Made by a program: the position numbers and the translations under genes. The notes beneath the pieces are model-generated. The model worked only from the letters and a program-made list of their open reading frames with translations, did not search any database and was not told where the DNA came from. A stretch of DNA of 64,000 nt from an uncultured delta proteobacterium (GTDB lineage: Bacteria; Myxococcota_A; Polyangia; Fen-1088): assembly GCA_963796685.1 (NCBI GenBank), contig CAWCMR010000006.1, positions 1-64,000 on the forward strand, given 5' to 3'. Position 1 is the first letter of the stretch. The number at the start of each line of letters is the position of its first letter. This document shows positions 1-64,000 of the stretch, in pieces.

Positions 1-109
1 CCGTGCGCACTTCGTCTCCACCTCACCCGAAACTCATGCCGCCCACATCTCCGTCGGCGACGTGCGTCGCACCTACGAGATCTCCCCTTACGAAGATGTC
101 AGGAGAGCC
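1..109 (-). mobile_element. End of an ISL3-family IS (second copy), cut by the window edge
   Basis: 1-109 is identical to 47201-47309 and ends in the terminal IR GAAGATGTCAGGAGAGCC. Confidence 0.95.
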
Positions 110-238
110 TGAATTGTCTGCCCCTGAGCTGGCGTCCCTAGCGGCGGCAGGAAGGCCACTGTCTACCTGCGAGCCACTGCCGCAACCCGCAGATGCCACG
201 ACGAACACAAGAAGTACCACACGTCGAATTGCTCGCAT
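110..238 (-). pseudogene. 5' part of an integron-cassette lipoprotein gene, interrupted by ISL3
   Basis: AAGGAG RBS, ATG at 238, signal peptide/lipobox MRAIRRVVLLVFVVASAGC. The frame runs into the IS at 109. Lies just past the attC R' box. Confidence 0.75.
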
Positions 239-331
239 TGATGGACGCTCCTTTTGAGGCGGATCCGTTCTGATCGCGAGGAGTCTGCGGTCTGAGAGAC
301 TCCAGCGAGGGTTCCTTTTGCATTCATGCCT

Positions 332-402
332 GCCCAACGCTATGGCGTTCACCTGCGGGCGGCCGTCCGCGGCCGACCGTCAGGTGCAACGCCTTGTTCG
401 AC
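332..402 (-). other. Integron attC site (71 bp)
   Basis: Minus strand reads GTCGAAC-AAGGC-GTTGCACCTGACGG...CCGCAGGTGAAC-GCCATAGC-GTTGGGC: R''/L''/L'/R' boxes in an imperfect palindrome, starting 12 bp after the cassette stop codon. Confidence 0.9.
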
Positions 403-413
403 GTCGGAAACGG

Positions 414-1202
414 TCACTGATTCGCAACCTCTGCGTTTTGTGGGCCGTCACTGACGGGTGACTGGTCTATCTGGCTCACGTTGGCGTCGGGACACGGCAT
501 GCAGAGCGCTGTTCCCAGAGAGCGAATGCGACAGATCCAGGTGCCACCCTCGCAGCTACAGTTGAAAGCGTCCGTTGGCCCGCTACCGGGTCCACAGACA
601 CAAGGGACGCTTGCGAGTGTCGAGCATGCGGGGGTATCAGCTGCGCACGCCCCGTACGGAAGCGCGATGTCGATATTGGGCGCCATGGACCCGGGCCACG
701 CAGAGTCACCGCATGCTGCGGCGCAGGCTGTGGGTGCCGGTGGCGTATCATTGGGAAGGACTGAAAAGACGGACGTCGGCCCATAGTAGGGTGACGGTCC
801 TCGACATACGATCGGTCCGTCGACCCCAACGTCTTGCTCGTCGATGCCGATGTCATTGGCCCGGTCCACTGCCAGATCCACGCCGGCGTCGGGCATCGGA
901 CATGCACCGAAAGCAGAGAACGGCTCAGGGGCGTAATCACAGCGAGAAATGGTTTGTCCCTGGCAACCGCACACAGCTCGATAGCAAGCGTCCTGCTCAC
1001 TTGATCCACAGACTGGTGTTGCGGCAGCACCACAACCCGGCGATTCATAGCGAAGGACCTGCCCAGCTGGACATGGGCCGCCGTCCGAATTCCCCCCCGA
1101 CGATCCACAGGCCGACAAAAAGAGCGCCGACGCAAACGAAACCGTGATCGCAATGTCGCGTTTGGAGTGCGCTTTTTCGCAGAAGACTAGGGTCTTTGTC
1201 AT
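414..1202 (-). CDS. Integron cassette gene: Cys-rich putative lipoprotein
   Basis: Lipobox-like ALFLSAC, many Cys, DAG linkers. Bounded by GTTCGAC at 1308-1302 and by the attC. Confidence 0.8.
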   Translation of the reverse strand: MTKTLVFCEKAHSKRDIAITVSFASALFLSACGSSGGNSDGGPCPAGQVLRYESPGCGAAATPVCGSSEQDACYRAVCGCQGQTISRCDYAPEPFSAFGACPMPDAGVDLAVDRANDIGIDEQDVGVDGPIVCRGPSPYYGPTSVFSVLPNDTPPAPTACAAACGDSAWPGSMAPNIDIALPYGACAADTPACSTLASVPCVCGPGSGPTDAFNCSCEGGTWICRIRSLGTALCMPCPDANVSQIDQSPVSDGPQNAEVANQ

Positions 1203-1301
1203 AAGTAAGCCAACGTAGCAAGTGGTGTGCCGTAGATGCGTAGAAATTTCAAGGTCCCCTTGCGTATCGCCGTGTCATTAGCGCCCTACCTGGCGTCGTC
1301 C

Positions 1302-1340
1302 GTCGAACTCATATTCTACGCCGAAAGATGTCCGTTATTT
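1302..1340 (-). other. Putative attI / first-cassette junction
   Basis: Minus strand GGCGTAGAATATGA-GTTCGAC. This GTTCGAC is the exact complement of the cassette's attC R'' box (GTCGAAC), as expected for an integrated circular cassette. No attC palindrome upstream. Confidence 0.65.
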
Positions 1341-1514
1341 TTGCGATGTTCTCGGGGTTGGGTGGCGGGGGGCAAGGCGGAAGCTCTCATGATTTCAGGG
1401 TGTTGGCCAGCGGGGCCGGCAAGCGCGGAGGTCGTGGTGGGGACGAAGGGCAGTCGGAATAAAATGGGATGGACGTCGAATAAACCGATAAGACTTCGCG
1501 CCGCGGGGGACCGG

Positions 1515-2561
1515 TCAGCGGTCCAGGGGGCTGCGGACGCCGCCGGGGCCGCGGTTGAGCGCGCAGGTGTAGACCATGGTCGTACTGACATCTTTGTGGC
1601 CCAGCAGTTCCTGGATGGTGCGGATGTCGTAACCGTCTTCCAGCATGTGGGTCGCGAAGGAATGTCTGAGGGTGTACGGGGTAACGGGCTTCTGAATGTT
1701 CGCGGCCGCGGCGGCTCGACGGATGGCGCGTTGAAGGACGGCTTCGTGCAGGTGGTGGCGGCGAACTTCCTGACTCGCTGGATCGGTGTGCGTTCGGGGC
1801 GCGGGAAAGACCCACTGCAACGTCCATGCGTAGGGGGCATTGGGAGCTCTGCGGTCGAGGGCGCCGGGCAGGGCGACAGCGCCTGCACCCAGGCTGAGGT
1901 CTTCCTGGTGCTGGATCTTGACGGTCGCCAAGTGCGAACGCAGTCGCTGGACAAGGACGCCGGGTAGGACTGTTCGGCGCTCTCTTTGACTCTTGCTTCC
2001 ACGAACGATGATCTCCCGGCGATCGAAGTCGATGTCCCTCCCGCGCAGTTGCAGCGTCTCGAGCAGGCGCAAGCCACTGCCGTATATCAGCGCACAGACC
2101 AACCAGACCGGGCCTTGAACATGGGCCAGGAGGTCGCGTGCCTCGTCCCGACCGAGCACGACCGGGACAAGCACCGGTCGCTTGGCGCGTACCAGGTTGC
2201 CCCGCCATTCGAGTCGGCGACCAAGCACCTGCTGAAACAGAAACAGCAGCGCGGCCAAGGCTTGGTTCTGGGTCCCAGCGCCGACCTTGGCCTCGCTGGC
2301 AAGGTGGGAGAGAAAGCTGCCGATGTCGGCCTCGGACATGGTTTCAGGATGGCGCTTGCCGTGAAACAGGATGAACCGGCGAATCCACGCGACGTATGTC
2401 TTTTCGGTACGCGGGCTGTAGTGCCGGGCGCGCAGCCCGGCGCGCACGCGGTCGAGCAAGCGCGGCGGCCCGGCCGAATTCTGGCCAGCATGGCCGGTTT
2501 CCGGCCGTACGAGCGGAATGATCGTGGCACCGTGGCTGAAATCTCGGTCGTTGGGATTCAT
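1515..2561 (-). CDS. intI: Integron integrase (tyrosine recombinase)
   Basis: [45 protein letters not shown], integron-specific insert ([12 protein letters not shown]...WQWVFP-like, RRHHLHE), [31 protein letters not shown]. Start codon uncertain. Confidence 0.93.
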
Positions 2562-2770
2562 AGACCGATGACACTGCGAAGACCGTGCCGGAACCAATCG
2601 GTGCGTGTGCTGACCAAGGCGGTCGGCGCCTGATAGGTGACACTCCCCTCCGGTTCTCTCTCCCGCGACGCTCAGCTTGGAAAAGTGCAAATAGCATAGT
2701 GATTGCAGTGGCTTGTCTGACTCCAAAGACGCAAAATCTGCGGCGAGACGTATCAAAGACAGAAACGGGT

Positions 2771-3046
2771 ATGATGACGTGGACCATGGAACGCGGGACG
2801 ACCGATACAGATAGCGCCATCGAGGCGATGCGCATCGCTGGGTTTCGGCAAATGACACCGGCCCAGAAGCTCGCGCTCACGGGTGCCTTGACTCACAATA
2901 TTCGCCAGCTTGCGCTCGCCGGAATTCGGCTGCGTCACCCTGGTATCGACGAGCGCGAAGCGATGCTGAGGCTCGCAGCGATGAGTATCGATCGCGCGAC
3001 CATGGTGCATGCCTTTGGCTGGGATCCCGAAAACGTCACATCCTGA
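2771..3046 (+). CDS. Small helical protein, putative antitoxin partner of the downstream nucleotidyltransferase
   Basis: [12 protein letters not shown]...AGIRLRHP pattern; 6 bp from the next gene. Confidence 0.65.
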
Positions 3047-3052
3047 TTGGCA

Positions 3053-3628
3053 ATGGGAATCACCGAGCCCATTGAGGTAACCCTCGCCGTGACCACCGTT
3101 TTGGAGCGCCTGGAGATTGAGTACGTCGTGGGTGGCTCGCTGGCAACTTCGTTGCACGGTATTCCACGCGCGACACTCGATGCGGATATCGTTGCAGATC
3201 TTCGGATGGCTCACATCGATCCCTTCGTCGCGGCACTCAAGGCGTCCTTCTTCATCGACGCGGACATGGTTAGAGACGCAATCCGACGGCGCTCCACCTT
3301 CAACATCCTCCACCTGGCGACCATGTTCAAAGTGGACGTGTTCGTCACCGGAGCGGACGAGCTGTTGTCGATTGAGCTCTCCCGCAAACGACGGGTTCGC
3401 GTTTTGGAAGAAACACAGGCCGAGCTATTTGTGGCAAGTCCAGAGGACATGGTGTTGCAGAAGCTCATGTGGTACCGCGACGGCGGCGGTGTCTCGGATC
3501 GGCAGTGGGGCGATGTGCTCGGTGTGATCAAGACTCAAGGGAATCGATTGGACATGGCCTATCTCCGCCTGTGGGCAGGTCGCAAGGGGATCGGCGAGCT
3601 ATTGGAGCGCGCCTTGGCCGAGACCTGA
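3053..3628 (+). CDS. Pol-beta-superfamily nucleotidyltransferase (DUF6036/AbiEii-like)
   Basis: YVVGGSLA..HG.PRATLDADIV, KVDVF, SPEDMVLQKL.W, QWGDV, LDMAYLRLWA. Confidence 0.8.
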   Translation: MGITEPIEVTLAVTTVLERLEIEYVVGGSLATSLHGIPRATLDADIVADLRMAHIDPFVAALKASFFIDADMVRDAIRRRSTFNILHLATMFKVDVFVTGADELLSIELSRKRRVRVLEETQAELFVASPEDMVLQKLMWYRDGGGVSDRQWGDVLGVIKTQGNRLDMAYLRLWAGRKGIGELLERALAET

Positions 3629-3718
3629 CCAGAGAATGGCCGAGCCTCGGTCGGGGTTTGTGCCACTGTACATGGGTGGGGTTGCCCCCTGGCAGACCCT
3701 TGGACCGAAGAGAACGAC

Positions 3719-4366
3719 ATGGTGATGACAAGGAAGGCTCCTCCCGCGTTGAAGAAATCGAGCCTGTACGTGTGGCTTGCCGGGGTTTGTTCCCTGGCGT
3801 GCGTGGTGGGCGCATGCCGGGCGTCCACTGGGTCGGGAGGAACGGGCGGCAAGGACGCTGCTTCCGTCGCTGACGTGGCACTGGTCATGGGCGGCGCGAC
3901 GGGGGCGGGGGGCACGGCTTCGACGGGCGGCGCGACGGGGACGGGCGCCGCGGCTTCGACGGCGGGTGCATCCGGCGCGGGGACAACGGGCGCCGCGGGG
4001 GGAACGGCAGGGGCGGGCGGTATGGGCTCGGGGGGTGTTGCCACGGGTGGCGCGAACGGAAAGGGGGGCGCGGCGGTCGGCGGCGCGACAGCAAGCGGGG
4101 GCACGGTGGCCACGACTGGTGGCGTGACCGGCTCGGGCGGCGGCGGGGCAGGCGCGGTGACCGGCGCGGGCGGTGTGGCCGGCAGGGGCGGCGTGGCCGG
4201 CACGGGCGGCGTGGCGGGCACGGGCGGTGTGGTGGGCACGGGCGGCGGCTTGGGCACGGGTGGTTCTTCCACCGGGCTGCCCAGCGCGGCGGACATTCTC
4301 GCCATCTTGAAGAAGGTGATCCCATACGAGACCCGGCTCGGACCGGAAGATCCGAGCTGTACCTGA
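3719..4366 (+). CDS. Gly/Thr/Ala-rich lipoprotein, probably C-terminally truncated
   Basis: Signal peptide plus Cys, a long GG(T/A)G linker, then only ~30 aa of folded-looking sequence before the stop. Confidence 0.55.
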   Translation: MVMTRKAPPALKKSSLYVWLAGVCSLACVVGACRASTGSGGTGGKDAASVADVALVMGGATGAGGTASTGGATGTGAAASTAGASGAGTTGAAGGTAGAGGMGSGGVATGGANGKGGAAVGGATASGGTVATTGGVTGSGGGGAGAVTGAGGVAGRGGVAGTGGVAGTGGVVGTGGGLGTGGSSTGLPSAADILAILKKVIPYETRLGPEDPSCT

Positions 4367-4386
4367 TGGTGAAGTAGCCGCCCCGA

Positions 4387-7149
4387 CTACTGCACCGCGG
4401 GCAGCCCGCTCAGCTGCAGGATCACGCCGCCGGCGCTGGCGGCGTTGTCGGCGTCCACCACCAGGTAGTAGTTGCCCGCCGCCAGGCCCTTGAGCACGTA
4501 ACTGCCCGTGGTGGCGTTCGCGGTGGCCTTGCAATCGATGAGCGCGTTGGCTTCGCAGGGGACTTGGGCGTTGTCACCCTGGTAGAGCACCAGGGCGTGG
4601 TTGCCGACCTGGGCCCAGGCGATGGTGAGGTCGGTCATGCCGGGCAGGGTGAAGCCGACGACGGCATCCTCGCCGCCGGATGCGGACACGCACGCGCTGG
4701 TGTGCTGGTCGTCGCCCGCGCCCGCGGTTTGGACCGTGGCGGAAACCGTGGTGCCGTCGAGGGCCAGCAGGCCGAGCTTCTTGTCCGGCCGGCAGTGCTG
4801 GGAGGCGCAGCTCGGATCGGTGGCGCACTTGCGGTCGTTGCAGTCGATGGCGCCGTCGCCGTCATCGTCGATGCCGTTGTTGCAGATCTCCAAGACCCGC
4901 TCGGACACGCCTTGCAAGGTGAGGTCGACCGTGCCTTCGGTGCCCGCGGAGAAAGCCTGGATCAGAATGAAGTACGAGCCGGGTTGCAGGCTGGGCAAGC
5001 CGAAGTTGCAGCCCGAGGGCAGGACCGACGGGTCGGCGCAGGTCGAGATATTGGCATCGCAGAGATCCAAGGGCCCGAGCTGAGACGACACCTGCAGGAC
5101 CTGGTCGCCGGTCTGCGAGCACGTGAAATCGAGCTCCATGGGGGAGAGCAGGTTGACGTGGTAGGCGCGGCCCCGGCCGTCACCCTTTCCGCAGTCGGTC
5201 CTGTACACTTGGGTGGCGGTGGTCAGATCGGCATGGACGGTCACCTTGGTGCCGATGTCGATGTTGCCCAGATCCCCGTCGGGCATGCACATCGGGGCCC
5301 CGCAGATGGGCAGATTGAAGCAATCGGGATCGTTGCAGTCGACCAACTGGTCGCCGTCGTCGTCGATGCCGTTGTCGCAGATCTCGACGCCGCGATTGGC
5401 GAAGGCGGTCAGGGTGATGGAGATCTTGCCCTCTTTGCCGGAGGCCAGCGCCTTGAAGATGAGCAGGTAGTCGCCTGCCGGGAAGAACGTCCAGTTCGCG
5501 ACGCCTGAAGATTGTCCGCCCATCGTACCGCAGTTCTCGGTTCCGCTGACGCACGCTTGACCTTGGGGCGGCACGGACAAGAGATCGTAGACGTGGTCTC
5601 CGGTCTGCCGCCAGGCCAGGGTCAGGCCCACGGTTTCCTTCACCGAGAAGCGCACGACGGCATCGTTGCCGGTCGAGGTACCCGCGCAACTCGGGTGGTA
5701 ACGATTGCTGGTCAGGGTGGTGTCGAGCGTGGCCGACTTCGATCCGCCGCCCAGCACGATGGTGCCCAGGTTGACGTCGGGGGTGCACAGGTTGCAGGTC
5801 GGGGCGCTGGCGCAGTCCAGGTCCGCGCAGTCGATGGCGCCGTCGCCGTCGTCGTCCTTGCCGTTGTCGCAGATCTCGGTCACGCCGGCCGTGCCGGTCG
5901 ACAGCGTGACCGTGGTCGGGCCGGTGGTACCGGCGAACGACTGCACCACCAGCCAGTAGCTCCCCGGCTGCAGGGCGGTGTAGGTTTGCGTGGCCGTGGC
6001 CTTGTCGCCCACGCGGAGGCAATCGACGGGGTTCGCGTCGCAGGTCTGTCCCACGCCGGCCCGGAACAAGGCCAGCACGTGCGCCGAGCCCGTGGGCTGG
6101 GTGAAATCGACCCGGACGTCGGCCGCGGCGGCCAGGCTGAAGCCCGCCACGCGCGCCACGCCTCCGGGCGGTGCGCAGGTCGCGTAGCTCGCGGTCGCAC
6201 CGACGGTCGAGATAGTGAGGGTCTTGCTGTAGCCGGACGAGGTGATGGCGCCGAAGTCCGCGTCGGGAGAGCAGGCGGCCTGCAAGCACGCCGGGAAGGT
6301 CTTGCACTGCGGGTCCGTGCAATCCACCAGTCCATCGCCGTTGTCGTCCTTGCCGTTGTCGCAGATCTCGTTGCCCGGCGAAACGACGCAGACGGGATCG
6401 TTCGCGCAGTCGGGATCCTTGCAGTCGACCAGCCCATCCTCGTCGTCGTCGAGGTTGTTGTTGCAGATCTCGCGGCCGGGCACCACGCACGCCTTGTCGC
6501 CGAAGCAGGCCGGGTCGCTGCAGTCGATGAGGCCGTTGCCGTCGTCGTCCTTGCCGTTGTCGCACACCTCTTTCTTGCGATCGATGCAGGTCGGATCGTT
6601 CTGGCAGGCCGGGTCGACGCAATCCGCGAGGCCGTTGCAATCGTCGTCGTTGCCGTTGCCGCAGATCTCGCTGGCCAGGCACACCACGACCTCGGCTCCG
6701 CGATCCGACGGCCCATCCAGGCGACCGTCCCGAAGCGAATCCCCGATGCCGTCGCGGGTTCCGTCGCCGCGCAGGTCGGAGGTTACGAGATCCGAGGTGC
6801 GCGCGTCGCCGACGTCCGCTCCGCCGTCACGCAAACTATCCCTGGGCGTGTCCAGGTTGCCGTCGCGCAGGCCATCGCGGAACGCATCCGCGTTGCCGTC
6901 GCGCAGACCATCGGCGAAGCCGCCCGTGTCGCGCGAGCCGTCGGACAAGGCATCACGCTTCGTGGCCGCGTCGGGATTGGTGGACGGCGTGCAGTTGGTG
7001 GCTCCGGGCGGGCAGGTCGTCGTCGTCTTATGCGGGGTCACCATGCGCGAACGGAAACACCCCGCGGGCAGCATCGCGAAGCCCAGCAGCAGCACCAGCA
7101 GCGAACGTGATCGGACGAAAGCCAAGAAAGCCGAGGATGAAGACCGCAT
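4387..7149 (-). CDS. Large Cys/Asp-rich repeat surface lipoprotein
   Basis: Lipobox MLPAGC. Seven E(I/V)C(D/N/G)N..DD.D...DC.D..C repeats alternate with four beta-sandwich-like modules ending in L..G.Y(W/F/L/Y)(L/I). Confidence 0.85.
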   Translation of the reverse strand: MRSSSSAFLAFVRSRSLLVLLLGFAMLPAGCFRSRMVTPHKTTTTCPPGATNCTPSTNPDAATKRDALSDGSRDTGGFADGLRDGNADAFRDGLRDGNLDTPRDSLRDGGADVGDARTSDLVTSDLRGDGTRDGIGDSLRDGRLDGPSDRGAEVVVCLASEICGNGNDDDCNGLADCVDPACQNDPTCIDRKKEVCDNGKDDDGNGLIDCSDPACFGDKACVVPGREICNNNLDDDEDGLVDCKDPDCANDPVCVVSPGNEICDNGKDDNGDGLVDCTDPQCKTFPACLQAACSPDADFGAITSSGYSKTLTISTVGATASYATCAPPGGVARVAGFSLAAAADVRVDFTQPTGSAHVLALFRAGVGQTCDANPVDCLRVGDKATATQTYTALQPGSYWLVVQSFAGTTGPTTVTLSTGTAGVTEICDNGKDDDGDGAIDCADLDCASAPTCNLCTPDVNLGTIVLGGGSKSATLDTTLTSNRYHPSCAGTSTGNDAVVRFSVKETVGLTLAWRQTGDHVYDLLSVPPQGQACVSGTENCGTMGGQSSGVANWTFFPAGDYLLIFKALASGKEGKISITLTAFANRGVEICDNGIDDDGDQLVDCNDPDCFNLPICGAPMCMPDGDLGNIDIGTKVTVHADLTTATQVYRTDCGKGDGRGRAYHVNLLSPMELDFTCSQTGDQVLQVSSQLGPLDLCDANISTCADPSVLPSGCNFGLPSLQPGSYFILIQAFSAGTEGTVDLTLQGVSERVLEICNNGIDDDGDGAIDCNDRKCATDPSCASQHCRPDKKLGLLALDGTTVSATVQTAGAGDDQHTSACVSASGGEDAVVGFTLPGMTDLTIAWAQVGNHALVLYQGDNAQVPCEANALIDCKATANATTGSYVLKGLAAGNYYLVVDADNAASAGGVILQLSGLPAVQ

Positions 7150-7228
7150 GGTTCGAGCCTCCGGCCGCAATCCTCACCGAAAAGCGGCTTTTTGTCACCC
7201 ACGCTGCTGCGTCAGACGAGGTGTGGGC

Positions 7229-8839
7229 TCAACCGCCGGCAGACGGTTCCGGGGTCGTGGCTACTTCCGCGACGGCGGGCGGTTGCTCCACCGGCTGGGG
7301 ATGCTGGTGGCGCAGGATTTCTCGGGCGGCCTCGCGGGCGGCCTGCACCTGGATAAGCTTGCACGCGCCGCAGATCGAGGGTGCGGCCCAGTTGCCCAGG
7401 TGGGTTTGCAGCTGGCTCTCGGGCGGCCAGAAGATCGGGGTTCCGCACTGCATGCAGGGGATCTCCTGGGTCTTGCGATTGGCCAGGAACTCGGCGCAGG
7501 CGGCGCAACGCCGCTCGGGCGGCTGCACCTCGCGCCGCCGCTTGCGCTTGTTCTTCTTGCCCTTGCCGTCGCCGGGCGCCCTTTCCGCCTGGGGCGCCGT
7601 TGGGGCGGCGGCCACCGGTGTTTCGGTCGCGACGGGCTCGCCTTGCGTCGCTTCTTCGGCGACCACCGCGGCAGCCGGCGCTTCCGAGCCAGCGGCGGCG
7701 ACCTCTGTCTGCGGGGCTTCGGCGATCGCCTTCTGCGCCTCGTCCGCCACCACCTCGCCTGGCGCGGGCTCGATCTCTTTCAGCTTGGGCCGCACGCCGG
7801 CGGCGAGCTGCTGCTCCTTGGTCCACGTGAACGTGCCCGGACAGTGTTCGGTCCGGCATGGGATCTCGCGATCTTCCAGATCGCCAAGCTCCTTCTCGCA
7901 GTTTGGACACAGGTGCGGGTAGGGATCGCCGACCTTGCCGCGTACCGCCCGCGCAAGCTGGGCGCCGCGCTTGTCCATCCAGGTCCCCTTGCAGCTCGAC
8001 CGGCGGCAGGGGCGTTCGACGTCCTTGAGCGTGCTCCACAGATCGAAGCAGCGCTGGCACATGTGCGACGGTGCCTTGGGCGGCGTCTTGTCGGCCACGC
8101 AAGCGTCGAGTTGGTCGAAGCGCGACCAGGTCCAGGTGTTCTTGCAGCCCGAGGTGCGGCAGCGGACCTCCCGATCGCCGAGCTTGCCGAAGGACGCGCG
8201 ACAGGCGTCGCACATGCGGCGCGGCGGCTCGTTGGGCTTGCCCGCGGCGAAGGCGACGATCTGGTCGTCCGCCTTCCAAATCCACTTGCGCGAGCAGCCG
8301 TTGATGCCGCAGGCCACCTCGCGATCCTTGATTCGGCGCGAGACCTGCGAGCAGGGCTCGCACATGGTGCCCGTGATGGTCACCGCGCCAGGCTTGACCG
8401 GCTCCGGCTCGGCGTCGGGCTGACCGTGCGCGATGAGCTGCTGCTGCCGGGTCAGCACCGCGGTCCGGGTGCACCCTGGTACCGAGCAGGCGATCTCCTT
8501 GTCCTCGAGCGTGTCGAGGAGCGATTGGCACGCCGTGCACAGGTGCTTGGGCGGGGGACGATCGGCGGCGAAGGCTTCCAGCTGGGCCGCGGCGGTCCAG
8601 GTCCAGGTTCCGGTGCAACCCGGCCGATCGCATCTGCGCTCGACATCGTGCAGGCGACGGGATTTCTCCCGGCACGGTTCGCACATGCCCTCGGTCGAGG
8701 GATCGCCCTCGGACGCCCCTTGTCCGAGCCCGAACGCTTTGCTTGACAGTTGGAGCCATGTCCGCGTGCATCCTGGCACGCGGCAAGGCAAGGACTTGGC
8801 ACCCAACCGATCCGCGAGTGTGAATTTTCCTGCAGCCAT
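7229..8839 (-). CDS. Protein with 8 tandem zinc-ribbon-like repeats (zf-trcl-like)
   Basis: Repeated L.D.E..C....C...W.W....Q...P...C..C units; basic KGKKNKRKRRR patch. Confidence 0.8.
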   Translation of the reverse strand: MAAGKFTLADRLGAKSLPCRVPGCTRTWLQLSSKAFGLGQGASEGDPSTEGMCEPCREKSRRLHDVERRCDRPGCTGTWTWTAAAQLEAFAADRPPPKHLCTACQSLLDTLEDKEIACSVPGCTRTAVLTRQQQLIAHGQPDAEPEPVKPGAVTITGTMCEPCSQVSRRIKDREVACGINGCSRKWIWKADDQIVAFAAGKPNEPPRRMCDACRASFGKLGDREVRCRTSGCKNTWTWSRFDQLDACVADKTPPKAPSHMCQRCFDLWSTLKDVERPCRRSSCKGTWMDKRGAQLARAVRGKVGDPYPHLCPNCEKELGDLEDREIPCRTEHCPGTFTWTKEQQLAAGVRPKLKEIEPAPGEVVADEAQKAIAEAPQTEVAAAGSEAPAAAVVAEEATQGEPVATETPVAAAPTAPQAERAPGDGKGKKNKRKRRREVQPPERRCAACAEFLANRKTQEIPCMQCGTPIFWPPESQLQTHLGNWAAPSICGACKLIQVQAAREAAREILRHQHPQPVEQPPAVAEVATTPEPSAGG

Positions 8840-8977
8840 AGGAAGTTTCGTATGGTGGCAACAACCTTTGCACAAGGCAAGCGGCAATTCCGCCTCGTAG
8901 CGCTAATTGTTGCGCAGCGAAAATACGAGATTTCGTGTTGACGTGGTGAGCTTGCTCTCTATTCTTGGGCGCTCGCC

Positions 8978-10366
8978 ATGCAGATAACGATTGAAGACAT
9001 CTCTCCGGTGGAAAAGCGGGTCGACTTCGAAGTGCCCTGGCACGACGTGGCCGTCAAGCTCGACAAGGCCTACGACAAGCTCCGCCGCGAGGTGCGGCTC
9101 AAAGGCTTCCGGCCCGGCAAAGTGCCGAGGCAGGTCGTCGAGAAGCTCTACAAGAGTCGGGTCGAAGACGACGTGGCACGCGAGATGGTCGAGCTGTCCA
9201 TCACCCAGGCCGTGCAAGAAAAGCAGATCGCCCCCATCGCGCCGCCCACCATCGACAAGTTGGAGATGAAGGCGGGCGAGCCGCTCAAGTTTTCGGCGCG
9301 TGTCGAGATCCGTTCTCAGGTCACGCCCAAGGACTATTCGGGCGTGCGCGTATCGCGCCGGCCCGCCAAGGTCACCGAGGAGCAGATCGACAAGGCCCTG
9401 GAAGGCTACCAGCGCCGGTTCACCGAGTTCAAGCCGGTGGAGGATCGCAAGGAGACGGCCGCCGACGACGTCTTGACGTTGGACGTGCACGGCAAGATCG
9501 GCGACCACAAGATCAAGACCCGCACCATCCAGGTCGATCTCAGCGACGAGAACGCCGGTGGCGTTCCCGGGTTGGCCGAGCGTCTACGCGGGGTTCCCGT
9601 GGACGCCCAGGCCTTGGAGGTCAAATACCAGGTTTCGCCGGAGTCGCCGGTCAAGAGCCTGGCCGGCAAGGAAGTCAGCCTGCGCGTCACGATCAAGGAG
9701 GTGCGCAGCCGCAAGGTGCCCGCCCTCGACGACGAGCTGGCCAAGGACAGCGGCGAGGCCGACACCCTGGCCGATCTGCGCACCAAGGTGCGCGAGAAGC
9801 TGCTCGAGACGGAGAATCAGCGCATCAAGCACGAGATGTCGGTGGCGCTGGTCAAGGACATCGTCAAGGTCAACCCCTTCGAGGTGGCGCCGTCGCTGGT
9901 CGATCGCTACGCCGAGGACATGGTGATGCGCACCAAGTCCCAGCTCATGATGATGGGCATCGATGTCGAGGCCGGCGGATTCAACAAGGCCGAGATACTC
10001 AAGGAGGTGCGTGCGGACGCCGAGGCCGAGGCCAAGGGCAACATCCTGGTGCACGCTATCGGCGAGCGCGAGGGTATCGAGGCCAGCGAGGGCGATGTGC
10101 AGAAGCGCATCGCCGAGATCGCCGCCGCTCGCGGGGAAAGCTCGAAGAAGCTGCGCGCCGAGCTCGAGCACAACGGACGCATCGTGGGGGTACGATCCCA
10201 GATCGTCTACGAGAAGACGGTTGATATGTTGCTGTCCCAGGCTAAGATCGTCGACGAAGATCCGGACAGCTTGATCATCACGCCCGACAAGGCGGGTAGT
10301 GAGCGATTGATCGTCACCCCCGAGGAGGCCGCCGCCGAGGCGGCCGAACGCGGAAAAAGGAAATGA
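8978..10366 (+). CDS. tig: Trigger factor
   Basis: GFRPGKVP ribosome-binding motif, FKBP-like middle region, upstream of clpP. Confidence 0.95.
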
Positions 10367-11022
10367 CAGCCATGCGAGATTTGAACAGCACGTCGTCCGA
10401 AGCGCCCACCATCGGCAGCATGATCATCCCCACGGTCATCGAACAGACCCACCGGGGCGAGCGCGGCTGGGACATCTTCTCGCGCCTGCTCAAGGATCGC
10501 ATCGTCTTCCTGGGCATGGCGGTGGACGATCAGATCGCCAACATCGTCATCGCTCAGCTCCTGTTCCTGGAATCCGAGGATCCGGACAAGGACATCATGC
10601 TCTACATCAACTCGCCGGGCGGCATGGTCACGGCGGGCATGGCCATCTACGATACGATGCAATACGTGCGGCCTGAAGTGGCCACCTTCTGCATGGGCCA
10701 GGCGGCTTCCATGGGCGCCTTTCTCTTGGCCGCGGGAGCCAAGGGCAAGCGTTACAGCCTGCCGCACTCGCGCATCCTGATTCACCAGCCTCTCGGCGGC
10801 TTTTCCGGGCAGGCCACCGACGTGGACATCCACGCGCGCGAGATCCTGCGCACGCGCGACAACTTGAACCAGCTCCTCGTCAAGCACACGGGCCAGGCCA
10901 TCGAGCGCATCAAGAACGACACCGAGCGCGACTACTTCATGAGCGCCGGCGAGGCCAAGGAATACGGCATCATCGACGAGGTCATCGCGCACAAGCCCAA
11001 GGGCCAGGACAAGGACAAGTAG
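10363..11022 (+). CDS. clpP: Clp protease proteolytic subunit
   Basis: [29 protein letters not shown]. The true start may be 10372 or 10420. Confidence 0.97.
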
Positions 11023-11056
11023 ACCCTTCCAGGGCAGCCCTTTTCCTAGATCCGCG

Positions 11057-11184
11057 CCTCGCCCCGCGCAGCGGGGAGAGGCCGCCGACGTCCGCGGCGG
11101 CGGGTGAGGGGTCCGAGGAAGACGCGGCTTCCCCTCACCCGCCTCGCTGCGCTCGGCGACCTCTCCCCGCTGCGCGGGGCGAGG
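11057..11184. repeat. Inverted pair of REP-like palindromic elements
   Basis: CCTCGCCCCGCGCAGCGGGGAGAGG...GGGTGAGGGG followed by its near reverse complement. Another copy at 16776-16829. Confidence 0.8.
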
Positions 11185-11237
11185 TGATGGGGCCGCTGCG
11201 CGGCCCCCTAGAAAACAGCGTCCAGTTCCCGTGATCG

Positions 11238-11417
11238 CGTAGGCGAAGCCGGGCCTTCGGGACCTCCCTGCCCGCCACCCTGCCGCCTCGGGCTTCGCCC
11301 TCGCCCTCGCCCGGCGGAGCCATAGCGCGGGAGGGTTTGGCGAGGCCGCGCGTAGCGCGGGGGTGGCAGGGCGGGCTGGCGGGTGCCGAGGGCGAAGCGA
11401 ACCCTCTCAGGGTTCCC
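11238..11417. repeat. Structured dispersed intergenic repeat
   Basis: Internal inverted repeats (GCTTCGCCCTCG/CGAGGGCGAAGC). Shares GCG.AGCCGGG, TTCGGGACCT, AGCGCGGGA and a terminal AACCCT..AGGGTT hairpin with 17912-18051. Confidence 0.55.
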
Positions 11418-11467
11418 ATTACATTCCAACCATGGCGAGGATGCCAGGCTGGTGCTAGTTTAGATCG

Positions 11468-12742
<1,275 letters not shown>

Positions 12743-12881
12743 GAAGGGCGTTGCGGAGGAACCTGCTCTGGGTTTCCGCGGTGCTGCTCTTCGTCGCGGC
12801 CTACTTCATCATGGCCCCCGACGCCCCCAACCTGCCGACGTCGCCCGAACAAAGCGAGTCCACGGGCAGGACCGCGTATTA

Positions 12882-12955
12882 GTAGGGGCGGGTTTCAAAC
12901 CCGCCCTCGGAATCAGATGGTTGCCGGCAAGGGCGGGTTTGAAACCCGCCCCTAC
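12882..12955. repeat. GTAG-type REP doublet
   Basis: GTAGGGGCGGGTTTCAAACCCGCCCT ... AGGGCGGGTTTGAAACCCGCCCCTAC inverted pair. Confidence 0.85.
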
Positions 12956-13022
12956 ACCTTCGGATGAGGCGGGAATGGTCAAAAATTAGCTGTCTTCTGC
13001 AGCCGTTGATACGATCCGGGCC

Positions 13023-15536
<2,514 letters not shown>

Positions 15537-15586
15537 CCAACTGCCACAAGCGACTTTCACGCAAATGTTGTAAATACAGGCCTCTC

Positions 15587-15671
15587 GGAGGAGTGGCCGA
15601 GTGGTCGAAGGCGACGGTCTTGAAAACCGTAGTGCCGTAAGGCACCAAGGGTTCGAACCCCTTCTCCTCCT
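15587..15671 (+). tRNA. tRNA-Ser(TGA)
   Basis: GGAGGAG/CTCCTCC acceptor stem, ACGGT-CTTGAAA-ACCGT anticodon arm, long variable arm, GTTCGAA T-loop. Confidence 0.95.
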
Positions 15672-16603
15672 CATAAAAGGAACCCTGAAAGGGTTCCTTA
15701 AACCTCCCGCGACGAGAGCAGACGGGCAAAGCCCGCCTGCTCTCACGCGATCATAAAAGGAACCCTGAGAGGGTTCCTTAAACCTCCCGCGACGAGAGCA
15801 GACGGGCAAAGCCCGCCTGCTCTCACGCGATCATAAAAGGAACCCTGAGAGGGTTCCTTAAACCTCCCGCGACGAGAGCAGACGGGCAAAGCCCGCCTGC
15901 TCTCACGCGATCATAAAAGGAACCCTGAGAGGGTTCCTTAAACCTCCCGCGACGAGAGCAGACGGGCAAAGCCCGCCTGCTCTCACGCGATCATAAAAGG
16001 AACCCTGAGAGGGTTCCTTAAACCTCCCGCGACGAGAGCAGACGGGCAAAGCCCGCCTGCTCTCACGCGATCATAAAAGGAACCCTGAGAGGGTTCCTTA
16101 AACCTCCCGCGACGAGAGCAGACGGGCAAAGCCCGCCTGCTCTCACGCGATCATAAAAGGAACCCTGAGAGGGTTCCTTAAACCTCCCGCGACGAGAGCA
16201 GACGGGCAAAGCCCGCCTGCTCTCACGCGATCATAAAAGGAACCCTGAGAGGGTTCCTTAAACCTCCCGCGACGAGAGCAGACGGGCAAAGCCCGCCTGC
16301 TCTCACGCGATCATAAAAGGAACCCTGAGAGGGTTCCTTAAACCTCCCGCGACGAGAGCAGACGGGCAAAGCCCGCCTGCTCTCACGCGATCATAAAAGG
16401 AACCCTGAGAGGGTTCCTTAAACCTCCCGCGACGAGAGCAGACGGGCAAAGCCCGCCTGCTCTCACGCGATCATAAAAGGAACCCTGAGAGGGTTCCTTA
16501 AACCTCCCGCGACGAGAGCAGACGGGCAAAGCCCGCCTGCTCTCACGCGATCATACTCCCGCGACGAGAGCAGACGGGCAAAGCCCGCCGGGACTCACGC
16601 GAT
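15671..16603. repeat. Tandem array: 11 x 80 bp plus one degenerate partial unit
   Basis: Unit TCATAAAAGGAACCCTGAGAGGGTTCCTTAAACCTCCCGCGACGAGAGCAGACGGGCAAAGCCCGCCTGCTCTCACGCGA at 15671-16550. Unit 1 has one substitution. Confidence 0.97.
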
Positions 16604-16653
16604 AAACCAAGACTTGAGATCCGACGAGATCTCAAGTAGTACCAAGCATCTCT

Positions 16654-16744
16654 GGAGAGGTGGCCGAGAGGCCGAAGGCGGCGGTTTGCTAAACCGTTAT
16701 ACGGGCTTAAACCTGTATCGGGAGTTCGAATCTCCCCCTCTCCG
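16654..16744 (+). tRNA. tRNA-Ser(GCT)
   Basis: GGAGAGG/CCTCTCC acceptor stem, GCGGT-TTGCTAA-ACCGT anticodon arm, long variable arm, GTTCGAA. Confidence 0.95.
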
Positions 16745-16775
16745 CTATTTTGATGGGAACCCTGATCTGAAAACA

Positions 16776-16829
16776 CCTCGCCCCGCGCAGCGGGGAGAGG
16801 TCGCCGAGCGTAGCGAGGCGGGTGAGGGG
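16776..16829. repeat. REP-like element (same family as 11057-11184)
   Basis: CCTCGCCCCGCGCAGCGGGGAGAGGTCGCCGAGCGTAGCGAGGCGGGTGAGGGG. Confidence 0.8.
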
Positions 16830-16893
16830 CTGCCACGTATCATCCCTGAAGGATCCGGGCTTCCACCCGGCGGCGCGACTGGGAGGATTTGCT

Positions 16894-17415
16894 TTGCACT
16901 CAGGTAGAAGACTCATCATCCAATTGGCCTTGGCTTTCTTGCTCTTTGCCGGCGCGTGCGGCCGGGTGGGGTTGCTGCCGCCCCCGGATTCGGGAGGGGA
17001 ACCCGACTCGTCGGGTGGCTCCGCTGGAGCCAGCGGCGGTTCCGGTGGAGCGGGTGGGACGGTCTTTGTCCGCTTGCCGGACGGCGGTCTGTCTGCCCTC
17101 ATCGGCGACAGCGGCATCCTGGGCGGAATTCTTGATGCCCCACGCGATAGCCTGATGGGACAGATCATCTGCGGTCCCGAGGCCAAGTTTGGCGCATCGT
17201 GCTCCGGCGAAATACCAGGCTGCCTCCTGCCCAGCCTTGGTGGCGCCTGTGCCTGTGTGAGCGGCACGTACATCTGTCCCAACGACACGACCCAGGGACC
17301 GACGGCATGCCCCAAGGGTGCGGCGACCGGTGGCCGCTGCACCTCGCTGTTTTCAGTGTGCCTCGGTGGTGGTGCGAACGCTTGCGTCTGCGCTGGTACC
17401 TATACTTGCTTCTAG
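16894..17415 (+). CDS. Cys-rich lipoprotein
   Basis: GGAGG RBS plus TTG; lipobox FAGAC; two C....C.C..G.Y.C repeats. Confidence 0.7.
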   Translation: MHSGRRLIIQLALAFLLFAGACGRVGLLPPPDSGGEPDSSGGSAGASGGSGGAGGTVFVRLPDGGLSALIGDSGILGGILDAPRDSLMGQIICGPEAKFGASCSGEIPGCLLPSLGGACACVSGTYICPNDTTQGPTACPKGAATGGRCTSLFSVCLGGGANACVCAGTYTCF

Positions 17416-17427
17416 TCTGGCTCCGCG

Positions 17428-17871
17428 CTACGGCGTGATCGACGGGCACTGGTTGCCGGGTGCGCAGACGGCGGGGAAGCAGGCGCTGACGGTGACCGTG
17501 GTCGTGGTGGTCAGCGGGACCGCGTAGGTGCAGCAAGGGGCATTCGACCCGCACGAGGTGCAGCTGCTTCCGAAGGTCACGTTCGTGCAGAAACACGGCA
17601 TGCTGGCCGGCATGGTGTAACCGAACCAGCTCTTGCACGAGCATTGGAGAGCGCCGGTACATTCGGTCCCCGTGGCGGTGCACGGTTTGCCGATGCCGTT
17701 TTCGTTGCCCACATCGGGCGGGCAACCAGGAGGCACTTCAGGCAGGGAAAAGCTGACCTGGGCGTCGCTCGGCCCGGCCGGTGAAGCATCGCGCAGCGAA
17801 CCTGGGCTGTCGCTTGGGTTGCAGGCGACTGCGAAAAGCAAAGTCGAGACTACTTGCCACGGCCTCACCAT
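17428..17871 (-). CDS. Cys-rich lipoprotein
   Basis: LLFAVAC lipobox; Cys-dense C-terminal domain. Confidence 0.75.
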   Translation of the reverse strand: MVRPWQVVSTLLFAVACNPSDSPGSLRDASPAGPSDAQVSFSLPEVPPGCPPDVGNENGIGKPCTATGTECTGALQCSCKSWFGYTMPASMPCFCTNVTFGSSCTSCGSNAPCCTYAVPLTTTTTVTVSACFPAVCAPGNQCPSITP

Positions 17872-17911
17872 GTACCCTCAGTATAGCAGGCTTTGACGGA
17901 CGAGTCGCGTT

Positions 17912-18051
17912 GGCGTAGCCGGGCTTTGCCCACCGACTTCGTCGGTGCTTCGGGACCTACACCTCCACGCCCTCACCCTCGCGTCCTTCGGACGCGCCCC
18001 TCGCGGCTCCGCCAGAGCGCGGGAAGGAATGGAAACCCTTCGAGGGTTTCC
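17912..18051. repeat. Structured dispersed repeat related to 11238-11417
   Basis: Shared motifs and terminal hairpin TGGAAACCCT-TCG-AGGGTTTCCA. Confidence 0.5.
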
Positions 18052-18054
18052 ATA

Positions 18055-19067
18055 TCAGAACATGTAGGAAAGCCGACCCATGTACGCGTTCGAGCCCGAA
18101 AAGGTGATGACCCCGAAGTCCCGTGTGCTGCGCCCTGGAAGGCCGAATCGGGCCACCGCGGCGAGTCGGAAGCCCAGGAAACTCACAGTCGCCGCCGGAA
18201 TGATGAAGATGGCCCGCGTGCCGTTGAGATTCCGCATGTTCTCCACCTCGACGCGGTTGAGTTGCACGCAGCTCGTGCAGCTCCGTCGAGAGATCCAGCC
18301 AGTCGGCCAGGGCCACATCGGCCGCCACGTGCGACTCCCAGAAGTAGACGTTGGGTATCTGCTGCAAGATGCCCCCGAGGTTGACGTCCCTGGCAAGCAT
18401 GCCGAGGAGACCCTGGTTCACCGTGAGCGAAACCGGGCCGTAGGTGGTGTGCAGCAGCACGCCTGGGGCTACGTGCAGGTAGTAGGGGAACCCGAACTCC
18501 AAGGTCGAGCCATCGATGAGGCCGAATTTGTATTTCGTGGTGTGGGGGGGCAAGCGCACGCGCAGCCCCACACCGAGGTGGGTTTTCACCGCCTCGGCTC
18601 GCAGAATCCCACCAGTAGGTCGCCCCGGTGATGATGTCCCCGAGAGAGAAGGCGGCCTTGGTCTGGTCGGCATCCGTGGGCGGCAACCCCATGAGGGAGT
18701 CGATCGAAAGCTGCGTGTATTGAATTGGCACTTCCACGTGCAAGTCCACGTCGCCGATCTGAAAAATGCCGCCCACGGCAACCCGGTAATTCCTGCCTCG
18801 CCCTCGGACCCACCAGAACGTGGACAGGTCGTTCGTCGTTTCATAGGTTTGGTCCACGTAAAGGGAAATCCCCCTTGCCACGCTCTGCAGCTGTGGGTAA
18901 TCGATGCCCGGGGGGCTGAATCCCCTTGGCGGCGCCGGTGCAACGGCAGCCTCCCTCTCATCCGGCGAGTCAGGGCCGGCTCCCTCGGTGGCAGACTCTT
19001 CGTCCGCGGATGCTCGCAAGGGCCAAGCGAGCAGCAGGACGAGAATTGACGACCAGAAACATCTCAT
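18055..19067 (-). pseudogene. Secreted/outer-membrane beta-barrel-like protein with two +1 frameshifts (possibly sequence errors)
   Basis: Signal peptide. Three consecutive ORF pieces join if one base is removed at ~18606 and one at ~18277 (span 1013 = 3n+2). Ends RLSYMF. Confidence 0.7.
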
Positions 19068-19224
19068 TTCATCACGCGCAGTGCCGCATTTCTAACATAG
19101 GTGTCCCAACATGCGGACCGATGTCGATGTGTGGAGGGTCACGCAAGTCGACAATCCGTCACTATTTTTCTTGTCGGGCCGCAAACCAGGGGAGGATCAT
19201 CGACTTGCGGCAGAGGACCCATTC

Positions 19225-19764
19225 ATGCGAGAGCAAGAGATGCGTTTGCGGGTGTTCCGATTCCTCAAGGCGAGGATGCGCAACATGCTCATGCCCGCGG
19301 CGATGGGCATCGGGCTTGCGGGGGCTGGATGCCTGGCCAAGTCAGCGGCCGTGTACTCGGCTCCCAACCCGTCCGACGCTGCGCTGGTCAACCGCGATGT
19401 GCGCTTCGATGACGTTTCCCCCGCCGGGCCGGAGGTTCCTGCGGCGGATGGGCGCGAAGCCGCCACCGGCCTGGACGTGCCTGGCCCGGCCGATAGCGAA
19501 GTCGCCAATCAGGCGCTAGCCACGGACACCGCCGACAGCGGGCTCGCCGATGCATCCGCGGATGTCTTGATGTACCCGGAAACCGGGGGCGTGAAGTACA
19601 TGGGGCCCACCCCCCTTGACTCCGGAGCCATCGAAGCTGGAGGCGACTCCGGTGGTGAGGCTGGCCCGGTCATCGCCAAGTACGTCGCCCCGATGCCGGA
19701 CGCGGCAAACGACTTGGGCCTCGCTGTCCGCTACATGGCCCAGATGCCGGACAGCGGCGCCTGA
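19225..19764 (+). CDS. Low-complexity lipoprotein with repeated Y-x-(A/G)-(P/Q) motifs
   Basis: GLAGAGC lipobox; VYSAP, KYMGPTP, KYVAPMPD, RYMAQMPD. Confidence 0.7.
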   Translation: MREQEMRLRVFRFLKARMRNMLMPAAMGIGLAGAGCLAKSAAVYSAPNPSDAALVNRDVRFDDVSPAGPEVPAADGREAATGLDVPGPADSEVANQALATDTADSGLADASADVLMYPETGGVKYMGPTPLDSGAIEAGGDSGGEAGPVIAKYVAPMPDAANDLGLAVRYMAQMPDSGA

Positions 19765-19920
19765 GGGGCCTGTTAAGGGCGCCGCAGGCAACACGAAGCC
19801 GCCTGCGGCGCGTGAACCAGACAAGGGGCTCGCCAGGCACGCTCCTTTCCCGCCCCTCGCCTCTTCTGCCGCCAGCCAAGCCGATTTGGCCGGGCGGACG
19901 GACCGGTCGGTTGCGCGTGC

Positions 19921-20100
19921 CTAGCGCAGCTCTACTTGTTCTTCGCGTTTCTCGGTCTGACGTGCACTGCGGCGGTCTTCGGACAGTTTGCGTAGGTGGA
20001 TGATCTCTTCGGGAGTCAGACGCTCGTGCCCCTGGTCGACCTCCTCAGCCTTCGCATCTTGCCACTCGAGCGAGCCCGGACGGATGTGACGTATCTGCAT
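19921..20100 (-). CDS. Small hypothetical protein (59 aa)
   Basis: Strong AGGAGG RBS before the ATG; charged helical sequence. Confidence 0.55.
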   Translation of the reverse strand: MQIRHIRPGSLEWQDAKAEEVDQGHERLTPEEIIHLRKLSEDRRSARQTEKREEQVELR

Positions 20101-20321
20101 CGTTACCTCCTGCCGTTTCAATGTCGGGGAGACTTGTGTCTCGCCTCGCACCTCTCATTGGAAGAAAACCATCGTGAATGAGAGCCCATTCCCGCACTTG
20201 GCTAGTCTCCGCGATCTTTTCCTTCCTTGCCCAGAAAAATCGACCAACGCCGGGCGTTGGCCGTGCCCGCGCCATTGGCCTGCGGCAATCACCCACGCGT
20301 TCGTGCTAGAAGCCCTTCGCC

Positions 20322-22039
<1,718 letters not shown>

Positions 22040-22043
<4 letters not shown>

Positions 22044-22759
22044 CCGAGCGCAAGGCCATCCTGGCCGCCGAGCGCGTGATGGTGGCGCTCGATGTACCGG
22101 ACATGGCCGGGTTGACCTCCTTCCTGGACCGGCTGGAAGGTCGGCCGCGTTTCTACAAGGTCGGCCTGGAGCTCTTCGTGGCCGAGGGCGCGCGCGCCGT
22201 GGAGGCCGTGCAGAAGCGCGGCGGTAAGGTCTTCCTCGATCTCAAGCTGCACGACATTCCCGAGACCGTGGCGCGGGCCGTGGCCTCGGCGGCCAGCCTG
22301 GGCGCCGAGCTCTTGACGGTTCACACGGCGGGCGGCTTCGCGATGATGCGCAGGGCGGTCGAGGTGTCCAAGGGCAAGCCCGGTATTCTCGGTGTCACGG
22401 TGCTGACCAGTCTGTCCGAGGAGGATTTGCGCGCCGACGGCATCGCGGGCACCATGCGCGAGGCCGTCGTTCGTCGCGCCAAGCTGGCCGAGAAGGCGGG
22501 CGCGACCGGCATCGTGTGCTCGCCGCAGGAAGTGGCCGAGGTACGCGCGGCCAGCAGCGCCCTGACCCTGGTGGTCCCCGGCGTACGCCCGGCGGGTGCC
22601 GCGCTCGGCGATCAGAAGCGCGTGGCGACTCCGTCGAGCGCCATCGCGGCAGGGGCCGATTATCTCGTGGTGGGGCGTCCCATTCGCGACGCCCAGAACC
22701 CGGCGGCGGCATTCGCGGCCCTGGTCGGCGAGGTCGAGTCCGCGTTGGCGACCACGTAG
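22040..22759 (+). CDS. pyrF: Orotidine-5'-phosphate decarboxylase
   Basis: VALD, KVGLELF, FLDLKLHDIP.TV, VPGVRP, DQKRV, VVGRPI. GTG overlaps the proS stop. Confidence 0.96.
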
Positions 22760-22777
22760 GATTTTCGGGGGAGCATC

Positions 22778-23536
22778 ATGTCGCGCGTGGTTTTCGGGGT
22801 TCGTCCCATCGAGGAGCTGTGCCGAGCCCGGCCGCGCGAGGTCGTGATTGTCTACGTGGCCGATGGGTACCGCTCGAAGGAGATCGAGGCGGCCGTCGCG
22901 GCGGCCAAGGATCGTGGCATCACCGTCGAGTTCCGCCCGCGCGCCCTGGTCGCCGATCTGGCGGCTTCGCCCAACCACCAAGGCATGGCTGCCGTGGCCG
23001 GCGAGTTTCAGTACGCCCGCGTCGACGAGATGCTGACCGCGGCGACCGCGGCGAACGAGCCTGCCCTGCTGCTGGTTCTCGACTGCATCACCGATCCGCA
23101 AAACTTCGGCGCCCTGGTTCGCAGCGCCGAGGTGCTTGGAGCCCACGGCGTGATCGTGCCCGACAAGCACGCCGCGCCGGTCACGGGCTCGGTGGTCAAG
23201 GCCTCCGCGGGCGCCAGCGAGCGCATGCGCATCGCCCGGGTGCGCAATCTGCTCGGCACCATCGATTGGCTGCGCGAGCAAGGTATCGCCGTGTGGGGCG
23301 GCGCCGCGGAAGGCGCGGTTGCACTCGACCAGGCCGACCTGCGAGGCCCCGTGGCGTTGATCGTCGGCGGCGAGGGCCGTGGCTTGCGCACCGCCGTGGC
23401 CAGGCGGTGCTCGTCGCTGGTGCAGATCCCTCAGCGCGGTCACGTGGCCTCGCTCAACGCCTCGGTCGCTGGCGCCATCCTGCTCTACGAGGCGGTTCGC
23501 CAGCGTGGACTGTCCTCGCGGCTCACGTCAGGGTGA
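22778..23536 (+). CDS. rlmB: 23S rRNA Gm2251 methyltransferase (TrmH/SpoU family)
   Basis: NHQG, LDCITDPQNFGALVRSA, KASAGA, GGEGRG, SLNASVA. Confidence 0.9.
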   Translation: MSRVVFGVRPIEELCRARPREVVIVYVADGYRSKEIEAAVAAAKDRGITVEFRPRALVADLAASPNHQGMAAVAGEFQYARVDEMLTAATAANEPALLLVLDCITDPQNFGALVRSAEVLGAHGVIVPDKHAAPVTGSVVKASAGASERMRIARVRNLLGTIDWLREQGIAVWGGAAEGAVALDQADLRGPVALIVGGEGRGLRTAVARRCSSLVQIPQRGHVASLNASVAGAILLYEAVRQRGLSSRLTSG

Positions 23537-23834
23537 CGGGGAAAATCGTGATCCCTACGCGTTCGATGTGATCGCGGAGCGACTGCAACTTGATCGTCGC
23601 GAACGGCTGCACGTCGTAGCGATAGGGCAAGGGCAAGTCGTCGAGCTCTGCCGCGATGGACTCGGCCGCCAGGGCATCGACATCGCCCCACAGCGCCAGG
23701 TCCACATCGGACTCGGGCCTCTCGGTCCCCTTCGCGCGCGAGCCGAAGACCTTCACCGCGGTGACGTTCGGATGACGCGCGAACACAGCGCGAATGAGGT
23801 CGAGCTCGGCCGGCTGGAGGGCCGGGGTATTCAT
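23523..23834 (-). CDS. Minimal nucleotidyltransferase (MNT antitoxin)
   Basis: VFGSRAKG...SDVDLA, LPLPYRYDV, LRDHIERVG. Confidence 0.9.
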   Translation of the reverse strand: MNTPALQPAELDLIRAVFARHPNVTAVKVFGSRAKGTERPESDVDLALWGDVDALAAESIAAELDDLPLPYRYDVQPFATIKLQSLRDHIERVGITIFPVTLT

Positions 23835-24244
23835 GCGGGCGCCCTCTGCGCGAACCACGCGTCCATCGCCGACAGCGCCGGGAGGTAGCGCCTGGCGATG
23901 GCATCCACGGCCGTCTCGAACACGCTGGCATCGTACGTGTGCGCCAGCAAGTTGCGGTGGTCGAGCATGTCGATCCAGGCCTGGCCGTCGGGAACCAACT
24001 TGGCGGCGAAAGCTTCCTTGATGACCTGGCGGGGTGTGATCGGCGTAATCACCGCTCCCTCTGCATCGAGGTAGTCTTTGAGCAGCTTCCATGCCAGCTC
24101 GAAAGTGTATTCAAAGCGCTGAATCACGCCTTCCTTTTCAAGGGCAGAAAGCGCGGACGGACCCCGCTCGAGAGCCTCGCGCAGGAGCACGAAGGCGCGG
24201 TCGAAGTTGGAAAAGCGCTGCTTCCAGCGCACGTCGAGAGTCAT
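23831..24244 (-). CDS. HEPN toxin / nucleotidyltransferase substrate-binding protein (HI0074 family)
   Basis: RWKQRFSNF, GVIQRFEYTFELAWK, RN..AHTY HEPN motif. ATGA overlap with the MNT gene. Confidence 0.9.
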   Translation of the reverse strand: MTLDVRWKQRFSNFDRAFVLLREALERGPSALSALEKEGVIQRFEYTFELAWKLLKDYLDAEGAVITPITPRQVIKEAFAAKLVPDGQAWIDMLDHRNLLAHTYDASVFETAVDAIARRYLPALSAMDAWFAQRAPA

Positions 24245-24507
24245 GACAGCTCGAAGCAAGTATAGCCAAAAGGCCCGGACTCGGTGAAGCGATCCTGTCC
24301 GTTGGGGGTGACAGCCCACGCAACGCCCAAGGCCCGGGACCGATAACGTCTGCGGCCATATCACACCTTCCCGACTTCCTGGCCTCCTTAGAGGCCTGCT
24401 TTTCTGTTAAGCACCGTGGTCTTTCGTCAACGCTGACCCGCTGCTCGCATCCTGCTATATTCGCAGGCTCACGTTTCACCGAACCTACTAGAGAAGGAGA
24501 AGCACAG

Positions 24508-25593
24508 ATGACCGGTACACTACGCGTCGGGGTGTTGGGGGCGACAGGCATGGTGGGCCAGCGGTTCTTGGCGCTGCTCGAGAATCACCCGTGGTTCAAG
24601 GTCACGACCTTGGCCGCGAGCGTGAATTCGGCTGGCAAGACTTACAAGGACGCGGTGGCCGGACGTTGGGCCATGAAGACTCCTATCCCGGCGGCGGTCG
24701 CGGGCATGAAGGTGCTGAACGCCTCGGCCATCGACGATGTCGCGGCGCACGTGGACTTCGTGTTCTGCGCCGTGGACATGCCCAAGGACGACACCAGGAA
24801 GCTGGAAGAGGACTATGCCAAGCGCGAGATCCCCGTGGTGTCCAACAACTCGGCCCACCGCGGGACCGCGGACGTGCCCATGATGATTCCAGAGATCAAC
24901 GCCGACCACGCCGCCGTCATCGCGGATCAGCGCAAGCGCCTGGGCACCAAGCGCGGCTTCATCGCGGTCAAGCCCAACTGCTCGCTGCAGAGCTACGTGC
25001 CGGCCATCGATCCGCTGATGGCGTTCGTTCCGAAGGACATCTTCGTCTGCACCTACCAGGCTATTTCGGGGGCGGGCAAGACCTTCGAGACCTGGCCCGA
25101 GATGGTCGACAACGTGATTCCCTTCATCAAGGGCGAGGAGCAGAAGTCGGAAGAAGAGCCGATGAAGATCTGGGGCAGGCTCGAGGGCGGCAAGATCGTC
25201 GCCGCCACCTCGCCGCGCATCTCGGCGCAGTGCATTCGCGTGCCGGCCAGCGACGGTCACCTGGCCGCGGTGTTCGTGCGCTTCGAGAAGAAGCCCACCC
25301 AGGAGCAGATCCTCGAATGTTGGAAGAAGGCCTCCGGCAAACCACAGCAGCTCAAGCTGCCGAGTGCTCCCTCGCCCTATCTCACCTACTTCACCGAGGA
25401 CAATCGGCCGCAGACCAAGCTCGACCGTGATGCCGGGGCAGGGATGGGCATCACCATCGGTCGCCTGCGCCCCGACACGATCTACGACTACAAGTTCGTG
25501 TGCCTGTCGCACAACACGGTCCGCGGCGCGGCCGGCGGCGCGATCTTGACCGCCGAGCTGCTCGCGTCCGAGGGCTATATCACCGCCACCTAG
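24508..25593 (+). CDS. asd: Aspartate-semialdehyde dehydrogenase
   Basis: GATGMVGQ, KPNCS catalytic Cys, QAISGAG, HNTVRGAAGGA. Confidence 0.96.
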   Translation: MTGTLRVGVLGATGMVGQRFLALLENHPWFKVTTLAASVNSAGKTYKDAVAGRWAMKTPIPAAVAGMKVLNASAIDDVAAHVDFVFCAVDMPKDDTRKLEEDYAKREIPVVSNNSAHRGTADVPMMIPEINADHAAVIADQRKRLGTKRGFIAVKPNCSLQSYVPAIDPLMAFVPKDIFVCTYQAISGAGKTFETWPEMVDNVIPFIKGEEQKSEEEPMKIWGRLEGGKIVAATSPRISAQCIRVPASDGHLAAVFVRFEKKPTQEQILECWKKASGKPQQLKLPSAPSPYLTYFTEDNRPQTKLDRDAGAGMGITIGRLRPDTIYDYKFVCLSHNTVRGAAGGAILTAELLASEGYITAT

Positions 25594-25642
25594 ACGGCTC
25601 ACCGTGGCCGTAGGCGTCTTCGCCGTCGTGGCCGACGGTAAT

Positions 25643-25698
25643 TACAACCGGCCACGACCACGACCACGGCCACGACCTTCTGCGGCTATCGCGGGATT
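25643..25698. repeat. Dispersed (CCACGR)n-containing repeat
   Basis: TACAA.CGG(CCACGR)n..CCTTCTGCGGCTATCGCGGGATT recurs at 63652-63711. A related tract lies at ~53511-53584. Confidence 0.7.
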
Positions 25699-25827
25699 AC
25701 GGTCTCATCCGTCTCCGTGTCCTCTGTGTCCTCTGTGTCTAGAATGCGGAAATTGCTCGGGTTGCCGAGTGGCGCGGATCGGCGATCGGGCGCACAATGG
25801 TGGCGTTTGTGACTGGCGAGGCTTCCC

Positions 25828-26913
25828 GTGGACACCGCAGCAGTTGGCGCAAACAAACGAGCTCTTTCGGAAGGAACCTTCAGCAAGGGGATGGAGGCGG
25901 AGCTGCGGCTGCTGCGCCAGCTCGGCGTGAAGTTGAAAGCAGGGCTTTCGGTCGAGAAGTGCCTGGCCGCCCTGGTCGGCGAGACCAGGAATCGGCGTTT
26001 GCGCACGGCTTGCCAGGCGATGCACGCGCAAGTGGCTCGGGGCGCTTCGCTCTCGCTGGCCATGCGCGACCAAACCTCCTTCGATGCGGCAGTCGTGCGC
26101 ATGGTAGAGCTTGGCGAGCAGGCGGGGAACCTCAGGGGGGCCCTGGCCAATGCGTCGGACTATCTCGAACGCACGGGGCGGCTTCGTCGGGCCATGCACC
26201 ATGCGGTGGCGAGGCCCTTGAATGTACTGACCCTGGTGTTGCTGGCGATCTTCATTGCCGCCGTGTCCCTGTCGTTTCTGGTCAAGGAGGCGTTGCCCGA
26301 GGCCGGCACGCTTCATCACACCACGCTCGGCCTCGCGGATCGCATCGCCGTTCAGGTTGCCCGTGTCGTGCGCGAGGTCTGGCCGTACGTGGGCCTGCTC
26401 GGCTTTCTGAATTTTCTGGCTCTACAACTTCTGCCGCGCCGCGCTGGCTCGCGCGCGGTCCTCGGTCAAGTCGCCTTGAGAGTGCCCCTGGCGGCTGCGG
26501 CGACGCGCGCCACGGCGCAGGCGTGTTTCGTTCGCACCGTTGGCGTTTTGATGCGAACCGGGGAGCCGTTGGGCGAGTCGATGTCGATCGCGGCCGAGAC
26601 CGCGACCCAACCCTTCATGTGCGGTGCCCTCGCGCTGACCGTGCGGAAGATCGAGGAGGGAAAGCCCTACATCGAAGCCATGGTCGAGGGGGGATTCCTG
26701 CGTCGGCGCGACGTCAACGCGGTTCAATCCGCCGAGCGCCGGGGCGAGCTGGCAGCGTTCATGCTCACCTTCGCGGACGAATGCGAACGCGAGGCCTCCG
26801 ATGCTGTTCGCACGCTCACGACCGTTGCCCATACCGTGGTCGTCGTGCTGCTCGGGTTGGCTATCGCCGCCGTCGTGCTCAGCCTCTACGTTCCGGTCTT
26901 CGTCTCGCGCTGA
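25828..26913 (+). CDS. Type II secretion system F / PilC family inner-membrane protein
   Basis: RQL...LKAGL, GASLS.AM, MV.LGE..GNL, a second T2SSF repeat AE..GEL, C-terminal SLYVPVF. Confidence 0.88.
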   Translation: MDTAAVGANKRALSEGTFSKGMEAELRLLRQLGVKLKAGLSVEKCLAALVGETRNRRLRTACQAMHAQVARGASLSLAMRDQTSFDAAVVRMVELGEQAGNLRGALANASDYLERTGRLRRAMHHAVARPLNVLTLVLLAIFIAAVSLSFLVKEALPEAGTLHHTTLGLADRIAVQVARVVREVWPYVGLLGFLNFLALQLLPRRAGSRAVLGQVALRVPLAAAATRATAQACFVRTVGVLMRTGEPLGESMSIAAETATQPFMCGALALTVRKIEEGKPYIEAMVEGGFLRRRDVNAVQSAERRGELAAFMLTFADECEREASDAVRTLTTVAHTVVVVLLGLAIAAVVLSLYVPVFVSR

Positions 26914-26921
26914 AGGGGTCG

Positions 26922-28733
26922 TTACCGGAATCCCAGTCGGTAGCCGACGTCGATGATGGCGCCGGCCGCATTGCCGTCGATCCGATCGCCGCTCGAGAAG
27001 GTGTCGAGGTAGACGGCCAGGTAGCGCAGCGAGGCCACGAAGCGGCCATCGCGCAAACGGAAGCCGGTCTCGACGCTGGCCTCTCCTGCGGCACCGTAGC
27101 TCATGCCCACGATGGTGGCGCCGTAGGTGCGGGTTCGCACCCAGGACATGGCGAAGCCAGCGCCCGCGCCCAGCCCGAAGAAGGCTCGGCCCGCGCTGGC
27201 GCGGTACTGGACGCGAAACAGGATCGGCAGCGTGGCGAGCGACGCCCGCGTGATGCCCGCCGCGCTTTCGGTGGAGAACCAGGACTGCGCAAGTCCGAGG
27301 GAGAGACCTACGCCAAAATCCGGATGACGGCTGCTGCGAAATGCCATCGCGTCGACGAAGAAGGTTGCACCGGCCGCGTCGCCCAGGTTCCAGAGCGCCC
27401 CCAGGCGTGGGGTCAGGGTGTAGCGTGACGAGGGCTTCTCCTGCTCAGGGTCCGGGCGTGACGGCTGCCGCTGGATGCCGATGGGGATCCTTCGGATGGC
27501 GTATCCCTGGTCCAGGACGCCCTCCACGACCACGTCTGGCTGGCCGCCGGCGTGCGCTGGCGTCTGGACGACGACCATGGGCTCTCCGTCGGCGTCGGCC
27601 TTGACCAGGGCGGGCTGGCCGTCCACCAATACCTCCGCGCGGCCGGCGTCGACCGGGTTGCCGAATACATCCTCGGCGCCGAGGAAAACGCGCATGGCCG
27701 CGCCCGGGGTCCGTCCGAGATAGGGCGCCTCCGGCTCCAGCGTCAGCCCCGAAGCGGGCGCCGGCACCAGCGCGATGCGAATCGCCGCCCTGGTCGTGCT
27801 CTGGCCCTTGAGCTGGGCCTCCAAGCGCAGGCTCTTTTCTCGCAGGATCGTCGGAGCCCTTACCAGAAAGCGCGCCTCGCCCGGGATTCGGCCGCCAAGC
27901 GGACGCACCTTGCTTTGCCCGGCCCGCAGGACCAGGTCGGCGCCGTTGGCCGCGTGGCCCGAGGGCTCGACCGCGTAGACCGCGACCTCGGCCACGTTGC
28001 CGGCGACGAGCACCTCGGGACCGGCGATGAGGACCCGTTGCGAGTAGGGGACGCGCAGGTCGAGCATCTGTTCGGTGGCCTTGCCCTGGTCGTTGACGGA
28101 GCGAGCGGTGGCGAACTCGACGCCCGGGGGGACCACGACCGGGACGTGCACGATACCGTCGGCCGGCGCGGTCTGCGGACCGAAATCGCGATCGCCCACG
28201 CGCAAGGTGACCTGCGCGCCCGGATCGGTGCGCAGGGTCGGCGCGGTGGCCGCGCGGAGAGCCACGGTGGTCACGCCGCGCAAAGGCCAGCCCGGGTTTG
28301 CGAATTCCGCGACGATGATGGCGGGCTGGGGAAAGCGGGCCGCCGGCAGAATGTAGCGGGCGCTGAAGCTCGCGGGGCCCTCCCGCCCCAGATCCTCGAT
28401 CTGTCCCACGCTGCACAGCACCCGCGGCATCGGCATCGGATCGCCGGGAGCGTCGGCGACGTAGATGCGCAGGCCGGTCTCGCCGGTGACGCCGATGACC
28501 GGTGAAGGATCGGCCAAGGTGAGCGTCACCGACGGCCGCGGCCGTTGCGGGACCGTATCCGGTGCCGGCTCTGCGCTTGCCGAACCAGCGGTGCACGGGA
28601 GGAATGCGAGCGACAACAGGCCAACCAGGGGGAAGGCCGGGCCGGGACCGTGGGTCTTGGGCTTCTGCCGGATGCGTCCCCCGCCTCCCTCTGTGCCCGC
28701 CAGGTTCTTGGTGCCCTCTGTGGTTGCAATCAT
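26922..28733 (-). CDS. Secreted multidomain protein with a probable C-terminal beta-barrel
   Basis: Signal-like segment, beta-rich domains, amphipathic strands ending DVGYRLGFR. Start uncertain. Confidence 0.7.
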   Translation of the reverse strand: MIATTEGTKNLAGTEGGGGRIRQKPKTHGPGPAFPLVGLLSLAFLPCTAGSASAEPAPDTVPQRPRPSVTLTLADPSPVIGVTGETGLRIYVADAPGDPMPMPRVLCSVGQIEDLGREGPASFSARYILPAARFPQPAIIVAEFANPGWPLRGVTTVALRAATAPTLRTDPGAQVTLRVGDRDFGPQTAPADGIVHVPVVVPPGVEFATARSVNDQGKATEQMLDLRVPYSQRVLIAGPEVLVAGNVAEVAVYAVEPSGHAANGADLVLRAGQSKVRPLGGRIPGEARFLVRAPTILREKSLRLEAQLKGQSTTRAAIRIALVPAPASGLTLEPEAPYLGRTPGAAMRVFLGAEDVFGNPVDAGRAEVLVDGQPALVKADADGEPMVVVQTPAHAGGQPDVVVEGVLDQGYAIRRIPIGIQRQPSRPDPEQEKPSSRYTLTPRLGALWNLGDAAGATFFVDAMAFRSSRHPDFGVGLSLGLAQSWFSTESAAGITRASLATLPILFRVQYRASAGRAFFGLGAGAGFAMSWVRTRTYGATIVGMSYGAAGEASVETGFRLRDGRFVASLRYLAVYLDTFSSGDRIDGNAAGAIIDVGYRLGFR

Positions 28734-29671
28734 GGATTCCACAGCTCCTGGTTCGCCGGTACCAGGGTGGGGGCCGACGCGGCGCGCGTGACGACCCTGT
28801 CGACACTCTTGGTGCGACCGATGATGTCCTCGGCGTCGACCTCGACGTGATTCTTGCCGATCTTGAGCGGGACCGTCGCGTGGAAGATGCCGTCGGGGGC
28901 CACCTCGGTCTCCACGCCGTTGACGTTTACCCTCGATGAAGGTTGGGCCTTGCCCTTGATTTTCGCCTGGCCGCCCAGGCGGTCGTCTTCGGGCCAGATC
29001 ACGGAAAGCAAGATCTCCTGCGGGATGGGTTCGGGATCGGAGGGTGCCTGGTCGGGCAAGGCCATGCTGGTGCTGCCGCTCGGGACGACAACCTCCTTGC
29101 CCTTGCCGGAGAAACGGGCCGCGCCCTCCGAGGTTGCGACGTTGACCTTGCCCGAGGGCGAGAGTGAAACCACGAAGCGCGCAGCGCCGACATTCGAGGT
29201 CTTGGTGTGCAGGGCGGTGATTTCCACGTGCTCTTTGTCGCCGTCCACACTGGCCGACACCTTGCCGCCGCGGAGCAGCCCGACCTGGGCGGTTTCCTTC
29301 TCCAGGTCGTCCAGTCGCAGATCCATGTTGTCGCGCAATTCGAGCTCGACGCTGCCTCGCCGGAGCAGCGCGCGCGCTCCCGGCTTGGTGCGGATGACGT
29401 CCTTCGTGGACAGGAGGTGTCCGACGCGAACGACGTACCACTGGCCGTTCTGCAGGGCTTCCACGTCGCCTTGCAGGGCTGTCACGCGAAACAGATGCTG
29501 GTTACTCTCCGGCGTCACGGGCGCCACCGGAGACAGGCCGGCCGGCATCTCGGGCTTGCGCTCCTCGAAAAAACGCCGGGACAGCAACGTCGCGATGGCC
29601 AGCACGGCGATGACGAGCACCATCACCAGGATCTGGAAACGGGCGACCGGATGTCGGCTCGGCCGAGTCAT
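28730..29671 (-). CDS. FecR-like domain membrane protein with a C-terminal Ig-like domain
   Basis: N-terminal TM helix; GHLLSTKDVIRT...ARALL FecR pattern; VNG...DG.F...L..GKN.VEV.AED..GR. Confidence 0.75.
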   Translation of the reverse strand: MTRPSRHPVARFQILVMVLVIAVLAIATLLSRRFFEERKPEMPAGLSPVAPVTPESNQHLFRVTALQGDVEALQNGQWYVVRVGHLLSTKDVIRTKPGARALLRRGSVELELRDNMDLRLDDLEKETAQVGLLRGGKVSASVDGDKEHVEITALHTKTSNVGAARFVVSLSPSGKVNVATSEGAARFSGKGKEVVVPSGSTSMALPDQAPSDPEPIPQEILLSVIWPEDDRLGGQAKIKGKAQPSSRVNVNGVETEVAPDGIFHATVPLKIGKNHVEVDAEDIIGRTKSVDRVVTRAASAPTLVPANQELWNP

Positions 29672-31575
29672 GCGAGGGGGCCGGCTCCAAGGTCGATGGG
29701 CAAGGTGATCCAGAAAGTCGTTCCCCTCGACACTGCGCTTTCGACGCGGATGGTGCCACCGTGGTCCTCGATGATCTTGTGCACCACCGAGAGGCCGATG
29801 CCGGTGTCGGTGCGCTGGGACTTGGTGGTGAAGAACGGGTCGAAGATGCGCGACAGGTGTTCGGGCCTGATGCCTCGCCCCGTATCCGAGATGCGCACCC
29901 GGAACAGCTTCTCTTCCGGCAAGGTGGTCTCGAGCGTCAGAGCGCCGCCGTCGTCCATGGCCGCCACGGCATTTTGGATCAGTTGGATGAAGGCGGCCTG
30001 TAGCTGTAGCGCGTTTCCGCGCACGGGCGGGCTGGTGCCGGCAACGCGCTTGACGATCCGAACCTTGGCACTGGCCAGGTTCTGCGTTCCGCACAGCTCG
30101 ATCGCGTCGTCGATGATGGTGGCGATGTTCAGGGTGCGGAATCCTTCCCCGCCTTGGCGCTGCGAGAAACGGAGCAGGTTGGACACGATGCCTTGGATGC
30201 GCAAGGCTTGGTCCTCGATGTCTTGCACCATGGCGTGGGCGGGATGCTCCTTGGGCAGATCCGTGAGCGCGAGCTGCGCCAACCCGAGCACGCCCGTGAG
30301 CGGGTTGTTGATCTCGTGGGCCACGCCGGCGCCGAGCGAGCCGATGGCGGCCAGCGCGCGCGAGCGCAAGAGGAGATCCTGGGCTTCTCGCAGCTCCTTG
30401 GTCTTACCCTCGACCCGTTTCTCCAGACTCTCGTTCCAGTCCATGATCTGGCGCGTCTGTTGCGTGATTTCGCTGCGAGCGGCGTCGAGCGAGCTGGCCA
30501 TGGCGTTGAAGGACTTTGCCAGCTCACCGAGCTCGTCGTTGGACGACACCTCGAGGCGCATGTCGAGCTTGCCCCGGGCGATGTCCTGCGAGCCGCGAAG
30601 AAGCGAGCCCACGCGGCTGGAAAGCGAGCGGGCGAGCGCGGCCCCGACCAAGGCAGCCACCAGCGCCGCCACCCCGACCCAGTAGGCCGTGGTCCAACCC
30701 AATCTGCGCGCCGGACGCAGGGCCGCATCCAGCCAGCGCTCGACCACCACGCCCAGCATGAAGGTGGGCGCCGGAACATAGGCGCCGATGACCCGATGCC
30801 CGCCGCTTTCGTACTCGGCGACGAACCAGTTTTCCGGCAGTTTGTGCTCGGGCGTCTTGCCAAAGCCCTTGAGCGCGAAGGACGGCGGTCCCACGGAACG
30901 GCCCGAGACCACCACCCGACCCTCGCTGTCGAGCAAGATGATATCGCGGTCGTTGGTGGATAGCGAGGCCAGGTGGTCGGCGATGCGGCGCAAGGATATG
31001 GCGGCGGCGATGATCCGCGTGCCATTTTCCCCCGGGCCCTCGTAGCGAACCGCCAGCACGACGTGCGGTGAGCTCGATGCACCCGCAATCAGGATGGGGC
31101 CTACCGCCGAGCCCTCGCGCAAGGTCTGCTCGACGGGCACCAGGCCGGGCAACTTGGCAGCCTCGTCCGCGGTCACGATCTCGTGGGCGCCGAAAGAATC
31201 GTTGCGCGGTTCCATGGACAGGAAGGCGGATGGAACGACCGATTCGCCGTTCTTGTCGAGCATGGCCACGATGCTGAAGTCGTCGCTCTGGTGATAGACG
31301 AGGTGGAGAAATTTTCGCAGGGCCTCTTGCGGGGGCAGGGTGGTCCCGATGCGCGTGAGGTCCAGGATGCGGGTCTCCACCGCCATGGTGGCGCGCAGGT
31401 TTCCGAGCTGGCTCGACACGTATTCGGAGATCTGGCGGGCGAGCAGGACCTCGTGGCCCTCGATGGCCTCGCGCAAGGCGGCCTGGCTGACCCGAATCGA
31501 CGAATAGCCCGCGATGGCGAGCGGCACCGCCGCGACGCCGATGGAAAGCAGGGCGAGCTTGGGTAGGAGCTTCAC
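29668..31575 (-). CDS. Sensor histidine kinase (Cache-like, HAMP, HisKA, HATPase)
   Basis: Two TM helices, DELGELAKSFN.M, AHEINNPL, NA..A, DTGRGI, FDPFFTTK, GTTF. Confidence 0.93.
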   Translation of the reverse strand: MKLLPKLALLSIGVAAVPLAIAGYSSIRVSQAALREAIEGHEVLLARQISEYVSSQLGNLRATMAVETRILDLTRIGTTLPPQEALRKFLHLVYHQSDDFSIVAMLDKNGESVVPSAFLSMEPRNDSFGAHEIVTADEAAKLPGLVPVEQTLREGSAVGPILIAGASSSPHVVLAVRYEGPGENGTRIIAAAISLRRIADHLASLSTNDRDIILLDSEGRVVVSGRSVGPPSFALKGFGKTPEHKLPENWFVAEYESGGHRVIGAYVPAPTFMLGVVVERWLDAALRPARRLGWTTAYWVGVAALVAALVGAALARSLSSRVGSLLRGSQDIARGKLDMRLEVSSNDELGELAKSFNAMASSLDAARSEITQQTRQIMDWNESLEKRVEGKTKELREAQDLLLRSRALAAIGSLGAGVAHEINNPLTGVLGLAQLALTDLPKEHPAHAMVQDIEDQALRIQGIVSNLLRFSQRQGGEGFRTLNIATIIDDAIELCGTQNLASAKVRIVKRVAGTSPPVRGNALQLQAAFIQLIQNAVAAMDDGGALTLETTLPEEKLFRVRISDTGRGIRPEHLSRIFDPFFTTKSQRTDTGIGLSVVHKIIEDHGGTIRVESAVSRGTTFWITLPIDLGAGPLA

Positions 31576-32828
31576 GGCGTCCTCCAGGTGAAGCCGTCTT
31601 GCAGCCGAGTGAAGCCGAGCGCTTCGTCCCAAGCCCACACCGTGGTTGATCCACTGCCGCTGGGCGTACGGCCGAGGATCGTGCTGTCGCTCTGGATGAA
31701 CGGTTGGTCGAGGGGCATCGCGCTGTCCAGGGTGGGGCCGAAGTAGATCCGCGTATTGTTGGTGAAGCCCTTCCCGGTCAACACCACCACGGTGGCGCCT
31801 GTCGAGATGCCGGTGTTGGGGGTGATGGTCTCGACCAGGGGAGGCGGCAGGTAGGTGAAGACCAAGACGCCGGTGGCGTCCCCGAGCGGCGTGTGGACGA
31901 CAATCGCGGCGGAGCCCTCGGCGTGCGCGGGCACGTGGCCGCTCAAGGTGTTCTCGTCGATCACGATTCCGCCTTCGGGAAACAGCGGCACGCCTTCCAG
32001 GATGGCCTGGCTGCCCTGGCGAAAACCACTGCCCGTGATGACGACATCCGTGCCACCTGCCGTGCCGCCGCTGACGGGCCAGATCGACTCCACGGTCGGC
32101 CGCGGGAGCACGGTGAACGAGAGGGTCGCCCGGCCGATGTTTCCGGCGTTGGCGGCGTCCTCGGCTGTCGCGACGAATTCGATGGTCTCGCCCCCTCGCA
32201 GCGTCGGGCTGACCTTGACCTGGAAGGGGCAATCGACCTCTGCGGCGTGCGCCGGTATGGGACACGGGCCGCCCGCGCGTTGCTGGCCGGATTCGCTGTA
32301 GGTCCAGCCCAATTGGGTCACGTTCCCCAGCGGCGCATCGGAGGCGTGGATGCTTCCGCGCAACGTCGTTCCCGGTCCCACGGGGGTGTCGGCCGACGGG
32401 CTGGTGAACGTGACGACAGGGGGGGTTAGGTCGGGTCCAAGCTCGTCGAACGCATTCGCCAGCGTCGCCCTCTGACCGCGCGGATCCGTGAGCTCGACAT
32501 CCACGGGTCCGGCAGGGAGCGTGGCGGCCAATGCGCTCGGCAGGGAGGCCGCCATCCGACTCGTGGACTGCCAAGTCAGGTCGGTCAATTCGACCCACGA
32601 AGCTCCCTTGATCATGCGTACACGAAAGCCATCGACCACGGCCACGCGACTGCCGGTCCTCGGGTCGAGGGTCGTGGCGGGAAGGAATCCGTCGCCCGTG
32701 AGGGTCAAGCGGACATCGGCGTCGCTGTAGGCCTGCACCGGCTCCACGCTGGTCAGGACCGGCCGCGGATTTTCGCAGCCCCAAGACTGGCAGGCGCAAA
32801 GGGTGAGACATGCCCAGCGAAACCGCAT
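31572..32828 (-). CDS. IPT/TIG-domain secreted protein or lipoprotein
   Basis: P.V.SI.P.SG...GGT.V.ITGSGF repeats; signal peptide with Cys. Confidence 0.82.
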   Translation of the reverse strand: MRFRWACLTLCACQSWGCENPRPVLTSVEPVQAYSDADVRLTLTGDGFLPATTLDPRTGSRVAVVDGFRVRMIKGASWVELTDLTWQSTSRMAASLPSALAATLPAGPVDVELTDPRGQRATLANAFDELGPDLTPPVVTFTSPSADTPVGPGTTLRGSIHASDAPLGNVTQLGWTYSESGQQRAGGPCPIPAHAAEVDCPFQVKVSPTLRGGETIEFVATAEDAANAGNIGRATLSFTVLPRPTVESIWPVSGGTAGGTDVVITGSGFRQGSQAILEGVPLFPEGGIVIDENTLSGHVPAHAEGSAAIVVHTPLGDATGVLVFTYLPPPLVETITPNTGISTGATVVVLTGKGFTNNTRIYFGPTLDSAMPLDQPFIQSDSTILGRTPSGSGSTTVWAWDEALGFTRLQDGFTWRTP

Positions 32829-32913
32829 TGTGCTTCATCTTAACAGGGCGGGGTTGGTGCCAAGCATCTTCCAGCAGTTGACTCTTTTGCTTCCGCCTGG
32901 AAGATTTCACGCA

Positions 32914-33156
32914 ATGTCAGACTACGCAACCATCCGCGACATGGTCAGCCATCGCGTCACCTTCGAATTCGATTCGGGGGCGAAGATTGTGGGATACATT
33001 GCCGCCTGCGCCCCGCCCGACGGTCCGGTCGAGTACGCCGTGCTCTCCAAGGCGCAGATCTTGGACTCGAAAAACCGGGTGGTGGCCCGCTTCGAGGAGC
33101 TGCCGGTCGTGCCCAACAGCCTGATCAGCTTCGCGGTGACGGAAGGACCGCTGTGA
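32914..33156 (+). CDS. 80-aa protein, possible Sm/LSm-like fold
   Basis: Short helix followed by the strand pattern RVTFEFDSG-KIVGYI-AVLSKA-ELPVV-SLISF. Confidence 0.65.
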   Translation: MSDYATIRDMVSHRVTFEFDSGAKIVGYIAACAPPDGPVEYAVLSKAQILDSKNRVVARFEELPVVPNSLISFAVTEGPL

Positions 33157-33171
33157 GCTGCTCCGATTCTC

Positions 33172-33474
33172 GTGGCGACCGCGGATAGAGCGAACGAGCG
33201 GCGCCTGCACGCCGTGGTGCATGGCCGCGTACAGGGGGTCGGGTACCGCGCCACGACCCTCGACGAGGCTAGACGTCTCGGACTTGCGGGTTGGGTGCGC
33301 AACCGCGTCGACGGAAGCGTGGAGGTCCTGGCCGAGGGGTCGGAGGCCAAGCTCAACCTGTTTCTGGCCTACCTGCAGCGAGGTCCTTGGGGTGCCCACG
33401 TGGCGTCGGTGGCGGCCGACTGGGACGAGGCGCAAGGCGCGCCCATGCCCTTTCAGGTCAAGCACACGGAATAG
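33172..33474 (+). CDS. acyP: Acylphosphatase
   Basis: VHGRVQGVGYR, GWVRN..DGSVEV.AEG. Confidence 0.95.
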   Translation: MATADRANERRLHAVVHGRVQGVGYRATTLDEARRLGLAGWVRNRVDGSVEVLAEGSEAKLNLFLAYLQRGPWGAHVASVAADWDEAQGAPMPFQVKHTE

Positions 33475-34330
33475 TCAGCGCGCCGCGTGGGCCTGGCGTT
33501 CCAGCTCGGCGATGTGCTTTTGCACTTCGGCGCGGTTGGGGGCGGTTGGCGCGACGCGTAGGTAGCTTCGATAGGATTCCAGGGCCTCTTTGTTGTTGCC
33601 CATCTTGCGGTGGCACTGCGCGATGTTGAACAGGAAGGGCGGATCTTGGATCGCCAGGTACGCTGCCTCGTATTCGGACAGGGCTTCCGAGAAACGTCCG
33701 AGGTTGTACATGCTCGTGCCGCGGGTGGCGTGGGCCTTGGCTTCGGCGGTCGGGCTGCGCGGCGGCAGCACCCTGGAGGGTGGCCTGGCAGCCGCGAACG
33801 TCGACTTTTCGCGAACGACCTCTTTGCTGGCTCTTCTTCTCTGTGCGAATTCGGCGAGGGCAGGGGCGCGGAGCAACGCCAGCGCAGCCTCATGGGCCAT
33901 CGAGGTCGCGAATTCGCCGCTGCCATGGAGCCTCGATCTCCGTGGACGCCAGGGCTACGGCCAGCCCACCCTTTTCGGCGGTCAGCCCGACGCGCCCGCG
34001 CAGGTAGCCGACGGCGCCCGTCACCCGAGTCTCGATGCGCAGCGTGAGGTCGAGCGACTTGTCGCCAGCCCCCACGACTGTCAGCCCGAGCCGTCCGAGC
34101 TCGGCTTGCAGCGCGGCCTTGAGGTGGTCGCCAAGTCGCGAATCCACGTTGCCCTCGACGACGATGGCCACCTCCTCGGCCACCCGTACGCGCAGGCCGC
34201 GGATATCCGGCGGCAGCTCCGGCGACTGCGCGGCGGGCAGCGACGTTTGGTCGCTCGAAGAAAGCACACCGCTGCACCCCAACCAAAGGGCGACGCCGGC
34301 CAGCATGAAGCGGACATGCACGGATCCCAT
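33475..34330 (-). pseudogene. Lipoprotein with C-terminal TPRs; one +1 frameshift at ~33931
   Basis: LWLGC lipobox ORF joins the TPR ORF (FNIAQCHRKMG...YRSYL) if one G is removed (span 856 = 3n+1). Confidence 0.7.
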
Positions 34331-34381
34331 ATCGGCCGAAGCCTTGCGCAGCTTCAGCCCGACCGTTGTATAAAGGCCGCC

Positions 34382-34555
34382 ATGTCGCTCGACGCGAAGC
34401 TGCTGGAGATCATCGCCTGTCCCAAGTGCAAGGGCCGCCTGGAGCTCAAGGCCGATGGAAGCGCCCTGACGTGTCAGGCCTGCCGCCTGGCCTATCCAGT
34501 GGTCGACGAAATCCCGAACCTCATCGCCGAAGACGCCCAACCTTTCGACAGCTAG
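34382..34555 (+). CDS. Trm112/YcaR family protein
   Basis: LLEIIACPKCKG.L...L.C..C.LAYPV.DEIP.L. Confidence 0.9.
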   Translation: MSLDAKLLEIIACPKCKGRLELKADGSALTCQACRLAYPVVDEIPNLIAEDAQPFDS

Positions 34556-34663
34556 GTATCGGGAGCAAACTTCGCCCTGCCCATTTCTCGGCCGTCCGGG
34601 GTTCTTTCCCCAATCCCTCGCGACTTGGCGGCGTGGGGCGACCCAATCACAACCCAAAGGATC

Positions 34664-36040
34664 ATGATGCGAAGTCGTAGTACGCCGATGCTCCCGTTTC
34701 TGCCCGTGGCGGTTTGCCTGACCCTGGCCTGCGCGGCCAGCCCGAAGTCCGACGACTGGACGGGGCCTGCGCCAGGAAGTGCCCCTGCGGGCTCGCCGGT
34801 GGCCCTTCACGGCCAGCTTCGGGTCGTGACGACGCCAGTGGCTGGCACGGATAGTCCTGTGGCCAGCCTGGAGATCCAGAGCATGGACGCGGGCGAGCAG
34901 GGAATCGATGCGGGCGAGCAGGGAATCGATGCGGGCGAGCAGGGAATCGATGCGGGCGAGCAGGGAATCGATGCGGGCGAGCAGGGAATCGATGCGAGCG
35001 AGCAGGGAATTGACGCTGGCGATCGGAGAATCGACAGTGGAAGCGCGAGACTCGACGGTGGCAAGGCCGGCGCCGATGCCGCAGGCCCAACCGTGCTCAG
35101 CCAGCTCGTGGACGAGCACGGCGCTCCCTTTCAGCTCAAGGGCGTCAGCAGCCAGTGGCTGGAGTGGGAGTCTCAGCACTACCCCGAGAGCAAGAGCGGC
35201 CTCGCATTCATGCGCGACAACTGGAAGGTGTCGGTGATTCGCGCCGCCATGGGGGCCGATGCAGACAAGAGTGGATACCTGGCCAAGCCAGCAGACATCA
35301 AGAAACAGGTCGAGACCATGATCCGCAACGCCATCGAGCTCGGGGTCTACGTGATCGTGGATTGGCACACTGAGCAGGCGGTGATTCAACAGGATGCCTC
35401 CGTCGCCTTCTTCACCGAGATGGCCACGAAATACGGTGCCTACCCGAATGTGATCTGGGAGCCCTACAACGAGCCCATGGGCTATTCCTGGTCGCAGATC
35501 AAGGTTTACCACGAGGCGGTGGTGAAGGCGATTCGCGCCGTGGACCCCGACAACTTGATCGTGCTCGGGACACCGAACTACTCGCAAAGGGTCGATCAAG
35601 CCGCCGCGGATCCCGTGGCGGGAACGAACCTGCTCTACACCCTGCACTGGTACTCCTGCACCCACGGTCAGATGTACCGCGACTACGGCACCGCGGCTAT
35701 CGCCAAGGGAATAGCGCTGTTCGTGACCGAATTCGGGGCGACTTTTTCCGACGGGGGTCTAGCTCCCAATGACAACTACGTTTGCGAGGACGAGGCGAAC
35801 CGATGGTTCGCCTGGATGGCACAAAACGACGTCAGTGGCGTGGCCTGGAAGCTCGACCACTGTTCGGATTCGAGCTGCCTTCTCGGCGAAAGCGCCGGGG
35901 TCAACGGCCCCTGGACCGACGACAAGCTCAGCAGCGATGTGGGCGGAGCTTCCTACCAGGGTGGATTCGGTGGCGGGGTCTCGGGCACCGGGATCCAGGG
36001 CGGGCAAGGACAGTTCATCGCGAGCTGGCTCCGGCAGTAA
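34664..36040 (+). CDS. GH5 endoglucanase (cellulase) lipoprotein
   Basis: HGQLRV...QLKGVSS, VIRAAM, YVIVDWH, YNEP acid/base, VTEFG nucleophile. Confidence 0.9.
   Translation: MMRSRSTPMLPFLPVAVCLTLACAASPKSDDWTGPAPGSAPAGSPVALHGQLRVVTTPVAGTDSPVASLEIQSMDAGEQGIDAGEQGIDAGEQGIDAGEQGIDAGEQGIDASEQGIDAGDRRIDSGSARLDGGKAGADAAGPTVLSQLVDEHGAPFQLKGVSSQWLEWESQHYPESKSGLAFMRDNWKVSVIRAAMGADADKSGYLAKPADIKKQVETMIRNAIELGVYVIVDWHTEQAVIQQDASVAFFTEMATKYGAYPNVIWEPYNEPMGYSWSQIKVYHEAVVKAIRAVDPDNLIVLGTPNYSQRVDQAAADPVAGTNLLYTLHWYSCTHGQMYRDYGTAAIAKGIALFVTEFGATFSDGGLAPNDNYVCEDEANRWFAWMAQNDVSGVAWKLDHCSDSSCLLGESAGVNGPWTDDKLSSDVGGASYQGGFGGGVSGTGIQGGQGQFIASWLRQ
34886..35032 (+). repeat. In-frame 21-bp tandem repeat x7 (DAGEQGI)
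   Basis: GA(T/C)GCGGGCGAGCAGGGAATC x5 plus two degenerate units. Confidence 0.95.
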
Positions 36041-36044
36041 CCGA

Positions 36045-36582
36045 CTAGAAACGCAGTCTGAATTTCGTAGCGGCGATTCTTCGCCTTCTTGGCCGGCGTG
36101 TTGTCGGGCGTGACCAGCGGACGTTCCGAGCCCATGCCCACGGCGATGATCTCGTTCTTGGCAATCCCGCGCGCGACAAGCTCGCGCTGGATGACCGCGG
36201 CGCGCTTGCCCGATAGCTCTTTGTTGTGCTCGGGCTTGCCGCTCGAATCGGTGTGGCCCGAGACCTCGAATTTGAAGCTGGTCACGCCGGCCACGTTGAG
36301 GCGCTTCTTGGCGTCGACCAGCGCGTTGGCCAGCTTCTTGAGCTTGCTGTCGCAGCCGGGCGCCAGCTCGTCGCTGTCGGTCTTGAAGCTGCACTGGTTC
36401 TTGCGCCCCTCGGCCAAGAGCCTGGCGTTCACTTCCTTGACCGCCTTGTCGCGCGCGCCACCCGCCGCCGCCCCGGTCGCCTTCTTGGCCAAGCCGCCGA
36501 AGTCGAGCGCGCGTGCCGTGGGCGACGACAGCGTGAGGCCCAGACCCAGTACCAAGATGAATGCCGAGAGCGTCTTCGTCAT
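36045..36582 (-). CDS. OmpA-family peptidoglycan-binding protein (likely +1 error near the 3' end; as sequenced it reads to 35953)
   Basis: GHTDSSG, N.ELS.KRA, GMGSERP, KNRR.EI. Removing one base gives a TAG at 36045 and removes an 88-bp overlap with the GH5 gene. Confidence 0.8.
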
Positions 36583-36777
36583 GGGCCAACCATTACCCCG
36601 TAGCGGGCAGAGGCGCAAGGCGGAGGCCGGCGTGTGAGGGGAAGATACAAATTCGGAATGGGGCGACCATGTTTCGCATGGTAACCAGCCCGAGCATCGG
36701 AGTTGCTTGTCTTTCCGTCGCGTTTCTTGGCGGTCGCCATGACCGGCGGGAATGCTGGGCAGCGCGGGGAGGTTGGG

Positions 36778-37359
36778 CTACTTCCGGTTGTGCGAGGTTC
36801 TGTGATCGCCCGACCTGAGCTTGTCCAACAATGTCTGAACTAAGTGCGGATCTAGTCCGACTCCAGGGCTCGGAGCTTCCCTGCGCACACTCGTCAGAGT
36901 GTTGATGGCTTCGCTGACTATTCGCGGGGCGAATGGTCTCAACACCTTCGGTCCATCTGCGCCTAAGCTGGCTATCACCACGGTCCTGAGAATGAAGTCG
37001 TTAGGTGGAGATATCGCTTCGCCTGTTTCCCAGCGCGCAACGGTTTCTCGAACAACGCCAAGTCGCTCAGCGAGCTTATCTTGTGTGAGTCCAAGGTGCT
37101 TGCGTAGGAATTTCGCCTCTTGCGGAGACACCAAGAATGGATTTTGCGTTATGGCAAGAGCCAGGACTCGCTCAACATCGTTAATCGTCGTTCCATCCAA
37201 CGTATGGCCACCGCATCCGTCGCACGTATATCCCGGAACGGTTCTGAGCCGGACGGGAACGCCTACATAGGACGAGAAGTCGAAATCAGTCAACTCGCCA
37301 TAGTGAAGCGTCCCTCCGCAATGACACGGAAGGGAGGTCGGCTTCTTGTCGGATTTCAC
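36778..37359 (-). CDS. MqsA-like antitoxin (zinc finger plus Xre HTH)
   Basis: C.CGG...VPGYTC.GCG, LRKHLGLTQDKLA..LGV.RETVARWETG. Confidence 0.85.
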   Translation of the reverse strand: MKSDKKPTSLPCHCGGTLHYGELTDFDFSSYVGVPVRLRTVPGYTCDGCGGHTLDGTTINDVERVLALAITQNPFLVSPQEAKFLRKHLGLTQDKLAERLGVVRETVARWETGEAISPPNDFILRTVVIASLGADGPKVLRPFAPRIVSEAINTLTSVRREAPSPGVGLDPHLVQTLLDKLRSGDHRTSHNRK

Positions 37360-37727
37360 GCGCCCTCTTGGGTTGTGTCGATCACGGTGCAAAGGCAAAT
37401 CCTCCGCTTGTGCTTGTGCTCAAAGGCTTCGATGCCGACGGCGACGTCGCGGTCGCCATCAACATCCTTTCCTGTTATTCGCCAACACGTACCTCCGTTG
37501 ACGGCCTTGCCGCGTTCGTATGGTCGAATCTCAGCCGGGTTCCCGATGGCAGACCTGATGTCGGCCATGATGAAGTTTCTCTCGGCAAGTCGTTGTTCGA
37601 AGTGAACCGCTGTGACATATCGTCCGTCACGGAGGCAGGCCTGCGTCCATTGAAGAGCTTCCTCGCTGGAGTGAGGGGCAACCACCGTTTGTGATCCTAA
37701 GTTACAACGGACTAAGGATTGATACAA
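37356..37727 (-). CDS. DUF4258-like (RelE-fold) putative toxin
   Basis: HFEQRLAERNF..ADI, WRITGKDVDG.R, LCTV. GTGA overlap with the antitoxin. Start uncertain. Confidence 0.75.
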   Translation of the reverse strand: MYQSLVRCNLGSQTVVAPHSSEEALQWTQACLRDGRYVTAVHFEQRLAERNFIMADIRSAIGNPAEIRPYERGKAVNGGTCWRITGKDVDGDRDVAVGIEAFEHKHKRRICLCTVIDTTQEGA

Positions 37728-38021
37728 GACCCCCTATGTCACAACCCGGAAAACTCAAGAGATTTTCACGGTATTTGGGCAGCGTGATGATGCAGAACAT
37801 GCCCGTACTGTTGCCTCCGCGCGCAGCTAGCGTCAACTGTGCATGGACGCGACGCACTGAATAGCCCTCGTCTGCAACGGCTGGCAGATCTGGCACCCGT
37901 GGCGCCATGGCTTTGCCCACCAGTTCGCTCTTGCCCAGCGATTCCGAAGGCTGCCTTTTGATCCAGAAAGCCACGGATTCGGTCGGACAAGCGGGCTAGG
38001 GCAGAATGCGCGCAAGTCCTG

Positions 38022-38089
38022 GAAATCGTTTCGGTACCGGGGGAGGGACTCGAACCCTCAAGTCCGTAAGGACGGTGGATTTTGAATCC
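38022..38089 (-). repeat. att site: duplicated 3' portion of tRNA-Leu
   Basis: Matches 52324-52391 and lacks the tRNA 5' part. Confidence 0.95.
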
Positions 38090-38240
38090 CTCTTTGACTG
38101 TATCGCCATGTCGCTCAAACACGCAAACACCTACAAAACAAGGGGTCTCCATTGTGGCACCTGTTGTGGCTTGAGTCATGAAAATGCACCAAATCGGTGA
38201 GATAAGCCACCGACTGGCAACAGACTGAAGTAGACTATTC

Positions 38241-38311
38241 CCGTGGGCAGCCGAGGGCCTAATTACCCCTTGGTGGCCGCCGAGCCTGCATCCTAAGCGG
38301 CCCGCCCACGG
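38241..38311 (+). ncRNA. Predicted three-way-junction RNA (C4/CI-like architecture)
   Basis: CCGTGGGC/GCCCACGG closing stem, CCGAGGG/CCCTTGG stem (9-nt loop) and GGCCGC/GCGGCC stem (16-nt loop). Confidence 0.55.
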
Positions 38312-38344
38312 TTCCTTTCGATCGGATGCAAAGGATGCAGAACC

Positions 38345-39145
38345 GTGACCCAGCCAACCCGACCGAAGGCCCGCCAAGCGAAGCGCCCTCGCGCTGGCGG
38401 CCCGAAGGCGCCCAAGGTGGCACCGGAGGCCCCGCAAGGCGTGGCGGCCCGGCAGAGGCCCGGCGCGCGACATTCCATAGTCCAGCCCGAAGCTACCGAG
38501 ACCGGGTACAGCAAGGCCGACTTTCTGCGCGATTTCGGCCACGATGCCGACTATCACGCCAAGTGTGATCGCGCCACGGCTGGACTGCGGGCACTGGCCG
38601 CGGGCAACCCACCGGCCGGCCGCAAAGATTGTGGGTGGTGGTGGTGCGAGAAAGACGACCTGTCTTCGCGTGAGCTGGCCTCCCTGCGAGGCGCATTGAA
38701 TACCCTACGCCAAGCCGGCGTGGACCCCAGCGGCCCGTGGGTTCGGAAGTACGGGAACCTCTACCGAATGCATGGAGCGCTACCGGATATCAAGGTGAGC
38801 GCCAGGGAGCAGGTATCCCGCGACATCGCGGCCCTTGAGAAAGTGCAGGAGTTGCTCGGCGGGTTGAGCAGGCACAATATTCCGACGAGCACGAACCGTG
38901 ATCTCGCGAATGAGCTCGACCGAGCCAAGGGCAGTACAGCGGCGGGGCCAGCCAACCCAACGAGGCGCGGACCCCCGGTTGACGGCGGCACCAGATGCGT
39001 GCTTCTAAATTACCGCGGGGACCGCCACTGGCCTCCCAACGTGATCGAAGCTTGCCTGATTCTCACCGGCGCACGTCGTGGGAGCGCCCGCGAATCGCGA
39101 GTCTTGAGCGAAATCGCCAAGAAGGCTCGGACAGCGGCGAAATAG
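38345..39145 (+). CDS. Hypothetical protein (first gene of the element)
   Basis: AAGGA plus GTG; 266-aa ORF filling the interval; no recognised motif. Confidence 0.6.
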   Translation: MTQPTRPKARQAKRPRAGGPKAPKVAPEAPQGVAARQRPGARHSIVQPEATETGYSKADFLRDFGHDADYHAKCDRATAGLRALAAGNPPAGRKDCGWWWCEKDDLSSRELASLRGALNTLRQAGVDPSGPWVRKYGNLYRMHGALPDIKVSAREQVSRDIAALEKVQELLGGLSRHNIPTSTNRDLANELDRAKGSTAAGPANPTRRGPPVDGGTRCVLLNYRGDRHWPPNVIEACLILTGARRGSARESRVLSEIAKKARTAAK

Positions 39146-39238
39146 CGGCGACAAGCTGCACCTGCACTTAATTGCGCCGTGCGTGGTGTGATTAGGTGCA
39201 TCGCCATGGGCGTGGGGATGGCTCATCGTCGCTCTACC

Positions 39239-39442
39239 ATGACGACGCAGACGAGGCTAGACCACGAGACGCGCGAGGCACTGCGCCGATACCTCGCCGA
39301 CCGACATTGGCGGCCCGCTATCCGCAGCATCGGGGTGACCGAGTCGGTCCTGCGACGGGCTATTTCGGGGCGTCTCATCCGAGGCGCCAGCGCGACCGCG
39401 ATCCGCATCGCCCTACTCGCGCAGCCGGAGCCCCGCCCATGA
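39239..39442 (+). CDS. Small HTH-like DNA-binding protein
   Basis: AIRSIGVTESVLRRAISG HTH pattern; ATGA coupling. Confidence 0.6.
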   Translation: MTTQTRLDHETREALRRYLADRHWRPAIRSIGVTESVLRRAISGRLIRGASATAIRIALLAQPEPRP

Positions 39443-39735
39443 CCGGCGCCGACCTGGCCACGGCCGCCGACGTCGAGCGCGTGCTTGCGCGCCAGGATGC
39501 CCTCGAGGCGAAGCTGGATCGCGTGCTGGCCGCGCTGCCCACGTCGTGGCTCTCGCTCACCGCCGCCGCCGAGCGCATGGGCGTGGACCCGAGGACGATC
39601 ACCGCCGCCATCTCGCGCGGGGAAGTAGTTGGGCGCCGGGTGGGACGACGGTGGGTAGTCGACGCGAACTCTATCCGCCCCGCGAGCGCGGCGGCGGTGG
39701 CGGCGATGGCGAGAGGGGCGAGGGCGGGACGATGA
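39439..39735 (+). CDS. Excisionase/AlpA-like HTH (HTH_17-like)
   Basis: WLSLTAAAERMGVDPRTI...ISRGE...RRVGRRWVV. Confidence 0.8.
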   Translation: MTGADLATAADVERVLARQDALEAKLDRVLAALPTSWLSLTAAAERMGVDPRTITAAISRGEVVGRRVGRRWVVDANSIRPASAAAVAAMARGARAGR

Positions 39736-41711
39736 CCGCACCCTTCGCCACTATCCCGTTTGTCGATCCCGTCGATAGCTTCCGCGACGCCATGGCGGCC
39801 GATGGACTCACTCCACCGCGCGAGATAGTTGTCGACCGAAAGATCCACCGCTGCGATGCCGACCGCAAGGGCGGCAAACGTGACGCCTGGTATGTCTTCT
39901 TCTCCGACGGAGTGCCGGCTGGCGCCTATGGGGATTGGGCAGAGGGCGAGACGCACAACTGGTGCGCGCGGCCCGAGAACAGCCTCACGCCCCAGGAGCG
40001 AGCGGCGTTTCGCACGCGCATGGACGCTGCCCGGCGAGCACGCGATGAGGAGATGCAGACGCAATACGCAGCCTCGGCAGCGTTGGCCGCTTCCACGTGG
40101 GGGCAAGCTACACAAGTCTTCGAGCCCTGCCCTGACTACCTCGATTGCAAAGGGGTGAAGTCGCACGGGCTGCGCGTGACCACGCGCGACTACGATTTCC
40201 CCTGCATCGACGGCAAACACACCATGCACGTGGCCACTGGCGCTCTTGTGGTGCCAGTCAGGACGGCCGATGGGAAGTTGACCAGCCTGCAATTCATCGA
40301 CGCCGAGGGGAAGCGATTCTTGCCGGGCGGGCGCATGCGTGGGTGCTTCTACTCAATCGGCGACATCGAGGGAGCGAAGCGGATCGGCCTCGCCGAAGGC
40401 TACACCACCGCCTCGACCATTCACGAGGCTACCGACCTGCCCGTGATTGTGGCCTTCTTCGCCGGCAACCTAGAACCCGTCGCCGAGTCGCTCCGCGCGA
40501 AATACCCGCGGACACAGTTTGTCTTCGGCGCGGACGACGATCATCTGCGCGAGAACAACCCCGGTGTCACGAAGGCGACCGAGGCGGCGAAGAAGTTTGG
40601 CGGGATCGTCGCGATCCCGGACTTCGGCACCGAGCGGGGCGAGAAAGACACGGACTGGAACGATCTGTCCAAGGCCCAAGGGCAAGGAGTCGTCAAGGAT
40701 CAATTCGAGAAGGCAATCGCGGCAACGGTTCCCCCGCTTGCGTCGGCCGTTGCGATTGAACTGTGGTCCAAGCCACTGCCCTCACCGATCCTGACACCGT
40801 TCTCGCCCTTGAATGACCTACTTGGTGGCGGTCTTCGTGGCGTGAACGTCTTGGCCGGCCCGACGGGCCGCGGGAAATCCGGCCTGGCTCTACATGTCGC
40901 ACGTGTTACGGCGCGGACGTTGCCCGTCTGCTACTTCTCCACCGAATTGAGCGACCGCCAAGCGCTCGCACGCATCGCCGCCCAAGAGCTGGGCCGGCCC
41001 TGGCGCCCACTGTACGAGGGCAGCGCACCAACCGGGATCGTTGTCGCCCACGCGATGGAACCCCTCAAATTGCGCGTGGTCGTGATTCGTTCGGTGACCG
41101 AACTACTCGACGCCCTGCGAGGGATTGAGGAATTCGAGGGGCAACCACCTTTTGTCGTGCTGGACTACTTGCAGGGCCTGGCCCGCAACCCCGACGAAGA
41201 TCGCCGGCTTGCCGTGGGGGCAGTCTCGGACGGGATCACCACATGGAGCCGCACCACGGGGGGAGTGGTGCTCGCCGTGTCGAGCATCGCCCGCGCGAGC
41301 TATTTCAACACCGACACCAAGGGCGCCGCCGACTTCGTGAACGCGGCGAAGGAATCGGGCGACATCGAATTCGACGCTTCATCGGTGCTGTTCTTGGATG
41401 TGGCGGCCCCACCCTTGGGCGGGAAGTCTGAAGGCCGCTTGCACGTGAGCAAGTCTCGATTCGGCACCGTGGGCACCGTGGGAGTCATCTTCGATGGCCC
41501 GACCGGAACCTTCGAGGAAGACGCCGAGGGCGGACTGTCCATTGACCAGCGCGCGGTTCTGGACGCCATCAACGAGGGCGCCAAGACCCAAGACGAGATC
41601 GCCAAGGCGGCCGGCGTCCGTAAGGCGAAGGTTGGGCCGGCCCTCCGAGCGCTCCAAGACCGCGGGCTTATCGGCAGCCGACCACGCCAAGACGAGGAGG
41701 GCCAGCCATGA
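39732..41711 (+). CDS. Toprim primase fused to a DnaB-like helicase
   Basis: SLQFI...G.KRFL.GG, AEGYTTA, GADDD, DWND (Toprim); GPTGRGKS, VVLDYLQ, KESGDIEFDA, KSRFG (SF4 helicase); C-terminal wHTH. Confidence 0.9.
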   Translation: MTAPFATIPFVDPVDSFRDAMAADGLTPPREIVVDRKIHRCDADRKGGKRDAWYVFFSDGVPAGAYGDWAEGETHNWCARPENSLTPQERAAFRTRMDAARRARDEEMQTQYAASAALAASTWGQATQVFEPCPDYLDCKGVKSHGLRVTTRDYDFPCIDGKHTMHVATGALVVPVRTADGKLTSLQFIDAEGKRFLPGGRMRGCFYSIGDIEGAKRIGLAEGYTTASTIHEATDLPVIVAFFAGNLEPVAESLRAKYPRTQFVFGADDDHLRENNPGVTKATEAAKKFGGIVAIPDFGTERGEKDTDWNDLSKAQGQGVVKDQFEKAIAATVPPLASAVAIELWSKPLPSPILTPFSPLNDLLGGGLRGVNVLAGPTGRGKSGLALHVARVTARTLPVCYFSTELSDRQALARIAAQELGRPWRPLYEGSAPTGIVVAHAMEPLKLRVVVIRSVTELLDALRGIEEFEGQPPFVVLDYLQGLARNPDEDRRLAVGAVSDGITTWSRTTGGVVLAVSSIARASYFNTDTKGAADFVNAAKESGDIEFDASSVLFLDVAAPPLGGKSEGRLHVSKSRFGTVGTVGVIFDGPTGTFEEDAEGGLSIDQRAVLDAINEGAKTQDEIAKAAGVRKAKVGPALRALQDRGLIGSRPRQDEEGQP

Positions 41712-41748
41712 AGCGTCAGACCGCCCAAGTCGAGTTTTTTTCCCTACC

Positions 41749-41963
41749 AGTTCCGGGCAAGACCTTAGTTCCCAGACGCACCAAGACGCCTTGTTTTGTG
41801 GGGGCGCATGATGCGTCAGAAAATGCCCTCGGGAACCGTTCCCGTTTGGTTCCCGGACGCTCCAAGACAAATGATTCTCCGACGGAGAGTGATAGTTCCC
41901 ACCCCGGAACTACCCTACGGGGGGGACGTTAGTTCCCACCCCCGTAGGGGGTAACTGGGAACT
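41749..41963. promoter_or_regulatory. Putative replication origin (iteron cluster)
   Basis: About nine GTTCC(C)/(G)GGAAC motifs in both orientations, TAGTTCCCACCCC twice, CCCTACGGGGG/CCCCCGTAGGG inverted pair, immediately after the primase gene. Confidence 0.6.
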
Positions 41964-42419
41964 GCGGGCCGAAAACGGATCTGAAACCGGCCTACCAGGA
42001 CTCACTACGAACACCACCACGGCCAGGCCCCTGGCGCCTCTCGGCTGGGGCTACGACTGGCGCATGCAGCTTGTAGACCTTCGCGGGTTGCGACCTGGTG
42101 AAGATGGCAGGCCGCCGATCTTCGTTTCGCCCAAGCCGGATGGGCTGCAATGACCGATTGCCAAAATGGCACGACCTGGAATCGGCATCGTCAGGCAACG
42201 GATGGCCAGTGTCGAGCCGAGCTCACCGACGGAAAACGCGGCGGCGGGACGGTGGAGTTGGCATCCGAGCACGCCCACGATTCACGATTTCCGACACGGC
42301 CCATCCTTCGGGCTGCTCCTTTCTTGTCCGGCGCTTCTGGCGCTCGAGCGCGGTCGCGATCCCGCGTTCTGTTGGACCGGCCGTGTCGGGAACTTTTCAA
42401 CGAACGAAAGGACCTGACC

Positions 42420-42638
42420 ATGGCCGACATAATGCCTTGCGATATTTGTTCCCTTCCCCTCGACGACGGTTCCCATTTTTCGATGGGCCGCACCTGGTGC
42501 TCGAAGTGTTGGCGTGGTGCGCAAGGGCCGGCAACGCCGCAGCCGGTATCGGAGGCCGGGAAGGCGGCGATTGCGGCCTGGCTGCGACCACGCCCACGTG
42601 GACAACTGGCGCTTCCCTTGCGTGGAGCCAGGTCATGA
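42420..42638 (+). CDS. Small CxxC..CxxC protein
   Basis: GAAAGGA RBS; CDIC...CSKC. Confidence 0.6.
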   Translation: MADIMPCDICSLPLDDGSHFSMGRTWCSKCWRGAQGPATPQPVSEAGKAAIAAWLRPRPRGQLALPLRGARS

Positions 42639-42976
42639 GCGCGCCCACCACCACGAGGCCGAGCTTGCGCAAGGCCATCAACGGTATGTGCCGGGAGTGC
42701 ATCTACGACTCTTCGCCCGGCAACGGAACATGGCGCGAGCAAACCGAGGGCTGTACATCCCCGAAGTGCCCCCTCTACCCGCTTCGACCACTCACGACCG
42801 CGGGAACTGAGGCCAGGGCGCGACTATGGGCCGAACAGGGCCAGGACGGGCCAATAGCTCTCAAAGAAGGGGCCTTGGACACGGCCGAGGCACGGGGAGG
42901 CCAAGAAGCGGCCAACGCGGTGTGCGCGCCGTCAGGAAGCGCGATTCTGGACGCTGGGAGCGATGCCCATGGGTAA
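42635..42976 (+). CDS. Small phage-type Cys4 zinc-binding protein
   Basis: RKAINGMCREC...GC....CPLYPLRP; ATGA coupling. Confidence 0.65.
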   Translation: MSAPTTTRPSLRKAINGMCRECIYDSSPGNGTWREQTEGCTSPKCPLYPLRPLTTAGTEARARLWAEQGQDGPIALKEGALDTAEARGGQEAANAVCAPSGSAILDAGSDAHG

Positions 42977-43479
42977 GCGTAAGCCACCCGAACCGCCCGC
43001 GGTGCCGGTCTTGTCGGTGGTGCCGCCGGCGCCGTCGGAGGGAGCGGCACCAGATCGCCAGGTATCGCCCGACGCTGAGGAACCGATGAACGCCCGTGAG
43101 CTGGCGTTCATCGAGGCGCGATCTGAGGGCAAGACGATAAAGGCCAGCGCCGCGGCGGCGCGCCCTCCGTATCCCTACTCCACCGCGCGGGTTTTGGACG
43201 ACCGACAAGACATTCGAGCGGCCATTCGCAAACGCGCGAGGGAGGCCGTCTCATGCGGTGTTCATACTCTGGCGCAGTCTTCATCGGTAGCGGCCAAGGC
43301 ATTGGTGGACGTTGCGGAAAATGGAGCAAGCGGCGATGGGCCTCGAGTGAGCACCGCGAGAGCCTGCCTAGAGCTCTCGAATCCAGTCCTTGAAGATTGA
43401 CGACTTTCTCGAACGACTCGAGGCGCTCGAACGCCAGGGACAACAGCCGGGCAAGCCCGGTTTCCAACGTAGGAGCTGA
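42969..43479 (+). CDS. Small-terminase-like HTH protein (one +1 frameshift at ~43380)
   Basis: MNARELAFIEA...GKTIKASAAAA HTH, RVSTARACLE. The corrected frame continues IQSLKIDDFLERLEALER (span 511 = 3n+1). Confidence 0.55.
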
Positions 43480-43483
43480 GACC

Positions 43484-43729
43484 ATGGACATCCAATCATT
43501 GAAGGCCAGACTCGACCGCTTGCTCGAAACCCAGGGGCCGCCCGTCGGACCACCCGAGTGCATTGTGCTTTTGTCTGGCAAGGACGGGCACGGGCCCGCC
43601 GCGGATGAGGGCTTGCCACTCCCGCGGGTTGCATGGAGGAACTCGAAGGCGGCGTGCATCTTGTACGACCCCTCGGTGGGCCAGCCCAGCGCCGCGGAGA
43701 TCCGCCGGCTAATTGAGGGCGCTTCGTGA
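43484..43729 (+). CDS. Small protein, 'SLKARL' N-terminus
   Basis: AGGAG RBS; MDIQSLKARLDRLL. Confidence 0.7.
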   Translation: MDIQSLKARLDRLLETQGPPVGPPECIVLLSGKDGHGPAADEGLPLPRVAWRNSKAACILYDPSVGQPSAAEIRRLIEGAS

Positions 43730-43941
43730 ACCTCGCGAGCTTGAAGGCCCGCCTGGCCTCCCTTGCACGCGCAACCGCGGCCCATGACCTGCCTGTCAAC
43801 TGGCCCGACCCGATCGGCGATTGGGTGCGTTCTCAGATAGCCGATGGCGCAGCACCGAGAACCGCGACAACACCAGAAGCGCGAGCCGAAGCCGAGGCGA
43901 GGTTGAGCACGTGGCTCGCGCGAGGAGCGGTGACGCCATGA
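43726..43941 (+). CDS. Small protein, 'SLKARL' N-terminus
   Basis: GTGA overlap; MNLASLKARLASLA. Confidence 0.7.
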   Translation: MNLASLKARLASLARATAAHDLPVNWPDPIGDWVRSQIADGAAPRTATTPEARAEAEARLSTWLARGAVTP

Positions 43942-44189
43942 TCAACCTTTCGAGCCTTCGGGGCCAAATAGAAAGGCTTAGAATATTGGCCGAATCCGAG
44001 AGCCCGCGGCGAAAACCCACGACGAGCGAAATCCGCAACGAGCTCGAGCGCGTGCTCGCCGAGATCGAGAGTCGGCCGGCCGACGCTCCACCACACCCCG
44101 ATGTCACAGGGCTGCGCGAGGCGCAGCAGGAGCTCGCCCGCGTCCTAGTCGTCCTCAACAGGCTGTACCCACAGGAGGCGTCGGCATGA
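43938..44189 (+). CDS. Small coiled-coil protein with a related N-terminus
   Basis: GAGGAG RBS, ATGA overlap; MINLSSLRGQIERLR. Confidence 0.7.
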   Translation: MINLSSLRGQIERLRILAESESPRRKPTTSEIRNELERVLAEIESRPADAPPHPDVTGLREAQQELARVLVVLNRLYPQEASA

Positions 44190-44638
44190 CCGCGCAAACG
44201 TCCCTGCCCGGCTGCGCGGTGGCGCCGGGGGAGAACCGCGCGACGCTCGAGCAAGACCTTCGCGGCCAGGTTGCGATCTGCCTCATGGCACTTTTCTGTT
44301 GGGTTGAACACCACGGCGGCCGGACGGTGTTGATCGACGGCACAGTGGAAAGGTTCATTGCTGCCAGCGGGACCTGTGACCCGCAAATCAGTCGAGCCAT
44401 CCGAAACACAAGAAGCGTGCTGGCGCGCTACCTCGCCAGCGGTGCGGCCGTTCCCTCGTGGCTGCCGCCGAGCATTCTTGAGCTGCTGCAAGAGCCCTGG
44501 TGTGCGCGCGACCTGGCGCCCTCGTCGGAGACCTCATCCAACGATCTACCCAACCGTTCACCGACGCTGGCCCCTCAGTCCAACATCGCCCCTGTGGCGG
44601 TTCTGAACCGAATGCAACCGAAACCTGAAAGGACATGA
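44186..44638 (+). CDS. Hypothetical protein
   Basis: AGGAGG RBS, ATGA overlap. Confidence 0.6.
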   Translation: MTAQTSLPGCAVAPGENRATLEQDLRGQVAICLMALFCWVEHHGGRTVLIDGTVERFIAASGTCDPQISRAIRNTRSVLARYLASGAAVPSWLPPSILELLQEPWCARDLAPSSETSSNDLPNRSPTLAPQSNIAPVAVLNRMQPKPERT

Positions 44639-44964
44639 CCATGAACACGCAACGAAGAATCTTCACCCGAGACATCATCGAGAAGCCCTTCACCGTTGGC
44701 GACGAGCTGACCTCGCGAGATACCGCAAAGGCGTCTCGCCGGGCTGCCGCGACCGCCGCCGGCGAGGCACGTGGCCGCGCAAGCGCGCTTGCGGAATTGG
44801 GCCAGGACAGCGCCGCACCTGCCGACGAAAGCCTCGACGGCATTTCCGCCGACCGCAAGCAGGGCACGCCCGAAACCTTCGGCAAGCCCGTCAAGCCCGT
44901 GGAGTCGTTCAACGGCGAGCGCCCGCCCGAGCCCGAAGTGCAACGGCCCGATCTCGTCTGGTAA
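44635..44964 (+). CDS. Hypothetical low-complexity protein
   Basis: GAAAGGA RBS; coupled to the previous stop. Confidence 0.6.
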   Translation: MTMNTQRRIFTRDIIEKPFTVGDELTSRDTAKASRRAAATAAGEARGRASALAELGQDSAAPADESLDGISADRKQGTPETFGKPVKPVESFNGERPPEPEVQRPDLVW

Positions 44965-44998
44965 TTGCCACAACAGCCAATTGAAAGGAACCTTCCCC

Positions 44999-45886
44999 AT
45001 GCCCGAAACTCTGAAAGACCTACTCACTAAACCGCTCAAAGACGGCGCCAAGCGTTTTCTCGTCGACGAGGCCATCATGAAAGCCGCCACTCCCGCCGGC
45101 CGGTGGAGGTTGTGCACTGACGCCGAGATTGCGGAAGCCTTGCCCGCGCTCGCCAAACTGATCGGCAAAGAGTCGAAGCTGCCTTCTTGGCAGCGGCGCC
45201 TTGGCGTATTGCTGGACAAGCCCGGCGAGTGGGTTCTCTCAATAGAGGCACTCGGCCCGAGCTGGGTGGAGTGGCTTCCGCATTATCCTACGGCGGCAAT
45301 AACCATTGCGGTGCCGCTCGCAGTTGGGGTTTCGATCTTGATGTCCCCGAACTCGCCCGAGGTGGAATTCAAACGCCGCCGGGACTTGCACGAGGCGTAC
45401 AGGAACGCCGAATCCGAGAAGGCGCGCATCGCCGCCGCGAAGAGGGATGCCGAAATTGCGGAGACACAGCGCAAGGATAACGAGCGCCAGCAATTTCGAG
45501 CCGCCGCATGGGAGCAATTGAGCGCGCTGGAGCGCTGCGCGGCCCGACTGGCCCTGCTTGTTGGCGAGCGTGACCCACAATTGGCAACGGACATCCGAGC
45601 CGCAATTGCCGGTGCTGGCGATACGAAGAACTTCCCCCGAACCGTTTGGTGGAAGAACATGGAGGGAGCCACGGGCCTGCAAGCTGCTGCCGCCAAAGAA
45701 GAGCAACAGGCGACCTTTGCGCGCCGCCAAAGGGCCGAGGGCATTCTCTCTCACATCCCGGCGAAAACTCGCTGGATTTTGGAAGTTCAGCACGGCCAAG
45801 ACAACGTCGAGGCGCAGCTCGCAGCGTGGGAACAACTGCAGGCCCAGCAAGCAAAGGCCGATAAGCAGAACGGGAGGGCCGCCTGA
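44999..45886 (+). CDS. Hypothetical protein with a coiled-coil region
   Basis: GAAAGGA RBS; 295 aa; TGATG coupling to the original baseplate-J start. Confidence 0.7.
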   Translation: MPETLKDLLTKPLKDGAKRFLVDEAIMKAATPAGRWRLCTDAEIAEALPALAKLIGKESKLPSWQRRLGVLLDKPGEWVLSIEALGPSWVEWLPHYPTAAITIAVPLAVGVSILMSPNSPEVEFKRRRDLHEAYRNAESEKARIAAAKRDAEIAETQRKDNERQQFRAAAWEQLSALERCAARLALLVGERDPQLATDIRAAIAGAGDTKNFPRTVWWKNMEGATGLQAAAAKEEQQATFARRQRAEGILSHIPAKTRWILEVQHGQDNVEAQLAAWEQLQAQQAKADKQNGRAA

Positions 45887-45898
45887 TGAGCCTTTTCG

Positions 45899-47309
45899 GG
45901 CTCTCCTGACATCTTCATGGAAGCGCGGGCACCTTGAAGACGGGATGAAGGACAACGCCTGAGCAGCAGAGGAAGATGAAGCCAATGAGGGCTTGAGCGT
46001 TGTGGAAGCCATAGGCCCTGCGGGTGATGACCCTGATCTTGCCATTAAGGCCCTCGGTTCTTCCGTTATTGAGCCCTGTGGCGACAATGGCCACGATGCC
46101 GTCCAGGTATTTCTTGATGGTCGCGGCGACCTTCTTGAAGGAAGGTAGTCTGGATCGCCTGGCCCAACTGATCCATTCTTCGAGCTTCTGTTTGACGACG
46201 TTGACCTGGCGACGACCGAGGATGTCGCAGATGGCGATCTTGAGCAGGTAGCCGCGATAGAGTCGGGCATTGGTCTTCGGGAGGGTCGACAGCCTCTCAG
46301 ACTCGGCCCTGGATAGGTTCCACGGATTCTTGAGCAGAAGGTACTTGGTCTTCTTCAGTTGCCCGCGTTCGTCGGTGTCCTCCAGGAGTCGGACCTCCGC
46401 ACGCCGGAGCTCGTCGAGTGCTTCCTGCACGAGTCTCTGAACGTGGAAGCGGTCGAAGACGATCTGCGCTTGTGGCGCTCGCGAGGTGACCGCGTCGATG
46501 TAGGCCGCGGACATGTCGATGGTGACGGTCTTGAGCTTGCTGGTTCGTTCCGGGCCGAGAGCGTCGAAGAAGCAGCCGAGCGTCGCAGCGTTCTTGCCCT
46601 CGTGGGCCCAGACGACCCGCTGCGAGACGTGGTCGACAACGACGGTGACGTACTCATGGTGCCGCCGGTACGACAACTCGTCGACGCCGATGTGTTCGAG
46701 GTCCTCGAGGAGAAGGCTAGGATCTCGGTGCCGCGGCACCACCCGCTGGATGATGGCGCCGACGGTGCGCCACGCGATGCGCATGGTTTCGGCCACCATC
46801 GTCTGGCTTGCTTGTTGGGCCAGATAGGCCACGTGGTCCTCGAAGTCACGCGTGAAGCCGACCTTCGGCTCGGCCCAAGGGACCATCTCGATGACCACGC
46901 CGCACCGAGGACAGTCAACCCTGCGCAGGGTGTAGCGCAGAAGAACCTCCATCCCGCACGCGTCCAGATGCCGCCAGTTCCGAGCCCGAGCATCGAACAC
47001 GTCATGGACCCGACATCCGCAGCCTGAGCAGTAGGGAACGGTCGTCGTTGGCGCCACGTGCACCAATATGCCAAGCAGATCGAATTCGACCGCCAGGACA
47101 CGGGTATGTGGAAATTGGAGTAGGTTTCGGAATAGGGTGGTTGCGCGCATGGGCTCCTGGGCTTGTGGGTTCTAGACAAGCCACACGATACCCCAGGTGC
47201 CCGTGCGCACTTCGTCTCCACCTCACCCGAAACTCATGCCGCCCACATCTCCGTCGGCGACGTGCGTCGCACCTACGAGATCTCCCCTTACGAAGATGTC
47301 AGGAGAGCC
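45899..47309 (-). mobile_element. ISL3-family insertion sequence (1411 bp)
   Basis: 18-bp perfect IRs GGCTCTCCTGACATCTTC; 8-bp TSD CCTTTTCG at 45891-45898 and 47310-47317. Confidence 0.97.
45915..47150 (-). CDS. ISL3 transposase
   Basis: CSGCG..C.RC zinc finger, GVDE, IDMSAAY, FDRFHV, EGLNGKI..I.RRAYGF. Confidence 0.96.
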   Translation of the reverse strand: MRATTLFRNLLQFPHTRVLAVEFDLLGILVHVAPTTTVPYCSGCGCRVHDVFDARARNWRHLDACGMEVLLRYTLRRVDCPRCGVVIEMVPWAEPKVGFTRDFEDHVAYLAQQASQTMVAETMRIAWRTVGAIIQRVVPRHRDPSLLLEDLEHIGVDELSYRRHHEYVTVVVDHVSQRVVWAHEGKNAATLGCFFDALGPERTSKLKTVTIDMSAAYIDAVTSRAPQAQIVFDRFHVQRLVQEALDELRRAEVRLLEDTDERGQLKKTKYLLLKNPWNLSRAESERLSTLPKTNARLYRGYLLKIAICDILGRRQVNVVKQKLEEWISWARRSRLPSFKKVAATIKKYLDGIVAIVATGLNNGRTEGLNGKIRVITRRAYGFHNAQALIGFIFLCCSGVVLHPVFKVPALP

Positions 47310-48302
47310 CCTTTTCGCACAACAAAAGACCGCCCAAGGCTTCACGCGCGTCTCACTGCCACAAATCATCGCCTCGCTCGAAGCCCTCTGGAAGGGCGCC
47401 TACGGGTCAAGCGTCGACCTGGACCCACGTTCGGCGGACGGCCAGATGATTGGCGGCATCGCCGAGATGATGGACGATCTCAACAGTGCCGTGGCCGACC
47501 TGATGCACGTCGCGAACCCGAATGGGGCCACGGGAGCATTCCTCACGAACATCGCCGCATTGACCAACGTCACCCGCAACAGTGACGAGAAGGACGCCAA
47601 CCTACGCATTCGTCGGCAACAGGCAACCGCCACTGCCTCACAGTCGATGAGCGACACGCTATTGGCGGCCTTGCTGGCACTTCCCGGCGTGCTCGACGCT
47701 TGCGTGCGCGAGAATGCGACGAGCGAGCCAGGTTTGATTGGCGGCCTTACGATCAACCCCAACACCGTGCGGGCCGTTGTCGAGGTGCAGCTCGGCGGCG
47801 CCGCGGACCCGGCTACCACGACGACGAGCACGGACCCGATCGCCAACACCATCTTCGCGCTCAAGAGCATGGGGTGCGGGACGCAGGGGGGAACAGGCAA
47901 GGGGCCGCTCGACGCCCTTGGCGTCTCGCATGACATCTACTATGACCTGGCCACGGCGCTGGACGTGCAAGTCGCAGTTACGATCTCAACCCGCACGAAC
48001 TGGCCAAGCGATGGAGGCGCCCAAATCGCGGCGTTGATTCTCGGGTGGGCGAACGGCACGGATCCAGTCACGGGCAAACCCAACTGCCCGATTTCGGGAA
48101 TCGAGCTCACGCCGGGCTCCGATCAGGGCGCCTTGAGCTGGACCGATGTGGTCGGGTCATTCCTTGGCCAGGTTCCTGGGTTCGACTTCGTGAGCCTGAC
48201 GTTCAGCTTGGACGGCGGCGCCACGTGGAGCACGAACGGACAAAACTTGGTCATTCCTTTCACCCGCTTTGCCTCGATCAGCAGCATCTCGGTGGTGGCC
48301 GA

Positions 48303-48497
48303 GTGAGCCTGCGTGCCGCGGTCCCGGCCAAGGGCATGCTCGCCCTACTCGAAGTCCGCAAGGAAGGGTTGCAGGCGATGATCCGCGAACGCTTCTGCGC
48401 TGCCCGCCTGGCCGGCACCGTGGCCGATGTGTCGGCACTGACCGCGACCTTGCGCGCGGTGAAGGCCTCGCTCAAGGCAGCCATGGGCAAGCGGTGA
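48303..48497 (+). CDS. Small hypothetical protein
   Basis: GTGA overlap with the baseplate-J stop; helical 64 aa. Confidence 0.5.
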   Translation: MSLRAAVPAKGMLALLEVRKEGLQAMIRERFCAARLAGTVADVSALTATLRAVKASLKAAMGKR

Positions 48498-48545
48498 GAG
48501 GATGGCCAAACTTGACCCGAGACCGAACGGCGCGAGGATGCGGCC

Positions 48546-48857
48546 ATGTCGCACGCCGAGCAGGGCAAGGTATTCTCGCAAGTCATGCTCGGCGCTGCTT
48601 GCGCACTCGTTGCTACCGCTATCGGTTTTTGGGGTGCTGGCGCCGAATGGGGGAGCGTAAGAGTGATCGTGGCTCTTTCTCTTGCCGCAGGGACACTCAC
48701 CTTCGCTCTTGTGGGATTTCTGCAAACGCGGTTCGCAGAGGAAAAAGAGAAGCGCGAGATCGAAGCCAAGGCGGCGGTAGCGAAGGAAGCCGAGGCAGAG
48801 AAAGAGAAGGCCGCGAAGGCCAAGGCGGACGAGGACATTTTCAGCTACTACAAGTAG
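48546..48857 (+). CDS. Small two-TM membrane protein with a charged tail
   Basis: Two hydrophobic segments followed by an E/K/A coiled coil. Confidence 0.65.
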   Translation: MSHAEQGKVFSQVMLGAACALVATAIGFWGAGAEWGSVRVIVALSLAAGTLTFALVGFLQTRFAEEKEKREIEAKAAVAKEAEAEKEKAAKAKADEDIFSYYK

Positions 48858-49063
48858 CCGTCCGCGTTTCCACATCAGGCCGCGACACTTGCCACTTGCG
48901 CGGGTGGCACCGCGCTTCGGCGAGCCACACATCGAGGACGGGTAGCGGATGAGTAGTCCGATGCGCTACGGGCGGTTTCCCCGTCGGTGAAGGCCAGGCG
49001 AGGCGCGGGGCGCCGTGGCCAAAGTGCAGCCATTCGGGGCGGATTAGATGGGCGTGACGATTT

Positions 49064-49096
49064 GTTCTTGACATAGATAAGAACGCGGTTCTTAAT
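49064..49096 (+). promoter_or_regulatory. Sigma70-like promoter with overlapping operator repeats
   Basis: TTGACA (49068-49073)-N17-CTTAAT; GTTCTT...AAGAAC-GCG-GTTCTT. Confidence 0.55.
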
Positions 49097-49103
49097 TACG
49101 AGT

Positions 49104-49361
49104 ATGGAAATGGCTCAAAACTCGCACCGTTCTCAGAAATCGGCGAGACTCCCCGACGTGGGACGTCCCCGCGTTCGAGCACTCACCGAAACGATCAACA
49201 TCGGCTTCAAAGCCGAGCCCGATTTGGTGCGCGCTCTCGACGCCGAGGCAGCGCGACTCACGGCCGACCGTGGTCCCGGTGCTTCCAAGGTGAGTCGCAC
49301 CGAAGCAATCAAGGTCATCTTGGCCAAGTGGCTGGCTGACCAGTCCAAGCCCCGCCAGTAA
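49104..49361 (+). CDS. Ribbon-helix-helix (CopG-like) regulator
   Basis: GRP...TINIGFKAEPDLVRALDAEA...SRTEAIKVIL. Confidence 0.7.
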   Translation: MEMAQNSHRSQKSARLPDVGRPRVRALTETINIGFKAEPDLVRALDAEAARLTADRGPGASKVSRTEAIKVILAKWLADQSKPRQ

Positions 49362-49461
49362 CCCGCGCGCCGTAGCCGCGCACGTACCCGCCCCACAAGA
49401 GAAAGGGCGCCACCTTTTGCCGAGGTGCGCCCGCGTTCGACCCTCCGTGAAAGGAATCGAC

Positions 49462-49845
49462 ATGTCCACCGTACCACGCCCGACGACGAAGACCAGCAAA
49501 CCACGAGAGAGAACCGCGACCCCGGCCGAGCTCGCCGAGGACACCCGCCGAAGCCGTGAGGCTCGCGAGGCACACCGAGTGCTGGCGCCCGCGCCCGCCG
49601 AGGGCAACCTGTGCGCGTGTCTGGTACTGCTTGCCCGCTTTCGGAAGTGCTCGGTTTGTGCTCGCCCGGTGCTGTACGTGAACGAACAGGCCAGGACCGA
49701 CGGCGACGTGGAGTGTCCCGCTTGCATCCAGGTTCGCACCGACCTGGCCAAGCGCCTTCGCTTCGTGAAGCTGGCCAGCCGTGTCCGCTCCCACCTGACC
49801 GACCTGTTCAGCACGGCCAACGACAACGCTTCGGTGGCATCATGA
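49462..49845 (+). CDS. Cys4 zinc-finger-like hypothetical protein
   Basis: GAAAGGA RBS; CSVC...CPAC. Confidence 0.6.
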   Translation: MSTVPRPTTKTSKPRERTATPAELAEDTRRSREAREAHRVLAPAPAEGNLCACLVLLARFRKCSVCARPVLYVNEQARTDGDVECPACIQVRTDLAKRLRFVKLASRVRSHLTDLFSTANDNASVAS

Positions 49846-50066
49846 ACGCGAACGTCTCAAGCCTGCCCTTCGAGCTCGACCGAGCCAAGGCGGACACCGA
49901 GCGCTACCGCCGCGTCTTCTGCCAGGTGGCCCGGTGTGCCGACGTTGTCGTTCAGGCGGTGGCCGAGGGCGCTATCAGCCACAACGAAGCGTTGCAGGCC
50001 ATGCGCCGGCACGCCTGCACCCTGGTATCCGCCGTCGAGGCGCTGGCCGCGAGGGCGCGCTCATGA
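49842..50066 (+). CDS. Small hypothetical protein
   Basis: ATGA overlaps on both sides. Confidence 0.55.
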   Translation: MNANVSSLPFELDRAKADTERYRRVFCQVARCADVVVQAVAEGAISHNEALQAMRRHACTLVSAVEALAARARS

Positions 50067-50167
50067 TCGCCGGCATGAAGCCTCTGGATCTGGCGGCCGG
50101 CATCGCGGCGATGGTCGTGATTCTCCTCGCTTGGTCGTGGGCGATGACGTGGAGCCGCGAGCCATGA
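50063..50167 (+). CDS. 34-aa single-TM peptide
   Basis: ATGA coupling; hydrophobic LAAGIAAMVVILLAWSW. Confidence 0.45.
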   Translation: MIAGMKPLDLAAGIAAMVVILLAWSWAMTWSREP

Positions 50168-50370
50168 GCCTGACGCAGCGCTGGCACGCCCCGGCCGCCA
50201 CGGTCAGGGTGGGCGGCGAATTCGACCGAGGCGGCAAGCGCGGCTTCGTCTCGCTGGCGTGCTCGCCCTCGACCTGCCTTCTCACCCGCGGCGCCGCGCG
50301 GGATGTGGCGCGCACGCTGATTCGATTCGCAGAAGGGGTGCGGCCGGCACCACGCAAGAAGCCCGCGTAG
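50164..50370 (+). CDS. Small hypothetical protein
   Basis: ATGA coupling; LLTRGAARDVARTLIRFAE helix. Confidence 0.5.
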   Translation: MSLTQRWHAPAATVRVGGEFDRGGKRGFVSLACSPSTCLLTRGAARDVARTLIRFAEGVRPAPRKKPA

Positions 50371-50473
50371 GTCACGCGCTGGTGACTCTCCCCGATGCCA
50401 CGGAGGGAGTCACGGGCGAGGAACCCGCCGAGCTGGCCGGACGCCAGCAACGAACCTTGACGAAAGGCACCCC

Positions 50474-51091
50474 ATGGAAACGAACGACACCACGATCACG
50501 CCCGAAACCCTGGCCACGCTCGCCACGACTGCCGCCGCGGTGGCGCTCGAGCACCAGGAATACACCGAGGCTCGAACCGCAGAGGCCGCAGCCGAGGCCG
50601 CGCTACTCGAGCGAATCGTCGAAACCGTCAAGCCGGCGCTGCGAGCCTTGGCCAGCGCCATCAAGTCGCGCGACTACTCGACGGGCGGGCGCAACGGCTG
50701 CAACCCGGTCCACACCTACGACACCTTCACCGAGCGCGGGGTTTGCTTGGTGGATGGCTACGACCACGACAAGGACGAAACCGGCAACCGTGGCAGCAAC
50801 GGCGGTTCCCGGCTGTACCTTCTCGATGATGGGAGGCTGGCGGAAGTCGCGCGCGAGGGCACGTGGTCATGCTGGCAGGGCGAGGCGGATACCTGGGAGG
50901 CCGAGTTGACCATCGTCACGCCAGCCGAGGCGGTGGCCCGGTACGAGCTCGCCAGCATCGTCGGGACCTTGAACGCCAAGCTGGAAGAGCAGGCCAAGGG
51001 CTCGAAGGCGAAGCGCACCAAAGCTGCCACGGCCCGCGCGGCGAAGCTGGCGGCGGTGGGCGCGCTCGTGGGGGTGGCCAATGGCGCGTAA
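50474..51091 (+). CDS. Hypothetical protein
   Basis: GAAAGG RBS; 205 aa with coding-like GC3; overlaps the integrase start. Confidence 0.75.
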   Translation: METNDTTITPETLATLATTAAAVALEHQEYTEARTAEAAAEAALLERIVETVKPALRALASAIKSRDYSTGGRNGCNPVHTYDTFTERGVCLVDGYDHDKDETGNRGSNGGSRLYLLDDGRLAEVAREGTWSCWQGEADTWEAELTIVTPAEAVARYELASIVGTLNAKLEEQAKGSKAKRTKAATARAAKLAAVGALVGVANGA

Positions 51092-52325
51092 GGCGAAGCG
51101 GCGGCGGCCCCGTGGGATGGGCACTCTCTGGCAGCGCGGGGACTGGTGGGTAGTCCAGTGGCGGGAAAAGGGGCGCCGCAAGCATGCGAAGTTCCCCGAC
51201 CGCGACACGGCCGAGAAGGTGCTCGCGAAGATCCTCTCGGACGTGGCACTCAACCGCCACGGCATCGAAACCGAGAAGGCGCCCTCGCCACTGCTGAGCG
51301 TGCTCGCCAAGCCTTGGTTGGCAACCCGCAAGTCCACGCATCGCAGTTGGGACGCGGACGCCGGGCGCTGGAAGCTGCACCTTGCCCCGAGGTTCGGCAA
51401 GCGGGAGCCCGACGAGGTAGACCAAGCGGCCATCCGGCTGGCCGTCGAAACCTGGTTGGCCGAGGGGTTGACGCCTTCCACGTGCATGCGGTGCGTGTGC
51501 TTGCTGTCTTCGCTCTACACCGACCTCTGCGAGCGCGGGCTGGCCAAGGCGAACCCGGCGAAGGGGCTACCGCGGGCGACCCGGCGCCTCTTGAAGTCGG
51601 CCCACGACCCGAAGACCACGCCCTTTGTGGAGAAGCTGGCGGACGTCCAGCGCATCTATCGCGCCTTGCCCGAACCTGTGAACACCGCCTATGCCGTCGG
51701 CGCCATGGCCGGCTTGCGGGTGGGGGAGCTTCTGGCCCTTCGGTGGGTGAACGTAGACCTCGAGCACCGGCGGCTTGTCGTGTCGGAGCAAGTCCAGGAC
51801 GGCAAGGTGTTCCGCCCGAAGGATCTGGACTCCCGCGTGGTCCCCATCCTGGACAGCCTCTTGCCGGTCCTGCAAGCCGCGAAGCTGGCAAGCGGTGGCG
51901 TCGGGCTGGTAGTGCCGCCCATGCGCAGCAACAAGACCCGCAAGCACCTTGGTCCCCACACGCTGGGGAAGTTCCTTCGGGAGGCCCTGGCCGAGCTAAA
52001 CAAGGATGGGGAGGCACTGCCGGCCGTGAACTGGTACCAGGCGACGCGCCACACCTTCGCCTCGCAGTGGGTCATGGCGGGCGGCAGCATCGAGAAGCTA
52101 CGCGAGGCGATGGGGCATTCCACGGTCCTGGTTACCGAGCGGTACGCGCATCTTCGAGGCGACGTGTTCAACGCGGTAGACCTGGGACGCATGGCGGTCG
52201 ACTTCTCGGCGCCCGCAGGCAAGGTGCTACCCCTGGTGCAGCCTGGTGCCGTAAGCCACCCACTGGCAACAGAGGCAGAATCGACCGAGGCGGAAGGGGT
52301 GGCGGAAGTGAGTGCAACCCTGTGA
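51081..52325 (+). CDS. Tyrosine integrase
   Basis: Arm-binding N-terminus, AGLRVGELLALRW, K, YQATRHTFAS, MGHS...TERYAH; abuts the att site. Confidence 0.93.
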   Translation: MARKAKRRRPRGMGTLWQRGDWWVVQWREKGRRKHAKFPDRDTAEKVLAKILSDVALNRHGIETEKAPSPLLSVLAKPWLATRKSTHRSWDADAGRWKLHLAPRFGKREPDEVDQAAIRLAVETWLAEGLTPSTCMRCVCLLSSLYTDLCERGLAKANPAKGLPRATRRLLKSAHDPKTTPFVEKLADVQRIYRALPEPVNTAYAVGAMAGLRVGELLALRWVNVDLEHRRLVVSEQVQDGKVFRPKDLDSRVVPILDSLLPVLQAAKLASGGVGLVVPPMRSNKTRKHLGPHTLGKFLREALAELNKDGEALPAVNWYQATRHTFASQWVMAGGSIEKLREAMGHSTVLVTERYAHLRGDVFNAVDLGRMAVDFSAPAGKVLPLVQPGAVSHPLATEAESTEAEGVAEVSATL

Positions 52326-52336
52326 AATCGTTTCAG

Positions 52337-52419
52337 TACCGGGGGAGGGACTCGAACCCTCAAGTCCGTAAGGACGGTGGATTTTGAATCCACTGCGTTT
52401 GCCATTCCGCCACTCCGGC
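52337..52419 (-). tRNA. tRNA-Leu(CAA)
   Basis: GCCGGAGTGGCGGAATGG, GTGGA-TTCAAAA-TCCAC, variable arm, GAGGG-TTCGAGT-CCCTC. One A:C mismatch in the acceptor stem. Confidence 0.92.
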
Positions 52420-52566
52420 ATCTTCAGTTTTCGACAGGTTAGGATGTCATCGCGTTTTGTGATGCGGGGAGTGACACCATAGCGCCACCAAGTGCCCCCG
52501 ATTTCCTACGCGCGAGGGGGAATCTTCCCCATCGGCGTCGAGAAGTCAACCATGACGCGGCTATGG

Positions 52567-53320
52567 CTATGGCGCACAGACTTTGAGGACCGAGAGGTAC
52601 CAGGGCGCAGGATTGCGGCAGCCGCCGCACTGAAGCGCCACCAGCCAGGTGCCGGTGTCGTCGATTCCTTGGAAAGACTCACCCTTATCCGTCTTCAGGG
52701 ACGAGAAGTTGACGGTGTTTCCCGTGGCGATGTCACCCTGATAGAGCTTGGTGGGAATCAGTTCGAGATCGAGGAACTGGGTCTCGAGCTCGGTGGGAGT
52801 CTGCGTATATTGGCCGACAAGGGCCTTCGTGATGTTGGAAAGGACGAAGTCGTTGCCAAGCGCGTTCTTGGTCATCTGGCTCCAATTGAGCGTGATGCCC
52901 GCCTGCCCCGCGGGGATCATGGTCGGCGTCAGGCTGTGGAGATCCGCGGTGTAGGTGAGCTGGGTGGAATTCGACGTCATCGTGACGGTCGTGTTCGTGG
53001 AAGAGGGGTCGATCTGGAAGGATTGGATCATCTTGGTCCCCTCGCCGAGCGTCGAGCCCGTGGCCGCCATGAGGGTGTAGGTGTACTTGCTGGGGTCGTA
53101 CTGGGTCGAGTCCAGGAACGAGAGAATGGTGGCGGCGTTGGGAGCGCCGCTGTTCGTGAATGCCAGAAGGTTCGCCGACGTGGCGTTGCCGTCGGTGGTG
53201 TACTGCAGGGGCAGGGTGACGAGATCGCGTTGCTGAAGGGAGTCGGCGTTCAGCTTGGTCTGGAGGTCGGAAAGTGTGAGCTTCCACATGAGAACCAGGA
53301 TGGTGAGAGGCAAGAACCCA
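52567..53320 (-). pseudogene. Thr/Ser-rich secreted-type protein, apparently missing its N-terminus
   Basis: Coding-like from about LTILVLMWKL to ...QCGGCRNPAPWYLSVLKVC. No convincing start codon or signal peptide. Confidence 0.5.
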
Positions 53321-53620
53321 CAACGGAGAGCTTGGCAACCATGACGACCATGGTCACCCCAATTGGCCTTCCTTGCAACTCGGGCGACACTACGTAATCC
53401 CGCGACAGGAAGAGCGACAGCGCGGAAGGTACCAGAAAGAGACACCTGTCCACGATGGATGCACGCAATCCATCGAGCGATGACGGGTGGTCGTGGACGT
53501 AGATGGCTTACCGTGGCCGTGGCCGGAGTGATCTCTCTTCGGCCAGGGCCACGGGGACGGCCACGTTTACGACTACGACCACGTGGAAAGCTTCGCCCTT
53601 CAGGGCCCGCTGCGCTTTTG

Positions 53621-54736
53621 CTAGCGAATCAGCGGAACGCAGGGCGCGCCCACCCGGCTGGTCAGCTCGAGCAGGCGGTAGACCAGATTCTCGTAGGCCT
53701 TGTGCAGCTCGCTGTCGGAGGTGACGGAAACGAAGAGTCGGCCGCCGGCCGTGGTGCCGTGTCCCCCCGAGGTGCCGTCCGTGCCGATGAGCTGTCGCAT
53801 GAGCGCGCCCGCCCGCCTTTGGCTGGGCTCGGTGCGCATGGACACGTAGACCTGTTTGCCGAACCGGCCGCAGCAAAGCACGAACTGCGCTCCCTCGTAG
53901 TCGAGCAACAGATCGGCGACTTCGGCCACCAGATCGGGGTAGGCGATGGCGCCGAGGTTCACGGTGATGATGTCGCCCCACACCTGGGCCATGCGTAGGG
54001 CGCGGTCGAGAGCCTCGTAGTATTGGCTCGGCAACTTGGGTTGCTGGATGCGGAACATGAGGTGGTGGTCCACCATCGGGATGAGAAAGAGGTAGGCGTC
54101 GCGCTCGGCCGCCGTGGCCTCGCGCCCGAGGTCGCGGGTCTCCGAGCGAATCGCGTAGAAGAGGGCCGTGGCCAGACTGGTGTGCAGCGGGATGTTCAGC
54201 TCGCGCAGGTACTGCAAGACGATGGTCGAGGTGGCCCCGAGCTGCGGGCGAATGTCGCACCACCTTGCCTGCGCGCTGTCCTCGCGCGCGGGATGGTGAT
54301 CGACGACGATGTCGACCTTGCGCTCCGTGGGCAGCGAGTTGTTGCCGGTGCCCGGCTGGCTGTCGACGATGGCGATGGTGTCGAAGTGGTCGGTGTTGAG
54401 GACCTCGGCCGGAATCAACGGGACTCTCAGCTTCTCTACCATGGCGCGATTTTCGGCGCGGCCCACGATCCCGCCCAGCGCAAGCGTCGCGCTCAGGTCG
54501 GTGGTGCATTCGACCAGGTGTTTGAGGCCCATGGCCGCGGCCATGGCATCGGGATCGGGGTTGTCGTGCATGTAGATGAGCAGGTTGCGCCGCCCCTGCA
54601 GCTCCTCGATGCCCTTGCTCACGTTGAAGTCGGCGATGCCGAAATCGGACTGGGCTCCGGTACGCGGCTCGGGCGTGAACAGACCGCTGTTGGAAGAAGG
54701 AAACTCTTCGGAGGGCAGTTTCTCTTTTCCAATCAT
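53621..54736 (-). CDS. DHH/DHHA1 phosphoesterase
   Basis: HDNPDPDA, IVDSQ, VVDHH, GATST, GGHGTTAGG. Confidence 0.9.
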   Translation of the reverse strand: MIGKEKLPSEEFPSSNSGLFTPEPRTGAQSDFGIADFNVSKGIEELQGRRNLLIYMHDNPDPDAMAAAMGLKHLVECTTDLSATLALGGIVGRAENRAMVEKLRVPLIPAEVLNTDHFDTIAIVDSQPGTGNNSLPTERKVDIVVDHHPAREDSAQARWCDIRPQLGATSTIVLQYLRELNIPLHTSLATALFYAIRSETRDLGREATAAERDAYLFLIPMVDHHLMFRIQQPKLPSQYYEALDRALRMAQVWGDIITVNLGAIAYPDLVAEVADLLLDYEGAQFVLCCGRFGKQVYVSMRTEPSQRRAGALMRQLIGTDGTSGGHGTTAGGRLFVSVTSDSELHKAYENLVYRLLELTSRVGAPCVPLIR

Positions 54737-54738
54737 GG

Positions 54739-55389
54739 CTAGTGCAAAGGCCGGATGGTCAGGTTGTCGAAACTGACGTCGGCCTCCCAGTCGTTGATGG
54801 CGAAGAACTCGTGCCCCGCTCCGGCGAGCGGCTCGGGATCGTTCCACGAGAGATAGGGCACGCCATCCAGCTTCCAGTCGATGAGCCCGTCCCGCCGGGT
54901 GACGGTGAAATGGTAGGTGCGGCCAAGGGTCACGAGGGGCGGGCCGCCTTGGCGGTCGCGTGCGGCTTTCACGGCTTCGTCGTGCTCGCCCAGGCGGCCG
55001 ATGATGCTTCGGCTGTTGTTCCAGCCGCCGAAGACGATCATGTAGCTGGTCGGATCGTAGCGGCCCTTGTCGGGATCGAAGGATTCGCCGTCGCCGAAGA
55101 GCTCGACCTTGATGTCACCCGCGGGGCTTCGCGAAACCGCATCGAAATCGATCTGCACGTTGCGCGGCAACTTGCGTCGCAGCCAGATGGGGTGGTTGTA
55201 GGCGCGCGCGAGGTCGAGCTTGCCGTCCTTGATGCTCGCGCCATGGCTGGTGTCGAGCCAGTCGGCTCCGAGGTCTACGCGTTCGAACTTGTCGGTGAAC
55301 GGAGCCTCGATGGTCGGGACGCGCGGCTTGCACGAGGCACCGGCAGCCAGCGCGGCTGCGGTGACGACCATGGCGAGGGTTCTTTTCAC
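54739..55389 (-). CDS. Lipoprotein, ConA-like beta-sandwich
   Basis: AAGASC lipobox; FTDKFER..LG.DW, FGGWNN, FDNLTI. Confidence 0.75.
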   Translation of the reverse strand: MKRTLAMVVTAAALAAGASCKPRVPTIEAPFTDKFERVDLGADWLDTSHGASIKDGKLDLARAYNHPIWLRRKLPRNVQIDFDAVSRSPAGDIKVELFGDGESFDPDKGRYDPTSYMIVFGGWNNSRSIIGRLGEHDEAVKAARDRQGGPPLVTLGRTYHFTVTRRDGLIDWKLDGVPYLSWNDPEPLAGAGHEFFAINDWEADVSFDNLTIRPLH

Positions 55390-55501
55390 GACGACTACCG
55401 GCGAAGGCTATCGGCAGAATCCCTCAACCGCAAGGCCGCGCAGGGGGTCGTCGGAGGAAAAGCGGGCCCGCACCTTCGTGGTGCAACCAGCCAAGGACGA
55501 G

Positions 55502-56419
55502 CTATCCCCCTGATCGTCCGGCCATTTTCTCGAAAAGCAGGCCCCAGCGGATGCCGCGGTCGCTGACCAGGATCTCGGTGGCCTGTGCCGACAGCGCGAT
55601 CTGTCGAAGGATGCAGGCACCGGCCAGGATGACGTCGGCACGCTTCGGATCGAGACCGGCCATGGTTTCGCGCTCGGCTTGCGTGGAGGTGCGCAGGCGA
55701 TCGATTTGTTGCTCCAGGGCGGCCAAGGTGAGGCGATGGCCATGGACGCGGGCCGGGTCGTAGCTGGCCAGCGCGAGCGCCATGGCGGCCAGGGTCGTGA
55801 CCGTGCCCGCGGTTCCGATCAGGGTGGGGCGAGTCGGGAAGGGGACGGTCGCCAAATGCTGGGCGATTTCGCCGGTGGCCGCCGCAACCTCGGCCGCCGT
55901 CGCGGGGTCGTTGCGTACATGCTTTTCGGTCAGCCGGACCGATCCCAGGGGCAGGCTGCGCCGGAATTCCACGCATCCGGCTCGGGCCACGATGATTTCG
56001 GTCGAACCGCCGCCGATGTCGACGACCACCACCGTGCCCTGGGTCTCGTCCGGGAACGAGCGCTGGGCGGCGAGGAAGGACAGTGCGGCCTCGCGCTCGC
56101 CGTCGATGACCTCGACGGGGACGCCGAGGAGGCGCGCCGCGGGCTCGAGGAAGTCGCGCGCGTTGGTCGCACGGCGCAGCCCCTCGGTGCCGATGGCGTG
56201 GATGCTCGCCCCGTGCTTGCGCGCGATGGCGGCGTAATCGGTCAGCACGGCCAACGTGCGCTCGATACCCGGCCGGCCGAGGCCACCGTCCGCGCCGATG
56301 CCGCGGCCAAGGCGGGTGATCTCCGCGCGCTCGTCCAGCACGCGCAGCTCGCCGTCCCGGGCCTCGGCCACGAGGAGCAGCGTCGTGTTGGTGCCGATAT
56401 CGATGCTGGCCAGGCGCAT
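55502..56419 (-). CDS. ppx: Ppx/GppA exopolyphosphatase
   Basis: IDIGTNT, RLG.G, GEREA, DIGGGSTE, LGSVRL, GTAGT, RADVI.AG. Confidence 0.92.
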   Translation of the reverse strand: MRLASIDIGTNTTLLLVAEARDGELRVLDERAEITRLGRGIGADGGLGRPGIERTLAVLTDYAAIARKHGASIHAIGTEGLRRATNARDFLEPAARLLGVPVEVIDGEREAALSFLAAQRSFPDETQGTVVVVDIGGGSTEIIVARAGCVEFRRSLPLGSVRLTEKHVRNDPATAAEVAAATGEIAQHLATVPFPTRPTLIGTAGTVTTLAAMALALASYDPARVHGHRLTLAALEQQIDRLRTSTQAERETMAGLDPKRADVILAGACILRQIALSAQATEILVSDRGIRWGLLFEKMAGRSGG

Positions 56420-56421
56420 GG

Positions 56422-57723
56422 CTACTTGAAGTCGGCGGGCGGTGGCCCCCACGACGGGTTCTTGGCGCCACCCTTGTAGATCTGGAACTCGCGATGGGTC
56501 TGCAGGTTCATCACGAATAGGCCGCCGCGGCTGGAGGAATAAACCAGCAGCCGGCAATCGGGCGACCAGGATGGGTCCGAGTTGGAGCCTTGCCCCTGGG
56601 TCACGCGGTCGATCTTTCCCGTGCGCATGTCGTAGGTGAAGATGTCGAAGACGTAGCGCTCGTCGCGGCCCGTGAAGGCGATGACGGGGGTCTCCTTGCG
56701 CGGGCAGAAGCGAGGCGTCTGGTTGTAGTTACCCTGGAAGGTCAGGCGGCGTGCTCCTCCGCCGGACGCCCCCATGACGAAGATCTGCGGCGTGCCTTGG
56801 CGGTCGGAGACGAAGGCGATCTGGCCGCCCGGGGAGACGGACGCCGAGGTGTCGATGCTGGGCGAGGTCGTCAGGCGCGCGATGATCTTGCCGTCGGCAG
56901 CGGAGATCTTGTACAGCTCGGCGTTGCCATCGATGGACAGCGTCACGATGAGGGTGTTGTTGTTCAGCCAGGCCGGACCCGTGTTGAGCCCGGGCCGGTC
57001 GGAAATGTGGCGGGCTCGGCCGCCGCTGGCCGAAACCAGCCAAAGATCGGCGCCCCCGCGCAGAAACGAGTTGAATGCGATCTCGGTGCCCGACGGCGAG
57101 AGCGCGGGCAAGAGGCACTGCGATCGCATCTGCGTGACGACCTTCATCTCCTGGCCGTCCATGCCGATGGTCGCGATTTCCGGCCTCTTGCCGGTCATGG
57201 CGAAGGCGATGCGCGAGCCGAACACGCCGCGCATGCCGGTGAACTGCTGGATCACGTCGTTGGCCCACATGTGAACCAGCGGACGCAGCTCGGCGCCGCG
57301 ATAGCTCTTGGTCAGCACCGGGGCGTCGCCGTGGCCGACTTGGTACAGGCGCCCCTCGACCACCAGGCCGCCACCCTCGTGCGCCGCACGCAGCTTGGCC
57401 ACGCCCTGCGCGCCCACCTGCGACCACAGGTCGGACGAGAATGCCAACCCCTCTTTCACCAGCGAATCGGGGAACGATGCCGGATCGAGAACGCGGAAAA
57501 GGCCGATGAGGTCGAGATCGCGACGCTCGGTCTCCGCCGCCTGGCCCACCAGATCGCCGTCGCCCACGGCGTTGGGCAGGCCGAGACGAAAGAGATCGCG
57601 GTTGGGATCGGTGATGGTGATCTGGGGCAGGTCGTCCTCCACAGCCTGATCGGCGGCGCGCGCGAAGCCTGGGACAGCGACGATCGCTAGCAGGATACCG
57701 GTGGCGAGCGGAAACGTCTTCAT
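56422..57723 (-). CDS. tolB: TolB beta-propeller protein
   Basis: Signal peptide, TolB N-domain, PD40 repeats (IAFVSDR.G.PQI, PSWSPD). Confidence 0.88.
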   Translation of the reverse strand: MKTFPLATGILLAIVAVPGFARAADQAVEDDLPQITITDPNRDLFRLGLPNAVGDGDLVGQAAETERRDLDLIGLFRVLDPASFPDSLVKEGLAFSSDLWSQVGAQGVAKLRAAHEGGGLVVEGRLYQVGHGDAPVLTKSYRGAELRPLVHMWANDVIQQFTGMRGVFGSRIAFAMTGKRPEIATIGMDGQEMKVVTQMRSQCLLPALSPSGTEIAFNSFLRGGADLWLVSASGGRARHISDRPGLNTGPAWLNNNTLIVTLSIDGNAELYKISAADGKIIARLTTSPSIDTSASVSPGGQIAFVSDRQGTPQIFVMGASGGGARRLTFQGNYNQTPRFCPRKETPVIAFTGRDERYVFDIFTYDMRTGKIDRVTQGQGSNSDPSWSPDCRLLVYSSSRGGLFVMNLQTHREFQIYKGGAKNPSWGPPPADFK

Positions 57724-57767
57724 GCGGGTCCTTTTCTTCGGCTGGTTCGGCTGGCGCATGCCCTTGT

Positions 57768-58496
57768 CTATCGCGCCAGCTCTTTGCCTGCAAACTTGAG
57801 ATTGAAGCCGCGCTTGAAGGAGGGCGGCGGTGGCGGCACCTTGCCCGTGGCCTTCACGGCCTGGACACAGGAGTCGTCGAAGTACTCGTTGCCCGAGGAT
57901 TGCTTGACGACCGGGTTCTGCATGGTGCCGTCGGCGCTGATGGCGATACGCATGACCGTGACCAACGTGGCCAGCTCCGAGTCGGTGACCAGGCCGGTGG
58001 GCGTCACCCAATTTCTGCGGATGGCGTTGTAGACCGCGGTGGCGTACTCGTCGCCCACCGTTCCGTGCGTGGACGTCCCCTCGGTCGAGCCGGTGAGCGA
58101 CCCTTCCGCGGGCTCTTCGGTGGCCTGGGCCAACATCTGGGCGCGTTTGAGTGCGCGGCGCATGTCCTTCGAGAGGTCGGCATCGTCGATCTTGGGCGCC
58201 TCTTTCGGGGCTGGCGCGGCGTTGGGATCGTCCGTGAGATTCAGTTTTGGCGCGGGCGCCTTGGGCCGGGGCGGTTGCACGATGCGCGGCAGCCAGAACT
58301 TGTCGCGCGGCTTGCCCAGGGCCACCAGCTGCGTGACGATCATGTCGCGCGGGGTTTCGATGGGCGGCGGGGATTTCACGTGCGCGAAGTAGATGAGCGC
58401 AATCAAGCTGGCGTGAATGAGCAAGGTCGCGGCGATGCCGCCGAACGAGCTGCCTCGGCCAAGGGGCCGGATGCGGTTTTGAATCGCGACGCTCAT
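57768..58496 (-). CDS. tolA: TolA/TonB-family protein
   Basis: TM helix with His, Pro-rich linker, IRRNW..P, SSGN..FD.S; sits between tolR and tolB. Confidence 0.75.
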   Translation of the reverse strand: MSVAIQNRIRPLGRGSSFGGIAATLLIHASLIALIYFAHVKSPPPIETPRDMIVTQLVALGKPRDKFWLPRIVQPPRPKAPAPKLNLTDDPNAAPAPKEAPKIDDADLSKDMRRALKRAQMLAQATEEPAEGSLTGSTEGTSTHGTVGDEYATAVYNAIRRNWVTPTGLVTDSELATLVTVMRIAISADGTMQNPVVKQSSGNEYFDDSCVQAVKATGKVPPPPPSFKRGFNLKFAGKELAR

Positions 58497-58910
58497 CTAT
58501 TCCAATGGATCCGTGATCAGTCCCATCTTATCGCCCCCCGCCAGCTTGATGGCGGCCATGACCTTGACCACGTCGCCGTACGACAGGGCGGTGTCGGCGT
58601 GCAGGTAGGCCTCGTGGTCGGCCTGCAGCTTGGCGTTGGCCTTGAGCTTGGTCTCTACCTCGGCGACCGGGATCTCCATGCGACCGATGAAGACGCGGTG
58701 GTCCTTGGTCATGGTGATGATGAGCTTGCCGCTCTCGTCGGGCACGGTCTGGGCCTTGGCATTGGGCAGGGTGACGTCCACGCCGGTCTGCATGATGGGT
58801 GCCGTGACCATGAAGACGATGAGCAAGACCAGCATCACATCGACCAGCGGCGTGACGTTGATTTCGGACAGCGTCCCGGTTTCCTTGCCCCCGCCCGCCG
58901 ACATGGCCAT
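58497..58910 (-). CDS. tolR: TolR/ExbD
   Basis: EINVTPLVDVMLVLLIVFMVTAP, AD....YG.V. Confidence 0.92.
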   Translation of the reverse strand: MAMSAGGGKETGTLSEINVTPLVDVMLVLLIVFMVTAPIMQTGVDVTLPNAKAQTVPDESGKLIITMTKDHRVFIGRMEIPVAEVETKLKANAKLQADHEAYLHADTALSYGDVVKVMAAIKLAGGDKMGLITDPLE

Positions 58911-58912
58911 GG

Positions 58913-59632
58913 CTAGAAGAACCTCCTCCGGATGATGTTGAGGAAGTCGTTGGTGAAGGTTTCCATCTCGGCCGAGATCACGCGAATCCTCCGTGACAGG
59001 TAATTGTAGCCCATGACCGCCGGGATGGCGGCCACGAGGCCGATGGCGGTCGCTACCAAGGCTTCGGCGATGCCCGGCGCCACGGTGGCCAGGTTGGCCG
59101 CGCCCTTGGCGCCGATGTTGCGGAACGAGTTCATGATGCCCCACACGGTGCCGAACAGGCCGATGAAGGGCGCGGCGCTGGCCGTGGTGGCCAGGAAGGG
59201 GACCTTGTTCTCCATCTCGGTGATGGCCATGGTGCGGGCGCGCGACAGGGCGCGCTCCAGGCTCTCGATGTCGCCCAGGCCACCCTCGTCGGGCTTGGCT
59301 CCCACTTGCGGCTGGGCGTGCCGCTTGCGCAGCTTGATGAGCTCGAGGTACCCGGCACGGAAGACCTCGCTCACCGGCGAGGGCGGCGCCTCCTGCGCCT
59401 CCTTCCACATCTCGTCCAGGCTGCTGTCCCAGAATTTTTCGACGAAGCGCAGCGAGCGCCGGTACGCGCGAGACAGATACATCCATTTGCCGCCGATGAC
59501 ATACCAGGAAATCATGGACATCAGCGCCAGGAGGCCCAGGACGGCCTTGGGAACCGCGCCGGCGTGGGCGATGAGTGAGATGATATCCAGCCTGTCTCCC
59601 GCGCCGCCGGCTTGCAAAAGGACATGAATCAT
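58913..59632 (-). CDS. tolQ: TolQ/ExbB
   Basis: LAT.AS.APFIGLFGTVWGIM.SF, VAPGIAEALVATA.GL. Confidence 0.93.
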   Translation of the reverse strand: MIHVLLQAGGAGDRLDIISLIAHAGAVPKAVLGLLALMSMISWYVIGGKWMYLSRAYRRSLRFVEKFWDSSLDEMWKEAQEAPPSPVSEVFRAGYLELIKLRKRHAQPQVGAKPDEGGLGDIESLERALSRARTMAITEMENKVPFLATTASAAPFIGLFGTVWGIMNSFRNIGAKGAANLATVAPGIAEALVATAIGLVAAIPAVMGYNYLSRRIRVISAEMETFTNDFLNIIRRRFF

Positions 59633-59706
59633 CGAGGGCTCCTTGTTCTTCAACCCGGATTCGGCTGACTGCCTTCCCGGGAATGCTGCTAATCTAACCT
59701 CGATTT

Positions 59707-60183
59707 ATGGATCGAATCACACTCATCGCGCTTCTTTTTTCGGCCATGGGCTGCGTTTCCATCGACGGTGGCGCGGTAGAGGCGAGCTGGGTGGTGGCGA
59801 CCCACGACGGTCGGGGTATCGCCGACTGCGGCTGCACGTGCCCGCCCATCGCCAAAGTCAGGCTGCAGCTCATCCCCGTGGCCGGAGGCGGCGACCCCTG
59901 CGCCGGCCGCGCCGCGTGCCAGTTTTCGTGCAACCTGCAAAGCGGTGCCACGCGCTTCGACATCCCGCCGGGGACCTACAGCGTTTCGCTGGTGCCGGTG
60001 GGCCCGGACGGCAACGACATCTCGAGCGGCGAGGTCGGGACTTGCAGCGCCGGGCCGGGCGTCGACCCGGTGGTGCGCGAGGTGATCCGGGGACGGGTCA
60101 CCCAGCTGCCAGCCTTGGTGGTTCTCGCCGACTGCGCGGCCGACTGCGGCGGCTCGGACAGCTCCAAGGTGTGCACGAAATAG
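59707..60183 (+). CDS. Cys-rich lipoprotein
   Basis: FSAMGC lipobox; GGAVEASW, PPGTY. Confidence 0.75.
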   Translation: MDRITLIALLFSAMGCVSIDGGAVEASWVVATHDGRGIADCGCTCPPIAKVRLQLIPVAGGGDPCAGRAACQFSCNLQSGATRFDIPPGTYSVSLVPVGPDGNDISSGEVGTCSAGPGVDPVVREVIRGRVTQLPALVVLADCAADCGGSDSSKVCTK

Positions 60184-60241
60184 ACCGCCTTTTCGAGGTG
60201 CCGCCTTCACGCGCGGCCGTTTGATGCTAGCCTGGAAGGGC

Positions 60242-60967
60242 ATGTCTGAACGCTCATTTGGTCGTGGCCCCGCGCCAGCCTGGATGCGGCCGATCACCCA
60301 ACGCCTTTCCCCCGCCATCCGCAACCTGGTCATCGTCGAGGCCGCGCTGTTCGGCCTCTACATCATGGCCGCGCCCTTGCGTGGAGACATCACCACCCAC
60401 CTGGCGCTGGGACCGCTGGTCGTGGAGGGCGAGTATTGGCAGCCGGCCAGCTCGCTGTTCGTGCACATCGATCTGTGGGGCTTCATCTTCGACCTCATCG
60501 GGCTGTGGTTCGTGGGCGCCACCATCGAGCGTTCGCTCGGCAGGCGGCGCTTCCTGCTGATGTTCTTCGGTGCCGGCCTGGCCGCGAACGTCGTCGTGGC
60601 GCTCCTGGGCGCGGCCATGCACTGGACCGCGATCTACGCCGGCTGCGGCGATTCCGTGCTGGCCCTCTTCGTGGCGCTGGGCGTGCTCTTCGGGCGGACC
60701 GAGGTGCGCGTGTTCGGCAGCCTCGTGCTCCAGGCGCGCATCCTGACCTACATCTTGGTCGGCATGTCCCTCGTGTCGGCCCTTTTCCAGCGGGCCTGGC
60801 CCTCGCTGGCCGGCACGCTGGTCGCCGTGGCGGTGGGCTATTTCCTGGCCGGCGGCAAGAGCGGCACCATCCTCGGTTTCCTCACCCGATGGCGCCGCCC
60901 GCGGCGGGTCGGATTCGAGATCCTGGAGGGCGGGCGCGGCAAGCGCGGCAAGAAGTACGTGAACTGA
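60242..60967 (+). CDS. Rhomboid-like membrane protein, possibly catalytically inactive
   Basis: WQP.SS.FVH, G..IERSLG.RRF, multiple TM helices. The GxSG motif appears as GCGD and no TM6 His is evident. Confidence 0.75.
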   Translation: MSERSFGRGPAPAWMRPITQRLSPAIRNLVIVEAALFGLYIMAAPLRGDITTHLALGPLVVEGEYWQPASSLFVHIDLWGFIFDLIGLWFVGATIERSLGRRRFLLMFFGAGLAANVVVALLGAAMHWTAIYAGCGDSVLALFVALGVLFGRTEVRVFGSLVLQARILTYILVGMSLVSALFQRAWPSLAGTLVAVAVGYFLAGGKSGTILGFLTRWRRPRRVGFEILEGGRGKRGKKYVN

Positions 60968-61009
60968 CCCCTGCATCTCCGTGTCCTGTGGTTAAATCCC
61001 CGACTGGAG

Positions 61010-63199
61010 ATGGACATGAAGCGATTTTCCGGATGGCTTGCCCTGGTTGCTTGCGGCACGAGCACGCTCTCTCTTGCGTGCGGCGATTTGAGGCGCAGAG
61101 GACGCGATGCGGGTGTCTCGCCTGACGATACCCTTCAGCCACTCGCGGACGGTGGGGGCGCTCTCAGATCCACCAGTTGGGCCGACGACCGGATCGCCGC
61201 CCTGGTGGGGCAGATGACCTACGCCGAGAAGATCGCGCAGTTGCAGAACAACGCCCCCGCCATACCGCGTCTCGGGCTCGCGGCCTACGAATACTGGAAC
61301 GAGGGGTTGCACGGCGTTCGCACCGACGGGGCAACGTCGTTTCCGCAGGCCATCGCGCTCGGCAGCACCTGGGATCCCGACCTGCTTCAGCGCGTGGCTT
61401 CGGCCATCTCGGACGAGGCGCGCGGCTTCAACGCGACCACGGGCATGGGGTTGACGTACTGGTCGCCGGTGATCAACATGCTGCGCGACCCGCGTTGGGG
61501 GCGTTTCGAGGAGTCCTACACCGAGGATCCCTTTCTCATGTCCAGGATGGGCGTCGCCTTCGTGAGTGGTTTGCAGGGCGACGACCCGAGGTACCTCAAG
61601 GCCGTGTCCACGCCCAAGCATTACGCCGGCAACAACTCCGAGTACAACCGGCACAACGGCTCGTCGGACATCGACGAACAGCTCTTGCACGAATACTACC
61701 TGCCGGCCTTCGAGGCCACGGTCGAGGCCGGCGCCTTTTCGGTCATGTCCGCCTACAACGAGGTGAACGGCGTGCCCGCGGCCGCCAATCCCCTGCTCTT
61801 GCGCGATATCCTGCGCGACACCTGGGGTTTCAAGGGCTACGTGGTGTCGGACTGCGACGCCGTGTGGGACATCGCCAACAGCCACCATTACACGTCGACC
61901 ACGACCGAGGCCGCGGCCATCGCCTTGCAGGCGGGCACCGATCTGAATTGCGGCTCGACCTACCCGAACGAGCTGCAGGCCGCCCTCGATCAAGGGTTGA
62001 TCCTGGAAAGCGACGTGGACACGGCCCTGGTGCGGGTGCTGCGGGCGCGCTTCCTGCTCGGTGAGTTCGATTCGGCGGGCGAGGTTCCCTTCCGATCCAT
62101 CGGGGCGGACGTCATCGAATCGCAGGCGAACAAGGCTCTGGCGCTCGAAGCCGCGCGCGCGGCCATGGTGCTGCTCAAGAACGACGGCAGGCTGCTGCCG
62201 CTGGATCGCGCGTCGGTGCACTCGATTGCCGTCATCGGACCGCACGGCAACGACGTGACCCTGGGCGGGTACAGCGGCAGGCCCGACCACACCGTGAGCG
62301 CACTTGCCGGCATCCGCGCGAAGTTCCCCGGGCCCAGCGACGTCGCGGTTTCCTATCAACAAGGCTGCACCGTCATCGGCGATGCCGATCCGTCCGCCCT
62401 CGCCGCGGCAGCCGATCTCGCGCGATCGTCCGACGTCGCCATCGTCTTCGTGGGCACGAGCCAGGACGTGCTGCGCGAAGAGATGGACCGACCAGACTGG
62501 AACCTGCCCGGCGCGCAAGGGGACCTCATTCAGGCCGTGTTCGCCGCCAATCCCAAGACCATCGTCGTGCTGGTCACCGCCGGGCCAGTGGCCGTCGATT
62601 GGGCGCAAGCCAACGTGCCCGCCATCCTGACCGCCTTCTACGACGGCCAGGAGCAAGGCACCGCCATCGCGGACGTGCTGTTCGGCGATTTCAATCCCGG
62701 CGGCAAGCTGACCACGACCTGGTACACGGGCTCGGCCACGCTGCCGCCCATCGGCGACTACGATTTGCGCAAGGGCCGCACCTACCTCTACTACGAGGGC
62801 ACGCCGCTCTACCCCTTCGGCTACGGGCTCTCCTACACGACCTTCTCGTACGCCAACTTCCACGTCGAGCCCGCGGCGATGGCTGCCACCGACATTGCCA
62901 CCATCACCGTCGACGTCACCAACGTGGGCCCGCGCGTGGGCGACGAGGTCGTGCAGCTGTACACGCACGAGGCCTTCGCCAGCGTGCCCCGGCCCATCAA
63001 GGAGCTGCGCGGTTTCCAGCGCGTTCGCCTGCTGCCCGGACAGGCGCAGACGGTCACCTTCACCCTCGCGGGCAAGGATCTCGCATTCTGGGACGTCGAA
63101 AGCCACGGTTGGCAGGTGGACCAAGGCGTGTTCGACATCGCCGTTGGCTCGTCGTCCGCGGACATCCGCGCCCAGGGCAGCCTGGTGGTTCGGAACTAG
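61010..63199 (+). CDS. GH3 beta-glucosidase/xylosidase
   Basis: WNEGLHGV, RDPRWGR.EE, KHYA, VVSDC, LLKN, YPFGYGLSY, Fn3-like C-terminus. Confidence 0.94.
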   Translation: MDMKRFSGWLALVACGTSTLSLACGDLRRRGRDAGVSPDDTLQPLADGGGALRSTSWADDRIAALVGQMTYAEKIAQLQNNAPAIPRLGLAAYEYWNEGLHGVRTDGATSFPQAIALGSTWDPDLLQRVASAISDEARGFNATTGMGLTYWSPVINMLRDPRWGRFEESYTEDPFLMSRMGVAFVSGLQGDDPRYLKAVSTPKHYAGNNSEYNRHNGSSDIDEQLLHEYYLPAFEATVEAGAFSVMSAYNEVNGVPAAANPLLLRDILRDTWGFKGYVVSDCDAVWDIANSHHYTSTTTEAAAIALQAGTDLNCGSTYPNELQAALDQGLILESDVDTALVRVLRARFLLGEFDSAGEVPFRSIGADVIESQANKALALEAARAAMVLLKNDGRLLPLDRASVHSIAVIGPHGNDVTLGGYSGRPDHTVSALAGIRAKFPGPSDVAVSYQQGCTVIGDADPSALAAAADLARSSDVAIVFVGTSQDVLREEMDRPDWNLPGAQGDLIQAVFAANPKTIVVLVTAGPVAVDWAQANVPAILTAFYDGQEQGTAIADVLFGDFNPGGKLTTTWYTGSATLPPIGDYDLRKGRTYLYYEGTPLYPFGYGLSYTTFSYANFHVEPAAMAATDIATITVDVTNVGPRVGDEVVQLYTHEAFASVPRPIKELRGFQRVRLLPGQAQTVTFTLAGKDLAFWDVESHGWQVDQGVFDIAVGSSSADIRAQGSLVVRN

Positions 63200-63209
63200 C
63201 TCTTCCACC

Positions 63210-63629
63210 ATGCCTGCATTTCCCAGCCGGGTCGTCCTGGGGCGCACGGGCCTTTCGGTTTGCCCGCTCGCGGTGTCGGGTGGCTACGGCGTCGACGACA
63301 AGTCCCTGTTGCGCGCGTTCGATCGTGGGGTGAACTACTGGTACCACGAGAATCGGCCCGGTACCGTGGCCTACACCGCCACGCGCTGGGGCTCGCTGCT
63401 CAAGGCCGGCAACGCGCCCCCAGGCGAGGCGCCCATGCGTGGCCGCGATGCCTACCGCTTCGTGCTCAGCAATCCCGACTTCAACCTGTGCATGACCGGG
63501 CCGAAAGATGGCGAGCAGATGGACGAGGCCTTGGCCGCGCTCGACGAAGGACCGCTCTCGTCCGCGGAGAACGAGCGAGTCCGACGCCTGGGCAACTACC
63601 TCTACGCGAAGGCGCTGCGCAAGGGCTGA
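63210..63629 (+). pseudogene. Aldo/keto reductase remnant with an in-frame internal deletion
   Basis: N-terminal LGRTGLSV..L...AFDRGVNY fused directly to C-terminal YRFVLSNP...GP...QMDE.L; only 139 aa. Confidence 0.65.
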
Positions 63630-63651
63630 ACGGGGGGCGGACGACGACAAG

Positions 63652-63711
63652 TACAATCGGCCACGGCCACGACCACGGCCACGGCCGGCCTTCTGCGGCT
63701 ATCGCGGGATT
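63652..63711. repeat. Dispersed (CCACGR)n repeat, copy 2
   Basis: Near-identical to 25643-25698. Confidence 0.7.
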
Positions 63712-63734
63712 GGGGGTGGCGGTGGCCGATGGTC

Positions 63735-64000
63735 CTAGGCTCGCTCGAGATACGTGTACCCGGACAGGCCCTCTTCGTACATCCGCAACAGCGAGCGCGT
63801 TTCTTCCAGGCTCATGCCGTTTCCGCGAACGGCCTGCTCGGCGAAGCGGCGCACGCGCGCGACGAGATCCTCGCGGGCGTAGCTGACGTACTTGAGCACG
63901 TCGGTCACGGTGTCGCCGGTGACCACGTGCTCGATCTGATAGCCTCCGCCCGGCGCCAGCGACACGTGCACGGTGTTGGTGTTGCCGAAAAGGTTGTGCA
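63735..64000 (-). CDS. speA: Biosynthetic arginine decarboxylase, C-terminal part
   Basis: HNLFGNTNTVHV, GDTVTDVL.YV.Y, GLSGYTYL. Confidence 0.9.
   Translation of the reverse strand, partial: HNLFGNTNTVHVSLAPGGGYQIEHVVTGDTVTDVLKYVSYAREDLVARVRRFAEQAVRGNGMSLEETRSLLRMYEEGLSGYTYLERA

What the first reader, a model, noticed from the sequence alone, without database searches (positions are those of the whole stretch)
38022..52391. Capsid-less phage-satellite-like element in tRNA-Leu, with an unusual gene set
Seen: 68-bp att repeats; ~12.9 kb without the IS; integrase, xis-like HTH, Toprim-DnaB fusion, iteron cluster, TerS-like gene and about 15 small, translationally coupled genes, all on one strand. 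I recognise no capsid, portal, TerL, lysis or conjugation gene. Known: PICI and P4-like satellites are of this size and use int-HTH-primase-ori-TerS logic, but typically have a divergent repressor switch or Psu/Sid, neither of which I recognise. Inference: a distinct satellite family in a myxobacterium-like host, combining possible RNA-based control with one tail-derived gene.
Basis: partly seen in the sequence, partly recalled or inferred. Interest (0 to 1): 0.82.

Follow-up and report, generated by a model that had tools for sequence, protein, structure and literature searches.

The report
Myxobacterial satellite-like element with baseplate gene
A 14-kb mobile island sitting in a leucine tRNA gene of a soil myxobacterium belongs to a common, previously undescribed family that looks like a phage parasite (satellite) but unusually carries a phage tail baseplate gene.

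Summary
Window 38007-52391 is an integrated element bounded by a 68-nt repeat (67 of 68 identical; 56 nt exact, equal to the 3' part of tRNA-Leu(CAA)). All its genes lie on one strand: RDF/excisionase, Toprim-DnaB primase-helicase, a cluster of GTTCCC iterons, two zinc-ribbon proteins, a TerS-like HTH protein, many small overlapping ORFs, a baseplate-J gene, an RHH regulator and a tyrosine integrase. A recent ISL3 insertion has an 8-bp target duplication.

The element is not an orphan. The same gene order recurs at other tRNA genes in related Myxococcales MAGs and soil or peat metagenome contigs, and twice more in the same genome. The TerS-like gene occurs in 22 of 89 genomes of the order, with up to 6 copies.

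Baseplate-J is a recurrent slot in the family; one relative also has a tape-measure gene. The window's allele nests among J genes of 47-65 kb phage contigs (63% identity) but lacks a 95-residue internal domain.

No capsid, portal, TerL or lysis gene was found in the element, and no helper prophage in the 88.6%-complete genome.

Best reading: a new PICI/P4-like satellite lineage carrying tail genes. The lifestyle is inferred, not shown. RNA-based control is not supported; a conserved leaderless RHH promoter is the likely switch.

The parts
38007..38089 (.). attL: copy of the 3' part of tRNA-Leu plus its downstream flank (exact core 38034-38089)
38203..38224 (+). 22-nt motif TAAGCCACC(N)ACTGGCAACAGA, candidate integrase arm-type site (P' side). 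The assignment is inferred.
   Evidence: The motif occurs only twice in the window, 0 expected; D8
38345..39145 (+). g01, 266 aa, unknown. Its basic N-terminus is conserved in relatives.
39179..39442 (+). g02, small HTH-like protein, unknown function
   Evidence: 57% identity to G036:C39
39436..39735 (+). excisionase / recombination directionality factor (HTH_17-like)
39729..41711 (+). replication protein: Toprim primase + DnaB-like helicase + C-terminal winged-HTH-like stretch
41740..41965 (.). Putative origin: GTTCCC/AGTTCCCA iterons and CCAAGAC repeats. The ORF 41708-41932 called here is probably not a gene.
42420..42638 (+). g06a, CxxC...CxxC zinc-ribbon protein
42635..42976 (+). g06b, Cys-rich protein (CRECIYDS...CPL motif), conserved in relatives
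42963..43400 (+). TerS-like HTH protein (candidate small terminase / packaging specificity factor)
43484..44189 (+). g09, g10, g11: three small overlapping ORFs sharing an M-x-L-x-S-L-K/R-A-R-L N-terminus
44186..44638 (+). g12, 150 aa, family-conserved, unknown
44635..44964 (+). g13, 109 aa, unknown
44996..45886 (+). g14, 296 aa, family-conserved, always just upstream of the J slot; unknown function
45899..47309 (-). ISL3-family insertion sequence (transposase 45915-47150), 8-bp target duplication at 45891-45898 / 47310-47317, inserted in codons 3-5 of the J gene
47296..48306 (+). Baseplate J / wedge-like protein, 336 aa. It lacks a 95-residue internal domain. Its present start codon lies in the IS end; the native start is at 45886.
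48291..48497 (+). g16b, 68 aa, family-conserved, unknown
48546..48857 (+). g17b, small hydrophobic (membrane-like) protein with a charged tail
49051..49103 (+). AT-rich promoter TTGACA-17-TTAATT with GTTCTT/AAGAAC repeats. The ATG lies 6 nt after the -10 element, so the mRNA is probably leaderless.
49104..49361 (+). g18, ribbon-helix-helix (CopG-like) regulator, present in all relatives
49462..50370 (+). g19 (Cys-rich), g20, g20b (34-aa hydrophobic), g20c: overlapping small genes, conserved in relatives
50474..51091 (+). g21, 205 aa, unknown. It sits in a variable cargo slot between g20c and int.
51081..52325 (+). tyrosine integrase
52252..52273 (+). second copy of the 22-nt motif (candidate arm-type site, P side)
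52309..52419 (-). attR repeat (52309-52391) within and beside the intact tRNA-Leu(CAA) gene (52336-52419)

Best explanation
The element belongs to a previously undescribed lineage of phage-satellite-like integrative elements of soil Myxococcales. It works like a PICI or P4-type satellite.

Shown:
- It is a tRNA-integrated, att-bounded, 12.9-kb element (plus an IS).
- It has its own integrase and RDF, its own primase-helicase with an adjacent iteron origin, and a family-specific TerS-like DNA-binding protein.
- It has a conserved promoter driving an RHH regulator.
- It carries a baseplate-J gene whose nearest relatives sit in the baseplate modules of 47-65 kb phage contigs.

Inferred:
1. The RHH protein keeps the element quiet.
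2. On infection or induction of a helper phage, the element excises (Int + RDF acting on the 56-nt core and the two 22-nt arm motifs).
3. It replicates from the iterons.
4. Its DNA is directed into helper capsids by the TerS-like protein working with the helper's large terminase.
5. The J protein (and the tape-measure protein in relatives) is built into, or interferes with, the helper's tail. This would either fit satellite particles with a matching or altered baseplate, or lower helper yield.
For: (1) Bounded, tRNA-integrated and the right size.

(2) Int, RDF, primase-helicase and iterons.

(3) The family is real.
- The same gene order occurs with different tRNA targets in G035 (tRNA-Thr, 10.0 kb), G033 (tRNA-Val, 7.5 kb), G046 (10.5 kb), G049, G036 (two elements) and G077.
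- It also occurs in the own genome at C15 (tRNA-Gly, 12.3 kb) and in metagenome contigs.
- The TerS-like gene is in 22 of 89 genomes of the order, with up to 6 places per genome and 3 in the own genome. Multi-copy carriage is usual for satellites.

(4) TerS-like.
- 16, 12, 8 and 6 of 42 family members hit four different TerS PHROGs; best E-value 2.4e-10.
- The ESM Atlas nearest clusters are phBC6A51-type HTH proteins, commonest in Uroviricota; score 0.91.
- In every relative with context, the gene sits in such an element, never beside a TerL.

(5) Modular replacement, as in satellites. The TerS-like/g14 module is combined with a DnaB-type primase-helicase (window), a D5-type primase (own C15), a DnaC-like loader (G036:C43), or a P4-type integrase + AlpA + D5 primase (own C13).

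(6) J gene.
- Full-length homologues with up to 63% identity lie in tape-measure/baseplate modules of IMG/VR contigs.
- J recurs after g14 in G049 and G036:C43, and between the TerS-like gene and int in G077.
- In the J tree the window allele is sister to a phage allele (SH-aLRT 98). Three other element alleles form their own clade (85), so the slot was filled at least twice.

(7) No capsid, portal, TerL, sheath or lysis hit in the element.

(8) Precedent: satellites carrying a tape-measure gene (abstract of PMC12822802).
Against: - No helper was found. The own genome (88.6% complete) gave no hit for Baseplate_J, sheath, HK97 capsid, Terminase_6N, TerL_ATPase or portal, and has no second J copy.
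- The TerS likeness is limited to the roughly 40-65-residue HTH region in the 4 of 10 members that hit. The window protein itself hits nothing. A profile search of PDB gives LacI HTH at E = 0.03 ahead of a small terminase at E = 0.44.
- No TerS-like relative was found in IMG/VR by pattern scan, in 50,697 phage records, or in 5 phage records carrying the related J.
- Apart from J, nothing in the element is shared with those phages except one weak g11 hit.
- No excision or circle junction was seen, but only contigs of 4 soil runs could be laid.
- The window's J allele has lost 95 residues and its native start is cut off by the IS, so in this copy it may be non-functional.
- SatelliteFinder treats tail genes as forbidden in PICI (PMC10085698 passages).
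Confidence: 0.55

Rival explanations
1. It is an autonomous integrative replicon that does not depend on a phage: a 'hitcher' or integrative plasmid-like island. The TerS-like protein is merely an HTH regulator or partition-type DNA binder. The baseplate-J gene is cargo that serves the host or the element as an anti-phage decoy, working by dominant-negative interference with tail assembly.
For: - TerS similarity is confined to the HTH, and LacI-type HTH scores best in PDB.
- No phage-borne relatives of the TerS-like gene were found.
- No helper was found in the genome.
- The window J lacks an internal domain, as might suit a poison subunit.
- Tail-assembly-blocking defences are known on PICIs, prophages and P4-like satellites (abstract of PMC11364771).
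Against: - No relaxase, coupling protein or other transfer function was recognised.
- PADLOC gave no credible defence hit for the 10 proteins tested.
- Other element-borne J genes are full length, and one stands with a tape-measure gene. That fits virion building better than a decoy.
- The overall int / RDF / pri-rep / TerS-like layout is the PICI layout (PMC10085698 passages).
Confidence: 0.25
2. It is a decayed prophage remnant. What is left of a tailed phage is its integration and replication module and a stray baseplate gene.
For: - J is a genuine virion gene with 63% identity to phage alleles.
- The window allele carries an internal deletion and an IS insertion.
- Some relatives (both G036 elements) show frameshifted genes.
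Against: - The compact 7.5-13 kb architecture with intact att repeats recurs in many genomes and at different tRNAs.
- ORFs are intact and overlapping.
- None of the other genes has a relative in the J-bearing phage contigs.
- No capsid, portal or TerL fragments were detected.
Confidence: 0.1
3. It is the complete genome of a small non-tailed or otherwise unconventional virus. Its structural proteins would be among the unknown ORFs (g01, g12, g14, g17b, g21).
For: - All genes lie on one strand, and there are several small hydrophobic proteins (g17b, g20b).
- Most ORFs are without known relatives.
Against: - There is no packaging ATPase or recognisable capsid protein.
- The presence of tailed-phage parts (J, and a tape-measure gene in a relative) and a TerS-like gene points to dependence on a tailed phage.
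Confidence: 0.05

Closest known systems
PICI (phage-inducible chromosomal islands), as modelled in SatelliteFinder (de Sousa et al. 2023, PMC10085698; passages read)
   Same: - Similar size of about 10-15 kb, site-specific integration and a tyrosine integrase.
- An HTH regulator/excisionase, a primase-replicase with an adjacent origin, and a TerS-type gene.
- No head, portal, TerL or lysis genes.
- Several copies per genome.
   Different: - Host phylum: neither 'Myxococc' nor 'Deltaproteobacteria' occurs in that paper's main text.
- The integrase is at the far end and co-directional with everything else.
- There is no divergent repressor. An RHH gene behind a conserved leaderless-type promoter stands in its place.
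- The TerS-like protein has no hit to any TerS model by itself.
- It carries a tail (baseplate J) gene, which is a 'forbidden' component in the PICI model.
- No capsid-morphogenesis gene was recognised.
P4-like satellites
   Same: - tRNA-associated integrative elements with a primase-helicase and an AlpA/Xis-type HTH.
- Two sister elements in the same genome do have a P4-style Toprim+D5_N primase (C15). C13 has a P4-type integrase (Arm-DNA-bind_3) and AlpA, plus an ORF read by eye as a D5-type primase.
   Different: - The window element has a DnaB-type (not D5-type) helicase, and its integrase hits only the catalytic-domain model.
- No Psu, Sid/Delta or Epsilon equivalents were recognised.
- It has a TerS-like gene, which P4 lacks (recalled).
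VEIMEs / PICMIs (marine virion-encapsidated integrative mobile elements; PMC9618062 passages, PMC10803314 abstract in a search listing)
   Same: Small integrative elements with integrase, primase/helicase, AlpA/excisionase and TerS homologues, and little else that is recognisable.
   Different: - Those were defined by being found inside virions; that is not tested here.
- 'Baseplate' does not occur in the VEIME paper's main text.
- VEIME TerS genes resemble those of co-occurring phages, whereas no phage-borne relative of this TerS-like gene was found.
EPIPs of Mycolicibacterium (bioRxiv preprint PMC12822802; abstract and opening text as printed in the outline)
   Same: Satellites that lack capsid, tail and holin genes yet carry one tail-assembly gene (a tape-measure protein). 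One relative of the window element (G049) also has a tape-measure gene.
   Different: - Different host phylum.
- EPIPs were isolated as free particles.
- No baseplate J is mentioned in the abstract.
- No sequence relation was tested here.

Membership tests
PICI (SatelliteFinder definition) | integrase | tested here: met
   Phage_integrase 2.5e-12, 47.4 bits against a cut-off of 27.1
PICI (SatelliteFinder definition) | regulation module homologous to alpA, merR or stl | tested here: inconclusive
   The xis-like ORF scores HTH_17 at 25.5 bits (cut-off 27) and phrog_7506 RDF at 3.2e-10. No Phage_AlpA hit. The RHH g18 is another candidate regulator (RHH_1 19.3 bits, cut-off 20.5).
PICI (SatelliteFinder definition) | primase-replicase module | tested here: met
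   phrog_2249 primase 6.4e-77, DnaB_C 8.7e-19, with iterons directly downstream
PICI (SatelliteFinder definition) | capsid morphogenesis gene (facultative outside Proteobacteria) | tested here: not met
   No Pfam or PHROG head-related hit for any ORF. Folds could not be tested.
PICI (SatelliteFinder definition) | small terminase subunit | tested here: inconclusive
   The window protein has no hit. 16 of 42 family members hit TerS phrog_4044, but in the 4 of 10 members inspected that hit, the matches cover only the HTH.
PICI (SatelliteFinder definition) | no tail or holin genes (forbidden components) | tested here: not met
   A baseplate J/wedge gene lies inside the element. SatelliteFinder itself could not be run.
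PICI / any phage satellite | induction by, and packaging in particles of, a helper phage | not testable with these tools
   Only assembled contigs of 4 soil runs could be laid, and no att junctions were seen. No helper was found in the genome.
P4-like satellite | Psu, Sid/Delta, Epsilon and an alpha-type (D5/P4 helicase) primase | tested here: not met
   No hits to such functions. The helicase is DnaB-type. The P4 component names are recalled.
cfPICI | own capsid, portal, head-tail connectors, TerL | tested here: not met
   None detected in any ORF
Prophage remnant | fragments of head / packaging / lysis genes, and no conserved small-element architecture | tested here: not met
   No such fragments. 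The architecture is conserved in several relatives at different tRNA genes.
Baseplate J / gp47 / wedge family (for ORF 47296-48306) | sequence homology over the whole length to phage baseplate J proteins | tested here: met
   phrog_6 at 1.3e-19; PDB wedge proteins at 1e-7 to 1e-3; 63% identity to 420-aa proteins carrying PF04865. A 95-residue internal segment is missing.

The most novel reading that the evidence does not exclude
These are 'tail-tinkering' satellites: a lineage of Myxococcota phage parasites that carries no head-remodelling genes. Instead it keeps a dedicated slot (g14-J, sometimes with a tape-measure gene) for helper-matched tail and baseplate parts, and refills it from the current helper phage. 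With these parts the satellite either re-tools the helper's tail for its own particles (host range, tail length) or sabotages helper tails. This would be a hijacking strategy aimed at the tail rather than the capsid.
Probability: 0.3. Interest if true: 0.8.

Novelty: new variant of a known kind. Interest (0 to 1): 0.62.

Why it matters
Phage satellites are well described mainly in Proteobacteria and Firmicutes. [quoted passage not shown]

Here a common, multi-copy family in soil myxobacteria has the satellite backbone and repeatedly carries baseplate-J, and once a tape-measure gene. The TerS-like marker is in 22 of 89 genomes of the order. If these elements are satellites, three things follow:
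- The host range of satellites extends to Myxococcota.
- Current finders systematically miss a class.
- Tails, not only capsids and terminases, become a target of hijacking.

The family also offers a defined set of unknown conserved proteins (g06a/b, g12, g14, g19) and a simple RHH/leaderless-promoter switch to test.

Tried and rejected
- RNA-based control: Rfam at E <= 1 found only the tRNA in 36000-54000. The 42270-42425 leader folds with z = -2.66 and 41965-42270 with z = +0.30. No covariation test was made. Dropped as unsupported.
- Sigma-70 consensus scan: 0 promoter-like sites. The RHH promoter was found by eye and by alignment instead.
- Defence systems: PADLOC on 10 element proteins gave only 3 marginal hits at E about 0.008. 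Not pursued.
- g14: 3 word-indexed relatives, none with a Pfam domain on record; 147 profile relatives; 3 single weak PHROG hits among 117 members. The Atlas model of a homologue is poor (pTM 0.26) and gave no usable hit. Function unknown.
- Phage relatives of the TerS-like gene: none in IMG/VR by pattern, none in 50,697 phage records, none in 5 J-bearing phage records that are 41-72% complete.
- Sheath in those 5 phage records: none. Whether the candidate helpers are contractile is therefore open.
- Helper in the own genome: no hit for 6 Pfam families, and no second J. The assembly is 88.6% complete.
- Sequencing runs: 4 DNA runs of one soil study hold 0.16-0.23 of the words, mostly the IS. 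No RNA holder is listed. Laying them showed relatives of the element and one contig that joins g14 to J without the IS (skips 1478, with 59 letters between). There was no attB or attP joint.
- The G035 226-aa protein in the TerS slot has no Pfam or PHROG hit.
- Tree: two rows were extracted in the wrong frame (58 and 62 aa), so I discard it. One search repeats it with corrected rows and without the partial row PH_L041.
- Supplementary files of the papers were not seen. The SatelliteFinder profile lists (which tail profiles are forbidden) may bear on the PICI membership rows.

Full report
OBSERVATION.

tRNA-Leu(CAA) lies at 52336-52419 on the minus strand. Its 3' 56 nt are repeated exactly at 38034-38089. 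With the downstream flank the repeat reaches 83 nt at 90% identity, and 38022-38089 matches its partner in 67 of 68 positions (read from the printed copies). An 18-nt core word occurs only at these two places in the window (0.04 expected).

Between the repeats, base composition and third-position GC pick out one strand of genes.

A 22-nt motif, TAAGCCACC(N)ACTGGCAACAGA, occurs only twice in 64 kb. One copy lies 36 nt before the right repeat and the other 114 nt inside the left one. In a circularised element these would flank the core, as integrase arm-type sites do. That is an inference.

GENE CONTENT.

Recognised by Pfam or PHROGs:
- A recombination directionality factor/excisionase (39436-39735).
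- A Toprim + DnaB_C primase-helicase with a winged-HTH-like tail (39729-41711).
- An ISL3 transposase (45915-47150, minus strand).
- A baseplate wedge/J-like protein (47296-48306).
- A weak RHH (49104-49361).
- A tyrosine integrase (51081-52325).

No ORF gave a capsid, portal, large terminase, sheath, tube, lysis, relaxase or coupling-protein hit (same calls). PADLOC gave nothing credible for the 10 proteins tested.

Directly after the helicase gene, all four exact AGTTCCCA words of the window fall in 41767-41963. They sit amid further GTTCCC and CCAAGAC repeats. The first ~210 nt of this stretch are nearly identical to the G035 relative, whose helicase protein is only 84% identical. I read this as the origin. 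The ORF 41708-41932 is probably not a gene, because the frame plot is flat there.

Fourteen gene junctions overlap start with stop (coordinates).

THE IS.

The IS spans 45899-47309 with perfect terminal inverted repeats. The 8-bp duplication CCTTTTCG lies at 45891-45898 and 47310-47317. Fourteen full-length, near-identical copies lie in the genome, so the insertion is recent.

Removing the IS joins the g14 stop (TGA 45884-45886) to an overlapping ATG (45886). This gives a J protein starting MSLFAQQKT, the same start as the G036:C43 copy. The IS therefore sits in codons 3-5 of J. An in-frame ATG in the IS end now gives MSGEPLFAQQ.

A contig of a soil metagenome joins g14 to J without the IS.

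THE FAMILY.

The primase-helicase finds relatives in 9 of 89 genomes of the order at E <= 1e-30. The relatives' records are titled Myxococcales or 'delta proteobacterium' MAGs.

Related elements are bounded by their own tRNA-derived repeats:
- G035: 10.0 kb at tRNA-Thr.
- G033: 7.5 kb at tRNA-Val.
- G046: 10.5 kb.
- The own genome's contig C15: 12.3 kb at tRNA-Gly.

tblastn with the window's proteins shows one recurring order: g01 - g02 - xis - replicase - (ori) - g06a - TerS-like - small 'SLKARL' ORFs - g12 - g14 - [J] - g16b - RHH - g19 - g20c - [cargo] - int - tRNA.

In G036 the same tRNA-Leu(CAA) locus, with syntenic flanks, holds a different member. Its int is 72% identical and its RHH 100% identical.

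The replicase is exchangeable:
- DnaB-type primase-helicase (window).
- Toprim + D5_N primase (own C15).
- DnaC-like loader (G036:C43).
- In own C13, a P4-type integrase plus AlpA and an ORF I read by eye as a D5-type primase, combined with the same TerS-like/g14 module.

THE TerS-LIKE GENE.

The window protein has no hit in Pfam, PHROGs or PDB. A profile of five family members finds 44 protein clusters. Only one of them, the weakest hit, has a Pfam domain on record.

Scanned one by one, 16, 12, 8 and 6 of 42 members match four TerS PHROGs, best E 2.4e-10. Of ten members looked at in detail, four hit, and only over the HTH region.

The PDB profile search puts LacI-type HTHs (E = 0.03) before a small terminase (E = 0.44). 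The ESM Atlas places a 70%-identical homologue next to 'phBC6A51 family HTH' clusters that are commonest in tailed phages (score 0.91). That is a lead only.

Every relative with enough context sits in an element of this family, never next to a large terminase. No relative was found in phage collections.

The gene marks the family well. It is in 22 of 89 genomes of the order, mostly in two genera, with up to 6 places per genome and 3 in the own genome. It is in 5 of 401 genomes (own included) of a phylum-wide sample.

I call it TerS-like. The function is inferred.

THE BASEPLATE GENE.

The 336-aa protein matches solved baseplate wedge proteins. It also matches about 420-aa proteins, some carrying PF04865 and one named gp47/JayE by its source. 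Cultured-phage relatives are annotated baseplate J/wedge at <= 32% identity.

Against the best homologue, residues 6-95 align to 3-92 and residues 98-333 align to 188-417. An internal 95-residue segment is therefore missing in frame. The copies in G049 and G036:C43 keep it.

Full-length homologues lie in IMG/VR contigs of 47-65 kb, within runs of ORFs whose sizes fit a tape-measure/baseplate module. Nothing else of the element is found in four such records read whole, except one weak g11 hit.

J is not unique to the window element:
- It follows g14 in G049 and G036:C43.
- It lies between the TerS-like gene and int in G077.
- It lies 1.8 kb from an int and tRNA-Lys in G054.
- G049 also has a 561-aa tape-measure protein (phrog_8125, 2.4e-57) just before g14.

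In a tree of 16 J proteins the window allele is sister to a phage allele (SH-aLRT 98) inside the phage clade. The G049, G077 and G054 alleles form their own clade (85). Starred branches force at least two origins (quick method, midpoint root; one search is discarded).

REGULATION.

The only strongly AT-rich stretch of the element lies before the RHH gene. It reads TTGACA, 17 nt, TTAATT, with the ATG 6 nt further on and GTTCTT/AAGAAC repeats across the spacer.

The -35 element, the -10 element and the close ATG align in 9 of 9 family members. The spacer varies with the RHH type. I infer a leaderless, autoregulated RHH operon running into int.

No divergent repressor exists. No support was found for RNA-based control.

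HELPER.

The own genome (88.6% complete) gave no hit for Baseplate_J, sheath, HK97 capsid, Terminase_6N, TerL_ATPase or portal. Each of these searches rang in the control genomes. There is also no second J copy.

The five J-bearing phage records have no sheath hit but are only 41-72% complete. A helper is therefore not identified.

COMPARISON.

By the SatelliteFinder description, the PICI core is integrase, regulator, primase-replicase, capsid morphogenesis and TerS, with tail and holin genes forbidden (passages of PMC10085698). Against this the element meets two features clearly and two doubtfully. It lacks capsid morphogenesis and breaks the no-tail rule.

It is not P4-like in its helicase and lacks recognisable Psu/Sid, though sister elements use P4-type parts. 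It resembles VEIMEs and PICMIs in minimal content (search listing). It resembles EPIPs in carrying a tail-assembly gene (abstract and opening text as printed in the outline).

Full-text searches for 'phage satellite' with 'Myxococc' listed two papers, neither about such elements by title or abstract. A search joining satellite, baseplate, tape measure, PICI and helper phage listed none, by title or abstract, that describes a satellite with a baseplate gene.

VERDICT.

The element is a member of a real, common and so far undescribed family. Its most likely nature is a phage satellite of PICI/P4-like logic with an unusual tail-gene slot (confidence 0.55).

The main rival is a phage-independent integrative replicon whose TerS-like protein is a regulator and whose J is defence cargo (0.25).

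Noticed in passing
window 45899-47309; G000 contigs C2, C6, C8, C10, C14, C16, C25, C26: The ISL3-family IS is present in 14 full-length, near-identical copies plus 2 fragments in the genome. One fragment lies at window 1-109, so the contig starts inside a copy. It looks like an actively expanding IS that probably breaks the assembly.
   Followed up: partly
window 36647-38006: A low-GC (56-58%) 1.36-kb stretch lies between the end of synteny with G036 (36647) and attL. On the minus strand it holds a gene-like region split over three frames. This region is 50-57% identical in translation to a gene at L051 4927-5840, upstream of xis in the G049 contig. It may be a relic of an earlier element at the same tRNA, but no further tRNA-Leu fragment was found.
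   Followed up: partly
L052 (G036:C43) about 13130-13660: A run of several hundred T (poly-K in translation) follows the TerS-like gene. Several genes of both G036 elements are frameshifted. This is more likely assembly or long-read error than biology.
   Followed up: no
L018 6274-7418 (G035 element, left part): Seven copies of a 65-nt unit at multiples of 108 nt (36 codons) lie inside the att-bounded G035 element. This suggests a repeat-protein cargo gene (Sel1/TPR-like by period only).
   Followed up: no
L089 (G000:C13) 8600-9088 and 9804-17854: A third TerS-like/g14 element in the same genome lies beside tRNA-Met. Its P4-type integrase and AlpA are confirmed by Pfam; an ORF I read as a D5-type primase is judged by eye. 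It is followed by a 162-aa ORF that looks PIN-like by eye and then by a translation-GTPase-like gene, read by eye as lepA.
   Followed up: partly
L018 12700-13380 (G035): In the slot where other members have the TerS-like gene, G035 has an unrelated 226-aa protein with an N-terminal 'KKGETGNPRG' motif and no Pfam or PHROG hit. This may be a non-orthologous replacement.
   Followed up: partly
window 49104-49361 vs L054 4183-4440: The RHH protein is 100% identical between the window element and the G036:C39 element. Neighbouring genes are only 48-54% identical (g16b, g19) and int 72%. This suggests exchange of the regulator together with its promoter as a cassette.
   Followed up: partly
G089 (IMG/VR record of L022) 13349-13486: The small ORF g11 has one weak match (53% over 47 residues, E = 1e-6) in the phage record whose J is closest to the window's. 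It is the only other link between element and phage.
   Followed up: no
window 15587-15672 and 16654-16745: Two tRNA-Ser genes (TGA and GCT anticodons) lie about 1 kb apart, far from the element.
   Followed up: no
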